From: Candidatus Aminicenantes bacterium
Lineage (GTDB): Bacteria; Acidobacteriota; Aminicenantia; Aminicenantales; JAFGBC01
Reading direction: 5' to 3'
Length of the DNA: 64,000 nt
Assembly (NCBI GenBank): GCA_963702005.1
Contig: OY969696.1
Coordinates: forward strand, 960,001 to 1,024,000
Below are positions 1-64,000 of this stretch, in pieces; the first letter of the stretch is position 1; each line of letters starts with the position of its first letter. Position numbers and translations under genes: made by a program. The notes under the pieces were generated by a model. The model was not told the origin of the DNA. It saw nothing but the letters and a program-made list of their open reading frames with translations, and did no database searches.

Positions 1-14474: not shown

Positions 14475-14567
14475 TCTTTTCGACACGGATAAAGGATGAA
14501 GGGGCCCAAGCCCTGATCGGCAGATACTCCTCTCCTTTATTACGATCGACATCTTTTCTTTAGGGAC

Positions 14568-14603
14568 GTACTCATGAGACCGTGTCAACGGCTCCATGAG
14601 TGC
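14568..14603. repeat. 36-bp CATGAG-family palindrome; near-identical copies at 15002-15037, 26850-26885, 30196-30231
   Basis: GTACTCATGAG.CCGT.TCAACGGCTCCATGAGTGC hairpin. Confidence 0.85.
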
Positions 14604-14628
14604 GGACCCTTCGTCAAAGGAGACGAGT

Positions 14629-14958
14629 ATGAACATCTATGTCGGCAACCTGTCTTTCAACGTGGCCGAAGCGGACCTCAAGGACTTGTTCAGCCAACAC
14701 GGCACGGTCCAGACGGCCTCCGTCATCAAGGACAAGTATTCGGGCGAATCGCGGGGCTTCGGCTTCGTGGAGATGCCCGAGAAGGAAGAGGCCCTCAAGG
14801 CCATTTCCGCGCTCAACGGCAAGGACCTCAAGGGCCGCGCCCTCAAGGTCAACGAGGCCCAGGCCCGGACCGACCGGCCCCGCACGGGCGGGTTCGGCGG
14901 CGGCGGTGGCCGCGGCGGGTTCGGTGGCGGAGGCGGCGGCCGCGGCGGCCGCTATTAA
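14629..14958 (+). CDS. RRM-domain RNA-binding protein with Gly-rich tail (intact copy)
   Basis: RNP2 IYVGNL and RNP1 RGFGFVEM; AAGGAG RBS. Confidence 0.96.
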   Translation: MNIYVGNLSFNVAEADLKDLFSQHGTVQTASVIKDKYSGESRGFGFVEMPEKEEALKAISALNGKDLKGRALKVNEAQARTDRPRTGGFGGGGGRGGFGGGGGGRGGRY

Positions 14959-15077
14959 TAAAGCCGCGTTAGCGACTTCATTAGTGTGACTATTGCGGCC
15001 TGTACTCATGAGTCCGTATCAACGGCTCCATGAGTGCGGCCGGTACTGATCGCTTAATCAAGAAGCGAATTCGCCAA

Positions 15078-15113
15078 GGGCGGATGTCCCGCAAGGGGCC
15101 TCCGCCTTTTTTT
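15078..15113 (+). terminator. intrinsic terminator of RRM gene
   Basis: GGGCGGA-TG-TCCC-GCAA-GGGG-CC-TCCGCC followed by T run; copies at 26925, 29274, 30272, 41999, 46752 and diverged at 52315. Confidence 0.9.
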
Positions 15114-15160
15114 ATTTATGGGGGGATTTCCGGCACGCTTTTTGAATCAGGCTTCCCGAT

Positions 15161-15909
15161 GTGCCGGGAATCTATCGTCCTCGCCATCCGGAGCGCACGG
15201 TCCTGTACCGGGTGCTGTTCCATAACTTCGACCGGTTCCTGGCCGAATACGGAGGAGTGGGGCGAATGGGTTCGGGAAACCCCGCTCCTCGACGTGCCGC
15301 ACCGCCAGGTTGTCTTCACGATCCCCAAAACGCTTAGGATCTTCACCTCCATTTCCTGGTGAACGAGGGCGGGGTGGACGGGGCCGGGGTCTTCCACAGG
15401 CTGCCGCGTTTGAACGACGCTCGGCTGGCGGAGATCTTCGGCCGGGAGGTGCTCAAGCTACTCGTCGACAAGGGATTGCTCAGCCCGGAGTGGGCGGAAC
15501 GGATCTTGTCCTGGAGGCACACGGGCTTCAACGTCCACAGCCGGGTCCGGGCCAGGACAAAAGCCGAAGCTGAGCGTGTCTGGAAATACATGATCCGGTC
15601 GGTGCGGGCCCTGGAGCGGCTCTTGTTCCTGGAGAGCGAGGGGAAGGTCGGCTATCGTCACGGCCCCGATGGCGCCGAGCTCGAGCGGATGGACTATCTG
15701 GAGTTCATCGCCAGGGTGACCTCTGGAGGAGAGGTCTGGCGGATTTCCGGCACTTTGGAGCGTCCCCGCGGCCTTTGAGTCCGCCTTCAGCTATTTCGGC
15801 AACTTGACATCCTTTCAGATCATGTTTTATCATCCCGGACGAGGGGAAGAGGCAAAACCGGCGCTTGCACGCCCATTTAGCTGGCGCAGCAGAAAACGAA
15901 TTTCTTATC
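15161..15909 (+). pseudogene. internally deleted IS91-family (Y2 HUH) transposase relic with oriIS-like end
   Basis: Collinear pieces in different frames: [58 protein letters not shown]; ends AAAACGAATTTCTTATC. Confidence 0.8.
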
Positions 15910-16149
15910 AACAGCCTGTATTGACCAGTGACTAATGCCTGGATCTATGCTTCCTCACTATGGTTGGAGGGGCAAGAGAGGTAAAAATGCAATCGTTGCC
16001 GGCGGACCCTAAAAACCAAATTCCTATAGATAATCCCATGCATAATTTGACATTGGATCCTGTTCAGGATTATCATCCCTAAAAATGGGATGGGGCAAAA
16101 AAGAAAATCGTTATTTCTTCATCCCAACTGTCGCAAAAAGGAGGTTTTC

Positions 16150-16689
16150 ATGAAAAAGATTTGGGGGAAGAGTGTTTTTGTCGGAGTTTCTATTTTGGCT
16201 GTCTGTGCAATGTTTTTGGCGTCACAGCCGACTCCCGCAAAGATTCGAGTAGGGACATTTGATTCCCGGGCTGTCGCCATAGCGTATGCTCGATCCGCCA
16301 TGTTTGCCCCAATCATGAAGGGTTGGAAGGATAAATACGAAAAAGCCAAGGCTGAGAAAAATGAGGCGGTGATCAAAGAATGTGAAGCCTGGGGCCCCAA
16401 TTATCATAGATTCCAGATGCTCCAGGGCTTCAGTATAGCCTCAGTTGCTGATATCCTTGAAAAGGTCAAAGATCAGCTGCCCAAGGCAGCCCAAGAGGCT
16501 GGTGTTGATATTCTTGTGAGCAAATGGGAACTTGCCTACCAGAACCCATCCATAGAGATTGTCGATGCGACATCTCATCTGGTAAAGTTATTCAATCCCG
16601 ACGAACGGACACTCAAGATAATCGAAGGACTGTCAAAGCAGCCGCCCATTCCATTATTCGAAGCGCTGCAAATGAAGGAAGAAGAATAA
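16150..16689 (+). CDS. secreted hypothetical protein
   Basis: GGAGG RBS, signal peptide, upstream TTGACA-N18-TATCAT (16047-16076). Confidence 0.8.
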   Translation: MKKIWGKSVFVGVSILAVCAMFLASQPTPAKIRVGTFDSRAVAIAYARSAMFAPIMKGWKDKYEKAKAEKNEAVIKECEAWGPNYHRFQMLQGFSIASVADILEKVKDQLPKAAQEAGVDILVSKWELAYQNPSIEIVDATSHLVKLFNPDERTLKIIEGLSKQPPIPLFEALQMKEEE

Positions 16690-16781
16690 GAAGCAGTCCG
16701 GGCTTCACCGAGGCTGAGGATGCCGGGAAGAAGCTGGCTATGGTGAAAAGCTAGGCAAAAGACCGAAAGGAGGTGAAAATC

Positions 16782-17180
16782 ATGATTGAAAGAGTCCATC
16801 AGCATATCATCGAGGAACTCCAACAGAACGCGCGCACGGATACGATCTTCATCATTACGTCAATTCTTCTCAACCTTCTAACTCTGGCCGTCAACTCCGG
16901 CGTCGCCCAGGGGAAGAGCGCAAACCGCACGATTGTCATGCTCGTTTTTGTGAGTCTGACGATTGTGGTCAATCTCGTGGTCATCATCGGTATCCTCAAG
17001 GGAAAGCAGACCAGATCACGGCTTCTCAGTGGACTGATCAAGATGTATAAAGACCAGGGAGTGGACGGCTACTATGATCCCTCACTCCTGGGCAATTACA
17101 GCACGAGGTACAATCTCTTCATCCTTGTCGTTGTGTTCGTCGGCTTGATCGCTATTATCGTTCCGTTCATTAGCAAATAA
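16782..17180 (+). CDS. hypothetical membrane protein (about 3 TM)
   Basis: AGGAGGTG RBS; three hydrophobic segments. Confidence 0.8.
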   Translation: MIERVHQHIIEELQQNARTDTIFIITSILLNLLTLAVNSGVAQGKSANRTIVMLVFVSLTIVVNLVVIIGILKGKQTRSRLLSGLIKMYKDQGVDGYYDPSLLGNYSTRYNLFILVVVFVGLIAIIVPFISK

Positions 17181-17715
17181 GAACGAAAACTCTGACGCGT
17201 CAACAATCAATCTGACGCGGTTCAGTAGGCGTATCTTACGGCGAAAACTTCGACAACGGCCCGAGCGGCTAGCTGGCCAACCGCTATGATCCGCTCCCGA
17301 TCATTGAGGGGTTCGCCTACTGCTACAGCCCGTGGTATCTCAACAGCTATCACGCTCCGCCGGGGGCCGGCTACCTCCACATGCTGATGTATCTCTATAC
17401 GAGCGATAAGTATGTCGGCGCCGACCGCAAATCCCACCTCCAGGGCAACCGGTTCATCGAGCAGAACAAGAGCACCGACCTGACCAACGCCCGGCCAATA
17501 TCGCGGCCGAGCTCGCGATCATCAGAATACGGCGTTGGTGCATACTCATGAACATTTTGGGATTCTTCCGTTTCCATTTCCCTCCACGGGGCGGTAACGC
17601 CTGTGGACGTCTTCTCGCCTGATTCGCACCTCTGAGATGGAGCTCTTCCCATTCCTTCAGGCAGACGCGGCCCGATCCATGACATTGGCCCGTTTCCGGG
17701 AGCTTTTCTCCGGCC

Positions 17716-18060
17716 ATGGCGGGAGAGTATCGTCCCCGGCATCCGGAGCGGACCGTCCTCTGCCGTGTGTTGTTCCACCATTTGGAGCGCTTCCTGGCCG
17801 AGTACGAGAGCCGCTTCGAGCGGGAGTACGGCTACTTCCGGCCGATCGTCAAAGAAGTCGTGGAGCGTTACCTCTATGGCGATCAGAAATTCGTCACTCC
17901 GGCTTGGGGCAAGACCGGCAACTACCATTTGAAAAGCGGCAGTCCGGCGATCAATCGAGGGACTGCGACCGGCGCGCCCAAAGATGATCTGGATCAGAAG
18001 AAGCGCGATTCCAAACCCGATATAGGCGCTTACGAATTTGGGGCGACCGGCCGGAAATAA
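17716..18060 (+). pseudogene. chimera: IS91-like transposase N-terminus fused to C-terminal choice-of-anchor-Q/beta-helix fragment
   Basis: [15 protein letters not shown]...KEVVERYL (homologous to 15161) joined to [13 protein letters not shown]...PDIGAYEF. Confidence 0.7.
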
Positions 18061-18150
18061 GGGAAAGGTTGTCTTTCCAATTCAGAAAACCCGGAGGTTA
18101 AAGCCGGCCTCGAACGTCCGTCCCCGCCAGGGATATCCCGGCCCGGTATA

Positions 18151-18228
18151 GTTGAAGACCTAACGGGGGAAACGCTTGTCCCCGGTATCGTTGCCGCCGT
18201 CCAGACCTTCGGGGACCGGATCAACTGG
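18151..18228 (+). pseudogene. IS91-like transposase internal fragment
   Basis: Translates LVPGIVAAVQTFGDRINW, the segment preceding the HUH motif. Confidence 0.6.
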
Positions 18229-18434
18229 GGCCGGGAGGCGGCCGGACTTGATGAGAGGAAAAGCCCGAGCTTTTTTTGTGTCACGTCAATCCCCGATTTG
18301 CTCAAAGACCAATCCCCCGGCCATTTTTCAGGGACATTTCGGCGGTGCCGGCTTGTGATGTTGTGTCAGACGTTCATTGGTGAGAAAATAGCGCGGACGG
18401 AATTTCCGAGGCTGGCTTCGCTGAAGGAGGAACA

Positions 18435-19313
18435 ATGAAAAAATCTCTGCTGGTCGTTTTGGCCGTTGTCCTGGTCTTTGCGATCGTCGCAGCGGCCCAG
18501 CAACCGGCCCAGAAACTCAAGGTCTTCATTTCCGTTGACATGGAAGGGGTCAGTGGGCTCGTCAATTGGGATGAAACGGATAACAAGGGCTTTGATTATC
18601 CGCTTTTTCGGAAACTGATGACAGAGGAAGCCAACGCGGCTATCTCAGGCGCTCTCGCGGCGGGAGCGACTGAGATCGTCGTCCGGGATGCCCATGATAG
18701 CGCCCGAAACATCCTGCCGGACCTGCTCAGACCCGAAGCGCAGCTCATCCGTGAATGGAGCGGGCCGCTGAGCATGATGGAGGGCATCGACAAGTCGTTC
18801 GACGCGGTCGTTTTCATCGGCTACCATGCCCGGGCCGGGACGCCGAATGCCGTCCTCAAGCACACGATGAGCCTTTCCGTCTTTGACCTTATCCTTAACG
18901 GCGTCCGCCTGCCGGAGGCCGGTTGGAACGCCGCCATCGCCGGCTATTTCGACGTCCCCGTCGTGTTCCTTTCCGGCGACGCCGCCATCTGCAGCCAAGC
19001 CCGGGAAATCATCGGGAACATTGAGACGGTTGCCGTTAAAGAGGGCATCGGCAAGGCGGCCAAGATGATTCATCCTTCGAAGTCCCAGGAGCTCATCAAG
19101 AAGGGGGTCGCCGCGGCCCTGAGGAACCTCAAGGCTTACAAACCCTACAAGCCGACGCCTCCCTACAAGCTGGAGATCGTTTTCACCGAAGAAAACCTGG
19201 CCCAGGCCGCATCATGGGTTCCCGGCGCGATCCGGACGGGCGAACGGTCCGTGGCATTCACGTCCTCCGACTTTATGGATATCATCAAGTATTTCCACGT
19301 CGTCGGGCTCTAA
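18435..19313 (+). CDS. M55 family D-aminopeptidase (DppA-like) with signal peptide
   Basis: ISVDMEG, DAH, IGYHA, HT motifs. Confidence 0.92.
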   Translation: MKKSLLVVLAVVLVFAIVAAAQQPAQKLKVFISVDMEGVSGLVNWDETDNKGFDYPLFRKLMTEEANAAISGALAAGATEIVVRDAHDSARNILPDLLRPEAQLIREWSGPLSMMEGIDKSFDAVVFIGYHARAGTPNAVLKHTMSLSVFDLILNGVRLPEAGWNAAIAGYFDVPVVFLSGDAAICSQAREIIGNIETVAVKEGIGKAAKMIHPSKSQELIKKGVAAALRNLKAYKPYKPTPPYKLEIVFTEENLAQAASWVPGAIRTGERSVAFTSSDFMDIIKYFHVVGL

Positions 19314-19385
19314 GGACTGACGTCAACGACGTTTTTCCGATCGATCCAGCGACGAATGACGGACATGGGAACCGTGTGAGATCAT

Positions 19386-21488
19386 ATGAAATCTCCCCTG
19401 AGCGGGCGAATCGCCGGCGATGTCGTCAGGTGGTGTTCGGCGTTTTCGTTGGTCCTATCGCTTGGTGTTTGGCCCGGTCAGGCGGCCGGCAAGGACCTTC
19501 CCCCAAAGTACCGTGCCTGGCTTCAAGAAGAGGTTGTCTACATCATCACTCCCCGGGAAAAAGATGTTTTTCTCCGGCTCGAGACGGACAGAGAGCGCGA
19601 CCTTTTCATTGAGGCCTTTTGGAAGCAGCGGGATCCGACTCCGGGGACGCCGGAAAACGAGTTCAAGACCGAACACTATCGTCGGCTCAACTACGCCAAC
19701 ACCCACTTTGGCAGGCAGTCACCCATTCCCGGCTGGAGAACGGACCGGGGCCGGATCTATATCATCCTGGGAGAGCCAAACGACATCCAGCACTTCGAGG
19801 CCGGCCAGGAGACCTATCCGGCCGAGGTCTGGTTCTACCAGAACAAGGCGGAATTCGGGCTGCCTGCGGGTTTCAACATCGTCTTCTTCAAGGAGCATGG
19901 AAGCGGCGACTATAAGCTCTACAGCCCGGTCAGGGATGGCCCCCAGGCCTTCCTGGCGAATTATGTCGGGGACGTAGCCAACGTGACTGCGGCCTATCGG
20001 AAACTGCGGGTTCTCGAGCCCAGCCTGGCCCAAGTCTCCCTCTCGCTCATCCCGGGCGAGGATTCCACGGCCTTCGGCCGCCCATCTCTTTCCTCCGACC
20101 TTCTTCTCCAACAGGTGGAATCGCTCCCTGAAAAAACCGTCCGGGACCAGTATGCGCAAAGATTCCTCCAGTACAAGGATATCGTCGAGGTGGAGTATTC
20201 GGCGAACTATCTGGACAGCGATTCCGTCGTCAAGATTCTGAAGGCGTCTCCAATGGCGAACTGCATCCATTATTCAATCGAGCCCGCCAGGCTCTCGGTC
20301 AGTCAATACGGTGAAAAATACAGCACCACTCTGACCCTCAACGGGTCGGTCAAAGACGAAGCCGGAAAAGTCATCTACCAGTTCGATAAAACCCTTCCCG
20401 TCTCGTTCGGGGAGGAAGAGATGAAGAACATCAGCCGGCGGCCTTACGCCGTCTACGATGTCTTCCCCCTAATTCCAGGATCATACGACCTCTCCATCCT
20501 ACTCAAGAATGAGATCTCCAAGGAGTTCTGCTCGCTGGAGCGGAAGCTGGTCATCCCAGCCGAGGAATCCAGGGCCTGGGTGACGCCGCTCCTCCTCGGC
20601 TACCAAGCCGATAGGGTCGAGCCCGGCCGAAGCAGGCTCAAGCCGTTCCAGCTTGGCGGCCAGACGCTCTTGCTCCAGGCGAACCGGACCTTTGCCAAAT
20701 CCGAGGAGCTCGTCCTTGCCTTTCAGGTTTGGGGAGTTCCCCAGGGTCTTAAGGATAACGCCGAAATTGTCTTCACCTTCCTCAAGGATGCCCAGACCTT
20801 TAAGACTTATGCGAGACCGGCGGCGGGATACGCGGCCTTTCCCGACGTGATCGAAACTGTGCCCTTGGCTGAGTTCATCCCGGCGCACTATGAGATCCAG
20901 GTCTCGGTCCGCGCGACGGGGCAAGAGATCGCCGCCGCCAAAGACGAGTTCGACATCACACCCCGAGAAAAAGTCGCCCGGCCCTGGGTCATGGTGAAGA
21001 TCATGCCGGGTATCGATGACCCCGCCTATCCCTTCCTCATCGGAAACCAGCTTTTCAATGCCGGGCGCCTCAAAGAGGCGCACTCGCTCCTCGAGGAGGC
21101 CTTCAAGAAAAGGCCGGAAGATACGGACTACGCGCTCGCCCTGGCCCGGTCTGACATGGCGCTTCAAGACAACTCGAGGGTGGAGGCGCTTCTCCTTCCC
21201 TACTTCAATCAGGCCAAGCCGCCGCGCTATAACATGTTCGTCCTTCTGTCAAGCTCCTACCACCAGAAAGGGGAATGGGAAAAGGCTCTCAAGGTCATCG
21301 AACAGGGTATCTCACACTACGGGCTCAGCACCGGATTCCTGAACCTCCGCGGGGACTGCTATTTGAGGTTGGGGAACAAAGCCGAAGCGCTGGCCGCCCT
21401 TGAAAAATCGCTGGAGCTCAACCCCAATCAGCCGGAAGTCCAGAAGGTCGTCAATTCTCTCAAACAGAAGAACACGACAGCCAGCTGA
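19386..21488 (+). CDS. GWxTD domain protein with C-terminal TPRs
   Basis: FWKQRDPTPGT.ENE, GWRTDRGRIYI.LG.P; TPR tail. Confidence 0.92.
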   Translation: MKSPLSGRIAGDVVRWCSAFSLVLSLGVWPGQAAGKDLPPKYRAWLQEEVVYIITPREKDVFLRLETDRERDLFIEAFWKQRDPTPGTPENEFKTEHYRRLNYANTHFGRQSPIPGWRTDRGRIYIILGEPNDIQHFEAGQETYPAEVWFYQNKAEFGLPAGFNIVFFKEHGSGDYKLYSPVRDGPQAFLANYVGDVANVTAAYRKLRVLEPSLAQVSLSLIPGEDSTAFGRPSLSSDLLLQQVESLPEKTVRDQYAQRFLQYKDIVEVEYSANYLDSDSVVKILKASPMANCIHYSIEPARLSVSQYGEKYSTTLTLNGSVKDEAGKVIYQFDKTLPVSFGEEEMKNISRRPYAVYDVFPLIPGSYDLSILLKNEISKEFCSLERKLVIPAEESRAWVTPLLLGYQADRVEPGRSRLKPFQLGGQTLLLQANRTFAKSEELVLAFQVWGVPQGLKDNAEIVFTFLKDAQTFKTYARPAAGYAAFPDVIETVPLAEFIPAHYEIQVSVRATGQEIAAAKDEFDITPREKVARPWVMVKIMPGIDDPAYPFLIGNQLFNAGRLKEAHSLLEEAFKKRPEDTDYALALARSDMALQDNSRVEALLLPYFNQAKPPRYNMFVLLSSSYHQKGEWEKALKVIEQGISHYGLSTGFLNLRGDCYLRLGNKAEALAALEKSLELNPNQPEVQKVVNSLKQKNTTAS

Positions 21489-21637
21489 AGCACGACACGA
21501 TAAATTTCGGCTCTGATTTTGAGAGCGCCACATTTTCGCTTGACATTCCATGCGGCATTTTGTATCTAGTAATCACAAAGGGGAATACGTGCATAGAGAC
21601 CCTTGAAGAGGGAATTCGAAATGCGAGGGGAGAGATT

Positions 21638-24382
21638 ATGAAAAAATCGCAGGCCTTTCTTTTTCTCGTCCTTTTCGCCGTTTTGTTTACCCTTAGCGCC
21701 TCTGTTCTTGAAGCGCAGCGGCTGACCGGCATCATCCGCGGAACGGTCACGGACGAAGAAGGCGAGCGGCTTCCCGGCGTGACCATTGCCGTCCAGAGCC
21801 CCGCCCTCATTGGCGGCGCCAAAACGGCGGTCACTCCGGCCAGCGGCACTTTCCTTTTCCCGGCGCTACCCCCCGGTAAGTACACCGTCAATTTCACCAT
21901 GCCGGGATTTCAGCCGGTCATGAGAGAGAATATCGTCGTCTCGGTCGACAGGACGGCGACCATCGATATCTCTTTAAGGCTGGCCGTCCTGAAAGAGGAA
22001 GTCACAGTTGTCAGCCAGTCCCCTGTTGTGGACATAACAAAATCCGGCATCTCCACAGTCTACGACCAGCAGCTCTTGGAGAGCGTCCCTAAAGCGCGTT
22101 TCACCTATTTGGATATCATGTACTGGGCCCCTGGGGTTTCGATGAACGAGAACGCTACCGAGGAATGGCATTCATCATTCGGCTCGACGTTCGCGTCGGA
22201 CAACTACCTGGTCGACGGGGTCGACACTTCCTTCGACTGGAACGGCACGACCTGGGTCTGGAACAACCCCGATATCTACGCAGAAGGAGAGGTTGTGGCC
22301 ATCGGCGCGCCGGCGGAGTACGGAGATTTCCAGGGCGCCGTGGTCAACGTGGTCACCAAGTCCGGCGGCAACGATTTTCACGGGGGACTTAGCTTCTACG
22401 CTGTTCCCAGCCCCTTTGTAGGCAAAAACGTGGAAGGCGCCGAGTTTCCCTACCATATCGGCAAAAACTGGGACGCCAGCTTTGACCTCTCCGGCCGGAT
22501 TGTCAAGGACAAGATCTGGTACTACGGCAATGCCCAGTGGAAGAAATACGAATACTCCCAGCTGGGAACAGACCCGGCGTGGCCGACCAAAGCGGACTAT
22601 AAAAGGTTTTTCGTCAAGGGCACTTTCCAGCTGGCCAAGAATCACAAGCTGGTCGTCTCCTACCAGCATGAATGGTCCCAACTTCCAGATGTCATCACTC
22701 CCTCCGTGCCATTCGACGCGTGCGGTTCAGAACCTGGGAATTACGGCGTTCCCAACATCATGCTGACTTCCGTCCTCAGTCCTAACACAATTCTCGAATT
22801 TAAGGTCGGCGGCTGGTTTGTCAATGACAACTGGAAGCCGCTGGACGGCAACTTGAACGAGTCGCTCTACCGCGACATAGGAACCGGAGTCGATGCGCAC
22901 GGCATCTGGACCTGGAGCGAATCCAAATACACCAAGCTACAGATCAACGCCTCGGTGTCTCATTTCGCCGACGATTTCATCAAGGGCAACCACGAATTTA
23001 AGGCGGGAGTCCAGTACACCCGAGGGAGCGCTAAAACCATCGGTTCCTATTCCGGTGGTGCGGTATATTATCTCATGAATGGAGAGCCTTACTGCGCATA
23101 TTTCCAGGCTCCCTACAGCGATGGCGAAGTCATCAACAAGCTGGGAGTGTTCTTCGACGACGCCTGGACGATCACCAAACGCCTGACCCTCAACCTGGGG
23201 CTCCGCTTTGACCATCAGGACGGCAACATCCTGTCGGTCGACAAAATCGACATCAATATGAAGAAGACCGGGGAAAAGACACCCGGATTTGACAATGTTC
23301 TTGTTTGGAATACCTGGTCTCCGCGGCTGGGCCTGGTTTATCAGCTGACCTCGGACATGAAGACCATCCTGAGGGTCAACTACGGCCATTATTACGATGG
23401 GATGACCCAGGATTCGTTTGCTAGGATGAGCAAAGGTTATCCGACCGTCTATACTTACGGCTATAACCCGGATACGGGCAAATACGATGACTTTTGGGGT
23501 TCCTTCGACCCGGCCGCCGGCTATGTTATGGGCAAACCCAAGAACAGCCTATGCCGGCAGTTCTCGGTGGGCGTCACGCGTGAGATCATCACCGACCTGG
23601 CCCTCGAATTGACCTATGTCTATAAATATACCGACAACTTTGCGACCTGGTGGAACACAACGGCCCAGTTCGAGGAGGTCCCGTTTTACGATGAATATGC
23701 CCAAAAGGTCATCACTGTTTATAATCAAACAACACCGCTCGAAAACGATATCTTTACATATCAAAATCTTTCCGAGTTCAAACAAAAATACCGGGGTTTG
23801 ATCATCGGCCTCCAAAAGAGGCTTTCCCACAATTGGCTGATGAACAGCTCGTTTGTCTGGTCGAAGGCGAACGGCATGTCCGGCCTCAATCAACTGACCC
23901 AACAATCGGGGACGAGGACCGGAATCCAGAATCCCAACTCGCTCATTAACAATAACTGGGACAGCTTCCTCCAGAGCGACCGGACCTATATGTTCAAGCT
24001 GCAGGGGACTTATTTCCTGCCCGCCGAATTCAGCGTCAGCGCGAATTTCGTCGCCCAAACGGGGAAGCCGATTGCCAGGCTTATTCCCCTTGTCAGTACT
24101 GACGAGTATCCTCTGAACGCGCAGAAGGTTAAACAGATCATGGGCGATTCCCGAGGATCCCATTTCAGGCTTGCCCCCTACTACATGCTCGACTTCAGGC
24201 TGGACAAGAGATTCAAGTTGGGTCGAGGGGCATCGGTCGATATTGCGGCCGACTTTTTTAACCTTCTGAATACCGACGCGATTACGGGGACAGTCGACAT
24301 CGGGACATCGAGCTGGTTTATGAAGCCTGATACAGTTACGCCTCCGCGCCGGATCCAGCTCAGCCTGCGTGTGATTTTCTAA
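21638..24382 (+). CDS. TonB-dependent receptor with carboxypeptidase-regulatory-like N-domain
   Basis: G.V.D..G..LPGV N-domain, VVNVVTKSGGN plug motif, SPRLG, C-terminal Phe. Confidence 0.92.
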   Translation: MKKSQAFLFLVLFAVLFTLSASVLEAQRLTGIIRGTVTDEEGERLPGVTIAVQSPALIGGAKTAVTPASGTFLFPALPPGKYTVNFTMPGFQPVMRENIVVSVDRTATIDISLRLAVLKEEVTVVSQSPVVDITKSGISTVYDQQLLESVPKARFTYLDIMYWAPGVSMNENATEEWHSSFGSTFASDNYLVDGVDTSFDWNGTTWVWNNPDIYAEGEVVAIGAPAEYGDFQGAVVNVVTKSGGNDFHGGLSFYAVPSPFVGKNVEGAEFPYHIGKNWDASFDLSGRIVKDKIWYYGNAQWKKYEYSQLGTDPAWPTKADYKRFFVKGTFQLAKNHKLVVSYQHEWSQLPDVITPSVPFDACGSEPGNYGVPNIMLTSVLSPNTILEFKVGGWFVNDNWKPLDGNLNESLYRDIGTGVDAHGIWTWSESKYTKLQINASVSHFADDFIKGNHEFKAGVQYTRGSAKTIGSYSGGAVYYLMNGEPYCAYFQAPYSDGEVINKLGVFFDDAWTITKRLTLNLGLRFDHQDGNILSVDKIDINMKKTGEKTPGFDNVLVWNTWSPRLGLVYQLTSDMKTILRVNYGHYYDGMTQDSFARMSKGYPTVYTYGYNPDTGKYDDFWGSFDPAAGYVMGKPKNSLCRQFSVGVTREIITDLALELTYVYKYTDNFATWWNTTAQFEEVPFYDEYAQKVITVYNQTTPLENDIFTYQNLSEFKQKYRGLIIGLQKRLSHNWLMNSSFVWSKANGMSGLNQLTQQSGTRTGIQNPNSLINNNWDSFLQSDRTYMFKLQGTYFLPAEFSVSANFVAQTGKPIARLIPLVSTDEYPLNAQKVKQIMGDSRGSHFRLAPYYMLDFRLDKRFKLGRGASVDIAADFFNLLNTDAITGTVDIGTSSWFMKPDTVTPPRRIQLSLRVIF

Positions 24383-24407
24383 GTAGGGAGATCCCTGGCA
24401 ACTTCGG

Positions 24408-24438
24408 AGCTTCACCCGGCCGCTGCCGGGTGAGGCTC
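24408..24438 (+). terminator. hairpin after TonB receptor gene
   Basis: AGCTTCACCCGGC-CGCT-GCCGGGTGAGGCT inverted repeat; no clear U tract. Confidence 0.45.
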
Positions 24439-24615
24439 GAAACTTGGATTAGAAACCGAATTGTGATTAATTGATTCCGGCCTTCTTGGCTATATTCGCC
24501 GGTCGTTCTAGGGTAAGATATTTGTCAGGGATCGCAAAGTGTATAGGTCCATCGGCAGCCTGACCATGAATAAGAAAGGAATGAAAATAAAATGTACCAC
24601 GCCAGCGCACATACT

Positions 24616-25584
24616 ATGAAAATACGTTTTATCCTCACCGTGATTATAATCAGCGTCTTCATCATACAGCTCGCCGGGCAGGAGGGCATGGGGAAGGGAA
24701 GGATCAGCGGCACTGTGACCGATGAAAATGGGGCGCCGCTTGAGGGGGCATTGGTCATAGCCCAAAGCCTGCGCAGGCAGACCAAGCTCGAAGGCCGTTC
24801 GGACAGGAAGGGCAGGTTTGCGATCGCCGGACTGGGGGCCGGAAGTTGGCGCGTTACCGCATCCCAGGACGGTTATGAGAGTTCGAGCTTGGAGATGAAT
24901 ATCCGGCAGCTGGCCGGAAACACGCCCATTTCCTTTACGCTCAAGAAGGTCCGTGGCGCGGCCGCCGTCTCCTCGAACAAAGAAGCCCTGGCTATGCTCG
25001 ACCAGGGCAATGCTTTGCTTGCTCGGGAAAACTATGACCAGGCGCTCCGAATTTTCGAGGAATTCATGAGTCAATACCCCGAAATCTACCAGGTCCATCT
25101 CAACATCGGCACGTGTCATCTCAGGAAAGGGAACCTGGATAGAGCCGAGGCTGAGTTTGCGCTCGTCCTGGACAAGACGCTGGAGGTGCACGGCGACCTG
25201 AAGAAAGACACCGACGTGTCCCTCCGCGCCACGACGGGCCTGGGAGAAGTCTCCCTGCGCCGGGGCGATTTTGACGCCGCCCAGAAATATTTCACTCAGG
25301 CGCTCGACATCTCTCCCCAGGACCAAACGGCCGCCTATAATGTTGGAGAGCTGCTGTTTTCGAACCAGAAGATCGACGAGGCCATCCGCTATTTCGAGCT
25401 GGCCATTCAGATCAAGAAAGACTGGCCAAAGCCTTACCTGAAGCTGGGATACGTTTACCTGAACAAGGGGGATTTCGCCAAGTCCCTGGAAAATTTTGGC
25501 ACCTTTATCAAGCTCGACCCGGAGAACCCGGAGGTTGCCCAGGTCAAGAATATCATCGAGACGATCCAGAAAATGAAAAAATGA
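24616..25584 (+). CDS. secreted carboxypeptidase-regulatory-domain + TPR protein
   Basis: G.GRISG.V.DE.G.PLEG N-domain followed by TPR repeats; paralog of 59589-60506. Confidence 0.9.
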   Translation: MKIRFILTVIIISVFIIQLAGQEGMGKGRISGTVTDENGAPLEGALVIAQSLRRQTKLEGRSDRKGRFAIAGLGAGSWRVTASQDGYESSSLEMNIRQLAGNTPISFTLKKVRGAAAVSSNKEALAMLDQGNALLARENYDQALRIFEEFMSQYPEIYQVHLNIGTCHLRKGNLDRAEAEFALVLDKTLEVHGDLKKDTDVSLRATTGLGEVSLRRGDFDAAQKYFTQALDISPQDQTAAYNVGELLFSNQKIDEAIRYFELAIQIKKDWPKPYLKLGYVYLNKGDFAKSLENFGTFIKLDPENPEVAQVKNIIETIQKMKK

Positions 25585-25898
25585 CCCCCGGTGCGTGGAA
25601 GGACCTTGCCCTCCGCCTCCGGGCAGACCACGCGGCCTCAGAAAACGAGCTGGCGAGGCTCTTTTATCCTAACCTCCTGCCAATGTCTACTGAATGACCG
25701 GGAAACGGCCCGCGAGATCGTCTGGGAGACGATGCGCTGGCCTTTCCGCTCTCAGGACGGTGCTCGACCTCCTATTTCGAAAAGAAGAGATCGACTCCTG
25801 GCCCGAAGGGGGTTCTCATAAGCCAGCTCGGGCGACTCCTCTCTTTTACTACTCCCTCAAAATTGATTTTACCCCGGATGGTTATGATAAACTCTTCC

Positions 25899-26461
25899 TT
25901 ATAGATCAGGGCATAGACCGACTCCAGCGGCCGGCCCTGCCCTTCCCGGGCCCGCTCCAGGACCTTGTCTGTGATCTAGCTCACCGTCTCGGCCGAGATC
26001 TCGTAGCCGTAGAGGTCTTTGATATGCTCCTGGATGTCCCGGGTCGTCATCCCCTTGGCGTACATGGAGATGATCTTCCCCTCCAGTCCTGAGATTTCCT
26101 TCTGGCGCTTCTTGACGATCTGGGGCTCAAAATCAGATTGCCGGTCCCGGGGGACCTCCAGGCTGATCTCCCCGAACTTCGACTTGACGGTCTTGGGCGT
26201 GAACCCGTTTCGGGCGTTGTCGGCGGCCTTGGCCTTCTGGTTGTGCTTTTCATAGCCCAGATGGTCGGTCAGCTCGCCCTCGAGGAGCGTTTCGACGACC
26301 TCTTTGCTGACTTCTCGCATGAAGGCGTTAAAATCGTCCAGGGATTTAACGCCCTTCTCCTTGAGCAGCTTTTTCTGTTCGTCCCTGCCTAGAGCCAAGT
26401 GTACCTCCTTGAGTAATTTTAGCTCGTTCAAGGAGGTTTACACAGTTTCCCTTACACTCCC
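25899..26461 (-). mobile_element. IS256-family relic (left end plus truncated transposase with in-frame stop)
   Basis: Terminal IR GGGAGTGTAAGGGAAACTGTGTAAAC; RNG..PK, VPRDR..FEP, MYAKGMTTRDI; TAG at ETVS*ITD then truncation. Confidence 0.88.
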
Positions 26462-26604
26462 GCTACCGGAAATGGCTCGACGTCGAGATCGTCGTCTGCG
26501 AGGCCTGGGCCAAGCTGGGCAAGATCCCGTCTGCCTCCCTGCGCGGCATCAGGGCCCGGGCCGGCTTCAGCGCCGCCCGGATCGACGCCATCGAGCGCGT
26601 CGTC
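26461..26604 (+). pseudogene. purB: adenylosuccinate lyase N-terminal fragment
   Basis: Translates RYRKWLDVEIVVCEAWAKLGKIP...FSAARIDAIERVV, recognisable PurB segment preceding HDV; no start, fused to RRM relic. Confidence 0.7.
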
Positions 26605-26962
26605 CAAGGACAAGTATTCGGGCGAATCGCGCGGCTTCGGCTTCGTCGAGATGCCCGAGAAGGAAGAGGCCCTCAAGGCCATCTCCGCTCTGAACGGCAA
26701 AGACCTCAAGGGCCGCGCCCTCAAGGTCAACGAGGCCCAGGCCCGGACCGACCGGCCCCGCACGGGCGGGTTCGGCGGCGGCGGCGGCCGCGGCGGCCGC
26801 TATTAATAAAGCCGCGTTAGCGACTTCATTAGTGTGACTACTGCGGCCTGTACTCATGAGTCCGTATCAACGGCTCCATGAGTATGGCCGGTACTGATCG
26901 CTTAGCTAGCGACGAATTCTGCAAGGGCGGATGTCCCGCAAGGGGCCTCCGCCCTTTTTTTT
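26605..26962 (+). pseudogene. 5'-truncated RRM gene relic plus 3' hairpins and terminator (relic 1)
   Basis: Matches 14727-15113 with mostly synonymous differences and a shorter Gly tail. Confidence 0.93.
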
Positions 26963-27148
26963 AAGGAAGGTTTTTTCTCCGCCCGGAAAGAGGAGTCCGT
27001 CTGGGGCTGGTCATTTTTTGCTTCCCGGCTTTCCTCCCCATTGAAATAACAAATTCACGCTTTTATATTGACATATCCGATAAATTCTGTCAGAATAGGC
27101 TCAAGGGTTAATTGATTTTTCCCATCCACTATTTTCTGGGAGGACATA

Positions 27149-27781
27149 ATGCGTCTAGTCCGGTTGATGACCATTTTATGTTTTCTATTCGTGTGGCAAC
27201 CGACCCCCGCGCAGGATCAGCAGGTGGACATGGAAGCCATGATGCGCTGGGGCAGCGCCGACGTCGTTAACTACCACATCGTTGGCATCTACCAAGGCCA
27301 GCCCGCTATCGCCAGCAACGGTTCAGGACGCGCGGATGTGACGGACCAGGTCGTAATCGATCTAAAGTGGAAGCTTTCAGAGTCAAGGTTGGTGGGAACG
27401 CCCACTTTTCAAAACACGAAAACCGTGCTCAAGAATCCGCGCGACATGGAGCCTACCTGCCTGCCTCCGATACTCAAGGGCGAGTACGAACACTACGAGC
27501 TTCTGGGGATCAAGGACGGTTTGGGCGGCGCGCTCGAATTGCTAGTGAAAACCACCTACCCCGTAGTTGAGGTCGCGCAGTTTTGTACCGCCAGCCGCAA
27601 GCCGGTGCCTGCAAGCATCAAGACACGACCCGAAGATCTGGCCGTGCCGTCTCCGGTAATGTTTGGAATGCCGCTGCCTGATTCGGACAATCTCCGCATC
27701 TCGTCCGACAAGAAATCCCTGATCCACAAGAAAGACGGCTGGACCTGGAGTTTTACGCCAACCATCGAACCCCAAAAATAG
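27149..27781 (+). CDS. secreted hypothetical protein
   Basis: GGAGG RBS, signal peptide, upstream TTGACA-N17-CAGAAT. Confidence 0.82.
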   Translation: MRLVRLMTILCFLFVWQPTPAQDQQVDMEAMMRWGSADVVNYHIVGIYQGQPAIASNGSGRADVTDQVVIDLKWKLSESRLVGTPTFQNTKTVLKNPRDMEPTCLPPILKGEYEHYELLGIKDGLGGALELLVKTTYPVVEVAQFCTASRKPVPASIKTRPEDLAVPSPVMFGMPLPDSDNLRISSDKKSLIHKKDGWTWSFTPTIEPQK

Positions 27782-27855
27782 TAGAAGAGGCCCTCAAGGC
27801 CATTTCCGCGCTCAACGGCAAGGACCTCAATCCCCTTCTATGATAGCGAAACGCA

Positions 27856-28011
27856 AGCCCCGGGAGACATTTTTCTTTTCTTTCCTCCTTATGGCCGCCT
27901 CGGTTTTTTGAACCATCCTTCTATCCGCGCCTGTCTGCGCACCGTAGCATTCGATTTCGGCTCCTAAACCTTACGCAGAACGCGACTCTCGCGAGCCCGT
28001 TAAGGGGATGA
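27856..28011 (-). ncRNA. putative bridge/seek RNA of the IS1111-type element
   Basis: Non-coding end downstream of transposase with segments matching target and donor junction, each pair flanking a small hairpin. Confidence 0.7.
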
Positions 28012-28937
28012 CTAGGCAGCCGATGGATTCATCATGTCTGGGATGTAGGCTCTTTTCTCGGTGAGTACTCGATAAATTATGGTCAAGAGTCGACGCGCCA
28101 CCGCGATCTTGGCCGAGTTCGGCCCTTTTCGTTTGGCCAGCCGGCCGTATAAAACCCGAAGCCCAAGGTCCTTGACGATCGCCGGATAGACCGCTTCCAG
28201 CACGGCCCATCTCAGCCAAACGCTCCCTTGTTTGGTGATGCGCCCGTGATACGTCCGATCGCCCGAGGCGTAGGTCGAGGGAATCACTCCGGCGTAGGAA
28301 TGAAGATGCGCCGGACTGGAAAACCGTTGGACATCCGCGATCTCCACCGCCACCAGCACCGACAAGGTCTCGGCAAATCCCGGGATCGTGTCGATTCGAC
28401 AGGCGTCTTCGATCTCTCCATACAAGGCTCGCACTAATCCATCCGATTCTCGGATATGGGTCTGGATCTCTTGATATCCCCGGATCAGATCGTCCAAGAC
28501 TCTCTTGTCTTGACCTTCCAGCGCCAGCCCGGTCAGGAACTCCACCCCCTTCCCGCTGAAGAGACCGTTGTTTTTTTGTTCCACGGCCATCCGGATCTCT
28601 TCTTTCTATAGATCTCCGGAATCAGATCCGCCCGTAAAAGCTGGGCCAGCGTCCTCGAATCCCGCTTGTCCGTCTTGATCCGGGCCTGGGCGATCGCTTT
28701 GACCTGAAGCGCATTCGCGATTTTCACCTCGCCGCCCAGTTCCCTTAGAAGATCCGCCATCACATAGGATGACCGTCCCGTCTCGAGTACGGCCGTGAAC
28801 GGATGATACCCTTTCAGAAATTCCTCGACCTTTTTTCTGAGATTGAAGACTCGCCCCTTCTTGAGTTCCCGTCCGTCCTCGTCCACAATCGTCATGAAAG
28901 AGGCTTGTTTGTGATGGTCGACACCGATAAAATACAT
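28012..28937 (-). pseudogene. IS110 transposase split by frameshift/internal deletion
   Basis: N-part FIGVDHHK...KTDKRDS (DEDD) in one frame; C-part TIPG, SYAG..P...SG, ITKQG, IAVARRL in another. Confidence 0.88.
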
Positions 28938-29332
28938 ACGCGCACCTCCTCTTGGGATTTTGTTTCGACGAGTAATGTATCACAGCATTACCTGTCAGGG
29001 AGGTGCGTTTCGCTATCATGCTACCTTCGCGGGATTCCGCGGACCTAAGTCCGTCGAGGGAAGCCAATTCCTCGCTCCAGGGACGGCGGGCGGGTTCGGC
29101 GGCGGACGCGGCGGAAGCCGCGGCGGCCGCTATCGCGGCCGCCCTCATGACTCGTTAACGGATCATGAGTACTGACCGCCTCGGCCCGTAATCATGGAGA
29201 TGCGCTAGCAGAGCCATGATTGCAGACCGAAACGGTCGGTACTGATCGCTTAGTTTAGAAGCGAATTCAGCCAGGGCGGATGTCCCGCCAGGGGCCTCCG
29301 CCCTTTTTTGCTTATCACGAAATACGCGCAAA

Positions 29333-29584
29333 TTGACCCGTTCGCCGACGCCACCCCGCCTTTCAAGGCGGGGATGAGAGGCGACACTTTTGTACTCAGC
29401 CCTTTTAGAAGGAATGGGGCTGAGTAGGCTCAGGGTTAATCATGAACAAGCCCCGGCCTTCAGGCACTCATGAACCGGAAACGGTTCATGAGTACTGGCG
29501 CTCCAATGAGCATTAGTCCGTGGAGCTTCGGCCGGGGAGCAGCCTTGCAGCACTCATGGCTTCCATGAGTGTCGATGATTTGAC
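29333..29584 (+). mobile_element. IS200/IS605-like miniature element (copy 2) with nested hairpin insertions
   Basis: TTGACCCGTTCGCCGACGC left end, CCCCGCCTTTCAAGGCGGGG hairpin, right end GTCGATGATTTGAC; near-identical to 30352-30537 except inserts. Confidence 0.75.
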
Positions 29585-29657
29585 TTGAATTATTCTGAAT
29601 GTTAAGCTGGAAATAAACATCGAAGAAAAAATGCGCGGCAGAAAGGAAGGAAATAGG

Positions 29658-30107
29658 ATGACGATAAAGAAAATTCTCTGTCCGATCGATTTCAGCGCGC
29701 CCTCCTTAAAAGGGCTGGACTATGCCGTCGAAATGGCCATTCTATGTCGGGCGCAGCTGAGCGTCGTTTATGTTCTCCCCATTCTGCCGGTCTCGGCGAG
29801 TAATCTTAATATTAATTATAGGATTCCCGAATATGAGCGGATGATCCATAAAGATTCGGAGCGGCAGCTCAAAGCCATCGTTGCCAAGCGTGTTCCAAAA
29901 AGGCTTAAGGTCCGGACTCTAATCGGGCACGGAAACGCCGCCCACGAGATCCTGCGCTTGGCCAAGGAAGAAAAGGTGAACCTGATCGTCATCGCGACCC
30001 ACGGCCACACGGGATTCCATCATCTGATCGTCGGCTCCGTTGCCGAGAAAATCGTCCGTCTGGCGCACTGCCCGGTTTTGGCCGTCCGCGAGACGCGTAA
30101 AAGATAG
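29658..30107 (+). CDS. universal stress protein
   Basis: KKILCPIDFS, IVIATHG.TG..HL..GSVAEK.VR.A.CPVL. Confidence 0.95.
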   Translation: MTIKKILCPIDFSAPSLKGLDYAVEMAILCRAQLSVVYVLPILPVSASNLNINYRIPEYERMIHKDSERQLKAIVAKRVPKRLKVRTLIGHGNAAHEILRLAKEEKVNLIVIATHGHTGFHHLIVGSVAEKIVRLAHCPVLAVRETRKR

Positions 30108-30163
30108 TTCGGAGAATAGAGACTTAACGCAAGGAGACCCGGTTGCGCGCTTGATCCGTACGT

Positions 30164-30306
30164 CGAGGCCCGGCCCCGCACGGCCGCTTCGGCCTGTACT
30201 CATGAGTCCGTGTCAACGGCTCCATGAGTGCGGCCGCTACTGATCGCCTAGTCTAAGAGCGAATTCAGCAAGGGCGGATGTCCCGCCAGGGGCCTCCGCC
30301 CTTTTT
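30164..30306 (+). pseudogene. RRM gene 3'-end relic 3 with palindrome and terminator
   Basis: GAGGCCCGGCCCCGCACGG remnant, CATGAG hairpin, GGCCGCTACTGATCGC and terminator. Confidence 0.8.
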
Positions 30307-30351
30307 CATCGTTGCCGTTCAGAACCCCCAGAGCCGCCCGACTTTGAGCTC

Positions 30352-30537
30352 TTGACCCGTTCGCCGACGCCACCCCGCCCTAGAAGGCGGGGCTAAAAAT
30401 CGGAGCCCCGCCTTTCAAGGCGGGGATGAGAGGCGACACTTTTGTACTCAGCCCTTTTAGAAGGAATGGGGCTGAGTAGGCTCAGGGTTAATCATGAACA
30501 AGCCCCGGCCTTCAGGCCGGGGAGTCGATGATTTGAC
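30352..30537 (+). mobile_element. IS200/IS605-like miniature element (copy 3)
   Basis: Same ends as copy 2; intact AAGCCCCGGCCTTCAGGCCGGGGAG sub-terminal hairpin typical of IS605/IS1341 ends. Confidence 0.78.
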
Positions 30538-30698
30538 TTCGGTCCGTGGCCGGGCTTATCCTCACATTGGAAGGAGGGGTTGATTCTTAGACGGGAGAGG
30601 GATGTCTCACGCCGGCCGGGAAAAGGGAATTCCTATCAATGACAGCGTCGGAATCTGCCTCATCGTGAGGTGAAAACGCCTTGTCAGGGGGAAAGACA

Positions 30699-31397
30699 AT
30701 GAAACACAAAGACGCGACCATGCGCCGAAAAAGTCTCCGTCTGCGGCATCTCGGCTTACTTCTCGTTCTGGCCGTTACTCTGTCCGCCTGGGCCGGGTGG
30801 CTCCAGACGAGTGAAAACATTGACTTCAAGGTCAAGCTTATACCGCAGCCGAACAAGGATTCCTGCTGGGCGGCCGCCATGGCCATGCTGCTCTCGTATC
30901 GGGACAAGAAACCCTATGATCCCGAGAGCTTGGCCGAGGACGTGGGCCAGAGCTTGAACATGTCCCTGGAGGACGCCTGGAAGCTGCTGGAGGACGTGCG
31001 CGACCGATACGGATTCAAAGCCATCGATGTCCCTTCGGATACGAGCCTGAATTTCACGCCGGCGGAGTGGGCCGGCTGGCTGCATCAATACGGCCCCCTC
31101 TGGGTGGTGATCGTCGGCGCGCCCCATGCCGTGTTGATCGGCGGCCTGCAAGGGGATACGGAAGACCCGGAATCGTGCCAAGTGTATATCTTGAATCCCT
31201 GGGATACGCGCGTCGAATTCGATGACGATCCGGTCGAGTTCCATCCCGCCAACAAGGGTTATGCGGATTGGCGACCGTTCACGGAGTTCGCTTCTGATTT
31301 CGGCGATATCTTTGGCCTCGCGGCCAAGGACGACGAGGGCAATGACCTGACCTACAAGGGCAACTGGCGTATCCTCTATCTCCCGAAAAAGAAGTAG
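30699..31397 (+). CDS. secreted papain-like cysteine protease (C39/AvrRpt2-C70-like)
   Basis: PQPNKDSCWAAAMAM (Gln/Cys), YGPLWV, HAV (His), ILNPW. Confidence 0.8.
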   Translation: MKHKDATMRRKSLRLRHLGLLLVLAVTLSAWAGWLQTSENIDFKVKLIPQPNKDSCWAAAMAMLLSYRDKKPYDPESLAEDVGQSLNMSLEDAWKLLEDVRDRYGFKAIDVPSDTSLNFTPAEWAGWLHQYGPLWVVIVGAPHAVLIGGLQGDTEDPESCQVYILNPWDTRVEFDDDPVEFHPANKGYADWRPFTEFASDFGDIFGLAAKDDEGNDLTYKGNWRILYLPKKK

Positions 31398-31407
31398 GCT
31401 TTTCGGG

Positions 31408-32244
31408 CTATTTCTTGCAGAGCTGGTCCGCCAGCGAGCGCGCCGCGTCCTCGATTGCCTCGAAAGGCGATTCGATCGGGCCCGAGGCCGTGGCTTGGGC
31501 GATGACCTCCCCTTCCAGGTCCTCCACGCGGAGCTCTGCGATGATGCTGTCTTCCCCGACGCTGAAGGTCCCTTTGACCAGGTGCGTCGCCTCGATGATA
31601 TGGGGCGTGATCCTTTCGGCCGGATCGAAGCTGGGGTCGGCCTGGAGCTCGAGCTCAGCTTCGATGAGGGCCATGCCTCTGGGATTGGCCGACTCGACGA
31701 CCTGATACGGAGGGGAATCGCCCGCCGCGCACGGAGCCTGCGACAGCTCCGTAATAACCACTCTGGCAAAGGCCGGTCCCATCCCCGGCTCGGCGCCCGG
31801 TCCGGTCGCGGTGAAGTCGGCCGGATTGTAGCCGACGGCCATCCCCTCGGCCGGGGGATAGGTCGGCAGGGAGCTTCGCCCGGGGGAGGCGGCCGAAGAG
31901 GCGCTCTCCATCGTGATCTCGACGGACTTGTCTTCCGAAGTGACGGCCGAGCCTTCGAGAACGACGTCGGCTGAAGACGAGACGTACGTCGCCTCGAGCG
32001 CCAGCGGTCCCGCCGGGGCGTCAACCGATATCTCGCTCGCCGGATCTTCGCGCCTGATCTCGGTGACCTTTCCGTTCTCGAGCTGGACGATGCAGAGCAG
32101 GAGGACGCCGCCGCTTGTCTCCTCGGGCAGTCCCTTCAAGGCGACCCGAAGCTCGACGGCGGATCTCGTCTGCGCGGGAGGAGATCCGATGAGAAGGGAG
32201 AGGCAACCGATCAGGACCGATCCCGCCGGCAGAAACCGCGCCAT
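31408..32244 (-). CDS. secreted hypothetical protein, C-terminal TolB-N/CsgG-like fold possible
   Basis: GGAGG RBS, signal peptide; THLVKGTF...AELRVEDLEGEVI pattern. Confidence 0.7.
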   Translation of the reverse strand: MARFLPAGSVLIGCLSLLIGSPPAQTRSAVELRVALKGLPEETSGGVLLLCIVQLENGKVTEIRREDPASEISVDAPAGPLALEATYVSSSADVVLEGSAVTSEDKSVEITMESASSAASPGRSSLPTYPPAEGMAVGYNPADFTATGPGAEPGMGPAFARVVITELSQAPCAAGDSPPYQVVESANPRGMALIEAELELQADPSFDPAERITPHIIEATHLVKGTFSVGEDSIIAELRVEDLEGEVIAQATASGPIESPFEAIEDAARSLADQLCKK

Positions 32245-32374
32245 GGGACGTCTCCTCCCTCGAATTCGCCCTTTTCCTTTTTCCCCGGGAAAGGTCCTGT
32301 TGTTTGCGTTTTTACAATATAATTCCGCCGGATGTCCCTGTCAAGGAGCTTCCTATAACCCGAGGTCGTTCTTG

Positions 32375-32403
32375 TTGACAAGGTTTTTTTTCTGCCCTAT
32401 ACT
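32375..32403 (+). promoter_or_regulatory. sigma-70 promoter of five-paralog operon
   Basis: TTGACA-N17-TATACT. Confidence 0.75.
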
Positions 32404-32534
32404 TCTCGCTTAAGGGTATGTGGACTCCAGGAAAAAGCCTCCGAGCGGCCGTTCGTCCGATTAAAACTCCGTCTTAGGCTCGTAGGCGATCCCTGTCTGA
32501 AGCGAGAGGCTTCTTCCCACATGAGGAGGGCCGA

Positions 32535-34691
32535 ATGAAGGCCGTTTTTTTCTCCCGTCGCTGGCAACGGTGCTTAATCCTCGCCGGTCTCGTTCTGGGC
32601 GCCGTCCCGTCGCTTCCGGCGGCCGTCGTCTACGATTTCGTGGCCAGGGCGTCCGAGGCCAAGTGGGCCCGCAGCCTGGCCGCTCCCGGCGAGCTCGGCT
32701 GGCCCGGCTCCGACAACGACAGCCGCGGCTTCGCCCGTTCTCTGGCCAACGCTCCGCTCGAGGATGGACAATCCCACGCGTTCGTCCTCGAGACCCATCC
32801 CGAATGGAAAACGGGGGGGATGATCTACGGCGTCTATCCGAACGTGGCCATCCCGGCCGGCGCCAGGTTCTCCGCCTTGGTCGGGTTCCTGAAGGGCGCC
32901 ACGGCCACGGACGGGGCGACCTTCGCGGTCTACCTCTTCGACCAGACGACGGCGGTCCTTCATCTCCTCGCGTCCAAGAAAGCCCTGGCTGACGGCGTTC
33001 TCGATCAGCTTGCGGCCGACCTCGGCCCGTACGCGGGCAAGACCGTGACCTTCCGGCTCCAGGTCGCCGCCGGGGCGACCTCAACCGAGGACTGGGCCGT
33101 CTGGGCGTCTGCGGCCGTCACTCAGGTGGGCGGGGTCCCTGTCCAGCGACCCACCGTCGGCGCTGCGACGGTCGGCGCGGCCAAGCTCCCCTCTCAACAG
33201 CCGGGCGTGGTCAATGCCCGGCCGTTCCAGCAATCGGTCATCAATAGGATTCCCCTGATGCCCATCGGGACAGCCCCCGCCAAGCACAAGATCGAGGATG
33301 CAGGCCCGCTGCCGATCGAGGAGCCCCTGACGCTCCTCAACCGTGTCTACAAGGACAACGAGCAGCCCAACACCTATTATTACCTGCCTCGGGAGATCAA
33401 CCTCATCCGCGACACGGCCTCCGGCGATTATCGGGTGAGCGCCGTCTGGACCCAGGACCAGAAGATCCGGACGACCCTAACGCTCGAGGCAAACATCGAC
33501 CCGGATGACGTCAAGGTCATGGAGGAGGCTCTGCGCGCGGCCAAGGGTTCCTCGGCCGTCCTCAAGTCCATGCCTTATGAAGAGGCCAACATCATCGACA
33601 TGAAGGGCTGGGAGGACTGGCAGATCGAGGACATCCGGATCCCCACCTTCGGATCGCTCGAAACGGAGCTCCCCATCAGCATCGCCATGACCCCGGAGAC
33701 GCTGGCCCAGCTCAAGCCCCTCCTGGAAAAGGAAGGGCTGACGGCGGGCATGCGCATCAAGACCGGCGATGTCGAGCGGGAGATCCCGATCAAGGTCGGG
33801 CTCAAGTATTTCACCGGACGGTGGTACTCGCCGCTCGAAGAGCTCGGCTTCTCCTATAACGAGGGGGCTTCGCTCCTGACGCTTCACAATGTCCGCAACA
33901 TCTCCGACTTCCCCCTGAAGGTCGCCAGCGTCAGCCTGCGCTTCCGGCTCCCCAACAAGGAGGAGGTCTACAAGAACCTGGCCTGCCGGCCCGAGGTGAC
34001 CATCCCGCCGGGCGAGTTCCGCGATATCAAGGCCCAGCTCGTGCTCCGCGACCAGCTCCTGGCCGAGTTCCACAAGATCTTCCCGGCGGCCCCGCTCGGC
34101 AAGAAGCAGAACCCGCTGCTCGACGCGGCCATGGGTATCCTGAAGAACGAGATCGAGAAGAAAGCGGGCAAGGACCAAGAGGCCGCCGCCGCGGGCGCCA
34201 AGAGCGTCCCGGAGAACCCGCGGGTGGACGCCTTCTTCAAGACCTACGCCCGGAGCTTCTGGATGGACGCCGCCCCCGATTTCGACTGCCAGCCCTGTCT
34301 CGACAAGATCTGGGGCGGGATCGAGGTCGTCTCCTACATCGAGAGGATGAGGAAGGTCAACGTCGAGGCCCTGGCCAACGTCTTCGACCCGGCGGCCTTT
34401 GAAACGCCGCGCGAGGTCAAGAAGCTCCACGTCGAGATCCGCTCGCCCTACCTGAGCGCCCAGGCCAAGGAGGGCCTGATGGCCGCCGTCGACCTCAACA
34501 AGGATAAGCTCAAGGACCTTGTCGTCGTCTACCTGCCGCTGGCGACCCAGGAACAGATTTCGTTTGAGTACAAGATCAAGGTCGTCCTCAAGTCGGGCGA
34601 GTCGGCCGAGTCGGCCGATTGGGAGAAGGTCGTGGACTCCCTGGACCTGACGCTGGGGACCTTCCACGTCAACAAAATCTTTTCGAAATAG
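32535..34691 (+). CDS. secreted protein: NPCBM-like N-domain plus divergent copy of the unknown paralog domain (paralog 1)
   Basis: Signal peptide; LETHP...FSALVG..DGATF NPCBM-like segment; VYKDNEQPNTYYYLP motif. Confidence 0.8.
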   Translation: MKAVFFSRRWQRCLILAGLVLGAVPSLPAAVVYDFVARASEAKWARSLAAPGELGWPGSDNDSRGFARSLANAPLEDGQSHAFVLETHPEWKTGGMIYGVYPNVAIPAGARFSALVGFLKGATATDGATFAVYLFDQTTAVLHLLASKKALADGVLDQLAADLGPYAGKTVTFRLQVAAGATSTEDWAVWASAAVTQVGGVPVQRPTVGAATVGAAKLPSQQPGVVNARPFQQSVINRIPLMPIGTAPAKHKIEDAGPLPIEEPLTLLNRVYKDNEQPNTYYYLPREINLIRDTASGDYRVSAVWTQDQKIRTTLTLEANIDPDDVKVMEEALRAAKGSSAVLKSMPYEEANIIDMKGWEDWQIEDIRIPTFGSLETELPISIAMTPETLAQLKPLLEKEGLTAGMRIKTGDVEREIPIKVGLKYFTGRWYSPLEELGFSYNEGASLLTLHNVRNISDFPLKVASVSLRFRLPNKEEVYKNLACRPEVTIPPGEFRDIKAQLVLRDQLLAEFHKIFPAAPLGKKQNPLLDAAMGILKNEIEKKAGKDQEAAAAGAKSVPENPRVDAFFKTYARSFWMDAAPDFDCQPCLDKIWGGIEVVSYIERMRKVNVEALANVFDPAAFETPREVKKLHVEIRSPYLSAQAKEGLMAAVDLNKDKLKDLVVVYLPLATQEQISFEYKIKVVLKSGESAESADWEKVVDSLDLTLGTFHVNKIFSK

Positions 34692-34714
34692 CGCGCGATG
34701 ACGGGAGGAATACC

Positions 34715-36385
34715 ATGAGGCGGATGATCAAGATTTGCCTGGGCCTCTGCTTAGTCGCGGCCATCTTGCCGCCGGCCCTGCAGGCTGAGGTCCTGCTCGA
34801 CGTCGAACCTCTCCAGGTCACGAACGCCCTGCTCTTCCGCGACCACGCCGATCCCCACGGCTACCACTACATGCCCCTCGCGCCGAGGATCTCGACCTGG
34901 CCCGATGGCACGCCGAAGTTCAGCTTCATCCAATACGTCCGCACCGGCAAGGAAATCACCGGTGGCATCCTCCATTTCCTCTGTGGCTTCGGGCTGACGG
35001 CCGAGGAGCTCGCCCAGGCCCGAAAGGAGCTCAGCCGGGTGGACAAGGACGGCAAGATCCTCGGCCCTGTCATGTTCACCAAGGGCGACTTCCACATCAT
35101 CTCGGCCTCGGCGGGGGAGGGCGGCGTCTTCGCCCGGAAGGTCTGCGGCACGGGCAAGGCGCCCCTCCTGTCCGGCTCAGAGGCCGCCGTTTCGGTCGCC
35201 CTGACCGAGGAGGGCTCGACCCTGCTCCTGAACTCCTTCAAGCAGCCGACTTCGGACGTCTCCGTCCAGTTTGTCATGACTTACGAGGGCCTGACCCCGG
35301 CTTATCATGCCAAGCTGACGGTCGATTGGGACAAGGTCTATAACCACCGAGAATTCAAGATGAACGCTGGCAACGTCTTCGTCAGCGTCCAGATCCAGAA
35401 GATCTACGCCGAGCTCCGGGAGCAGGGGGCGATCCAGCTCGAGGTTATCGGAGAGGACACCAAGATGGACGAGCTCCTGGAGACGGCCTACAACACCATC
35501 ACCAAGATGATGTTCGACGCGAAGCCGGTCAAGCCCGAGGACATCGGCAAGTCCCAGGCCTCGACGGGGAGCAACTGGTTCGGCAAGCTCTTTGGCCAGG
35601 CCCACGTGGGCTATTACCAGAAGACGGTCAAGATGACGGGGAAGTATACCGTCGACCTGACCCGGAGGAAGCGCGACAGCCGCGAGCTCCCCCTGACCGG
35701 CAACATCGGGCATTTTTATAAGGACTACGGCCAGAACCCGGCCCTCTTCACGGTTGTCGACCTCGACGATCCGACCTTCGAAGAGCGGACGATCAACGTC
35801 ATCCTCGACGGCGAGGACTTGGACACGTTCAAGCAGTTCATCAACTTCGCCGGCATCACCTTCAAGAAGGAGTACCAGGACCCGGAGATGAAATCCGTCA
35901 CCGAGGACCTCCTCTTCGACAAGGCCAAGTTCGGCGAGGACGGCAACAGACTGTCCCTGAAATACCGGCGCAAGGGAGATCCGACGGACAAATGGCTCGA
36001 ATACCAGTACAAACCCCTGTGGAGCTACAACGGCGGGCTCGAGGTCGACGGCGACTGGGTGACGACCGACCAGCCGGTGATCACGCTGACGCCGCCCCAC
36101 AAGTACCGCTACCTGGAGGTCCTGGCGGATGAGGAGAACATGACCGCGAAGGGCATCATCCGGATCGCCGTTCAGTTCCGCCATAAGAACTTCGGCCGGG
36201 AGCTCCAGAAGGAGGTCGTCCTGAGGAAGGGCGATCCGCTCAACATCCAATACATCTATTTCCACGAACCGAACAATCTCGCCTACGAATACAACATCAC
36301 CTGGCTGTTCAAGGACAACACCAAGGCCTCCTCGGGCTGGCAGAGCGCCACCGATCCCTTCATTTACGCCTACTATGAGAAATAA
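34715..36385 (+). CDS. secreted unknown-function paralog 2
   Basis: LFRDHADPHGYHYMP..PR, DGTPKFSFIQY, GGILHFL; GGAGG RBS. Confidence 0.9.
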   Translation: MRRMIKICLGLCLVAAILPPALQAEVLLDVEPLQVTNALLFRDHADPHGYHYMPLAPRISTWPDGTPKFSFIQYVRTGKEITGGILHFLCGFGLTAEELAQARKELSRVDKDGKILGPVMFTKGDFHIISASAGEGGVFARKVCGTGKAPLLSGSEAAVSVALTEEGSTLLLNSFKQPTSDVSVQFVMTYEGLTPAYHAKLTVDWDKVYNHREFKMNAGNVFVSVQIQKIYAELREQGAIQLEVIGEDTKMDELLETAYNTITKMMFDAKPVKPEDIGKSQASTGSNWFGKLFGQAHVGYYQKTVKMTGKYTVDLTRRKRDSRELPLTGNIGHFYKDYGQNPALFTVVDLDDPTFEERTINVILDGEDLDTFKQFINFAGITFKKEYQDPEMKSVTEDLLFDKAKFGEDGNRLSLKYRRKGDPTDKWLEYQYKPLWSYNGGLEVDGDWVTTDQPVITLTPPHKYRYLEVLADEENMTAKGIIRIAVQFRHKNFGRELQKEVVLRKGDPLNIQYIYFHEPNNLAYEYNITWLFKDNTKASSGWQSATDPFIYAYYEK

Positions 36386-36388
36386 CGC

Positions 36389-37399
36389 ATGAGACGCGGC
36401 GCGGTCGCGATCGGGCTCCTCGCGCTCCTGGGGGCCGCGACGGTCCCCGGGATCATCGCTGATCCCCTGTTGACGAGGCCCGAGACCGTCGGCGGCCGCA
36501 TCCTCATCTTCCCCGATCACAAGACGCCGAACCTCTACTACTACGTCCCGGCCGGCTTGGCCCTGGCGAAGTCGTTCGACCAGCCCCAGTTCTTCTTCTA
36601 CAAGTACGTCTACGTCAAGGCGGATGCGCCCGAGGGCCCGCAGACGATCGCCGGCGGCGTCCTCGCCCTGGCCGTCGAGTTCGCTGACGAGACGGAAACG
36701 CTGAGAAAGGCGAAAGGACCGTCCTTCGAGTTCCGGCCCGTCCCCATCGACCGGCTGACCTGCGTCCTGAGCTATACCCGGCTCGAGGCCGAGGGCCAGA
36801 AGGGGAAGACGGAGGAGCTGGCCAAGAAGGAGCTCCTCTGGACGAAAAAGAGCTTCACCCTGCCGCTCGGCCGCGATTCGGCCAGCTATCTCTGGACGAT
36901 CTTCGAGGACGGCAAGGCCACCGGCCTGTCGGTCGAATGCGAGTTCACCTTTGGCGGCTACGAGATCGACGACGAGGGCAAGCTCAAGGACGGGGAGCGC
37001 GACGGCCGGCTGTCCTTTGCCGTGCCCGTCTCCATGACCGCGAACCCCGGCCTCTTCAAGCTCGTCAACCTGGCCGACAAGTTTTCTTTCAACTACCGGC
37101 GGATAAGCGTCCTCTGCTTCGATTTCGTCAACGGGACGAACGGCCAGACCGTCAAGATCACCGCCGAGATCGATATTCTGACGGCCAAAAGGCAGCGTGA
37201 CTTCAAGACGATCACGTTCACGGCCGGCTCCGAACCCCAGGTCGACCTGGCGTTCGACATCCCCGAGGCCAAGGGCGGGACCTACAGGTACCGGCTGACC
37301 AGGATCTTCGCCGACGGCCGGGCGGAAAAAGGCGAATGGAAAGAGGCCGGGGACATGTTTCTTGACCTGTCGACCTATGACATCGTGGACAAGCGCTGA
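36389..37399 (+). CDS. secreted unknown-function paralog 3 (short form)
   Basis: IFPDHKTPNLYYYVP, PQFFFYKY, GGVL; lacks central segment. Confidence 0.85.
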   Translation: MRRGAVAIGLLALLGAATVPGIIADPLLTRPETVGGRILIFPDHKTPNLYYYVPAGLALAKSFDQPQFFFYKYVYVKADAPEGPQTIAGGVLALAVEFADETETLRKAKGPSFEFRPVPIDRLTCVLSYTRLEAEGQKGKTEELAKKELLWTKKSFTLPLGRDSASYLWTIFEDGKATGLSVECEFTFGGYEIDDEGKLKDGERDGRLSFAVPVSMTANPGLFKLVNLADKFSFNYRRISVLCFDFVNGTNGQTVKITAEIDILTAKRQRDFKTITFTAGSEPQVDLAFDIPEAKGGTYRYRLTRIFADGRAEKGEWKEAGDMFLDLSTYDIVDKR

Positions 37400-37429
37400 C
37401 CGGGGCCGGCCCCGGCGAGGGAGGACGCC

Positions 37430-40228
37430 ATGAGAAGGACGAAAACGCTACTCGCGGCCGCGATCGTGCTGGCCGCGGCGCTCGCCGCAACGGCCGAAGT
37501 GGCCCTGGACGAGGTCGTCCAAGCCGGCCGCTTCGTGCTCTACCGCGACCACGCCGACGCACACAAGTACTATTATGTGCCGGACGAGCCGCGCTTGGCG
37601 ACCAAGCGCGACGGGACGCCCGAGTTCACCTTTATCAAGTACACCAAAACCGACGGCGCTACCAAGGGCGGGATCATCCATTTCCTGGTGACCTGGGGCC
37701 TGACCGAGGGCGAGCTGAGTTCGGCCGAGTCGGCCCTGCGCCTGAAGGATCCCGAGGCCCGGATCGCCGGCCCCGTGCCCTTCAAGGAGGGAACGTTCAA
37801 GGTCGTTTCAGCCACGGCCGGCGAGGGCGGCATCTTCAACCGCAAGATCGTCGGCGAGGGCAAGGCGCCCATCCTGCCCGGCCTGAAGGCGGCCGTGTCC
37901 ATCGCCCTGACCGAAGAAGGGGCATCCCTCCTCTGGGAATCCTTCAAGAACCCGGCCTCGGACATTTCGGTCATGTTCGCCCTGAAGTTCACCGGGCTGA
38001 CGCCGGCTTTCCAGGCCAAGCTCAAGGTCAACTGGGACAAGGTCTACACCCAGAACGACATCAAGCTCCATGCCGAAGGCACGATCAAGGTGGTCAAGCT
38101 CCAGGCCGACGTCCGGGCCATCCTGGAAGAGCTGCGACAGCAGGGCGCGATCCAGCTCGAGGTCGTCGGCGAGAACCCGGACATGCAGAAGATGCTCGAC
38201 GTCGTCTACGGCCATCTCATCACGCTCATGTGCGAAAAAGTGCCCGTCGGAGCGGGCGAGACGGCCAAGCCGCCGGCTAAAACGCCGGCCAAGAAACGGC
38301 CAATGCCCGAGGCCGTCGCGGACTGGCCGGACGCCCCCCCGGCCTGGTCGCTGAACGTGCTCGCCGGCGTCATCCGCTCCGCCGATGAGCGGCTGCGCGG
38401 CGGCCCCTTTGCCGATCAGGACCGGGATGAGGCGCAGCGGTCGGCTGCCGCGCGTTGCGACGAGCCGAGCCGTCAGACCGCCGCGTCGTTCGCCGGCCGG
38501 GCGGAAGCCCTCATCCGCGAGCGCAAGTACGCCGAGGCCGTCGAGATGTATCAACAAGCGTACGACGCCTGCCCCGAGCCCGGCTATCTCTATGAGATGG
38601 CCGATCTCTTGGCGTTCGGCGTCTTGGACCACGGGCGGGCTAAGACCCTTTTTGGCGAGTTCCTGAAGACGAGCGAGGGCCTTAGCGAGTACGCGGACCG
38701 TCGGGCGACGGCTCAGGCTTACCTGAACGACTGTGACGAATTCGCTCGCCGCCAGGACCTAGGCTATGACTTTTTCAACCAGGGGAAATACGCCCAGGCC
38801 CATGATGAGTTCCGCTGGCTCTACGACCATCTTCCCCAGCCCTGGTTCCTTTTCAACCTGGGCGTCTGCGCGAAAGCGATCGGTGACGAGACGGGCGGCC
38901 GCGAAGATTATCAGAGAGCCATGGAGTATTTCCAAGACGCCGTCCGCTTGGCGAAGGCCAGCCCGAGTCCCGAGCGCTTCCAGGGCGACATCGAGTCCGC
39001 GGAGCTGTGCATCGAGGCGCTGCGGCCCATCTTGGATCAGGCCGCCGCGGCCAAGCCGCAGACCGAACAGGGACAGGTCTCGGCGGAGGAAGCCCGTCGG
39101 CAGCGGCGTCAACAAGCCCAGCAGGCCGCGCAGAAGACCCAAGCGGGGCAGGCCCAAGCCGCCGGAGGCGGCCAGCAGACGACATCGACGGGCGCCGCGG
39201 CCGGCGGGACGAAGCCGCCGGCCGCAACGACCGAGGCCGGGACGGAGCCCCCGTCGGGCCAAACCCAGGCGGAGACGAGCGCCGGCGGGCCGGGCCGCCA
39301 GGCCCTCTGGGGCAGGCCGGGGACCAAGCCGTCGGGCCAGGCGGGCGGCACGAAACCGCCGTCCGGCCAGACGCAGGCGACGAAGCCGGGAGCCAAGCCC
39401 GGCGAGAAGGGCAAGCCCGAGATCAAGCCCATCCTCAGCGCCCAGATCGGGTACGCGTTCAAACGCATCAAGATGTCTGGGAGCTACGAGGTTGACCTGC
39501 GCAAGCGTATTCACGAGGACCGCGACGTCGCCATGAGCGGAAACATCAGCGGCATCTACCAAACCTACGGCGAGGATCCCCGCTTCTTCTCGGTCGTCAG
39601 CCTGGACGATCCGACGTTCCAGGAGCGTTCGATCGAGGTCATCCTCGACGGCCAGGACGCCTCGGACTTCAAGGATTACGTCAACGCCGTCTCGGTCCTC
39701 TTCCGCAAGCCGCGTTTCTCGGGCCCGCCGACGACCGGCGAGGTCAAGTTCATCGAGCGGCAATTCGCCCAGAGCGGCAACTGCCTGTCCTTCAAGTACG
39801 GGCGTCTCAACGAGGCCTCGACCGAGTGGCTCGACTATGAATACAGGCCGAAGTGGAGCTTCTACGGCGGCGTCGAGTGGGAAGGCGATTGGGCAAAGAC
39901 CTCCGATTCGGTCCTGACGCTCTCGCCGCCGGTCCGCCGCCGGACGCTCCAGATCTCGGTCGACGAAGACAACGTCCTCAAGAACAATATCAAGGCCCTG
40001 GCCATCCAGATCCGCCATCAGATCTACGGCCAGGACGTCCTCAAGGAGGTCGTCATCAACTACGACAAGGGCGACCCCCTGCAGACCGACTACACCTACC
40101 TCCACGAGGGCGGGAAATCCGGCTACAGCTACAAGGTCATCTGGCTCTTCCTCGACGGCCGGGAGGTCCAAACGGACTGGATCGCCAAGGATAGCCCGTT
40201 CATCTACGCCGTCTACGCGAAGAAATAG
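37430..40228 (+). CDS. secreted unknown-function paralog 4 with TPR and low-complexity insertion
   Basis: LYRDHADAHKYYYVP..PRL, DGTPEFTFIKY, GGIIHFL; internal TPRs and Q/A/G/T/P-rich linker. Confidence 0.9.
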   Translation: MRRTKTLLAAAIVLAAALAATAEVALDEVVQAGRFVLYRDHADAHKYYYVPDEPRLATKRDGTPEFTFIKYTKTDGATKGGIIHFLVTWGLTEGELSSAESALRLKDPEARIAGPVPFKEGTFKVVSATAGEGGIFNRKIVGEGKAPILPGLKAAVSIALTEEGASLLWESFKNPASDISVMFALKFTGLTPAFQAKLKVNWDKVYTQNDIKLHAEGTIKVVKLQADVRAILEELRQQGAIQLEVVGENPDMQKMLDVVYGHLITLMCEKVPVGAGETAKPPAKTPAKKRPMPEAVADWPDAPPAWSLNVLAGVIRSADERLRGGPFADQDRDEAQRSAAARCDEPSRQTAASFAGRAEALIRERKYAEAVEMYQQAYDACPEPGYLYEMADLLAFGVLDHGRAKTLFGEFLKTSEGLSEYADRRATAQAYLNDCDEFARRQDLGYDFFNQGKYAQAHDEFRWLYDHLPQPWFLFNLGVCAKAIGDETGGREDYQRAMEYFQDAVRLAKASPSPERFQGDIESAELCIEALRPILDQAAAAKPQTEQGQVSAEEARRQRRQQAQQAAQKTQAGQAQAAGGGQQTTSTGAAAGGTKPPAATTEAGTEPPSGQTQAETSAGGPGRQALWGRPGTKPSGQAGGTKPPSGQTQATKPGAKPGEKGKPEIKPILSAQIGYAFKRIKMSGSYEVDLRKRIHEDRDVAMSGNISGIYQTYGEDPRFFSVVSLDDPTFQERSIEVILDGQDASDFKDYVNAVSVLFRKPRFSGPPTTGEVKFIERQFAQSGNCLSFKYGRLNEASTEWLDYEYRPKWSFYGGVEWEGDWAKTSDSVLTLSPPVRRRTLQISVDEDNVLKNNIKALAIQIRHQIYGQDVLKEVVINYDKGDPLQTDYTYLHEGGKSGYSYKVIWLFLDGREVQTDWIAKDSPFIYAVYAKK

Positions 40229-40252
40229 CCGCGAAAGGAGGCTCGAACGACC

Positions 40253-41977
40253 ATGAAAACACGGCTGATAGCGATCGCGGTCCTCATCCTCTTCGCCGCG
40301 CCCTTCCTGGCCGCGGAGATCGAGCTCGACAAGGCGCCCCTCCAGATCGGCAACGCCCTGCTCTTCAAGGACCACGCCGAGGCCGGCGCCTATTACTACA
40401 TGCCCAACCAGCCTCGCCTGGCCTTCTGGCCGGACGGGACGCCCAAGCTGACCTTCCTCAAGTACACCAAGGCCGGGAAGGAGGAGTCCAAGGGCGGCAT
40501 CCTCCATTTCTTCGTCAAGTACGGCCTTGACGAATCGGAGCTCGCCCAGATCCGCCAGCAGCTGGCCAAGCAGGAGCCCAACGCCAAGCTCAAGGGGCCT
40601 ATCGTCTTCAAGAAGGGCTCGTTCATGGTCATCTCGGCCGCGGCCGGCGAGGGCGGCGTCTTCACCCGGAAGATCATCGGCGAGGGCAAAGCCCCCCTGA
40701 TCTCGGGGTCGGAGGTTTCGGTCTCGATCGCCGTGACCGCCGACGGCGCGGCCTTCCTCGAGGAGGCCCTGCGCCAGCCGACCTACCCCGTCAGCGTCCG
40801 CTTCGACATGACCTACGAGGGCCTGACCCCGAAGTACCAGGCCAACGCGACCATCTCCTGGTCGAAGGTCAGGACCTATTTCGAGCAGTATAGGAAGTGG
40901 CGGATCTACCGGAAGAAAGAATTCCTCTGGTGGAGCTGGTACGTCCAGAAGGGGACGGGCGAGTCGCTACGCATCTCCGACGACCTCAAGTCCGCCGGGG
41001 CTGTCAGCATCGACGTCACCGGCGAGGACCAGAACATGGAAGCCATCCTCCAGACCGTCGTCGATTCGGTCATGCACGAGATGTTCGACATGAAGATGGA
41101 GCTCCCGGGCGAGAACCAGGAAGGGCAAGGGCAGAGCGGGAGCGGCGATCAGAGCGGCGGCTCGTCCTCCCAGCCGCAGCCGAAGGACAAGCCCTACGGC
41201 GTCAGCACCACGATGAAGAGCGTTACCCGCTCGGACACCTGGACGGTCAACTTGACCAAGAGGCTGCGCCAGGAGCGCGAGACCGGGCCGATGGACGCTG
41301 GCATCGGCGACGTCCTGCGCCAGTTCAAGAACAACAAGAAAGTCTATGACATCATTAACCTCGACGACCCGGACCTCCAGGACCGGACCGTCTTCGCCAT
41401 CCTCGACGGCGAGGATTTCGACACCTTCAAGAAGTACATCAACTTCGTCACGGTGAGCTTCAAGAAGGCGCATCCCTCGGGCGAGCCGACGACCCGAGAC
41501 GTCATCTTCAACGCTCAGTCCTTCGCCGAGCGGGGCAACATGCTGCCCTTCGTCTACCCGCGGCTCGGCGAGGGCGTCTCGTGGCTCGGCTACGATTACA
41601 AGACGACCTGGAGCTTCATGGGCGGCATCAAGGTCGAAGGGACGTGGACCCGGAGCGAGGAGGCCGCGGTCAACCTCTTCCCGCCGCACCGCTACCGCGA
41701 GATCGACGTGATCGCCGACGATGAGAACGTCAAGGCCAACAACATCAAGCTCATCACGGTCGCCTTCAAGAACAGAATCTTCGACCGGGAGAAGACGGGC
41801 GAGACCAAGATCCTCCCCTCCGAGACGCTCCTGACCAAGTACGAGTACCTTCATCCCGAGAACGATATGAGCTTCCAGTACGAGGTCACCTGGCTCCTCG
41901 GCGACGGCCGGCAGGCGAACTCCGGCTGGCAGACGACGACCGACCCGTTCGTCTACGCCCTTTATAAGGGAAAATAG
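40253..41977 (+). CDS. secreted unknown-function paralog 5
   Basis: LFKDHAEAGAYYYMP..PRL, DGTPKLTFLKY, GGILHFF; AGGAGG RBS. Confidence 0.9.
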   Translation: MKTRLIAIAVLILFAAPFLAAEIELDKAPLQIGNALLFKDHAEAGAYYYMPNQPRLAFWPDGTPKLTFLKYTKAGKEESKGGILHFFVKYGLDESELAQIRQQLAKQEPNAKLKGPIVFKKGSFMVISAAAGEGGVFTRKIIGEGKAPLISGSEVSVSIAVTADGAAFLEEALRQPTYPVSVRFDMTYEGLTPKYQANATISWSKVRTYFEQYRKWRIYRKKEFLWWSWYVQKGTGESLRISDDLKSAGAVSIDVTGEDQNMEAILQTVVDSVMHEMFDMKMELPGENQEGQGQSGSGDQSGGSSSQPQPKDKPYGVSTTMKSVTRSDTWTVNLTKRLRQERETGPMDAGIGDVLRQFKNNKKVYDIINLDDPDLQDRTVFAILDGEDFDTFKKYINFVTVSFKKAHPSGEPTTRDVIFNAQSFAERGNMLPFVYPRLGEGVSWLGYDYKTTWSFMGGIKVEGTWTRSEEAAVNLFPPHRYREIDVIADDENVKANNIKLITVAFKNRIFDREKTGETKILPSETLLTKYEYLHPENDMSFQYEVTWLLGDGRQANSGWQTTTDPFVYALYKGK

Positions 41978-41998
41978 GGGTCACATTCGAATCGCCGA

Positions 41999-42034
41999 GG
42001 GCGGATGTCCCGCAAGGGGCCTCCGCCCTTTTTT
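41999..42034 (+). terminator. copy of RRM-gene terminator (relic 4)
   Basis: GGGCGGATGTCCCGCAAGGGGCCTCCGCCC-T6, followed by GGGGAGATTTCCG as after the 15078 copy. Confidence 0.9.
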
Positions 42035-42124
42035 ATTTTAGGGGAGATTTCCGTCTACTTAGTCGCTCGCCGTCTGGAGGCCGACCCCGTCTTGAGTTCA
42101 ACCTGGCGTTCGATGACGCCCCGA

Positions 42125-42208
42125 TTTATCATTCCCTGCGACGTTATGAGTTAAAATTGGCGGATGAACGCTCGCTTGGTCGGCGTAGCAGAAAACGAAA
42201 TTCCCATA
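42125..42208 (+). mobile_element. IS91-like oriIS-end relic
   Basis: Homologous to about 15825-15909 (GGCG.AGCAGAAAACGAA.TTC..AT). Confidence 0.55.
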
Positions 42209-42320
42209 AATAAATCACTTGAAAAAGGATCAAGCTGAATCTCGGGCCTAATATAACGGGTATTATCGACGGATAGAATTGTATTAGCATTAGATATTCA
42301 AGTTCAATGATGGAGGAAAT

Positions 42321-42500
42321 ATGAGAAACTTAGCGCGACTCATTTTGGGACTCATATTATCGGCGTGCCTTATTTATAGTCAAACCACGGAGAAAAAATC
42401 AGGCACCTTTAGCGATCCCCGTGACGGTGAAGTTTATCGGTGGGTAATAATCGGAAATCAGGTATGGATGGCGGAAAATCTGCGATTAAGAACGGACTAG
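42321..42500 (+). pseudogene. truncated Fibrobacter succinogenes major paralogous domain (FISUMP)-type protein
   Basis: GGAGG RBS; signal peptide then GTFSDPRDGEVY..V.IGNQVWMAENL, stops after 59 aa. Confidence 0.75.
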
Positions 42501-42537
42501 GACTGACTTTCGAGCCCAGCCCCGCACCGACCGGCCC

Positions 42538-44274
42538 TTAGCACTTCAATTTTGCGAACTTGAGGTCCAGGACTCTGTCCGTCGAAACCGCAAACCCCGT
42601 AATCGCGCCGTTGGCGTCCCTCAGGAACTGGATCTTTGCATAACCGCCGGCCGAAAAGAAATCCTTCAAGAGGGGGGAAACCGGAACCTCCTCGTTATGT
42701 CCGACTTGGACATGGAGTGTACCGGATTTCAACGTAAAATCGTAGCGAGTATCCAGTTCGTCGGAATAATAGCTCCCCGCGTATTCCTTCAGCGCCTCTT
42801 CCGTCGGCGAGAAAGGCTCAATCCGCTTTCCCACGATCGTCGGCTCGACGTCGCTCCTGAAGGTGAAAGTCTCATATCGGTTTGCCACTTTATCTGAAAA
42901 GCTGACAGAGACGTTGCCCGGAACATCCTTCATCTTGAATTCCGTCGGGGAGACCGGCTCCAATTCCGATTTGTTCTCTTCCGACCGAACGTAGAAAAGC
43001 TTATCCTTGTCCAGGGCGATCTTCCGAACGAGCTGACGGGCCTCGATCCAGTACGTGCCAAGGAAAGGTTGCAGGCTCTTGACCGGAAGGCTGAACGGTT
43101 TAAGCGCAGGCTTGGCCGCGGCCGTCTCGGCCCCCGGGGCCGGGGATTCCGGTTGGCTGAGCCGCGAGGCCAAATAAATATCGGCGATCTGGTAGCTCAG
43201 AGCACCCGGATCGAACGAGGCCAGGTTCGCGAAAACGGTCACGCCGAGTTTCTCTCCGGGGAAATACATCACGTGGCTCCGGAATCCGGCGTCCCCCCCG
43301 CTGTGCCCGATGGTTTTCAGCCCCTTATATTCGCCGACCTCGATTCCCCTGGCGTAAGGGACCTCGGAGCCGTTGTTCAGGATGCCCTTGGTCAGCATCC
43401 GGTCCAGCACGGCGGCCCCGCCGACCTTCTTTTCATCGAAATTGCGCAGCCAATTGGCCATGTCTTCCACCGTGGTGAAAAGGCTCGTGGCGCCCACGTT
43501 GGCATAGTTGAGCACGCTCTGCTTGAACCCCTTCGTGGAATCGCCCTGGTAGGAATAGGCCCGGTTCCTGACGATTTCTTCATGATCGAGATGGAAATGC
43601 GTTGAGGTCATCCCCAGCGGCTTGAAGATATTCTCCTGGGTCCATTCGGTGAACGGCCGGCCGCTCACCCGGCTCACGATCTCGGCCAGAAGCGTATACC
43701 CGGAGTTGCAGTATAAATATCGGTCGCCGGGCGTGAAATTCAGCTCTTTCTGACGCCTGAGCCGGTCCATGATCTGAGCTTGGGTGATGACGTCATCCAT
43801 CCGCCATCCGGACATTACCAGCAGATCCCATTGATCCCGGAGCCCGCTGGTGTGGTTCAGGAGATGCCTGATGGTGATTTTCTTGCCGAAGTCGGCGAGC
43901 TCCGGCAGATACTTATGGATATCGTCGTCCGCGGAGAGTTTCCCAGCCTCCTCGAGCATCGTAATCGCCATGGCCGTGAACTGCTTGGAAACAGATGCAA
44001 CGTGGAACACTGTCGACGGCGTGATGGGTATGCCATATTCCAACTGGGCGCATCCGAAACCCTTCCGATAGATGACCATTCCGTCTTTAATGACGGCCAC
44101 GGCCGCGCCGGGCGAATCCAGGGTATTCCACTTGCTGAACAGGGCGTCGACCTTTGACTCCAGGGATTTATCCGTGCCCGGAGCGACTTCGGTCGCCGCG
44201 TAGGATAGGGCCGCCGTCATGATGACCAGGGATATGACAAGACTGATCCGCGTGACGAAAGAGCTTCGTTTCAT
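42538..44274 (-). CDS. serine hydrolase, beta-lactamase class C-like
   Basis: ASVSKQF (SxxK), YCN (YxN), HSG triad; signal peptide. Confidence 0.92.
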   Translation of the reverse strand: MKRSSFVTRISLVISLVIMTAALSYAATEVAPGTDKSLESKVDALFSKWNTLDSPGAAVAVIKDGMVIYRKGFGCAQLEYGIPITPSTVFHVASVSKQFTAMAITMLEEAGKLSADDDIHKYLPELADFGKKITIRHLLNHTSGLRDQWDLLVMSGWRMDDVITQAQIMDRLRRQKELNFTPGDRYLYCNSGYTLLAEIVSRVSGRPFTEWTQENIFKPLGMTSTHFHLDHEEIVRNRAYSYQGDSTKGFKQSVLNYANVGATSLFTTVEDMANWLRNFDEKKVGGAAVLDRMLTKGILNNGSEVPYARGIEVGEYKGLKTIGHSGGDAGFRSHVMYFPGEKLGVTVFANLASFDPGALSYQIADIYLASRLSQPESPAPGAETAAAKPALKPFSLPVKSLQPFLGTYWIEARQLVRKIALDKDKLFYVRSEENKSELEPVSPTEFKMKDVPGNVSVSFSDKVANRYETFTFRSDVEPTIVGKRIEPFSPTEEALKEYAGSYYSDELDTRYDFTLKSGTLHVQVGHNEEVPVSPLLKDFFSAGGYAKIQFLRDANGAITGFAVSTDRVLDLKFAKLKC

Positions 44275-44646
44275 TGGGATCTCCTCTGCATTTTATAGCC
44301 TGTCTGCAAAGATGCCATATGAAGCGTTTATAGCCTATCCGTCTTCAAACGTAAAGAAAAATAGTCCGAGTGCCGACCGGCCGTTCCGCACGCCACGGCA
44401 CGATCCAGACGGCCTCCGTATGCTATATTTTTGCCTTTTCTTTAAACCAGACGTCAATCTCGCTCTTATAAGCAAAGACTCGAGATCTCATTGATTTTCT
44501 GTCAATTCTATATATTGGAAGCCCCAGCTTTTTTCCCAGGTCCTGCACGTACTGATATCTCTCGTATTTTTCGGCTTGACAAATCAAGCATAGAGCCTTA
44601 ATTAGGTAATGTATAAAGGCGATGTAAACTTTTAATAGGGGGCCTC

Positions 44647-46689
44647 ATGAAACCAAAATTTTTTGGCGTTGCGTTTCTTGTATTGACAACTCTAATCGTT
44701 TTCGCGGCGGCCGCGGCCATTCGGCCGGCCCGGTTGACGCTCGATCAGAGCTTCGGCCCGACGCCGCTCTACTTCATCTCCAATCAAGGCCAGACGGCGC
44801 CCGCTGCCCGCTTCTATGCGAGAACGAGGGGCTACACGCTTTGGCTGACGAAACAGGGGCTGATCTTCGACGGGACGGATGGCGCGGCCTCCAGCCTTAT
44901 CTTTAAAAACGCCAACGCTGATGTCGCCATCTCGGCCGGCGATCCTTCGGACTATCGGGTCAGCTATTTCTACGGGACTAACGAGTCCGATTGGATTACC
45001 GACGTCCCGACCTCGCGGGCTGTTCTCTATAAAAACCTCTACGACGGCATCGACCTCAGAGTCTATGGGACTGAAAAGGAGATCGAATACGACTGGGTCG
45101 TTCGTCCCGGCGCGGACCCGAGCAACATCCGGTTTACTTATGAGGGAGCGCCGGCCGCGAAAATCGACGCCTCGGGAGACCTCGTCGTAAGCGCGGCCTC
45201 GGGCGAGTTCCGGCATCGCAAGCCAGCGGCTTATCAAGTCATCGACGGCAAGCGGATCGCCGTCGCCGCCTCGTTCCATAAGATCAACGATATTGGCTAC
45301 GGATTCGCGCTTGGCGCCTACGACCGCCTTTGCAGCCTCATCATCGATCCGCTCGTCCTGGTCTATTCGACCTACCTGGGTGGGTATAGTCTCGATGATG
45401 CCGATTCAGTAGCCGAGGACAAGACCGGCGCCATCTATGTCTCCGGCCCTACCGAGAGCCTCGATTTCCCCCCCTACCATGTCAGCCAACCCCGGAGGGA
45501 CTTATTCGTCACCAAGTTTTCTCCCGATGGGCAAACCCTTGTCTACTCGGACTTCTTTCCCGTCGGCCTAGCGTCCACTGACAACGCATTAGCGGTCGAC
45601 GACAAAGGCTTCGGCTATCTCGTCGGCAGCACGAGCAGCCGCAGCTTCCCCCTCAAGAACGCATTCCAGACGACGAATCACGGACATAACGACGCGTTCT
45701 TTCTGAAGTTGACGCCTAATGGCAAAGGCCTGGTCTTCTCTTCTTATCTGGGCGGCTCGCAAAATGATATGTGTACGGCCGTCGCCCTGGACGCTTCGGG
45801 CTACATCTATGTTGCGGGCAATACGAATAGTCGCGATTTCCCCACTCTCAAAGCCTATCAGAAGACTTATGGCGGGACTATGGACGTCTTTGTCTCCAAG
45901 TTCACGCCCGACGGGAAGAGCTTGGTCTATTCCACCTACCTGGGCACATCCGCGAATAATTACGTGGGGGGGCTTGCCGCTGACAGCGCCGGAGCCGCCT
46001 ACGTCGTTGGCGACACTTTTAGCACGGGCTTTCCCATCAAGAATGCGTTCCAGCCCCAGTTCGGGGGAGGGAGCAATGATGGCTTCTTCACGAAGCTATC
46101 CTCTGCCGGTGACCAACTTATCTATTCCAGCTATCTGGGAGGGTCCGGCAACGATAGCTGCAATAGGATTGCGGTCGACGAAGCGGGGGCCGCTTATATA
46201 ACAGGGATGGCATCCGGCCCATTCCCGATTAAAAATGCGTTTCAACCAAGCCGGAAAGGATCTCAGGACGCATTTGTTACCAAGGTCGCTCCTGATGGCC
46301 AAACCCTGATCTATTCCACCTACCTCGGAGGGGCGGGAACCGATGGTGGCAGCAGTATTGCGATAGACGGGAGCGAAAAAGCTTATGTGGGAGGGTGGAC
46401 TTACAGTCGAAATTTCCCTCTAAAAAAAGCCTTTCAAACCATCCTCAAAGGGAGCAATGACGGCTTCTTAACCATCTTTTCGCCTGACGGAAAAAGCCTT
46501 GTCTCTTCGACTTATTTGGGCGGTTCCTATAGAGAAGGCTGCAACGCCATTAAGCTCTGCGCCGACGGAAAAATTCTAGTCTCCGGATGGACGAACAGTC
46601 TCGACTTCCCAACCCTCAAGCCCTTTCAAAAATCGCTCAAGGGGGACGCTGACGCTTTCATACTGAAGTTTAAGTTGACGTCCGATTGA
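44647..46689 (+). CDS. SBBP (beta-propeller) repeat protein
   Basis: Repeated YSTYLGG...G.T.S.DFP..AFQ...D.F..K units. Confidence 0.92.
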   Translation: MKPKFFGVAFLVLTTLIVFAAAAAIRPARLTLDQSFGPTPLYFISNQGQTAPAARFYARTRGYTLWLTKQGLIFDGTDGAASSLIFKNANADVAISAGDPSDYRVSYFYGTNESDWITDVPTSRAVLYKNLYDGIDLRVYGTEKEIEYDWVVRPGADPSNIRFTYEGAPAAKIDASGDLVVSAASGEFRHRKPAAYQVIDGKRIAVAASFHKINDIGYGFALGAYDRLCSLIIDPLVLVYSTYLGGYSLDDADSVAEDKTGAIYVSGPTESLDFPPYHVSQPRRDLFVTKFSPDGQTLVYSDFFPVGLASTDNALAVDDKGFGYLVGSTSSRSFPLKNAFQTTNHGHNDAFFLKLTPNGKGLVFSSYLGGSQNDMCTAVALDASGYIYVAGNTNSRDFPTLKAYQKTYGGTMDVFVSKFTPDGKSLVYSTYLGTSANNYVGGLAADSAGAAYVVGDTFSTGFPIKNAFQPQFGGGSNDGFFTKLSSAGDQLIYSSYLGGSGNDSCNRIAVDEAGAAYITGMASGPFPIKNAFQPSRKGSQDAFVTKVAPDGQTLIYSTYLGGAGTDGGSSIAIDGSEKAYVGGWTYSRNFPLKKAFQTILKGSNDGFLTIFSPDGKSLVSSTYLGGSYREGCNAIKLCADGKILVSGWTNSLDFPTLKPFQKSLKGDADAFILKFKLTSD

Positions 46690-46696
46690 CGAAAAC

Positions 46697-46789
46697 CGCT
46701 TCGGCGGCCGCGACCGCTACTGATCGCCCAGTCTGAGAGCGAGTTCGGCCAGGGCGGATATCCCGCAAGGGGCCTCCGCCCTTTTTTTT
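46697..46789 (+). pseudogene. RRM gene 3'-end relic 5 plus terminator
   Basis: GGCGGCCGCGACCGCTACTGATCGC (GGR.RY*) then terminator at 46752-46789. Confidence 0.85.
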
Positions 46790-46826
46790 AAGATTCTCCG
46801 CTTGAGTTGGCCTTTCAATTCGAAGC

Positions 46827-47756
46827 TCAAGGCTTCCGGTCGGAACCGAATAGAGGCTTCAGGGTGATATCCCCGTCCGAAGTCTTGATGGCGATGAGGC
46901 GGCCGCCCGAACCGAGGACCCCCTTGATGTCATGCTCCGCGTCCTTTTCTCGGACAGTCAGGGGCAGACGATTGTCAATATCACCGTCGCCCGTATGGAT
47001 CCAGACCTCGGCCGAAAAGTCCGGAGCCAGCGCCAGGTCGATGTGGCCATCCGATGCCCGTAAAATCCAATCGCTCGCCGCGAGGGATTCTGGAAGGGCT
47101 TCGACGGTGATGTCGCCGTCCGAGGTTTCGAGGTCAAGGGCCGTCAGAACGCCCCTCAGACGGATGTTTCCGTCCGAGGCGATGGCCTTGATTTCTCCCC
47201 GGACATCCTCGAGCTCGAGCTCACCGTCCGAGGCCCTCACCTCAATCCGGCCCTCGGCGCCGGTCAGGGTGATATCCCCGTCCGAAGTCTGCAGAGACAG
47301 ATTGCCCTTGATCCCGGAAGCCGAGATGTCCCCGTCCGAAGTATGGCATTCCAAACGGCAATCCCTGGGCAGAATGACTTCAGAACGAACTTGGACGCGC
47401 GGGGAGCCCCAGTTAAACAGGGAAGAGCTCCAGGTCCGCGGATAGCGAATCTCAATCCGGACGTCATTGTCCTGCTGTGAGACGTCGACCGTGATGCTGT
47501 CCATCAGGCTCCGGGCTCGCGCTTCGTCGCGAGCGTTTGTTTCTTTCCAGACCTTAAGAAAAACCTCCGACCCTTCGCCCGGGAGGAACTTGACATCGCC
47601 GTCCGAGTCCCGGAAGCTCACGCTCACCGGCTGGCCGGGGTTCAGGGGGAAGCGTTTCTCGAAGGTTGAAACCCGGGTTTCTCCGGCAAGGGCGACCGGC
47701 AGAGCCAAGGCCGCCAGAAAACACGCGCAAAGACTAAGGGCTCTTGTCTGGGGCAT
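46827..47756 (-). CDS. DUF4097 / putative adhesin beta-repeat protein
   Basis: Repeated TSDGDI/ASDG.I motifs; signal peptide. Confidence 0.9.
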   Translation of the reverse strand: MPQTRALSLCACFLAALALPVALAGETRVSTFEKRFPLNPGQPVSVSFRDSDGDVKFLPGEGSEVFLKVWKETNARDEARARSLMDSITVDVSQQDNDVRIEIRYPRTWSSSLFNWGSPRVQVRSEVILPRDCRLECHTSDGDISASGIKGNLSLQTSDGDITLTGAEGRIEVRASDGELELEDVRGEIKAIASDGNIRLRGVLTALDLETSDGDITVEALPESLAASDWILRASDGHIDLALAPDFSAEVWIHTGDGDIDNRLPLTVREKDAEHDIKGVLGSGGRLIAIKTSDGDITLKPLFGSDRKP

Positions 47757-47844
47757 GTTCCAATCTCCTTTACTTCTTACTACGAATCCGCCCGGCCGAA
47801 GGTTCCCAGGCAGGCCGGAAAAACCCCGTTTCTAGGGAGAGGCG

Positions 47845-47920
47845 ATGACATTTATTCGGGCGAATCGCGGGGCTTCGGCTTCAAGGCCATCTCCGCGCTC
47901 AACGGCAAGGACCTCAAGGG
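47845..47920 (+). pseudogene. doubly internally deleted RRM gene relic 6
   Basis: ATGACATTTAT joined to TATTCGGGCGAATCGCGGGGCTTCGGCTTC joined to AAGGCCATCTCCGCGCTCAACGGCAAGGACCTCAAGGG. Confidence 0.85.
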
Positions 47921-47981
47921 CTGGAACCTCATGGAATCTTGATTTCTTGACACCTGTCCGGGGCGGCGATATCCTTTCTTT

Positions 47982-50318
47982 ATGAGGAGAAGGGTGGATT
48001 CTGAGCCCGAGGACGAGAAGCACCTGATCGGGCAGACGGTGTCGCACTACCTCATCTTGGAGAAACTCGGCGGCGGCGGCATGGGGGTCGTGTATAAGGC
48101 CAAGGACACCCGGCTCAAGCGTCCGGTCGCCTTGAAGTTCTTGCCCGAAGCGATGTCCCGGGACCGGCACGCGCTGGACAGATTCGAGCGGGAGGCCGAG
48201 ACGGCCTCGGCCTTGAATCACCCGCACATTTGCACGATCTACGACATCGACAAGCATGAAGGCCGGCATTTCATCGCGATGGAGCTGCTCGAGGGCCAGA
48301 CGTTGAAACAGTGCATCGTTTCGAAGCGGCTGGGGGTGGCTAAGATCCTCACGATGGCGCTCGAGGTGGCCGACGGTCTCGAGGCCGCCCACGCCAGAGG
48401 GATCATCCACCGGGACATCAAGCCGGCCAACATCTTCGTCACCCGGCGCGGGCAGGCCAAGATCCTCGATTTTGGGTTGGCCAAGCTGGCGGCGGAACGA
48501 GGTGCCGTTGCCGAGATCCTTACGGCCCAGCTTGTGACGCGCACGGCCCCCGAGCCGCTGACAAGCCCCGGCACAACCGCCGGGACGGTGCCGTACATGT
48601 CCCCGGAACAGGCGCTCGGGAAAGACCTGGATGCGCGGACGGATCTATTCTCGCTGGGGGTCGTGCTGTACGAGATGGCGACGGGCCATTTGCCCTTCCA
48701 TGGGGACACGGCCGCCGCGCAGTTCGACAGCCTCCTGCACCAGGCGCCGACGCCTCCCGCGCTCCTGAATCCGGACGTTCCTGGCGAGTTGGAGCGGATC
48801 ATCAACAAGGCTCTCGAAAAGGACCGCGAGGCCCGTTATCAATCGGCCAGGGATCTGCAGGCTGACCTGACGCGGCTGAAGCGCGAGAGCGAGTCCGGAC
48901 GCGCGGCCGCGGCTTCCGTCGTCGCCGCGCCCCCGCGACTTCGATCGCTGGCGGTGCTGCCGTTCACGAACATGAGCGCGGACAAGGAGAACGAGTACTT
49001 CTGCGACGGCCTGAGCGAAGAGCTCATCAACGCCTTGAGCCATATCCGGGAGCTGAGGGTGGCGGCCCGGACCTCGGCCTTTGCCTTCAAAGGGAGAGAG
49101 ATCGACATCCGCGAGGTCGGGAAAAAACTGAACGTGGGCGCGGTTCTGGAAGGAAGTGTCCGAAAATCCGGACAGCGATTGCGCATCGCCGCTCAGCTCG
49201 TCAACGTCGAGGACGGCTACCATATCTGGTCCGGCCAATTCGACAGGGAAATGAAGGATATTTTTGACATTCAGGAAGAGCTATCACTGACCATCGTGGA
49301 TCATCTGAAGCTCGAACTGTTGACAGGCGAGAAGGAAAAAATCCTCAAGCGATATACGGAAAATCACGAAGCCTACGATTATTATCTGAAGGGACGCTAT
49401 TTCTGGTATCGACGCTATGAGAAGGGCATGCAAAAAGGCCTCCAATATTTTCAGCAGGCCATCGAAAAAGATCCCGGCTATGCCCTGGCCCACGTAGGAA
49501 TCGCCGACGCGTTCAACTTTCTCGGGCTCTTCGGTTTCATGCCGCCACAGCAGGCCTATTCGCGGGCCAGGGCGGCGGCGGAGAAGGCCCTGGAGATCGA
49601 CCCCGAGCTGGCCGAGCCTCATGCCTCTCTGGGCTGGATCGCCATGTGGTACGACTGGGACTGGCCGGCCTCCCAAAGACATTTCTTGAGGGCCATCCAG
49701 AAGAAACCGGATTATGCTCCCGCCCATATCTGGTATGGCAATTATTTCTGGTGCATGGCGCGTTTTGACGAGTCCATCCTGCAGATGCTGAAGGGCTGCG
49801 AACTGGAGCCTCTTGAGCCGGTCAACGCCACGCATTTGGGCTTGGCTGTCCACGTGGCGCGTCGTTTCGATGAGTCGATTGAAAAACTCCGCAATGTCAT
49901 CGAGTCGGATCCGGAGTTTTCGCTCGCGTATTGGTACCAGTCGTTTAATTTCTTAGCCAAAGGAATGTGGGCCGAAGCGATCGCCACGCTGCAAAAATTC
50001 GTCGAACTCACGGCGGGATCGATCATGGCGTTGTCCACATTGGGTTTTGCCTATGGCTCGGCAGGAATGAAGGATGAAGCTTTCAAGATTTTCGAGCGGC
50101 TGGACGGGCTGGCGAAAGATCGTTATGTCGGGCCCATCTATAGGGCTATGGTGTGGACAGGACTCGGCGAGAAGGACAAGGCGTTGGAGAATCTGGAAAA
50201 GGCCTATCGGGAGAAAGAATCGATCATGGCCTCCATCAAGACTTGGTGCATATTCGACAGCCTGCACTCGGAGCCAAGGTTCCAGGCCTTGCTAAAGAAA
50301 ATGAATCTCGATCAATGA
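47982..50318 (+). CDS. Hanks-type Ser/Thr kinase with TolB-N-like and TPR domains
   Basis: [30 protein letters not shown]; SLAVLPF.N domain; TPRs; start may be GTG 47994; promoter TTGACA-N17-TATCCT at 47947-47975. Confidence 0.95.
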
Positions 50319-50378
50319 GATTCGAATCCTCTCGGGCGCATTTTTCGCGTCTCCCCAACAGCGCAGTTCTATCTGAGT

Positions 50379-50672
50379 CTAGTAGAGATAATCCGAAACA
50401 AGAATATCGCTAAAAACGGAAGGCAACTTCGCGGCTACGGCTTTATGCTTAGGATGGTCAAGATAGCTTTTCAAAGCGGCTTCGTCATCGAAATCAATAA
50501 ATAAGGCCATGCCATAGCGCACTTGGCCTCTGACTTCTAAAGCTTGACCCAGGACAAGATTATGCACTCCTGGTAGTTGCGTTAATATTTCAACAGCCTT
50601 TTTAGCAAACTCCTCTCGCTCAGGTTGATCGACCTCAGCCTTAAAATTGCTCATAACGATATGCCTTATCAT
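50379..50672 (-). CDS. Dabb (stress-responsive A/B barrel) protein
   Basis: MIRHIV..FK, F.D..AL..Y..HP.H; AGGAGG RBS. Confidence 0.88.
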   Translation of the reverse strand: MIRHIVMSNFKAEVDQPEREEFAKKAVEILTQLPGVHNLVLGQALEVRGQVRYGMALFIDFDDEAALKSYLDHPKHKAVAAKLPSVFSDILVSDYLY

Positions 50673-50832
50673 GTTCTCCTCCTACCATAGAATTAAGATG
50701 CTTTTTATTAATACAATCTAATAATAATCATATTGTACCGAATAAGCGAACCAAAGCATCATATTTTTCTCGATTTTACTACACATCAAAAACAAGCCCA
50801 TAGGCAAATGCGGCACGGCCTCCCGGCACGCC

Positions 50833-50878
50833 GTCGGCAATTCAATATTCGGGCGAATCGCGGGGCTTCGGCTTCGTC
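50833..50878 (+). pseudogene. RRM gene relic 7
   Basis: 32-nt exact match TATTCGGGCGAATCGCGGGGCTTCGGCTTCGT preceded by GTCGGCAA and TTCAA from the gene 5' end. Confidence 0.75.
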
Positions 50879-50924
50879 CCGACTGCATTTGGGCTATTGA
50901 CAACTTGCCGCGGCCGTCAATATC

Positions 50925-51797
50925 ATGCCCCTTGAAATGACTCCTGACGCTCCATCCGCAAACTCCCGTTCGGGGATCCTGGCCATGGCGGCGGCCGCGT
51001 TCCTGTGGAGCATCGCCGGGCTGTTCATCAAGGTGATCGACTGGAACCCCTTCGCCATCGCCGCGGCGCGCAGCGCCGTCTCGGCGCTGGTCATCCTCGC
51101 CTGGCTGAAGCGGCCGAAGATCCACTGGTCGGCTCCGCAGGTCGGGGCGGCCCTGGCCCAGGCGGCCACGATGCTGCTCTTTGTCGCCGCCAACAAGACC
51201 ACCACCGCAGCCAACGCCATCCTGCTCCAGTATGTCGGCCCGGTCTTCACCGCCATCCTCGGCGCCTGGATCCTCAAGGAGCGCGCCCGCTGGGAGCACT
51301 GGGCCTCCTTCGCCTTCGTCGCCGCCGGCATGATCCTGCTCTTCATGGACAAGCTGGGCGGCGGCCGCCCGCTGGGTAACGTCCTGGCCCTTTTGTCGGG
51401 GCTGACCTTCAGCTTCTGCTTCATATTCCTGCGCATGCAGAAAGACGCCTCGCCGCTGGAGTCGATCCTGCTGGCCCACGGCTTCACCGCCGCGACCGGT
51501 TTCGCCGTTGCCCTCTTTCTGCCCTGTCCCGTCTTCACCTGGAAGGCGGTCGGCGCCGTCGCCGTACTGGGTGTCTTCCAGGTCGGCCTGGCGTCCATTC
51601 TGTTCGCTTACGCCATCAAGCGCATCTCGGCCGTCTTCGCCAACCTGGTCGCCGTCATCGAGCCGGTCTTCAATCCGTTATGGGTTTTCCTGGCGCTGGG
51701 CGAAAAGCCGGGGGTCCATGCCATAGCCGGCGGCCTGATCATCATCGTCGCGGTGACGGGAGCTTCGATCATCGGAGCCGGCCGGGATCGGACATAA
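50925..51797 (+). CDS. EamA/DMT family transporter
   Basis: About 10 TM segments, ANAILLQY..PVF, IEPVFNP..V.L.LGE; start uncertain. Confidence 0.9.
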   Translation: MPLEMTPDAPSANSRSGILAMAAAAFLWSIAGLFIKVIDWNPFAIAAARSAVSALVILAWLKRPKIHWSAPQVGAALAQAATMLLFVAANKTTTAANAILLQYVGPVFTAILGAWILKERARWEHWASFAFVAAGMILLFMDKLGGGRPLGNVLALLSGLTFSFCFIFLRMQKDASPLESILLAHGFTAATGFAVALFLPCPVFTWKAVGAVAVLGVFQVGLASILFAYAIKRISAVFANLVAVIEPVFNPLWVFLALGEKPGVHAIAGGLIIIVAVTGASIIGAGRDRT

Positions 51798-51859
51798 GCC
51801 AGACGGCGGAAAGACGACTTGGGCTTTATTAAACCAAGATCTGGGCGGAGCTAGCCTCT

Positions 51860-52108
51860 GCCAATGACTGGCTGATGTCGCTCGAGCGATCGCTTCTGGC
51901 TGAAAAAGGGCTGCCCGGGCGCCCATGGTTCCGGCACCTCATCTATGCACCGCTGCCCTCCTACGCCGCCGAGACGCTCCCCGCCGTGCGCGAAGCCATC
52001 GAAGCCGCCAAGGCCGAGGACGCGAAGGCGCGCATCCGAGAGCTCGTCGCAAAGCTCGATAACGCGACATCCCACGCCCGCCGAATGAGTTCTTTTCAAG
52101 GTAACTGA
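51860..52108 (+). pseudogene. C-terminal fragment of M28 glutamate-carboxypeptidase-II-like protein (transferrin-receptor dimerisation domain)
   Basis: ND.LM.LERS.L...GLPGRPWFRHLIYAP...Y....LP...EAI. Confidence 0.75.
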
Positions 52109-52351
52109 AGCGGACCTCAAGGAGCTGTTCGGCCAGCACGGAACGGTTCAGACCGCGTCGGTCATCAAGGACAAGTATTCGGGCGAATCGCGGGGCTTCG
52201 GCTTCGTGGAGATGCCCGAGAAGGAAGAGGCCCTCAAGGCCATCTCTGCGCTCAACGGCAAGGACTTCAGTCCCCTTCGCGGGATTGCACGGACGTAAGG
52301 CTGTGGAGCTTCAGGGGCGGATTTCCCGGAAAGGGAAGTCCACCCTCTTTT
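52091..52351 (+). pseudogene. RRM gene relic 8 (divergent allele) with hairpin and diverged terminator
   Basis: Encodes FKVTEADLKELFGQHGTVQTASVIKDKYSGESRGFGFVEMPEKEEALKAISALNGKD; then TCCCCTTCGCGGGATT. Confidence 0.9.
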
Positions 52352-52699
52352 ATTTTTGGCGGTTTTATAGACTGGACTTCAACGCGAGGTTGGGAAGGCT
52401 GTCACGAGGCGGGAAATCGAACGCGGCGTTTCCGGAGGCCGATGAGGATGAAATTATCGCGCTCGGCTTTCTCGATCCTCTTGAGGGCCAGATCCAGAAG
52501 GAGCTTTCTCTTCTCCGGATCCCTCTTGATCGTTTTCCGGTATCTCCGGAGACCTAGGCGGTCGCGGAGAAGCAGCATCTCGCCGGAGGAGACCTTTTGT
52601 CGCATCCAGCCTGTCGACCTCATGAAGCCCCCTTGCCTTTGAGGGCCCGCAGCTCGGCCAGCGTGTTGTTCTCCGGAAGAGCCGCTTTCTTTTCGAGAT

Positions 52700-52914
52700 A
52701 GGTCCAGCGGCGCTTCCTCCTCGGGGAGCCCGGAAGCGGGAACCTCAACCGCGATGTCCAGCCCGGCGTGGATCCAATACCGGCCCTTCTTAACGAATCC
52801 CAGCTCTCGCAGCACAGCGTCCAGAGCGTCGCGGTCGGCGTAAGCCAGGTCGATGTCGGCGGTGAAATAAACCTCGCGCGTGTAATAGGATAGGGCTAGA
52901 CCTCCGATGAGGAT
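52700..52914 (-). pseudogene. nucleotidyltransferase-like (AbiEii/MNT-type) fragment
   Basis: ILIGGLALSYY...TADIDL motif; no in-frame start. Confidence 0.55.
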
Positions 52915-53015
52915 TTGATATTCACGGGATTATAATATCGACACCAGCGGGGAGAAACAAGCCCGGCCCCCCCCTAACGCGTTCCGGGTTGTCCGTCCCC
53001 ATGCTCAAGCCGTCA

Positions 53016-53214
53016 TTGATCCGTTTGCCAATACTAAGCCCTGCCCTTCATACCCATGAACCGGAAACGGTTCATGAGTACTGGCGCTCCAACGAGCATT
53101 CGTCCGTGGAGCTTCGGCCGGGAGGCAGCCTTGCAGCACCCACAAGCCGTCTCCGGCTTGTGAGTACTGCGAAACGCCTGCACTCATGGCTTCCATGAGT
53201 GTCGAGGGTTTGAC
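53016..53214 (+). mobile_element. IS200/IS605-like miniature element (copy 4)
   Basis: TTGATCCGTTTGCCAATAC left end, GAGTGTCGAGGGTTTGAC right end; shares hairpin modules with copies 1 and 2. Confidence 0.7.
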
Positions 53215-53238
53215 ATATTTTGAGCTCTCATTTATACT
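53210..53238 (+). promoter_or_regulatory. sigma-70 promoter whose -35 is the element right end
   Basis: TTGACA-N17-TATACT. Confidence 0.7.
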
Positions 53239-53348
53239 CCCACACGATGGGGGGATGGAACGATCGAGACGACACCGCTTCCTCAAACCGGCGCATCTAT
53301 CATACAAATCCCTAAAGAGTTTTTTGACATATCGCAAGGAGGTCATGA

Positions 53349-55058
53349 ATGAAGAAAGTTGCGATGCTGGCGTTCGTCCTCGCCGTATCGGCCGCGGCGG
53401 CCTACGGACAGACCTGGCTCACCGGGTCGCTCGATGACGCCCTGGCCAAGGCGAAGACGCAGAACAAGCTTCTGCTCCTCGATTTCCACCAAGAAAGCGG
53501 CTGAGGGTCCTGCAAACTGCTGGTCCAGCAGTACTATTCCAACGCCGCCTACAAGAAGTTTCTCGAAGACAACTTCGTCCTCTACCGCGCCTCCCGGGGC
53601 GCCAAGGTCGGGGAGGATATGTTCAAGAAGTTCAAGATCCGGGGGACGCCCTTTCTCCTGTTCCTCGACGGGGATGGGAACGAGGTCGACTGGATCTACA
53701 CCTACTCGGCCCCCCCTTCGAAGTTCCACGAGAAGGTGCTGAAGATCCTCAAGGGCGAGGACACGTTCCGCGCCCTGAACGCGAAGCTCCTGTCCGACCC
53801 GAAGAACGTCCCGCTCATGATGCAGGTCGCCCGGAAGCACGAGAGTCGCTTCGAGACGGACAAGGCCGTGTCGCTCTTCAAGGAGATCTTGGCGCTCGAT
53901 CCGGAGGGCAAGACCGGGACGACGGAGTACGACGGAAGCCCCGTCCCCTGCGTCGAGTACGCGGATTTCAGGATCGCAGAGGACGCCGGCAGCAAGGCCG
54001 AAGATCCCGCGCCGTTCCTCGCATTCACGGCCCGGAGGCCAGCGAGTCGCCTGGCGCGCGACGCCTACCGCAACTGCGCTTACTTTTTCCTTTCCGGCCG
54101 AAGCAAGGATGAAGCCTTCAAGTTCTTTGAAGACGGCTTGGCGAAGTATCCCGGCGATCCGCTCCTGACCTTCTATTATTTGCAGAGAATCGCCCAGGAA
54201 CGGGACAATCTCGACCGGGGCATCGCCCTCGCCCGCGAGATACAACAATACGCGTCTCTGAACGACATGGTCCAGCGCACGGGCGCCCAGCTCCAGGTCC
54301 TTAAGGGCGATTTCGATTCGGCTGAAGCGGCCTACGGCCCGGACTACGTCGACGGACGGCTCTCGAGCGCCGCGAACGCTCTTCAAAACTACGCGCAATT
54401 CTGGGCCGGCCAGAAAAAGAACATGGACAGCGCGCTCAAGGCCATAAAGCTGGTTATGGACCTGCAGCCCGACAACGTCTATGCGGTCTATTCGGCCGCG
54501 GAATTCTACATCCGAGCGGGACTGCCGGAGAAAGCCGACGAGGTGTTCGGACCGGCCTACGCGGAGAAACATAAGGACGATCCCCAGGCCCTGGCTTACT
54601 ATGCGGGATTCTGGGCGCGCCAGAAGAAGCACCCGGAAAGCCTCTCCGCGGCGGAAGCGGCCGTCCAATTGAAACCCGACGATTCAAATATCCTGGAAAT
54701 GGCAGCACGGGCCTTTATCGCATGGGGCAAGCAGGACCGTGCGCTGGCCGTATACGGGCCTTCGATCGTCGGGAAGATCGGGGACGACGCGATGCACTTG
54801 AACGCCTACGCCTGGTTCTGGGCGGAGATGGGGGCGAACCTGGAGAGCGCGCTCTCGGCGGCGCAAAAATCGATCGAACTTGACGACCGGGAGTGGACCG
54901 AGGATACGCTCGCGGTGGTCCTCCTGGGGTTGGGCCGGCTCGACGAGGCCCTCGCGGCCGAGAACAAGGCGATGGCCATGTCCTCGACCCCCAGCCGATA
55001 CGAGGGCACGATGAAAAAGATCAAGGACGCCATCGAAAAGAAAAAACAGAATAAGTAG
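53349..55058 (+). CDS. secreted thioredoxin-fold selenoprotein (UxxC) with TPR-like repeats
   Basis: ATG 53349 after AAGGAGG is in frame with ORF 53619; single TGA at 53502-53504 in LLLDFHQESG-U-GSC; hairpin CTGCTG-GTC-CAGCAG downstream. Confidence 0.85.
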
Positions 55059-55086
55059 AGCGCGAACGAACGGGGCGTTTCCCAAG

Positions 55087-55201
55087 CGGCTGGGCAAATA
55101 CATGATCCGGCCGCTGCTGTCCCTGGAGCGCCTCTCCCCCGAGGCCCGTCCCCTCCAAGGGCTGGGCGGAGATGATCCGGAAAGTCTACGAGGTGGATCC
55201 G
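55087..55201 (+). pseudogene. IS91-like transposase relic
   Basis: RLGKYMIRPLLSLERL joined to PSKGWAEMIRKVYEVDP. Confidence 0.75.
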
Positions 55202-55224
55202 CAGCGCAGCCCTATGAGGAGCCC

Positions 55225-55698
55225 TTAGAGCCCGATCTTTGTGATCAAGAAACGCTCTCCGTCGCGTCGGCAATAAACATAGAAGATCTTGCCGTTCTTG
55301 ACGGCGTCGATGAGCTCGTTGACTTCTTTGGCCGTTGTGGCGACATCGACCTTATTGGCCGTGATAACCGTGCAGACATTGTCGCTGTTGGGGCCTTTTA
55401 GCTGGGGCTTCATCCAAATAAGAACGCTGGGCTCATCGCCGCCAATGGGACGGTCAAGCCAGGCGCATTCTCCCGGGGCCGGCTGTCTTTGCGAGCCCGC
55501 ATAGGGGGATTTGGCGAACTCAAAATAGTACGAGCAGATAAAATCCCCCGAGTCGGTGTGAAGACCGGGTAGGATAGCCAGAGTCATCTTGCCTCCGCCG
55601 TGGCAGATCATGGGATAGCTTTCGGGTTGTTGAGCCCGCATGGATCTCAAGGGGGTCAACATAAGCACCAACCATAAAAGCAAGGCGAGCCTTTTCAT
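55225..55698 (-). CDS. secreted Cys-containing hypothetical protein
   Basis: GGAGGT RBS, signal peptide MKRLALLLWLVL. Confidence 0.75.
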   Translation of the reverse strand: MKRLALLLWLVLMLTPLRSMRAQQPESYPMICHGGGKMTLAILPGLHTDSGDFICSYYFEFAKSPYAGSQRQPAPGECAWLDRPIGGDEPSVLIWMKPQLKGPNSDNVCTVITANKVDVATTAKEVNELIDAVKNGKIFYVYCRRDGERFLITKIGL

Positions 55699-55920
55699 GG
55701 GCACCTCCCCGCAATCGGATTCGAAAATCCGGACCAAGGCCGGTGTATCTTTTGCCATCCGAGGCAGAAAATATCCTCTGGAAAGCGCCGAGACGCGTCT
55801 ATTCCCTTCAACCTATTCCTTGGGCGGAAGGCGCCGAGCCCCTCCGGCCACTCGCTCGGAACCGAAGAATTCAGCGCCCTCAGGGTCTCATCCGAGGCGT
55901 TGGTGGTGATATGGAAATAC

Positions 55921-56019
55921 TCAAACCAGATGGAGGGCTTCCTCCCTTCCACAGCACTTTTTATACTTTTTCCCGCCGCCGCAGGGGCATGGGTCGTTGC
56001 GGCCGGTTTTCTGGGACAT
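55921..56019 (-). pseudogene. isolated SEC-C motif (truncated gene or mini-protein)
   Basis: [19 protein letters not shown] then stop after 8 residues. Confidence 0.65.
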
Positions 56020-56540
56020 CCGAGGAAAAGGATATCCAAAACCCGGGGTCGCGTCTACTCTTTTTAATCTCTCTTTTTCTAGCTTAATCTCTCTGCTCTT
56101 CTCCGGCATGAATGTCTTAGGTTTTGTATATATCGCCTAAGGACTTCAATTTCCTTCGTGGGATTTAAGGACGAGCCTTTGGATGGAAAGGTTTTCGATA
56201 CAAAATATTGGACTTAGTACATAAAATTGAATTTCTAGGCCTTCTGGATCCTCCAAGGCTTTTCGTCGTCTCTCGCATCTTATTTCATTCAAAGCATATA
56301 CATAAAGGTCCGCTTCCCTCAAAGATGGCACATATTTTGCTTAATATTACAATAGATATTAACTATAACTTTAGGTTTAGAGCTCGAATTATTGGAGACG
56401 AGCCGAATGAGGAATCAGAAAATGAACAGAGGAGGTGAGAGAGAAAAAAGTCATTGCGCAGGTTTAAGCATGGGGCCGGGTGAAGACTTTTTCACCCAGA
56501 GGATGGATGATTTTATTAATGATCGCCAAAGGAGGGCTAA

Positions 56541-59453
56541 TTGAAAAAAGCCTTAGTGTTACTCAGCCTTCTTCTCTTTGTGGGGATCTTTGTCTACGGC
56601 CAGGCGCCCGGCAGCATCCGGGGCAAGGTCGTCGACAAGGACGGCAATCCCCTTCCCGGCGTCAGCGTCACCCTGACCGGGTCTAAGACGGCGCAGCTGG
56701 TCACAATCACATCGATGGAAGGGAACTTCCGGTTCCTGTCCCTCGACCCTGCCAGCGACTATGCCCTGAGACTTGAGCTCCAAGGGTTCAAACCCTTCAT
56801 ACGGTCGCAGCTCAGCGTTTCCTACGGCCGGGACGTCAACCTCGACCTCACGATGGAGCAGGCCGTCCTCGAGGAAACGGTCACCGTCGTCGGCCAAACG
56901 CCCATCATCGACACCAAGAGGACGCAGGTCGGCGTCAATATCACGGGGGAGATGATCATGCGGCTGCCCACCGCGCGGGACCCCTGGGTTCTGATGCAGC
57001 TTTCCCCGGGGATGCTGATCGACCGTGAGAACGTCGGCGGCAGCGACAGCGGCCAGCAGTCGTCCTACTTCGGCCACGGCGGCTCGAGCGGCGACGCCAC
57101 CTGGAGCGTCGACGGCGGCAACATCACGGACAACTCCGCGCTCGGCGCGGCCCCGGCCTACCTGAACATGGCGGGGTTCGAGGAAGTCCTGATCAACTAC
57201 GGCAACAACGACGTCCGATCCGAGACCGGCGGTGTCCAGCTCAACTTCATCAGCAAGCGCGGCGGCAACGCCTTTTCGGGCATGTTCTACCTGGACGCCT
57301 CGAAGGAGGACTGGCAGGCCAAGAACGTCCCCGCCTCGTTGACGAAGATCCGGCCGACCTATGTGGGCGCCGGCATCACCAAGGTCTACCTCTACGGCGC
57401 CAACTTCGGCGGACCGATCTTCAAGGACAAACTCTGGTTCTACGGCTCCTACGGGATCCAGGACCTGGGGACGCACTCCATCACCGGGACCGCGGACAAC
57501 ACCTGGCTCGAATCCGGCTACCTCCGGTTGGACGCCCAGATTACCCCGAGCACGAGGGCCAACCTTTACTACGAGTACGACAACAAGCAGAAGTGGGGAC
57601 GGACGAACTGGGGCGCCGCGTCACAGGGCCCCGAGACCGTCTGGAACCAGGTCGGCCCGACGCCCATCTACAAGGGCGAAGTCGAGCAGACCTTCGGAAA
57701 CCTCTTCTTGAACCTCAAGGCGATTTACACCCACAACATCTTCCACCTCATCCCCAAGCTCGGCCCGCGGACGGCCGACGGCACCGGCCCGTATGAAGTC
57801 CAGACCAACTACCCCGAGTTCTATGCCAGCGGGAACATCGCCGACTACAACACCGTCCGGCCCCAGACCAACGCCAACTTCTACGGCAACTATTTTGCCG
57901 AGAACTTACTCGGCGGCGACCACGAGTTCAAGTTCGGCGTCGATTACACCACCTCGACCGTCTCCACCTACTCCCTGCTCGAGGGCAACCTCATCGTTTA
58001 CAAGTCTTCGCCCACCTGGACCGAAGCCTGGTGCATCCGCGACTTCTACAACAACTTCAAGTTCGACCGTTATTCGATCTTCGCCCAGGACACGGCGAGC
58101 TTCGGCCGGCTGACCGTCGGCCTCGGACTCCGCTACGATATCGAGAAGTCCATCGTGGCCAACGTCCACCAGCCCGCCGCGCCCTTGATGTCGAACTATC
58201 TGGTCGACCTGAAAGTCGACAAGTTCGACCCCGGCATGCGGTCCAAGGTCTGGTCGCCACGCTTTAACCTCGTTTACGACATCACGGGAGACGGAAAAAC
58301 GGTCGCCAAGCTCAACCTCGCCCAATACGGCTCCCAGACGGGATACGAATTCGCCAGCTTCCTCAACCCGGTGCCCTGGGCCGAGATCGACCTCCGCTGG
58401 GTGGATTCCAACGGCGACGGACGCGTCACTCAGAACGAGCTCTTCGGGACGAACTGGGATACCGGCGAACCGACCGTCGACCCCAACGACCCCAGCGGCT
58501 GGTCCTGGTACGGCGGCTTCGATCCGGCCAACCCGACCCTGGCCCAGTCCACGAACAAGTACGACCCCAGCTTTAAGGAACCGCTTCTCGACGAAGCTTC
58601 GTTCTCACTGGAACGGGAGGTCATCGCGGACTTCGCCGTGCGGTTGGAACTCTTCTACAGGAACCGGCACCGCTTCAGCTTCGACCGGGGGATCATGGCC
58701 GACGGCAGCCTCGAGACGAAGGACAACTGGTATCTGCAGGGAGTCAATTCGACCACGGGCGCCAACGTTTACGGCCGCCACGAGTGGCCGGTCGGCTCCT
58801 ACCGGACCAATACCTACGACGGGACGAACGAAATCAAGGCCCACGAGCGCTACCTGGCGGCCGAAATCGTCGTCAAGAAACGGCTGTCCCACAACTGGAT
58901 GCTCGACGGCTCCTTCACCCTGTCCGATTATAAGTACTACCACGGCAACGACAAGAGCGTCTGGCCCTTCGACCTGAACAACTGGGACTACTACGAGGGC
59001 GGCGTCGTCGCTCCGCAGAGCGGCGGCTCCGGCATCTCGTACGTGTGGGTCAACTCCACGTGGATGGGCAAGCTCGCCGGGCTCTACCAGTTCCCTTACG
59101 GAATCAGCGCCAGCTTCGCCTTCCAGGCCCGCCAGGGCTACGTCTTCCCGCCCAACGCCTACATCTACCGGAACAACTTAGGCTGGGGCAACGTCTACGC
59201 GACCTCGGCGGGGAATATCGGAAAGTTCGGCGACAAGCGGCTCCCCAACTTCTACGAGCTCAGTCTGAGAGTCGAAAAGACGTTCAACGTCGCCGAGAAG
59301 CTCCGGGTCACGATCGCTGGAGACTGCTTCAACGTCTTCAACTCGGCCACGGCCCTGGAAGAGCAGGCCAGGCTGACCTCGGCTATCTACGGCCAAACCA
59401 TGCGCATTCTGAACCCGCGGGTCTTCCGCTTCGGCGCCCGCGTCGAGTTCTAA
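56541..59453 (+). CDS. TonB-dependent receptor with carboxypeptidase-regulatory-like N-domain
   Basis: GGAGG plus TTG start, G.V.D..G.PLPGV, LN...KRGGN plug motif, C-terminal RVEF. Confidence 0.93.
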   Translation: MKKALVLLSLLLFVGIFVYGQAPGSIRGKVVDKDGNPLPGVSVTLTGSKTAQLVTITSMEGNFRFLSLDPASDYALRLELQGFKPFIRSQLSVSYGRDVNLDLTMEQAVLEETVTVVGQTPIIDTKRTQVGVNITGEMIMRLPTARDPWVLMQLSPGMLIDRENVGGSDSGQQSSYFGHGGSSGDATWSVDGGNITDNSALGAAPAYLNMAGFEEVLINYGNNDVRSETGGVQLNFISKRGGNAFSGMFYLDASKEDWQAKNVPASLTKIRPTYVGAGITKVYLYGANFGGPIFKDKLWFYGSYGIQDLGTHSITGTADNTWLESGYLRLDAQITPSTRANLYYEYDNKQKWGRTNWGAASQGPETVWNQVGPTPIYKGEVEQTFGNLFLNLKAIYTHNIFHLIPKLGPRTADGTGPYEVQTNYPEFYASGNIADYNTVRPQTNANFYGNYFAENLLGGDHEFKFGVDYTTSTVSTYSLLEGNLIVYKSSPTWTEAWCIRDFYNNFKFDRYSIFAQDTASFGRLTVGLGLRYDIEKSIVANVHQPAAPLMSNYLVDLKVDKFDPGMRSKVWSPRFNLVYDITGDGKTVAKLNLAQYGSQTGYEFASFLNPVPWAEIDLRWVDSNGDGRVTQNELFGTNWDTGEPTVDPNDPSGWSWYGGFDPANPTLAQSTNKYDPSFKEPLLDEASFSLEREVIADFAVRLELFYRNRHRFSFDRGIMADGSLETKDNWYLQGVNSTTGANVYGRHEWPVGSYRTNTYDGTNEIKAHERYLAAEIVVKKRLSHNWMLDGSFTLSDYKYYHGNDKSVWPFDLNNWDYYEGGVVAPQSGGSGISYVWVNSTWMGKLAGLYQFPYGISASFAFQARQGYVFPPNAYIYRNNLGWGNVYATSAGNIGKFGDKRLPNFYELSLRVEKTFNVAEKLRVTIAGDCFNVFNSATALEEQARLTSAIYGQTMRILNPRVFRFGARVEF

Positions 59454-59483
59454 GCTCCCCGCACACTCACACGCAGACGCTCA

Positions 59484-59521
59484 AAGCCCCTTCCGGCTCC
59501 GGCCGGAAGGGGCTTTTTTTT
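59484..59521 (+). terminator. intrinsic terminator
   Basis: AAGCCCCTTCCGGC-TCCG-GCCGGAAGGGGCTT plus T run. Confidence 0.88.
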
Positions 59522-59588
59522 ATCCTTCTATCCTTCGCCTATGGCATTTCCAGGGAGGGGAGTGATAAAATAAAAAGGGAGGAAGAGC

Positions 59589-60506
59589 ATGAAGAAAAAC
59601 CTGTTCGTGATGTTCATAATGATTCTCGCGGCTTCCCTCGTTTTCGGCCAGGCCTACCGGGGCCAGGGCCGCCTCAGGGGAAAAGTCACCGACGAGGCGG
59701 GGAAACCCCTGGAAGGAGTCAAGGTCAAGCTCTTCTCGATCAAAGGCCAGTCCGGCTTCGAGCTGACAACCAACGCCGAAGGCGGATGGACCGCCAACTA
59801 CATCCGCGGAGGCGGCTACGACATCGATTTTCTGAAGGTCGGCTACGAGCCCAAGCGCATCTCGACCAGTATCCCCGAGCAGACCGATAACCCGCTGGTC
59901 GAAGTCAAGCTCAAGAAGCTGGAAGGATTGGTCATCACGGACGAGCTCAAGGCGGCCCTAACCTCGGGGAATAAGCTCTTCGAGGAGCAAAAGTACGAGG
60001 AGGCCGTTAAGATCTACGAGGACATCATAACCCAGAACCCGGACGCTTATATCCTATATAAAAACGTCGGGAACTGCTGGTTCGAGCTCCAGCGGTACGA
60101 CAAGGCCGAGGCGGCCTACCAAAAGGTCTTGGAGAAGGAGCCGTCCAACCCCGACATCCTGCTCCTGATCGGCAACTGCTACGCCAACCGCGGCGAGTCC
60201 GACAAAGCCATGGAATGGTACAACAAGATCGAGTTCGAAAAAATCAGCGATCCGACGGTCCTCTTCAACATCGGGACGAACTTCACCAAGCAGTCCCAGT
60301 TCGAGGATGCCCTGAAGTACTACAAGCGGTCGGTCGAGCTCCAGAAGGACTTCCTGGACGGGCTCTACCGGCTCGGCCTGACCTATCTCGCCCTGGGCCG
60401 GAACGCCGAGGCCATCCCGGCTTTCGAGGACTACCTCAAATACGACCCCGACTCGGACCGGTCCGGCCAGGTCAAGAATTTCCTCGATTTCTTGAAAAAG
60501 AAGTAG
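59589..60506 (+). CDS. secreted carboxypeptidase-regulatory-domain + TPR protein
   Basis: G.GRL.G.V.DE.G.PLEG N-domain plus TPRs; paralog of 24616-25584. Confidence 0.92.
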   Translation: MKKNLFVMFIMILAASLVFGQAYRGQGRLRGKVTDEAGKPLEGVKVKLFSIKGQSGFELTTNAEGGWTANYIRGGGYDIDFLKVGYEPKRISTSIPEQTDNPLVEVKLKKLEGLVITDELKAALTSGNKLFEEQKYEEAVKIYEDIITQNPDAYILYKNVGNCWFELQRYDKAEAAYQKVLEKEPSNPDILLLIGNCYANRGESDKAMEWYNKIEFEKISDPTVLFNIGTNFTKQSQFEDALKYYKRSVELQKDFLDGLYRLGLTYLALGRNAEAIPAFEDYLKYDPDSDRSGQVKNFLDFLKKK

Positions 60507-60526
60507 CCCGTCGCCGCCAAACCAGA

Positions 60527-62659
60527 ATGTCGATGGTTCGATTCGTCCGCTCTCGCTTTCCGGCCGCGTCCGTTGGCTTGGTCGCCCTTCTCCTATTCGG
60601 GGCGGCCGCCCCTCCGACCGCGGCCGCGGCGACCAAGCCCAACATCCTGCTCATAACCATCGACACGCTCCGGGCCGACCATCTCGGCTGCTACGGCTAT
60701 ACCGACGTCAAAACGCCGGTCATCGACGCCCTGGCCGGCCGGGGCGTTCTTTTTTCCAGAGCCTTCGCCCACACTCCCGAGACGCTGCCCTCCCACACCA
60801 ACATCCTGCTCGGGCTCACCCCGAACGCCCACGGGGTCCACGACAACTCGAACTTCATCGTCCGGGAGGATTTCCCGACCCTGGCCGAATGGTTCAAGGC
60901 GCGGGGCTACGCCACCGGCGCCTTCGTCGGGGCCTTCCCGCTGGACTCGCGCTTCGGCCTGACCCGGGGGTTCGACGTCTACGACGACAACTACGGCAGC
61001 CAGGGGCCGATGGACCTCGTCTTCGTCGAGCGCAAGGCCGACGTCGTCGTGGGCAAAGCCCTGGAATGGCTGCGGGAACGCCGCGGCCCCTGGTTTCTGT
61101 GGGTCCATTGTTTCGACCCCCACCAGCCTTATGACCCGCCCGAACCCTTCAAGTCGCGATACGCGGAAAAGCCCTACGACGGCGAGATCGCCTTCGTCGA
61201 CTCCCAACTGGAGAGGCTCTTCGCCTATCTCAGGGAGCGCGGGCTCGAAAACGACACCGCCGTCGTCCTCACCGCCGACCACGGCGAGTCGTTGGGCGAG
61301 CACGGCGAGTCTAGCCACGGCTATTTCGCCTACAACGCGACGCTCCACGTCCCCTTGATTTTGGCCTTCCCGGGATGGAAAGCGGGCCGCCTGGACGCCG
61401 ACGTCTGCCACATCGATATCTTCCCCACGATCTGCGACTTTTTCGGCCAAAAACGGCCCGACGGCCTCCAGGGGCTGTCCCTGATTCCCCTCGTCCGGGG
61501 CAAGAGCCTTCCGGCCAGGCCCATCTATTTCGAAGCCCTCACGGCCTATTACAATAGGGGATGGGCGCCCCTCAAGGGCTACATCCAAGGCCGCGAGAAA
61601 TTCATCGAATCGCCGATCCCCGAGGTCTATGACCTGGACAAGGACTTCGACGAGCTCGACAACATTGCCGGGCGGACCGAGCTCCCGCGCTGTCGGAAGA
61701 CTCTGGCCGACCTCGTCCAAGCCGAGACGTCGCCGCTGGCCGGCAGGGCCGGCCAGGCCATGGACCGAGAGACCAGGGACAAGCTCCGCAGCCTCGGCTA
61801 TCTGGCTTCACAGCAGGGGCCGACCCGGAAAACCTTCACCGAGAAGGACGACCTCAAGACCCTGCTTCCTTACCATGTCAAATGGACTAGGGCCACGGCC
61901 GCCTATGCCGCCGGCCGGACCGAAGAGGGCATCGCCCTCCTCAAGGAGATCATCGCCGAGCGCAAGGATTTCGACTTGGCCTACACCTACCTGGCCAATT
62001 TCTACAAGAAACAGAGGAAGCCGCGGGACGCGGAGGCCGTGCTCCGCGAAGCCTACGCCAATAACCCGCAGAGCTTCCGGATCATAAACGCGCTGGCGAT
62101 CTCCCTGATCGACGAGGGCCGCTTCGACGAGTCGATCGACCTTCTCCAGAAATCGCTCGGCCTGATCGATTTCGACCCGGAAACCTGGAACTACCTGGGC
62201 GTGGCCTACTGGAACAAAGGGATCTTCGACCGGGCTCTCGACGCCTATGAGCGGGCTCTGGGCGTGGACCACGATTATCCCATCGTCTTCAACAACCGCG
62301 GCTCCCTCTACCTGTCCCGCTTCTTCAAGGGCCGGGATCAGGGGGACCTGGCCAAGGCCACGGCGGATTTCCGGAAGGCCGTCGAGCTCGACCCGAAATA
62401 CGCCTCCGCCTACAACGGCCTTGGCGTCAGCCTGCGCCAGTCGGGAGACAACGACGGCGCGATCGCGTCCTGGACCAAAGCCGTCGAGCTGAAGCCCGAT
62501 TTCGGCTTCGCCCTCTACAACCTCGGCCTGGGCCTGCTCGGCCGGGGAGATAAATCCCAAGCCCTCGTCTACCTCAGCCGCTACAAAGACCTGTTCTATT
62601 CGGACCTGCCGCCGCAGGAAAAAACTCGGCTGGATGAGCTCCTTCTGAAGTGCAAGTGA
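60527..62659 (+). CDS. sulfatase-like hydrolase with C-terminal TPRs
   Basis: NILLITIDTLRADH, TLPSH at nucleophile position, ADHGE..GEH; TPR tail; start uncertain. Confidence 0.9.
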   Translation: MSMVRFVRSRFPAASVGLVALLLFGAAAPPTAAAATKPNILLITIDTLRADHLGCYGYTDVKTPVIDALAGRGVLFSRAFAHTPETLPSHTNILLGLTPNAHGVHDNSNFIVREDFPTLAEWFKARGYATGAFVGAFPLDSRFGLTRGFDVYDDNYGSQGPMDLVFVERKADVVVGKALEWLRERRGPWFLWVHCFDPHQPYDPPEPFKSRYAEKPYDGEIAFVDSQLERLFAYLRERGLENDTAVVLTADHGESLGEHGESSHGYFAYNATLHVPLILAFPGWKAGRLDADVCHIDIFPTICDFFGQKRPDGLQGLSLIPLVRGKSLPARPIYFEALTAYYNRGWAPLKGYIQGREKFIESPIPEVYDLDKDFDELDNIAGRTELPRCRKTLADLVQAETSPLAGRAGQAMDRETRDKLRSLGYLASQQGPTRKTFTEKDDLKTLLPYHVKWTRATAAYAAGRTEEGIALLKEIIAERKDFDLAYTYLANFYKKQRKPRDAEAVLREAYANNPQSFRIINALAISLIDEGRFDESIDLLQKSLGLIDFDPETWNYLGVAYWNKGIFDRALDAYERALGVDHDYPIVFNNRGSLYLSRFFKGRDQGDLAKATADFRKAVELDPKYASAYNGLGVSLRQSGDNDGAIASWTKAVELKPDFGFALYNLGLGLLGRGDKSQALVYLSRYKDLFYSDLPPQEKTRLDELLLKCK

Positions 62660-62675
62660 CGCGAGGAGAGAGACC

Positions 62676-64000
62676 ATGAATAGAAATAAGAATAAGAATA
62701 ATCATAAGAATCTGGCCGCGGCCGCCGCCGTCATGCTCCTGGCCCTCGCGGCGGGATCGTCTGCCGGCCAGACCAAGGTCAAAGAAAAAGACCTGGCCCC
62801 GCCATTCCAGGAGTGGCTGCATCTGACCGCCTACCTCATCACGCCCGCCGAACGGGACGTTTTTTTTATGCTCGGCAACGACCGCGATCGGGAGGCCTTC
62901 ATCGATGCCTTCTGGAAGCAGCGGGACCCGACGCCGGCCACGCCTCAGAACGAGTACCGGGACGAGATCGTCAAGCGCTTCCGATACGTCAACGCCACCT
63001 TTCACCGCGGGACGAGCCGGCCGGGCTGGATGACGGACATGGGGCGGATCTTTATGATCCTCGGCCGGCCGACCAACATCGAGCGGTTCGAGAACTCTCC
63101 CAACATCCATCCGACCCAGGTCTGGTACTACTACGGAGACGCGGCCAAGAACCTGCCGACCAGTTTCGCCATCGTCTTTTTCCAGGCCCGGGGCGGCGAG
63201 TTCCGGCTCTACAACCCCGTTTCGGACGGGCCGGGGAGCCTCATCATCGACACGGAGGGCGTCGACCTGACCGACTACCAGGCCGTTTACGAGAAGATCC
63301 GCGGGCTGGCCCCGACCCTGGCCGGCGTCTCCATCTCCCTCATCCCCGGGCAAATCCCCTTCGGCTATACGCCGTCCCCCCAGTCCGAGCTCATCCTCTC
63401 GACCATCTTCGAATCGCCGAAGAAGGACATCAACCCCGCCTACGCCACTCATTTCCTGAGCTACAAGGGCATCGTCAGCACCGAGTACCTCACCAACTAC
63501 ATCGATAGCAGCGCCTCCCTGGCGCTCATCCGGGACCCCATCCTGGGCCTCGACTTCCTCCACTTCTCGCTGACGCCCCGCAAGCTCTCCCTCGATTTCT
63601 ACGGGCAGGGGAACCAGTACTACTGCAACTTCAAATTGAGCGTCAGCCTGCGCAAGGGGGAGGCCGTCGTCTTCCAGTATTCGAAGGACTATCCGTTCTA
63701 CCTGCCGCCCGACAAGGTCGAGAACGTCCAGGCGAACGGAGTGTCCATTCTCGACCTGTTCCCGATCGCCGAGGGGACCTACGGCCTGACCATCCTCCTC
63801 CAGAACACCGTGGGCAAGGAATTCTCCCTGTTCGAAAAGGAGGTGACCGTTCCGGCGGCCGGCGGACCGGTCCGGCTGACCGAGCCCGTCCTCGGCTACA
63901 AGCTCCAGGACGCGCCGGCGGCCGCCAACGTCCCGTTCAAGGTGCTGAACCAGCAAATCCTGACCGACCCCAAGGCGACGCTGGGCCGCGGCGACGATGT
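62676..64000 (+). CDS. GWxTD domain protein (partial, runs off window)
   Basis: Manual translation from ATG 62676: FWKQRDPTPATPQNE, GWMTDMGRI..ILG.P; absent from ORF track because no stop in window. Confidence 0.9.
   Translation, partial: MNRNKNKNNHKNLAAAAAVMLLALAAGSSAGQTKVKEKDLAPPFQEWLHLTAYLITPAERDVFFMLGNDRDREAFIDAFWKQRDPTPATPQNEYRDEIVKRFRYVNATFHRGTSRPGWMTDMGRIFMILGRPTNIERFENSPNIHPTQVWYYYGDAAKNLPTSFAIVFFQARGGEFRLYNPVSDGPGSLIIDTEGVDLTDYQAVYEKIRGLAPTLAGVSISLIPGQIPFGYTPSPQSELILSTIFESPKKDINPAYATHFLSYKGIVSTEYLTNYIDSSASLALIRDPILGLDFLHFSLTPRKLSLDFYGQGNQYYCNFKLSVSLRKGEAVVFQYSKDYPFYLPPDKVENVQANGVSILDLFPIAEGTYGLTILLQNTVGKEFSLFEKEVTVPAAGGPVRLTEPVLGYKLQDAPAAANVPFKVLNQQILTDPKATLGRGDD

Follow-up and report, generated by a model that had tools for sequence, protein, structure and literature searches.

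Islands of the additive type found at tRNA genes are arranged as an intact target gene followed by co-oriented repeats of its 3' end. For ISCR1, the description in PMC6218425 places the variable region on the oriIS side, gives 84% of adjacent genes as co-oriented and locates POUT promoters within the oriIS region, and PMC13393415 assigns terIS to the region upstream of the transposase start codon. Here we describe 58 kb of stacked strain-specific genes, with relics of an RRM gene and leftovers of a rolling-circle insertion sequence (IS) between them, lying 3' of the single-copy rrn operon of an uncultured wetland Candidatus Aminicenantes bacterium (G000; one contig of 4.31 Mb, 4,309,361 bp). 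The window is the whole stretch of DNA analysed, 64,000 nt from position 960,001 to 1,024,000 on the forward strand of contig OY969696.1 (assembly GCA_963702005.1), and coordinates refer to it unless marked as genomic.

The left anchor of the array is the genome's only 5S rRNA gene (14292-14408, plus strand; Rfam RF00001, 97.6 bits), the last gene of the rrn operon. As the preliminary description had proposed, one intact RRM gene, encoding an Rbp-type RNA-binding protein whose tail is Gly-rich, follows on the same strand (14629-14958; PF00076, 82.7 bits; NF058537, 108.3 bits, above the cut-off of 100), its conserved MNIYVGNL start lying 221 bp beyond the 5S end and the first ATG/GTG of the ORF at 14596. 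Its 5' UTR contains a 38-bp palindromic, REP-like element (14568-14605, plus strand) that is repeated at 15002-15039, 26850-26883 and 30196-30233 and also occurs within the 3' end of IS91 transposase genes of G000, G001 and G025. The copy at 15002-15039 (plus strand, 94.7% identity) belongs to the 3' UTR of the intact allele type and is absent from relics K and M and from two copies in the congener G001 (C306a/b), where the Gly tail passes through a GRY-stop directly into the terminator module. Of 15 aligned copies, 12 preserve that module (15078-15124, plus strand), a G+C hairpin, T-run and G-run with a terminator-like site at 15093-15110 followed by the T-run.

BLASTN searches with positions 14409-15400 against the window and 14541-15140 against the whole genome recovered 13 relic loci (A to M) spanning 26.6-72.7 kb, all on the plus strand, with 19/19 HSPs in that orientation within genomic positions 986,605-1,032,660. 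Relic A (26605-26960; 87.6% over 387 bp) extends from reference position 14727 into the 3' UTR and terminator, while B (27784-27830) is an internal 47-bp piece with 100% identity to the intact gene, sharing its 3' break, and the identical REP-like repeat that comes next, with J. The Gly tail, a variant hairpin and the terminator make up C (29087-29315; 71% over 231 bp), and tail, hairpin and terminator make up D (30170-30309; 90% over 120 bp), which lies 3' of a Usp gene and matches relic L at 94% identity over 67 bp. Only the terminator module is left in E (41988-42053; 91% over 67 bp; terminator-like site 42014-42031); F (44394-44419) is the weakest relic, an internal 26 bp (96% identity, E 3e-4 against the whole genome); and G (46710-46787; 82% over 78 bp; terminator-like site 46767-46784) comprises the gene end and terminator 3' of a beta-propeller gene. 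Two internal RRM pieces form H (47847-47934; 94% over 36 bp and 89% over 54 bp), I (50846-50877) is 32 bp of the RNP1 region at 100% identity, and J consists of reference 14655-14830 (52094-52269; 90.9% over 176 bp), a 42-bp REP-like insert with at least 30 copies genome-wide, and the terminator (52312-52362). Relics K (67237-67330), L (68554-68704 and 69066-69127) and M (72607-72660) lie beyond the window end.

Every one of the at least eight plus-strand relics in the preliminary description was recovered within about 15 bp, together with four further loci (F inside the window; K, L and M past its end). The array, first delimited as 14568-52351, in fact reaches 72.7 kb. Outside the array, the genome search returned a full-length RRM paralogue at genomic position 1,122,596 (81% identity), a single relic, about 100 bp of 3' sequence at 4,008,078, one Gly-rich low-complexity match and hairpin-only matches at 5,485, 8,713 and 2,828,819. 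Relics are thus clustered rather than scattered genome-wide in both orientations, and 13 co-oriented loci inside 1.4% of the genome cannot be explained by chance. Several of the short relics arose through secondary deletion or have a REP-like repeat and an IS110-family element interrupting them. The latter (27831-29086, minus strand; PF02371) is frameshifted and sits within the REP-like repeat 3' of relic B; it has four further genome copies (75-87% identity), and in wetland metagenome contigs from 2/4 runs position 27833 is joined to 29024 and the element is absent.

A new finding is the physical linkage of IS91-family remnants to the RRM gene and its relics. Fused to the terminator of the intact gene is a remnant (15125-16100, plus strand) in which the N-terminal coding part and internal pieces survive alongside a stack of three 3'-end remnants (15723-15910, 15914-16031 and approximately 16047-16100), matching transposase residues 3-30, 95-125 and 176-302 by tblastn and model positions 77-260, 451-544, 691-1074, 1455-1645 and 1532-1647 by nhmmer. 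A second remnant (17565-18224; nhmmer model 19-347 and 612-684; left-end alignment) has kept its own left end. Further 3'-end remnants lie directly 3' of relic E (42043-42213; model 1471-1649, E 7.9e-14) and about 850 bp 3' of relic J (53210-53324; model 1539-1652, E 1.8e-7), and two internal fragments were found at 55082-55214 (model 921-979 and 1202-1271; tblastn). Directly 3' of relic H, a module from the IS91 3' region (47941-48015; 89% to G001 C183, 107-177 bp past the transposase stop) is fused to the start of a Ser/Thr kinase gene, and another remnant abuts relic K. Promoter-like TTGACA-N17/18 sites face outward from the IS 3' region, two within 15125-16100 (TTGACA-18-TATCAT) and one in the kinase-linked module (TTGACA-17-TATCCT, 47947-47975). 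All of these remnants are on the plus strand, as are 12/12 nhmmer IS91 fragments in the genomic interval 974-1033 kb; the 33 fragments elsewhere divide into 12 plus and 21 minus.

The RRM gene has the same setting in relatives. In all 18 Candidatus Aminicenantales genomes whose 5S gene was located on fetched DNA (18/18), an RRM ORF lies 105-236 bp downstream of the 5S on the same strand, and in four of them, spanning three families (G000, G013, G017 and G019), the 5S-proximal RRM or the last tandem copy has an IS91 remnant no more than about 300 bp behind it; remnants also occur 3' of relics in G001 C306 and G019 C4. When metagenome contigs were scanned for exact occurrences of a 22-nt motif internal to the IS, eight matches were obtained, two of them unrelated, and an RRM gene or relic was immediately upstream in 6/6 of the remainder (among which L126 repeats G019 C4, and L125 and L130 are 98.6% alike). 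Behind the RRM of L130 is a full-length element (NF033538, 198.6 bits against a cut-off of 125; PF14319, 73.3 bits; PF04986, 85.4 bits), and on these profile scores the RRM-linked element is assigned to the IS91 family. Five of seven aligned RRM/IS91 junctions do not contain a left-end segment of about 100 bp present in L130 and L128, with the boundary identical in all five, and the junction copies of G000 and G019 share bases that set both apart from six other IS91 copies. L125 and L130 are 98.6% identical over 5S, RRM and full IS91 and unrelated from the exact IS right end onward, a comparison of short-read contigs crossing a repeat, in which a chimeric join is possible.

Five results support the earlier idea of an additive hotspot, where an incoming RRM allele brings cargo and the older 3' end is left downstream. 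The coding parts of the relics share 85-97% identity with the intact G000 and G001 alleles (81% for the in-genome paralogue), and the proposed excess of synonymous differences from the intact gene is present in A (7 synonymous, 0 non-synonymous over 63 codons) and J (10 and 5 over 58 codons), L being mixed (4 and 5 over 35 codons) and the rest too short. Terminator stems form two allele classes sorted by position, one at 14-47 kb (intact copy and relics A, C, D, E and G) and one at 52-73 kb (J, K, L and M) that is also carried by all four aligned G001 copies. Identical cargo was not found in two congeners, where approximately 50 kb (15.1-64.8 kb) has no DNA counterpart except IS, MITE, relic and 64-74% paralogue matches; the first cargo block (16090-25584, plus strand; by Pfam two small ORFs, an M55 peptidase, a GWxTD/TPR protein, a TonB-like outer-membrane barrel and a TPR protein) has only 70-72% paralogue matches in G001 and G002. 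Immediately after the intact RRM of G001 comes the orthologue of 67238-68660 (89.5% identity). Finally, beyond an IS256-type (Mutator family) transposase fragment (25976-26431, minus strand; PF00872, E 3e-32, profile positions 8-138 of 379), a foreign purB allele is represented by a 145-bp 5' fragment (26460-26604, plus strand) fused to relic A; this fragment is 88.3% identical to the resident purB (genomic 3,688,194-3,688,338), 2.7 Mb distant, and 92% and 91% identical to the G001 and G002 copies.

The reading we favour, at about even odds, is that the locus grew by ISCR1-like accretion, with homologous recombination at rrn/RRM/IS91 as its anchor. In Candidatus Aminicenantales the single rrn operon precedes an RRM gene, and a rolling-circle IS91-family element has become attached directly past the terminator of that gene. 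The transposase is co-directional with RRM, so the terIS side faces RRM and the oriIS side the variable DNA, and most copies do not have the left-end segment of about 100 bp. This architecture, the RRM-IS91 linkage and the joints are shown by the data, whereas we infer rolling-circle read-through, its direction and the order of events as follows. Rolling-circle events would begin at oriIS and traverse the element into RRM, sometimes reaching the 5S, with variable stop points, yielding units of partial RRM, terminator, IS91 and captured DNA. These units, or longer donor fragments, from the same or a related cell could then enter the rrn/RRM/IS91 locus by homologous recombination, with microhomology-mediated joining within the resident RRM gene closing the far end, and each event would place a fresh intact RRM beside the 5S and shift the old 3' part downstream. 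Every IS91 copy here is degraded, so the array is on this reading a fossil record, which deletions and REP, MITE, IS110 and IS256 insertions have eroded further. Several observations count against this reading: there is no intact IS91 transposase in the genome (45/45 nhmmer matches are fragmentary, even the best of them, at 4.152 Mb, being a partial copy), IS91 lies within 1 kb of a relic at only 4/13 loci (downstream of E, H and J; upstream of K), only 4/18 genomes carry it at the 5S-proximal RRM, and no GTTC/CTTG target is evident adjoining the IS right end. None of the complete genomes G003, G017 and G023 showed an RRM/IS91 unit away from rrn, so free transposition of such units is not seen.

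The main rival, which we regard as possible but doubtful, is homology-facilitated illegitimate recombination (HFIR) with IS91 as a bystander. Linear DNA of related cells, putatively taken up, would pair at the conserved rrn/RRM and be joined by microhomology at its far end inside or just behind the resident RRM, IS91 being a frequent RRM neighbour that is merely carried along. Both distal joints with identifiable parents (2/2) lie on microhomologies of 8-13 nt, 11 of 13 nt between the purB fragment and relic A and 8-10 nt between an IS91 C-terminal fragment and relic K. This does not exceed what plain illegitimate recombination would give, with no need of a transposase, which counts against the ISCR1-like reading; joining through 3-10 bp segments has precedent in the three naturally transformable species documented in PMC6382021. 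The purB piece, a housekeeping fragment from a related species, resembles a random donor-fragment end, the relics look like once-functional alleles at species-level divergence, and rrn offers a near-identical anchor of about 5 kb (5S 85-91% identical across families). Fourteen of the 18 genomes, with extra RRM copies or none, have no IS91 at the proximal gene, and a fixed IS91-RRM neighbourhood with homology-anchored import alone would also give relics followed by IS91. HFIR nevertheless leaves unexplained why one IS91 sub-lineage was found solely behind RRM in the true metagenome matches, the identical truncated left end at five junctions, the halt of L125/L130 identity exactly at the IS right end and the three stacked IS 3' ends at 15723-16100. 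Both mechanisms put forward at the outset, homology-anchored recombination with an illegitimate distal joint and IS91-type one-ended capture, gain support, the former from the microhomologies and the latter from the IS91 linkage.

It is unlikely that the relics descend from an old tandem RRM paralogue family behind the 5S, in which unrelated genes were inserted and copies decayed in place with no import of alleles. Intact copies do occur in multiples elsewhere (three in tandem in G017; two each in G023, G010 and G028; three in G018; two in G024; three over 52 kb in G003), and a long functional life before truncation would also yield synonymous bias. However, intact copies within other genomes share 62-79% identity at the protein level, against 85-97% between relic coding sequences and the intact G000 and G001 alleles, all congener copies have the distal and none the proximal terminator class, the G001 intact gene is joined directly to the K-L block, and the foreign purB fragment and the 50 kb absent from congeners point to import.

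Tandem, site-specific insertion of islands at the RRM 3' end, catalysed by a tyrosine or serine recombinase and followed by decay, would match the tRNA-type pattern and is very improbable, being largely refuted by the absence of a nearby recombinase (0/12 PF00589 and 0/2 PF00239 genome matches within 400 kb, in agreement with the initial claim of no integrase in the window, and none among 30 cargo ORFs scanned with Pfam) and by relic 5' ends that vary from reference position 14655 to 15066, and thus no fixed att length. The window does carry degraded IS91, IS256 and IS110 transposase remnants. Least probable of all is a metagenomic assembly artefact of collapsed or mis-joined repeats, since, even though relics are repeats of an assembly-fragmenting type and G001 is in approximately 500 contigs, several ending at relics or 5S, the present genome is one contig, its relics are mutually diverged (71-100% identity) and so would not collapse together, similar arrays are present in independently assembled genomes of other families and on metagenome contigs, and contigs of four wetland metagenome runs match long cargo pieces at 95-99% or more.

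A further point against the ISCR1-like reading is that the transposase does not reach the ISCR clade model (NF052416, 134 bits against a cut-off of 925). The suggestion that the locus acts like an integron without attC or IntI is best narrowed, as the nearest parallel to the locus is offered by the ISCR1 complex class 1 integron and not by the integron itself. Ultimately, the build of the array is much like that of the ISCR1 gene-capture regions of resistance plasmids.

The genome under study (G000) is a single contig of 4,309,361 bp, and its sole rrn operon lies within the window, comprising the 16S rRNA gene (9254-10780), tRNA-Ile and tRNA-Ala listed between 16S and 23S, the 23S rRNA gene (11217-14230) and the 5S rRNA gene (14292-14408). 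An intact RRM gene follows as an ORF at 14629-14958, 221 bp past the 5S, with a terminator of a G+C hairpin and T-run behind it (15093-15118). The encoded protein has a single RRM_1 domain with RNP motifs (PF00076, 82.7 bits; NF058537, 108.3 bits), placing it among the bacterial RRM (Rbp) proteins. Synteny of 5S and RRM extends across the order Candidatus Aminicenantales: an RRM ORF was found on the same strand, 105-236 bp past the 5S, in all 18 genomes with a 5S located on fetched DNA (G000, G001, G003, G004, G006, G010, G012, G013, G016, G017, G018, G019, G022, G023, G024, G028, G029 and G030), leaving out 10 of 20 fetched stretches that held an RRM paralogue but no 5S, or held no RRM. On contigs lacking 23S sequence, the congener G001 also has three to four copies or fragments of the 5S (L002, which is contig C306, at 458-517, 11578-11688 and 15869-15983; L016), some of them fused to RRM relics, and its relic units extend back into the 5S.

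Downstream of the intact gene, BLASTN of the RRM gene and its flanks against the window and the whole genome uncovered 13 relic loci (A-M), all on the plus strand. Relic A (26605-26960) corresponds to reference positions 14727-15113, relic B (27784-27830) to an internal 47 bp, relic C (29087-29315) to the stretch from Gly tail to terminator, relic D (30170-30309) to tail, hairpin and terminator, and relic E (41988-42053) to the terminator only. These are followed by the 26-bp relic F (44394-44419), the weakest of the series, relic G (46710-46787; gene end and terminator), relic H (47847-47934; two internal pieces), the 32-bp relic I (50846-50877) and relic J (52094-52362; reference 14655-14830, an insert and the terminator), with relics K (67237-67330), L (68554-69127) and M (72607-72660) lying past the window end. 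The relic positions in the preliminary description were accurate to about 15 bp by BLASTN of window and genome, and its picture of a co-oriented local series held genome-wide, with all 19 HSPs on the plus strand and one 3' relic elsewhere rather than copies scattered in both orientations. Outside the 58-kb stretch, BLASTN returned only the full-length paralogue (81% identity), one 3' relic of about 100 bp, one low-complexity match and matches to a 38-bp palindrome. This sole 3' relic outside the array (genome 4,008,078-4,008,179; last codons and terminator) is of an allele type with an end like that of the G019 gene, and IS91 fragments lie 1-6 kb downstream of it on the opposite strand. A fixed breakpoint at the 3' hairpin of relics G, K and M, which would suggest a recombination site, was considered and discarded, as alignment identified these relics as alleles without the hairpin insert and traced the apparent breakpoint to a Gly-rich coding tail left unaligned by BLAST.

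Right after the terminator of the intact gene lies an IS91-family remnant (15125-16100, plus strand) made up of the first transposase codons, internal pieces and 3' ends. This copy in the window consists of fragments only (PF04986, 20.2 bits against a cut-off of 20.9), and full-length relatives of about 423 aa were found in G017, G022, G010 and G008. A full-length copy behind 5S and RRM at the metagenome locus L130 belongs to the IS91 family by its N-terminal zinc-binding domain and Y2 HUH catalytic domain (NF033538, 198.6 bits against a cut-off of 125; PF14319, 73.3; PF04986, 85.4), and HxHxH and RYYGLYAN stretches were seen in four full-length copies. The ISCR clade model NF052416 scored 134.4 bits against a cut-off of 925, which leaves the element outside that clade. 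Two candidate ends were seen in full-length copies, the right one conserved and the left one a hairpin with a T-run behind it. The right end of IS91 typically abuts a target tetranucleotide of the GTTC/CTTG type; none was evident after the right ends here, where flanks differ between copies and the last base of the element is uncertain.

Of the 45 IS91 fragments that a DNA profile made from four full-length copies detected in G000, the 12 within the array are without exception on the plus strand, and the 33 elsewhere fall in 23 loci (12 plus, 21 minus). Inside the array, plus-strand remnants directly follow relics E (42043-42213) and H (47941-48015), another (53210-53324) trails relic J by 850 bp, and one (67150-67242) comes immediately before relic K. 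Doubt over whether 47941-48015 is IS91 was dropped after comparison of 3' regions showed its membership. Four right ends in G000 (15910, 16031, 42213 and 53324) are each followed by different DNA. Outward promoter-like sites are also present in the IS91 3' region (TTGACA-18-TATCAT at 15804-15833 and 16047-16076; TTGACA-17-TATCCT at 47947-47975), and in two cases the downstream ORF begins inside the 3'-region module, at 16090 (a small ORF) and at 47982 (a kinase gene, 47982-50318). On G001 contigs C183, C408 and C315, this module lies ahead of unrelated genes.

Co-oriented, left-truncated IS91 copies recur behind RRM in relatives, and variable DNA starts from IS right ends. IS91 was found in the same orientation as an RRM gene or relic, and no more than about 300 bp from it, on G001 C306, G013 C31, G017, G019 C16 and G019 C4, and at the 5S-proximal RRM gene in 4 of the 18 genomes, representing three families. 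The IS91 fragment of G019 C16 has 90% protein identity to a G001 copy, compared with about 75% between the RRM proteins of these genomes; the IS91 is therefore younger than the family split. Five of seven aligned RRM/IS91 junctions (G000, G013, G019 C4 and the metagenome loci L123 and L127) lack a segment of about 100 bp between the terminator G-run and the IS and share one boundary, with 13 extra bases in G019 C4. The other two, L130 and L128, retain this segment, which has a hairpin inside and looks like the left-end region of full-length copies at other sites. On these alignments, the left-truncated junction is a shared derived state. As the loss is upstream of the transposase, and the terIS side of ISCR elements is described as the region upstream of the transposase start in PMC13393415, most RRM-linked copies have probably lost part of terIS, the left, RRM-facing end.

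Metagenomes were scanned with a 22-nt pattern from the IS part, giving eight matches of which two were unrelated sequence. An RRM gene or relic lay immediately upstream in all six true matches, and the 5S in three of them. The terIS side was therefore joined to the same segment in each of the six, as well as in G000, G013 and G019, which is the arrangement of ISCR1-type elements. Over 2.9 kb (5S, RRM and complete IS91), loci L125 and L130 share 98.6% identity, and they are unrelated exactly from the IS right end onward; both are short-read contigs across a repeat, so a mis-join is possible. A variable region starting at oriIS, the right end, is accordingly seen in this short-read pair and at the four right ends of G000. 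Partial duplicates beyond the variable region, another ISCR1-type trait, comprise relic A behind block 0 (cargo 16090-25584), a relic on G019 C16 about 13 kb behind RRM-IS91, and a second, 5'-truncated RRM relic at L127, 750 bp behind the IS91 remnant and followed by a kinase gene.

Parent sequences could be named at two distal joints, those of relics A and K, and both joints carry microhomology. A 145-bp 5' purB fragment precedes relic A; its identity is 88% to the purB of the genome itself, at a distance of 2.7 Mb, and 91-92% to those of congeners, and 11 of 13 nt at the joint are common to purB and RRM, with one extra base. Relic K is preceded by the last IS91 transposase codons, and at this joint 8-10 G+C-rich nt overlap with the RRM sequence where its Gly tail ends. 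A microhomology joint beside a homologous anchor, as in homology-facilitated illegitimate recombination (HFIR; PMC6382021), was thus present at both, and the two are microhomology-mediated illegitimate joints.

The cargo between the relics is strain-specific. Pfam scanning of 30 cargo ORFs recovered an M55 peptidase, GWxTD/TPR proteins, TonB-like barrels, Usp, a beta-lactamase-fold protein, a beta-propeller protein, two Ser/Thr kinases, an EamA transporter and a sulfatase, together with several secreted proteins without a family. Five consecutive plus-strand ORFs at 32535-41977 encode large secreted proteins, none with a Pfam family above cut-off, and three of the five are mutually similar (64-69% DNA identity). 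DNA searches of 15120-64000 against the congeners G001 (92% complete) and G002 (83% complete) matched only relics, IS/MITE sequences, the purB fragment (91-92%) and DNA at paralogue level (64-74%). Cargo had been proposed to arrive anew with incoming DNA, and its content indeed differs between relatives, with no orthologous cargo DNA for 15120-64000 in these two incomplete assemblies. In tblastn against the genome, four block-0 proteins matched only paralogues of 25-50%, with no tie to the purB neighbourhood. From 64.8 kb on, single-gene blocks are present in G001 at 86-94%, on other contigs and in other contexts. Two such blocks, PEMT-like and beta-helix (L003 833-3110, equivalent to window 64833-67110), are 91-94% alike yet have unrelated neighbourhoods in G001, which suggests gene-sized mosaicism across the genus. 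The orthologue of 67238-68660 (89.5% identity) comes straight after the intact RRM gene on G001 contig C292, and the roughly 52 kb would have been either gained in the G000 line or lost in G001 by inter-relic recombination.

Smaller repeats have since eroded the array. Relics B and J stop at the same reference end position and continue into the same REP-like repeat, which has at least 30 copies in the genome. Inside this repeat at relic B sits an IS110 element (27831-29086) with a frameshifted transposase and four other genome copies (75-87%); contigs of two of four wetland metagenome runs join 27833 to 29024 without it, representing the empty site. The purB piece is truncated by an IS256 fragment, and MITEs of about 115 bp lie behind relics C and D and interrupt L. 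A MITE-like repeat of this length has about 90 BLAST matches genome-wide and was noted at 29333-29557, 30350-30538 and 53036-53159, and at 12030-12150 of L002, several copies being neighbours of relics. The sole recurrent palindrome, of 38 bp, occurs at 14568-14605, 15002-15039, 26850-26883 and 30196-30233 and also at 68.7 kb, does not bound cargo blocks, and is a separate small element (about 50 bp) residing both in untranslated parts of RRM, where it flanks the intact gene, and in the sequence coding for the Gly tail of alleles D and L. The element also sits within the final codons of some IS91 transposase genes of G000, G001 and G025, where its removal restores the reading frame. A gathering-threshold Rfam scan returned rRNA and tRNA genes only and no family for this hairpin. 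Its candidacy as the IS91 origin was rejected, the hairpin being a separate insertion that G001 C183 and full-length IS91 copies lack. Further copies lie at genome 5485-5531 and 8713-8759 (both minus strand), with a related family at 2,828,819 and on G001 contigs C9, C108 and C123.

We propose that rolling-circle read-through from oriIS into RRM would generate partial-RRM/IS91 units, which would enter by homologous recombination in rrn, RRM or IS91, so that new blocks would be added beside the intact RRM gene. We hold such IS91-driven, ISCR1-like accretion with confidence and doubt in equal measure. All IS91 copies in G000 are degraded, most relics are without an IS91 remnant, and IS91 stands at the proximal gene in a minority of relatives only, all of which weaken this reading. 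The same recombination may instead have proceeded with IS91 as a passive neighbour, an alternative that is possible if rather doubtful, as passive carriage of a fixed IS91 neighbour would likewise give relics followed by IS91.

Decay of an old tandem RRM paralogue family appears improbable as the source of the relics. Additional co-oriented RRM copies behind the first are common in relatives: three intact copies in G003 (0, +29 and +52 kb), three tandem copies and a 5'-truncated relic at +12 kb in G017, three copies in G018, two tandem copies in each of G023, G010 and G028, two copies in G024, one 126-bp 3' relic at +16 kb in G016, and in G019 a decayed relic at +13.9 kb, another copy and, on contig C4, two relics.

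The longer relics had been described as differing from the intact gene mainly at synonymous sites, which applies to relic A (63 codons compared, 7 with synonymous and 0 with non-synonymous differences) and relic J (10 and 5 among 58) but not to relic L (4 and 5 among 35); the in-genome paralogue differs at 19 and 18 of 92 codons. Relic coding identity to the intact G000 and G001 alleles was 85-97% (pairwise, overlaps of at least 40 nt), the two intact alleles being 93% alike and the in-genome paralogue 79-85%. Because of this codon comparison and these identities, the relics are alleles of the RRM locus at species-level divergence, which mostly arose under purifying selection. Alignment of 15 3' modules separated two classes of terminator stem, one common to the intact copy and relics A, C, D, E and G (14-47 kb) and the other to J, K, L and M (52-73 kb) and all four G001 copies. 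As the classes sort by position, the distal array represents the genus-typical allele, and the proximal part, including the present intact gene, another.

No site-specific recombinase accompanies the array. The preliminary description had noted no integrase in the window, and this was borne out: the genome has 12 PF00589 matches, not one of them within 400 kb, and the 30 Pfam-scanned cargo ORFs include no recombinase. Unlike an integron, the array has no IntI beside it, and it departs from tRNA-type islands in having no recombinase nearby and relic 5' ends that range over reference 14655-15066 with no fixed repeat length. Logan contigs of the four wetland runs were compared with 14001-34000. 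No contig in any of the four covers about 16.0-19.3 kb, which proves nothing, and the purB/relic A joint is not spanned with 31 letters by any wetland record, one from X3 reaching 27. A joint of 14642 to 26621 in one run was dismissed as an empty site of block 0, being too weak with only 24 letters on one side. These coverage gaps and short bridges leave the long-range assembly neither confirmed nor contradicted. Integrase-mediated integration and assembly artefact, even taken together, are very unlikely to explain the array.

Beyond IS91-driven accretion itself, we tentatively raise the less probable possibility that a terIS-less IS91 derivative, locked to RRM behind the sole rrn across Candidatus Aminicenantales, serves as an integrase-free chromosomal capture and expression platform. 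The rRNA genes and RRM, as the most conserved DNA, might then act as a cross-species landing pad, and the IS might supply captured genes with an outward promoter and sometimes a start codon. If so, the dated relic series would be the first natural record of array building by ISCR-type elements. These elements are held responsible for multi-resistance regions, and their transposition is described in PMC6218425 as never shown experimentally. The array offers an independent, non-clinical system of the same architecture, in which diverged relics allow a comparative test of the read-through/rescue model. It suggests a route for accessory-gene exchange across species in uncultured Acidobacteriota-related bacteria that uses the rrn flank rather than a tRNA and integrase, and relic arrays of this kind explain the fragmentation of rrn-proximal regions in these MAGs. 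IS91 one-ended transposition, ISCR1 regions, HFIR and rRNA-flanked hypervariable regions (SAR11 HVR2, PMC2217521) are already known. A full-text literature search for 'Aminicenantes' and 'IS91' together returned no paper, a narrow result that is no proof of novelty. Within that search, an IS91 locked to a housekeeping RRM behind the sole rrn, with a 13-relic, non-resistance array in an environmental phylum, is apparently without precedent.

Several known systems share parts of this architecture. Like tRNA/tmRNA additive islands, the array presents an intact target and then co-oriented duplicated 3' ends with cargo between, but it has no integrase and no fixed repeat length, and its target is protein-coding. 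SAR11 HVR2, in the 23S-5S interval, is similarly a strain-variable region of about 50 kb beside the sole rRNA genes, which have been proposed as sites of homologous recombination for it (PMC2217521). HVR2 differs in being flanked by rRNA on both sides and exchanged as a cassette, with no relic series or IS91 link described in the sections of PMC2217521 at hand. The Actinomarina hypervariable region was set aside as an analogue because, in the part of its description consulted, it is separate from the rrn operon. HFIR shares the combination of one long homologous anchor and a microhomology joint at the far end (PMC6382021), but has been documented in laboratory transformation, where it occurs as single events that usually delete recipient DNA, whereas the array would need repeated additive events at one locus in nature. 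With IS91/IS1294 one-ended transposition, the element shares the transposase family, apparently two different ends with a hairpin at each, and a left end that can be lost, in which case flanking DNA there would be carried (mechanism in PMC6218425). In contrast to IS91/IS1294, the units here lie only at the rrn/RRM locus rather than scattered, and no GTTC/CTTG target was seen at the right end.

Toleman and colleagues reportedly observed in 2006 a partial duplication of the 3'CS, truncated to a variable extent, and are said to have proposed recombinational rescue. In ISCR1, according to the relevant part of PMC6218425, the 3'CS is always on the left, 24 bp after sul1, and the variable region on the oriIS side, where 84% of adjacent genes are co-oriented and POUT promoters lie in the oriIS region. 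The array differs in its anchor, a chromosomal housekeeping-type RRM behind the sole rrn instead of the integron sul1 end, in its host, an uncultured Acidobacteriota lineage, and in its cargo of secreted, TPR, outer-membrane and kinase genes without resistance genes; up to 13 relics stand in one array, and the transposase is generic IS91-family, below the ISCR clade model. Both systems combine an HUH/Y2 rolling-circle element whose terIS side abuts a conserved segment tens of bp past the gene end, variable and mostly co-oriented genes from the oriIS side, outward promoter-like sites in the oriIS region, and a partial second copy of the conserved segment beyond the variable region.
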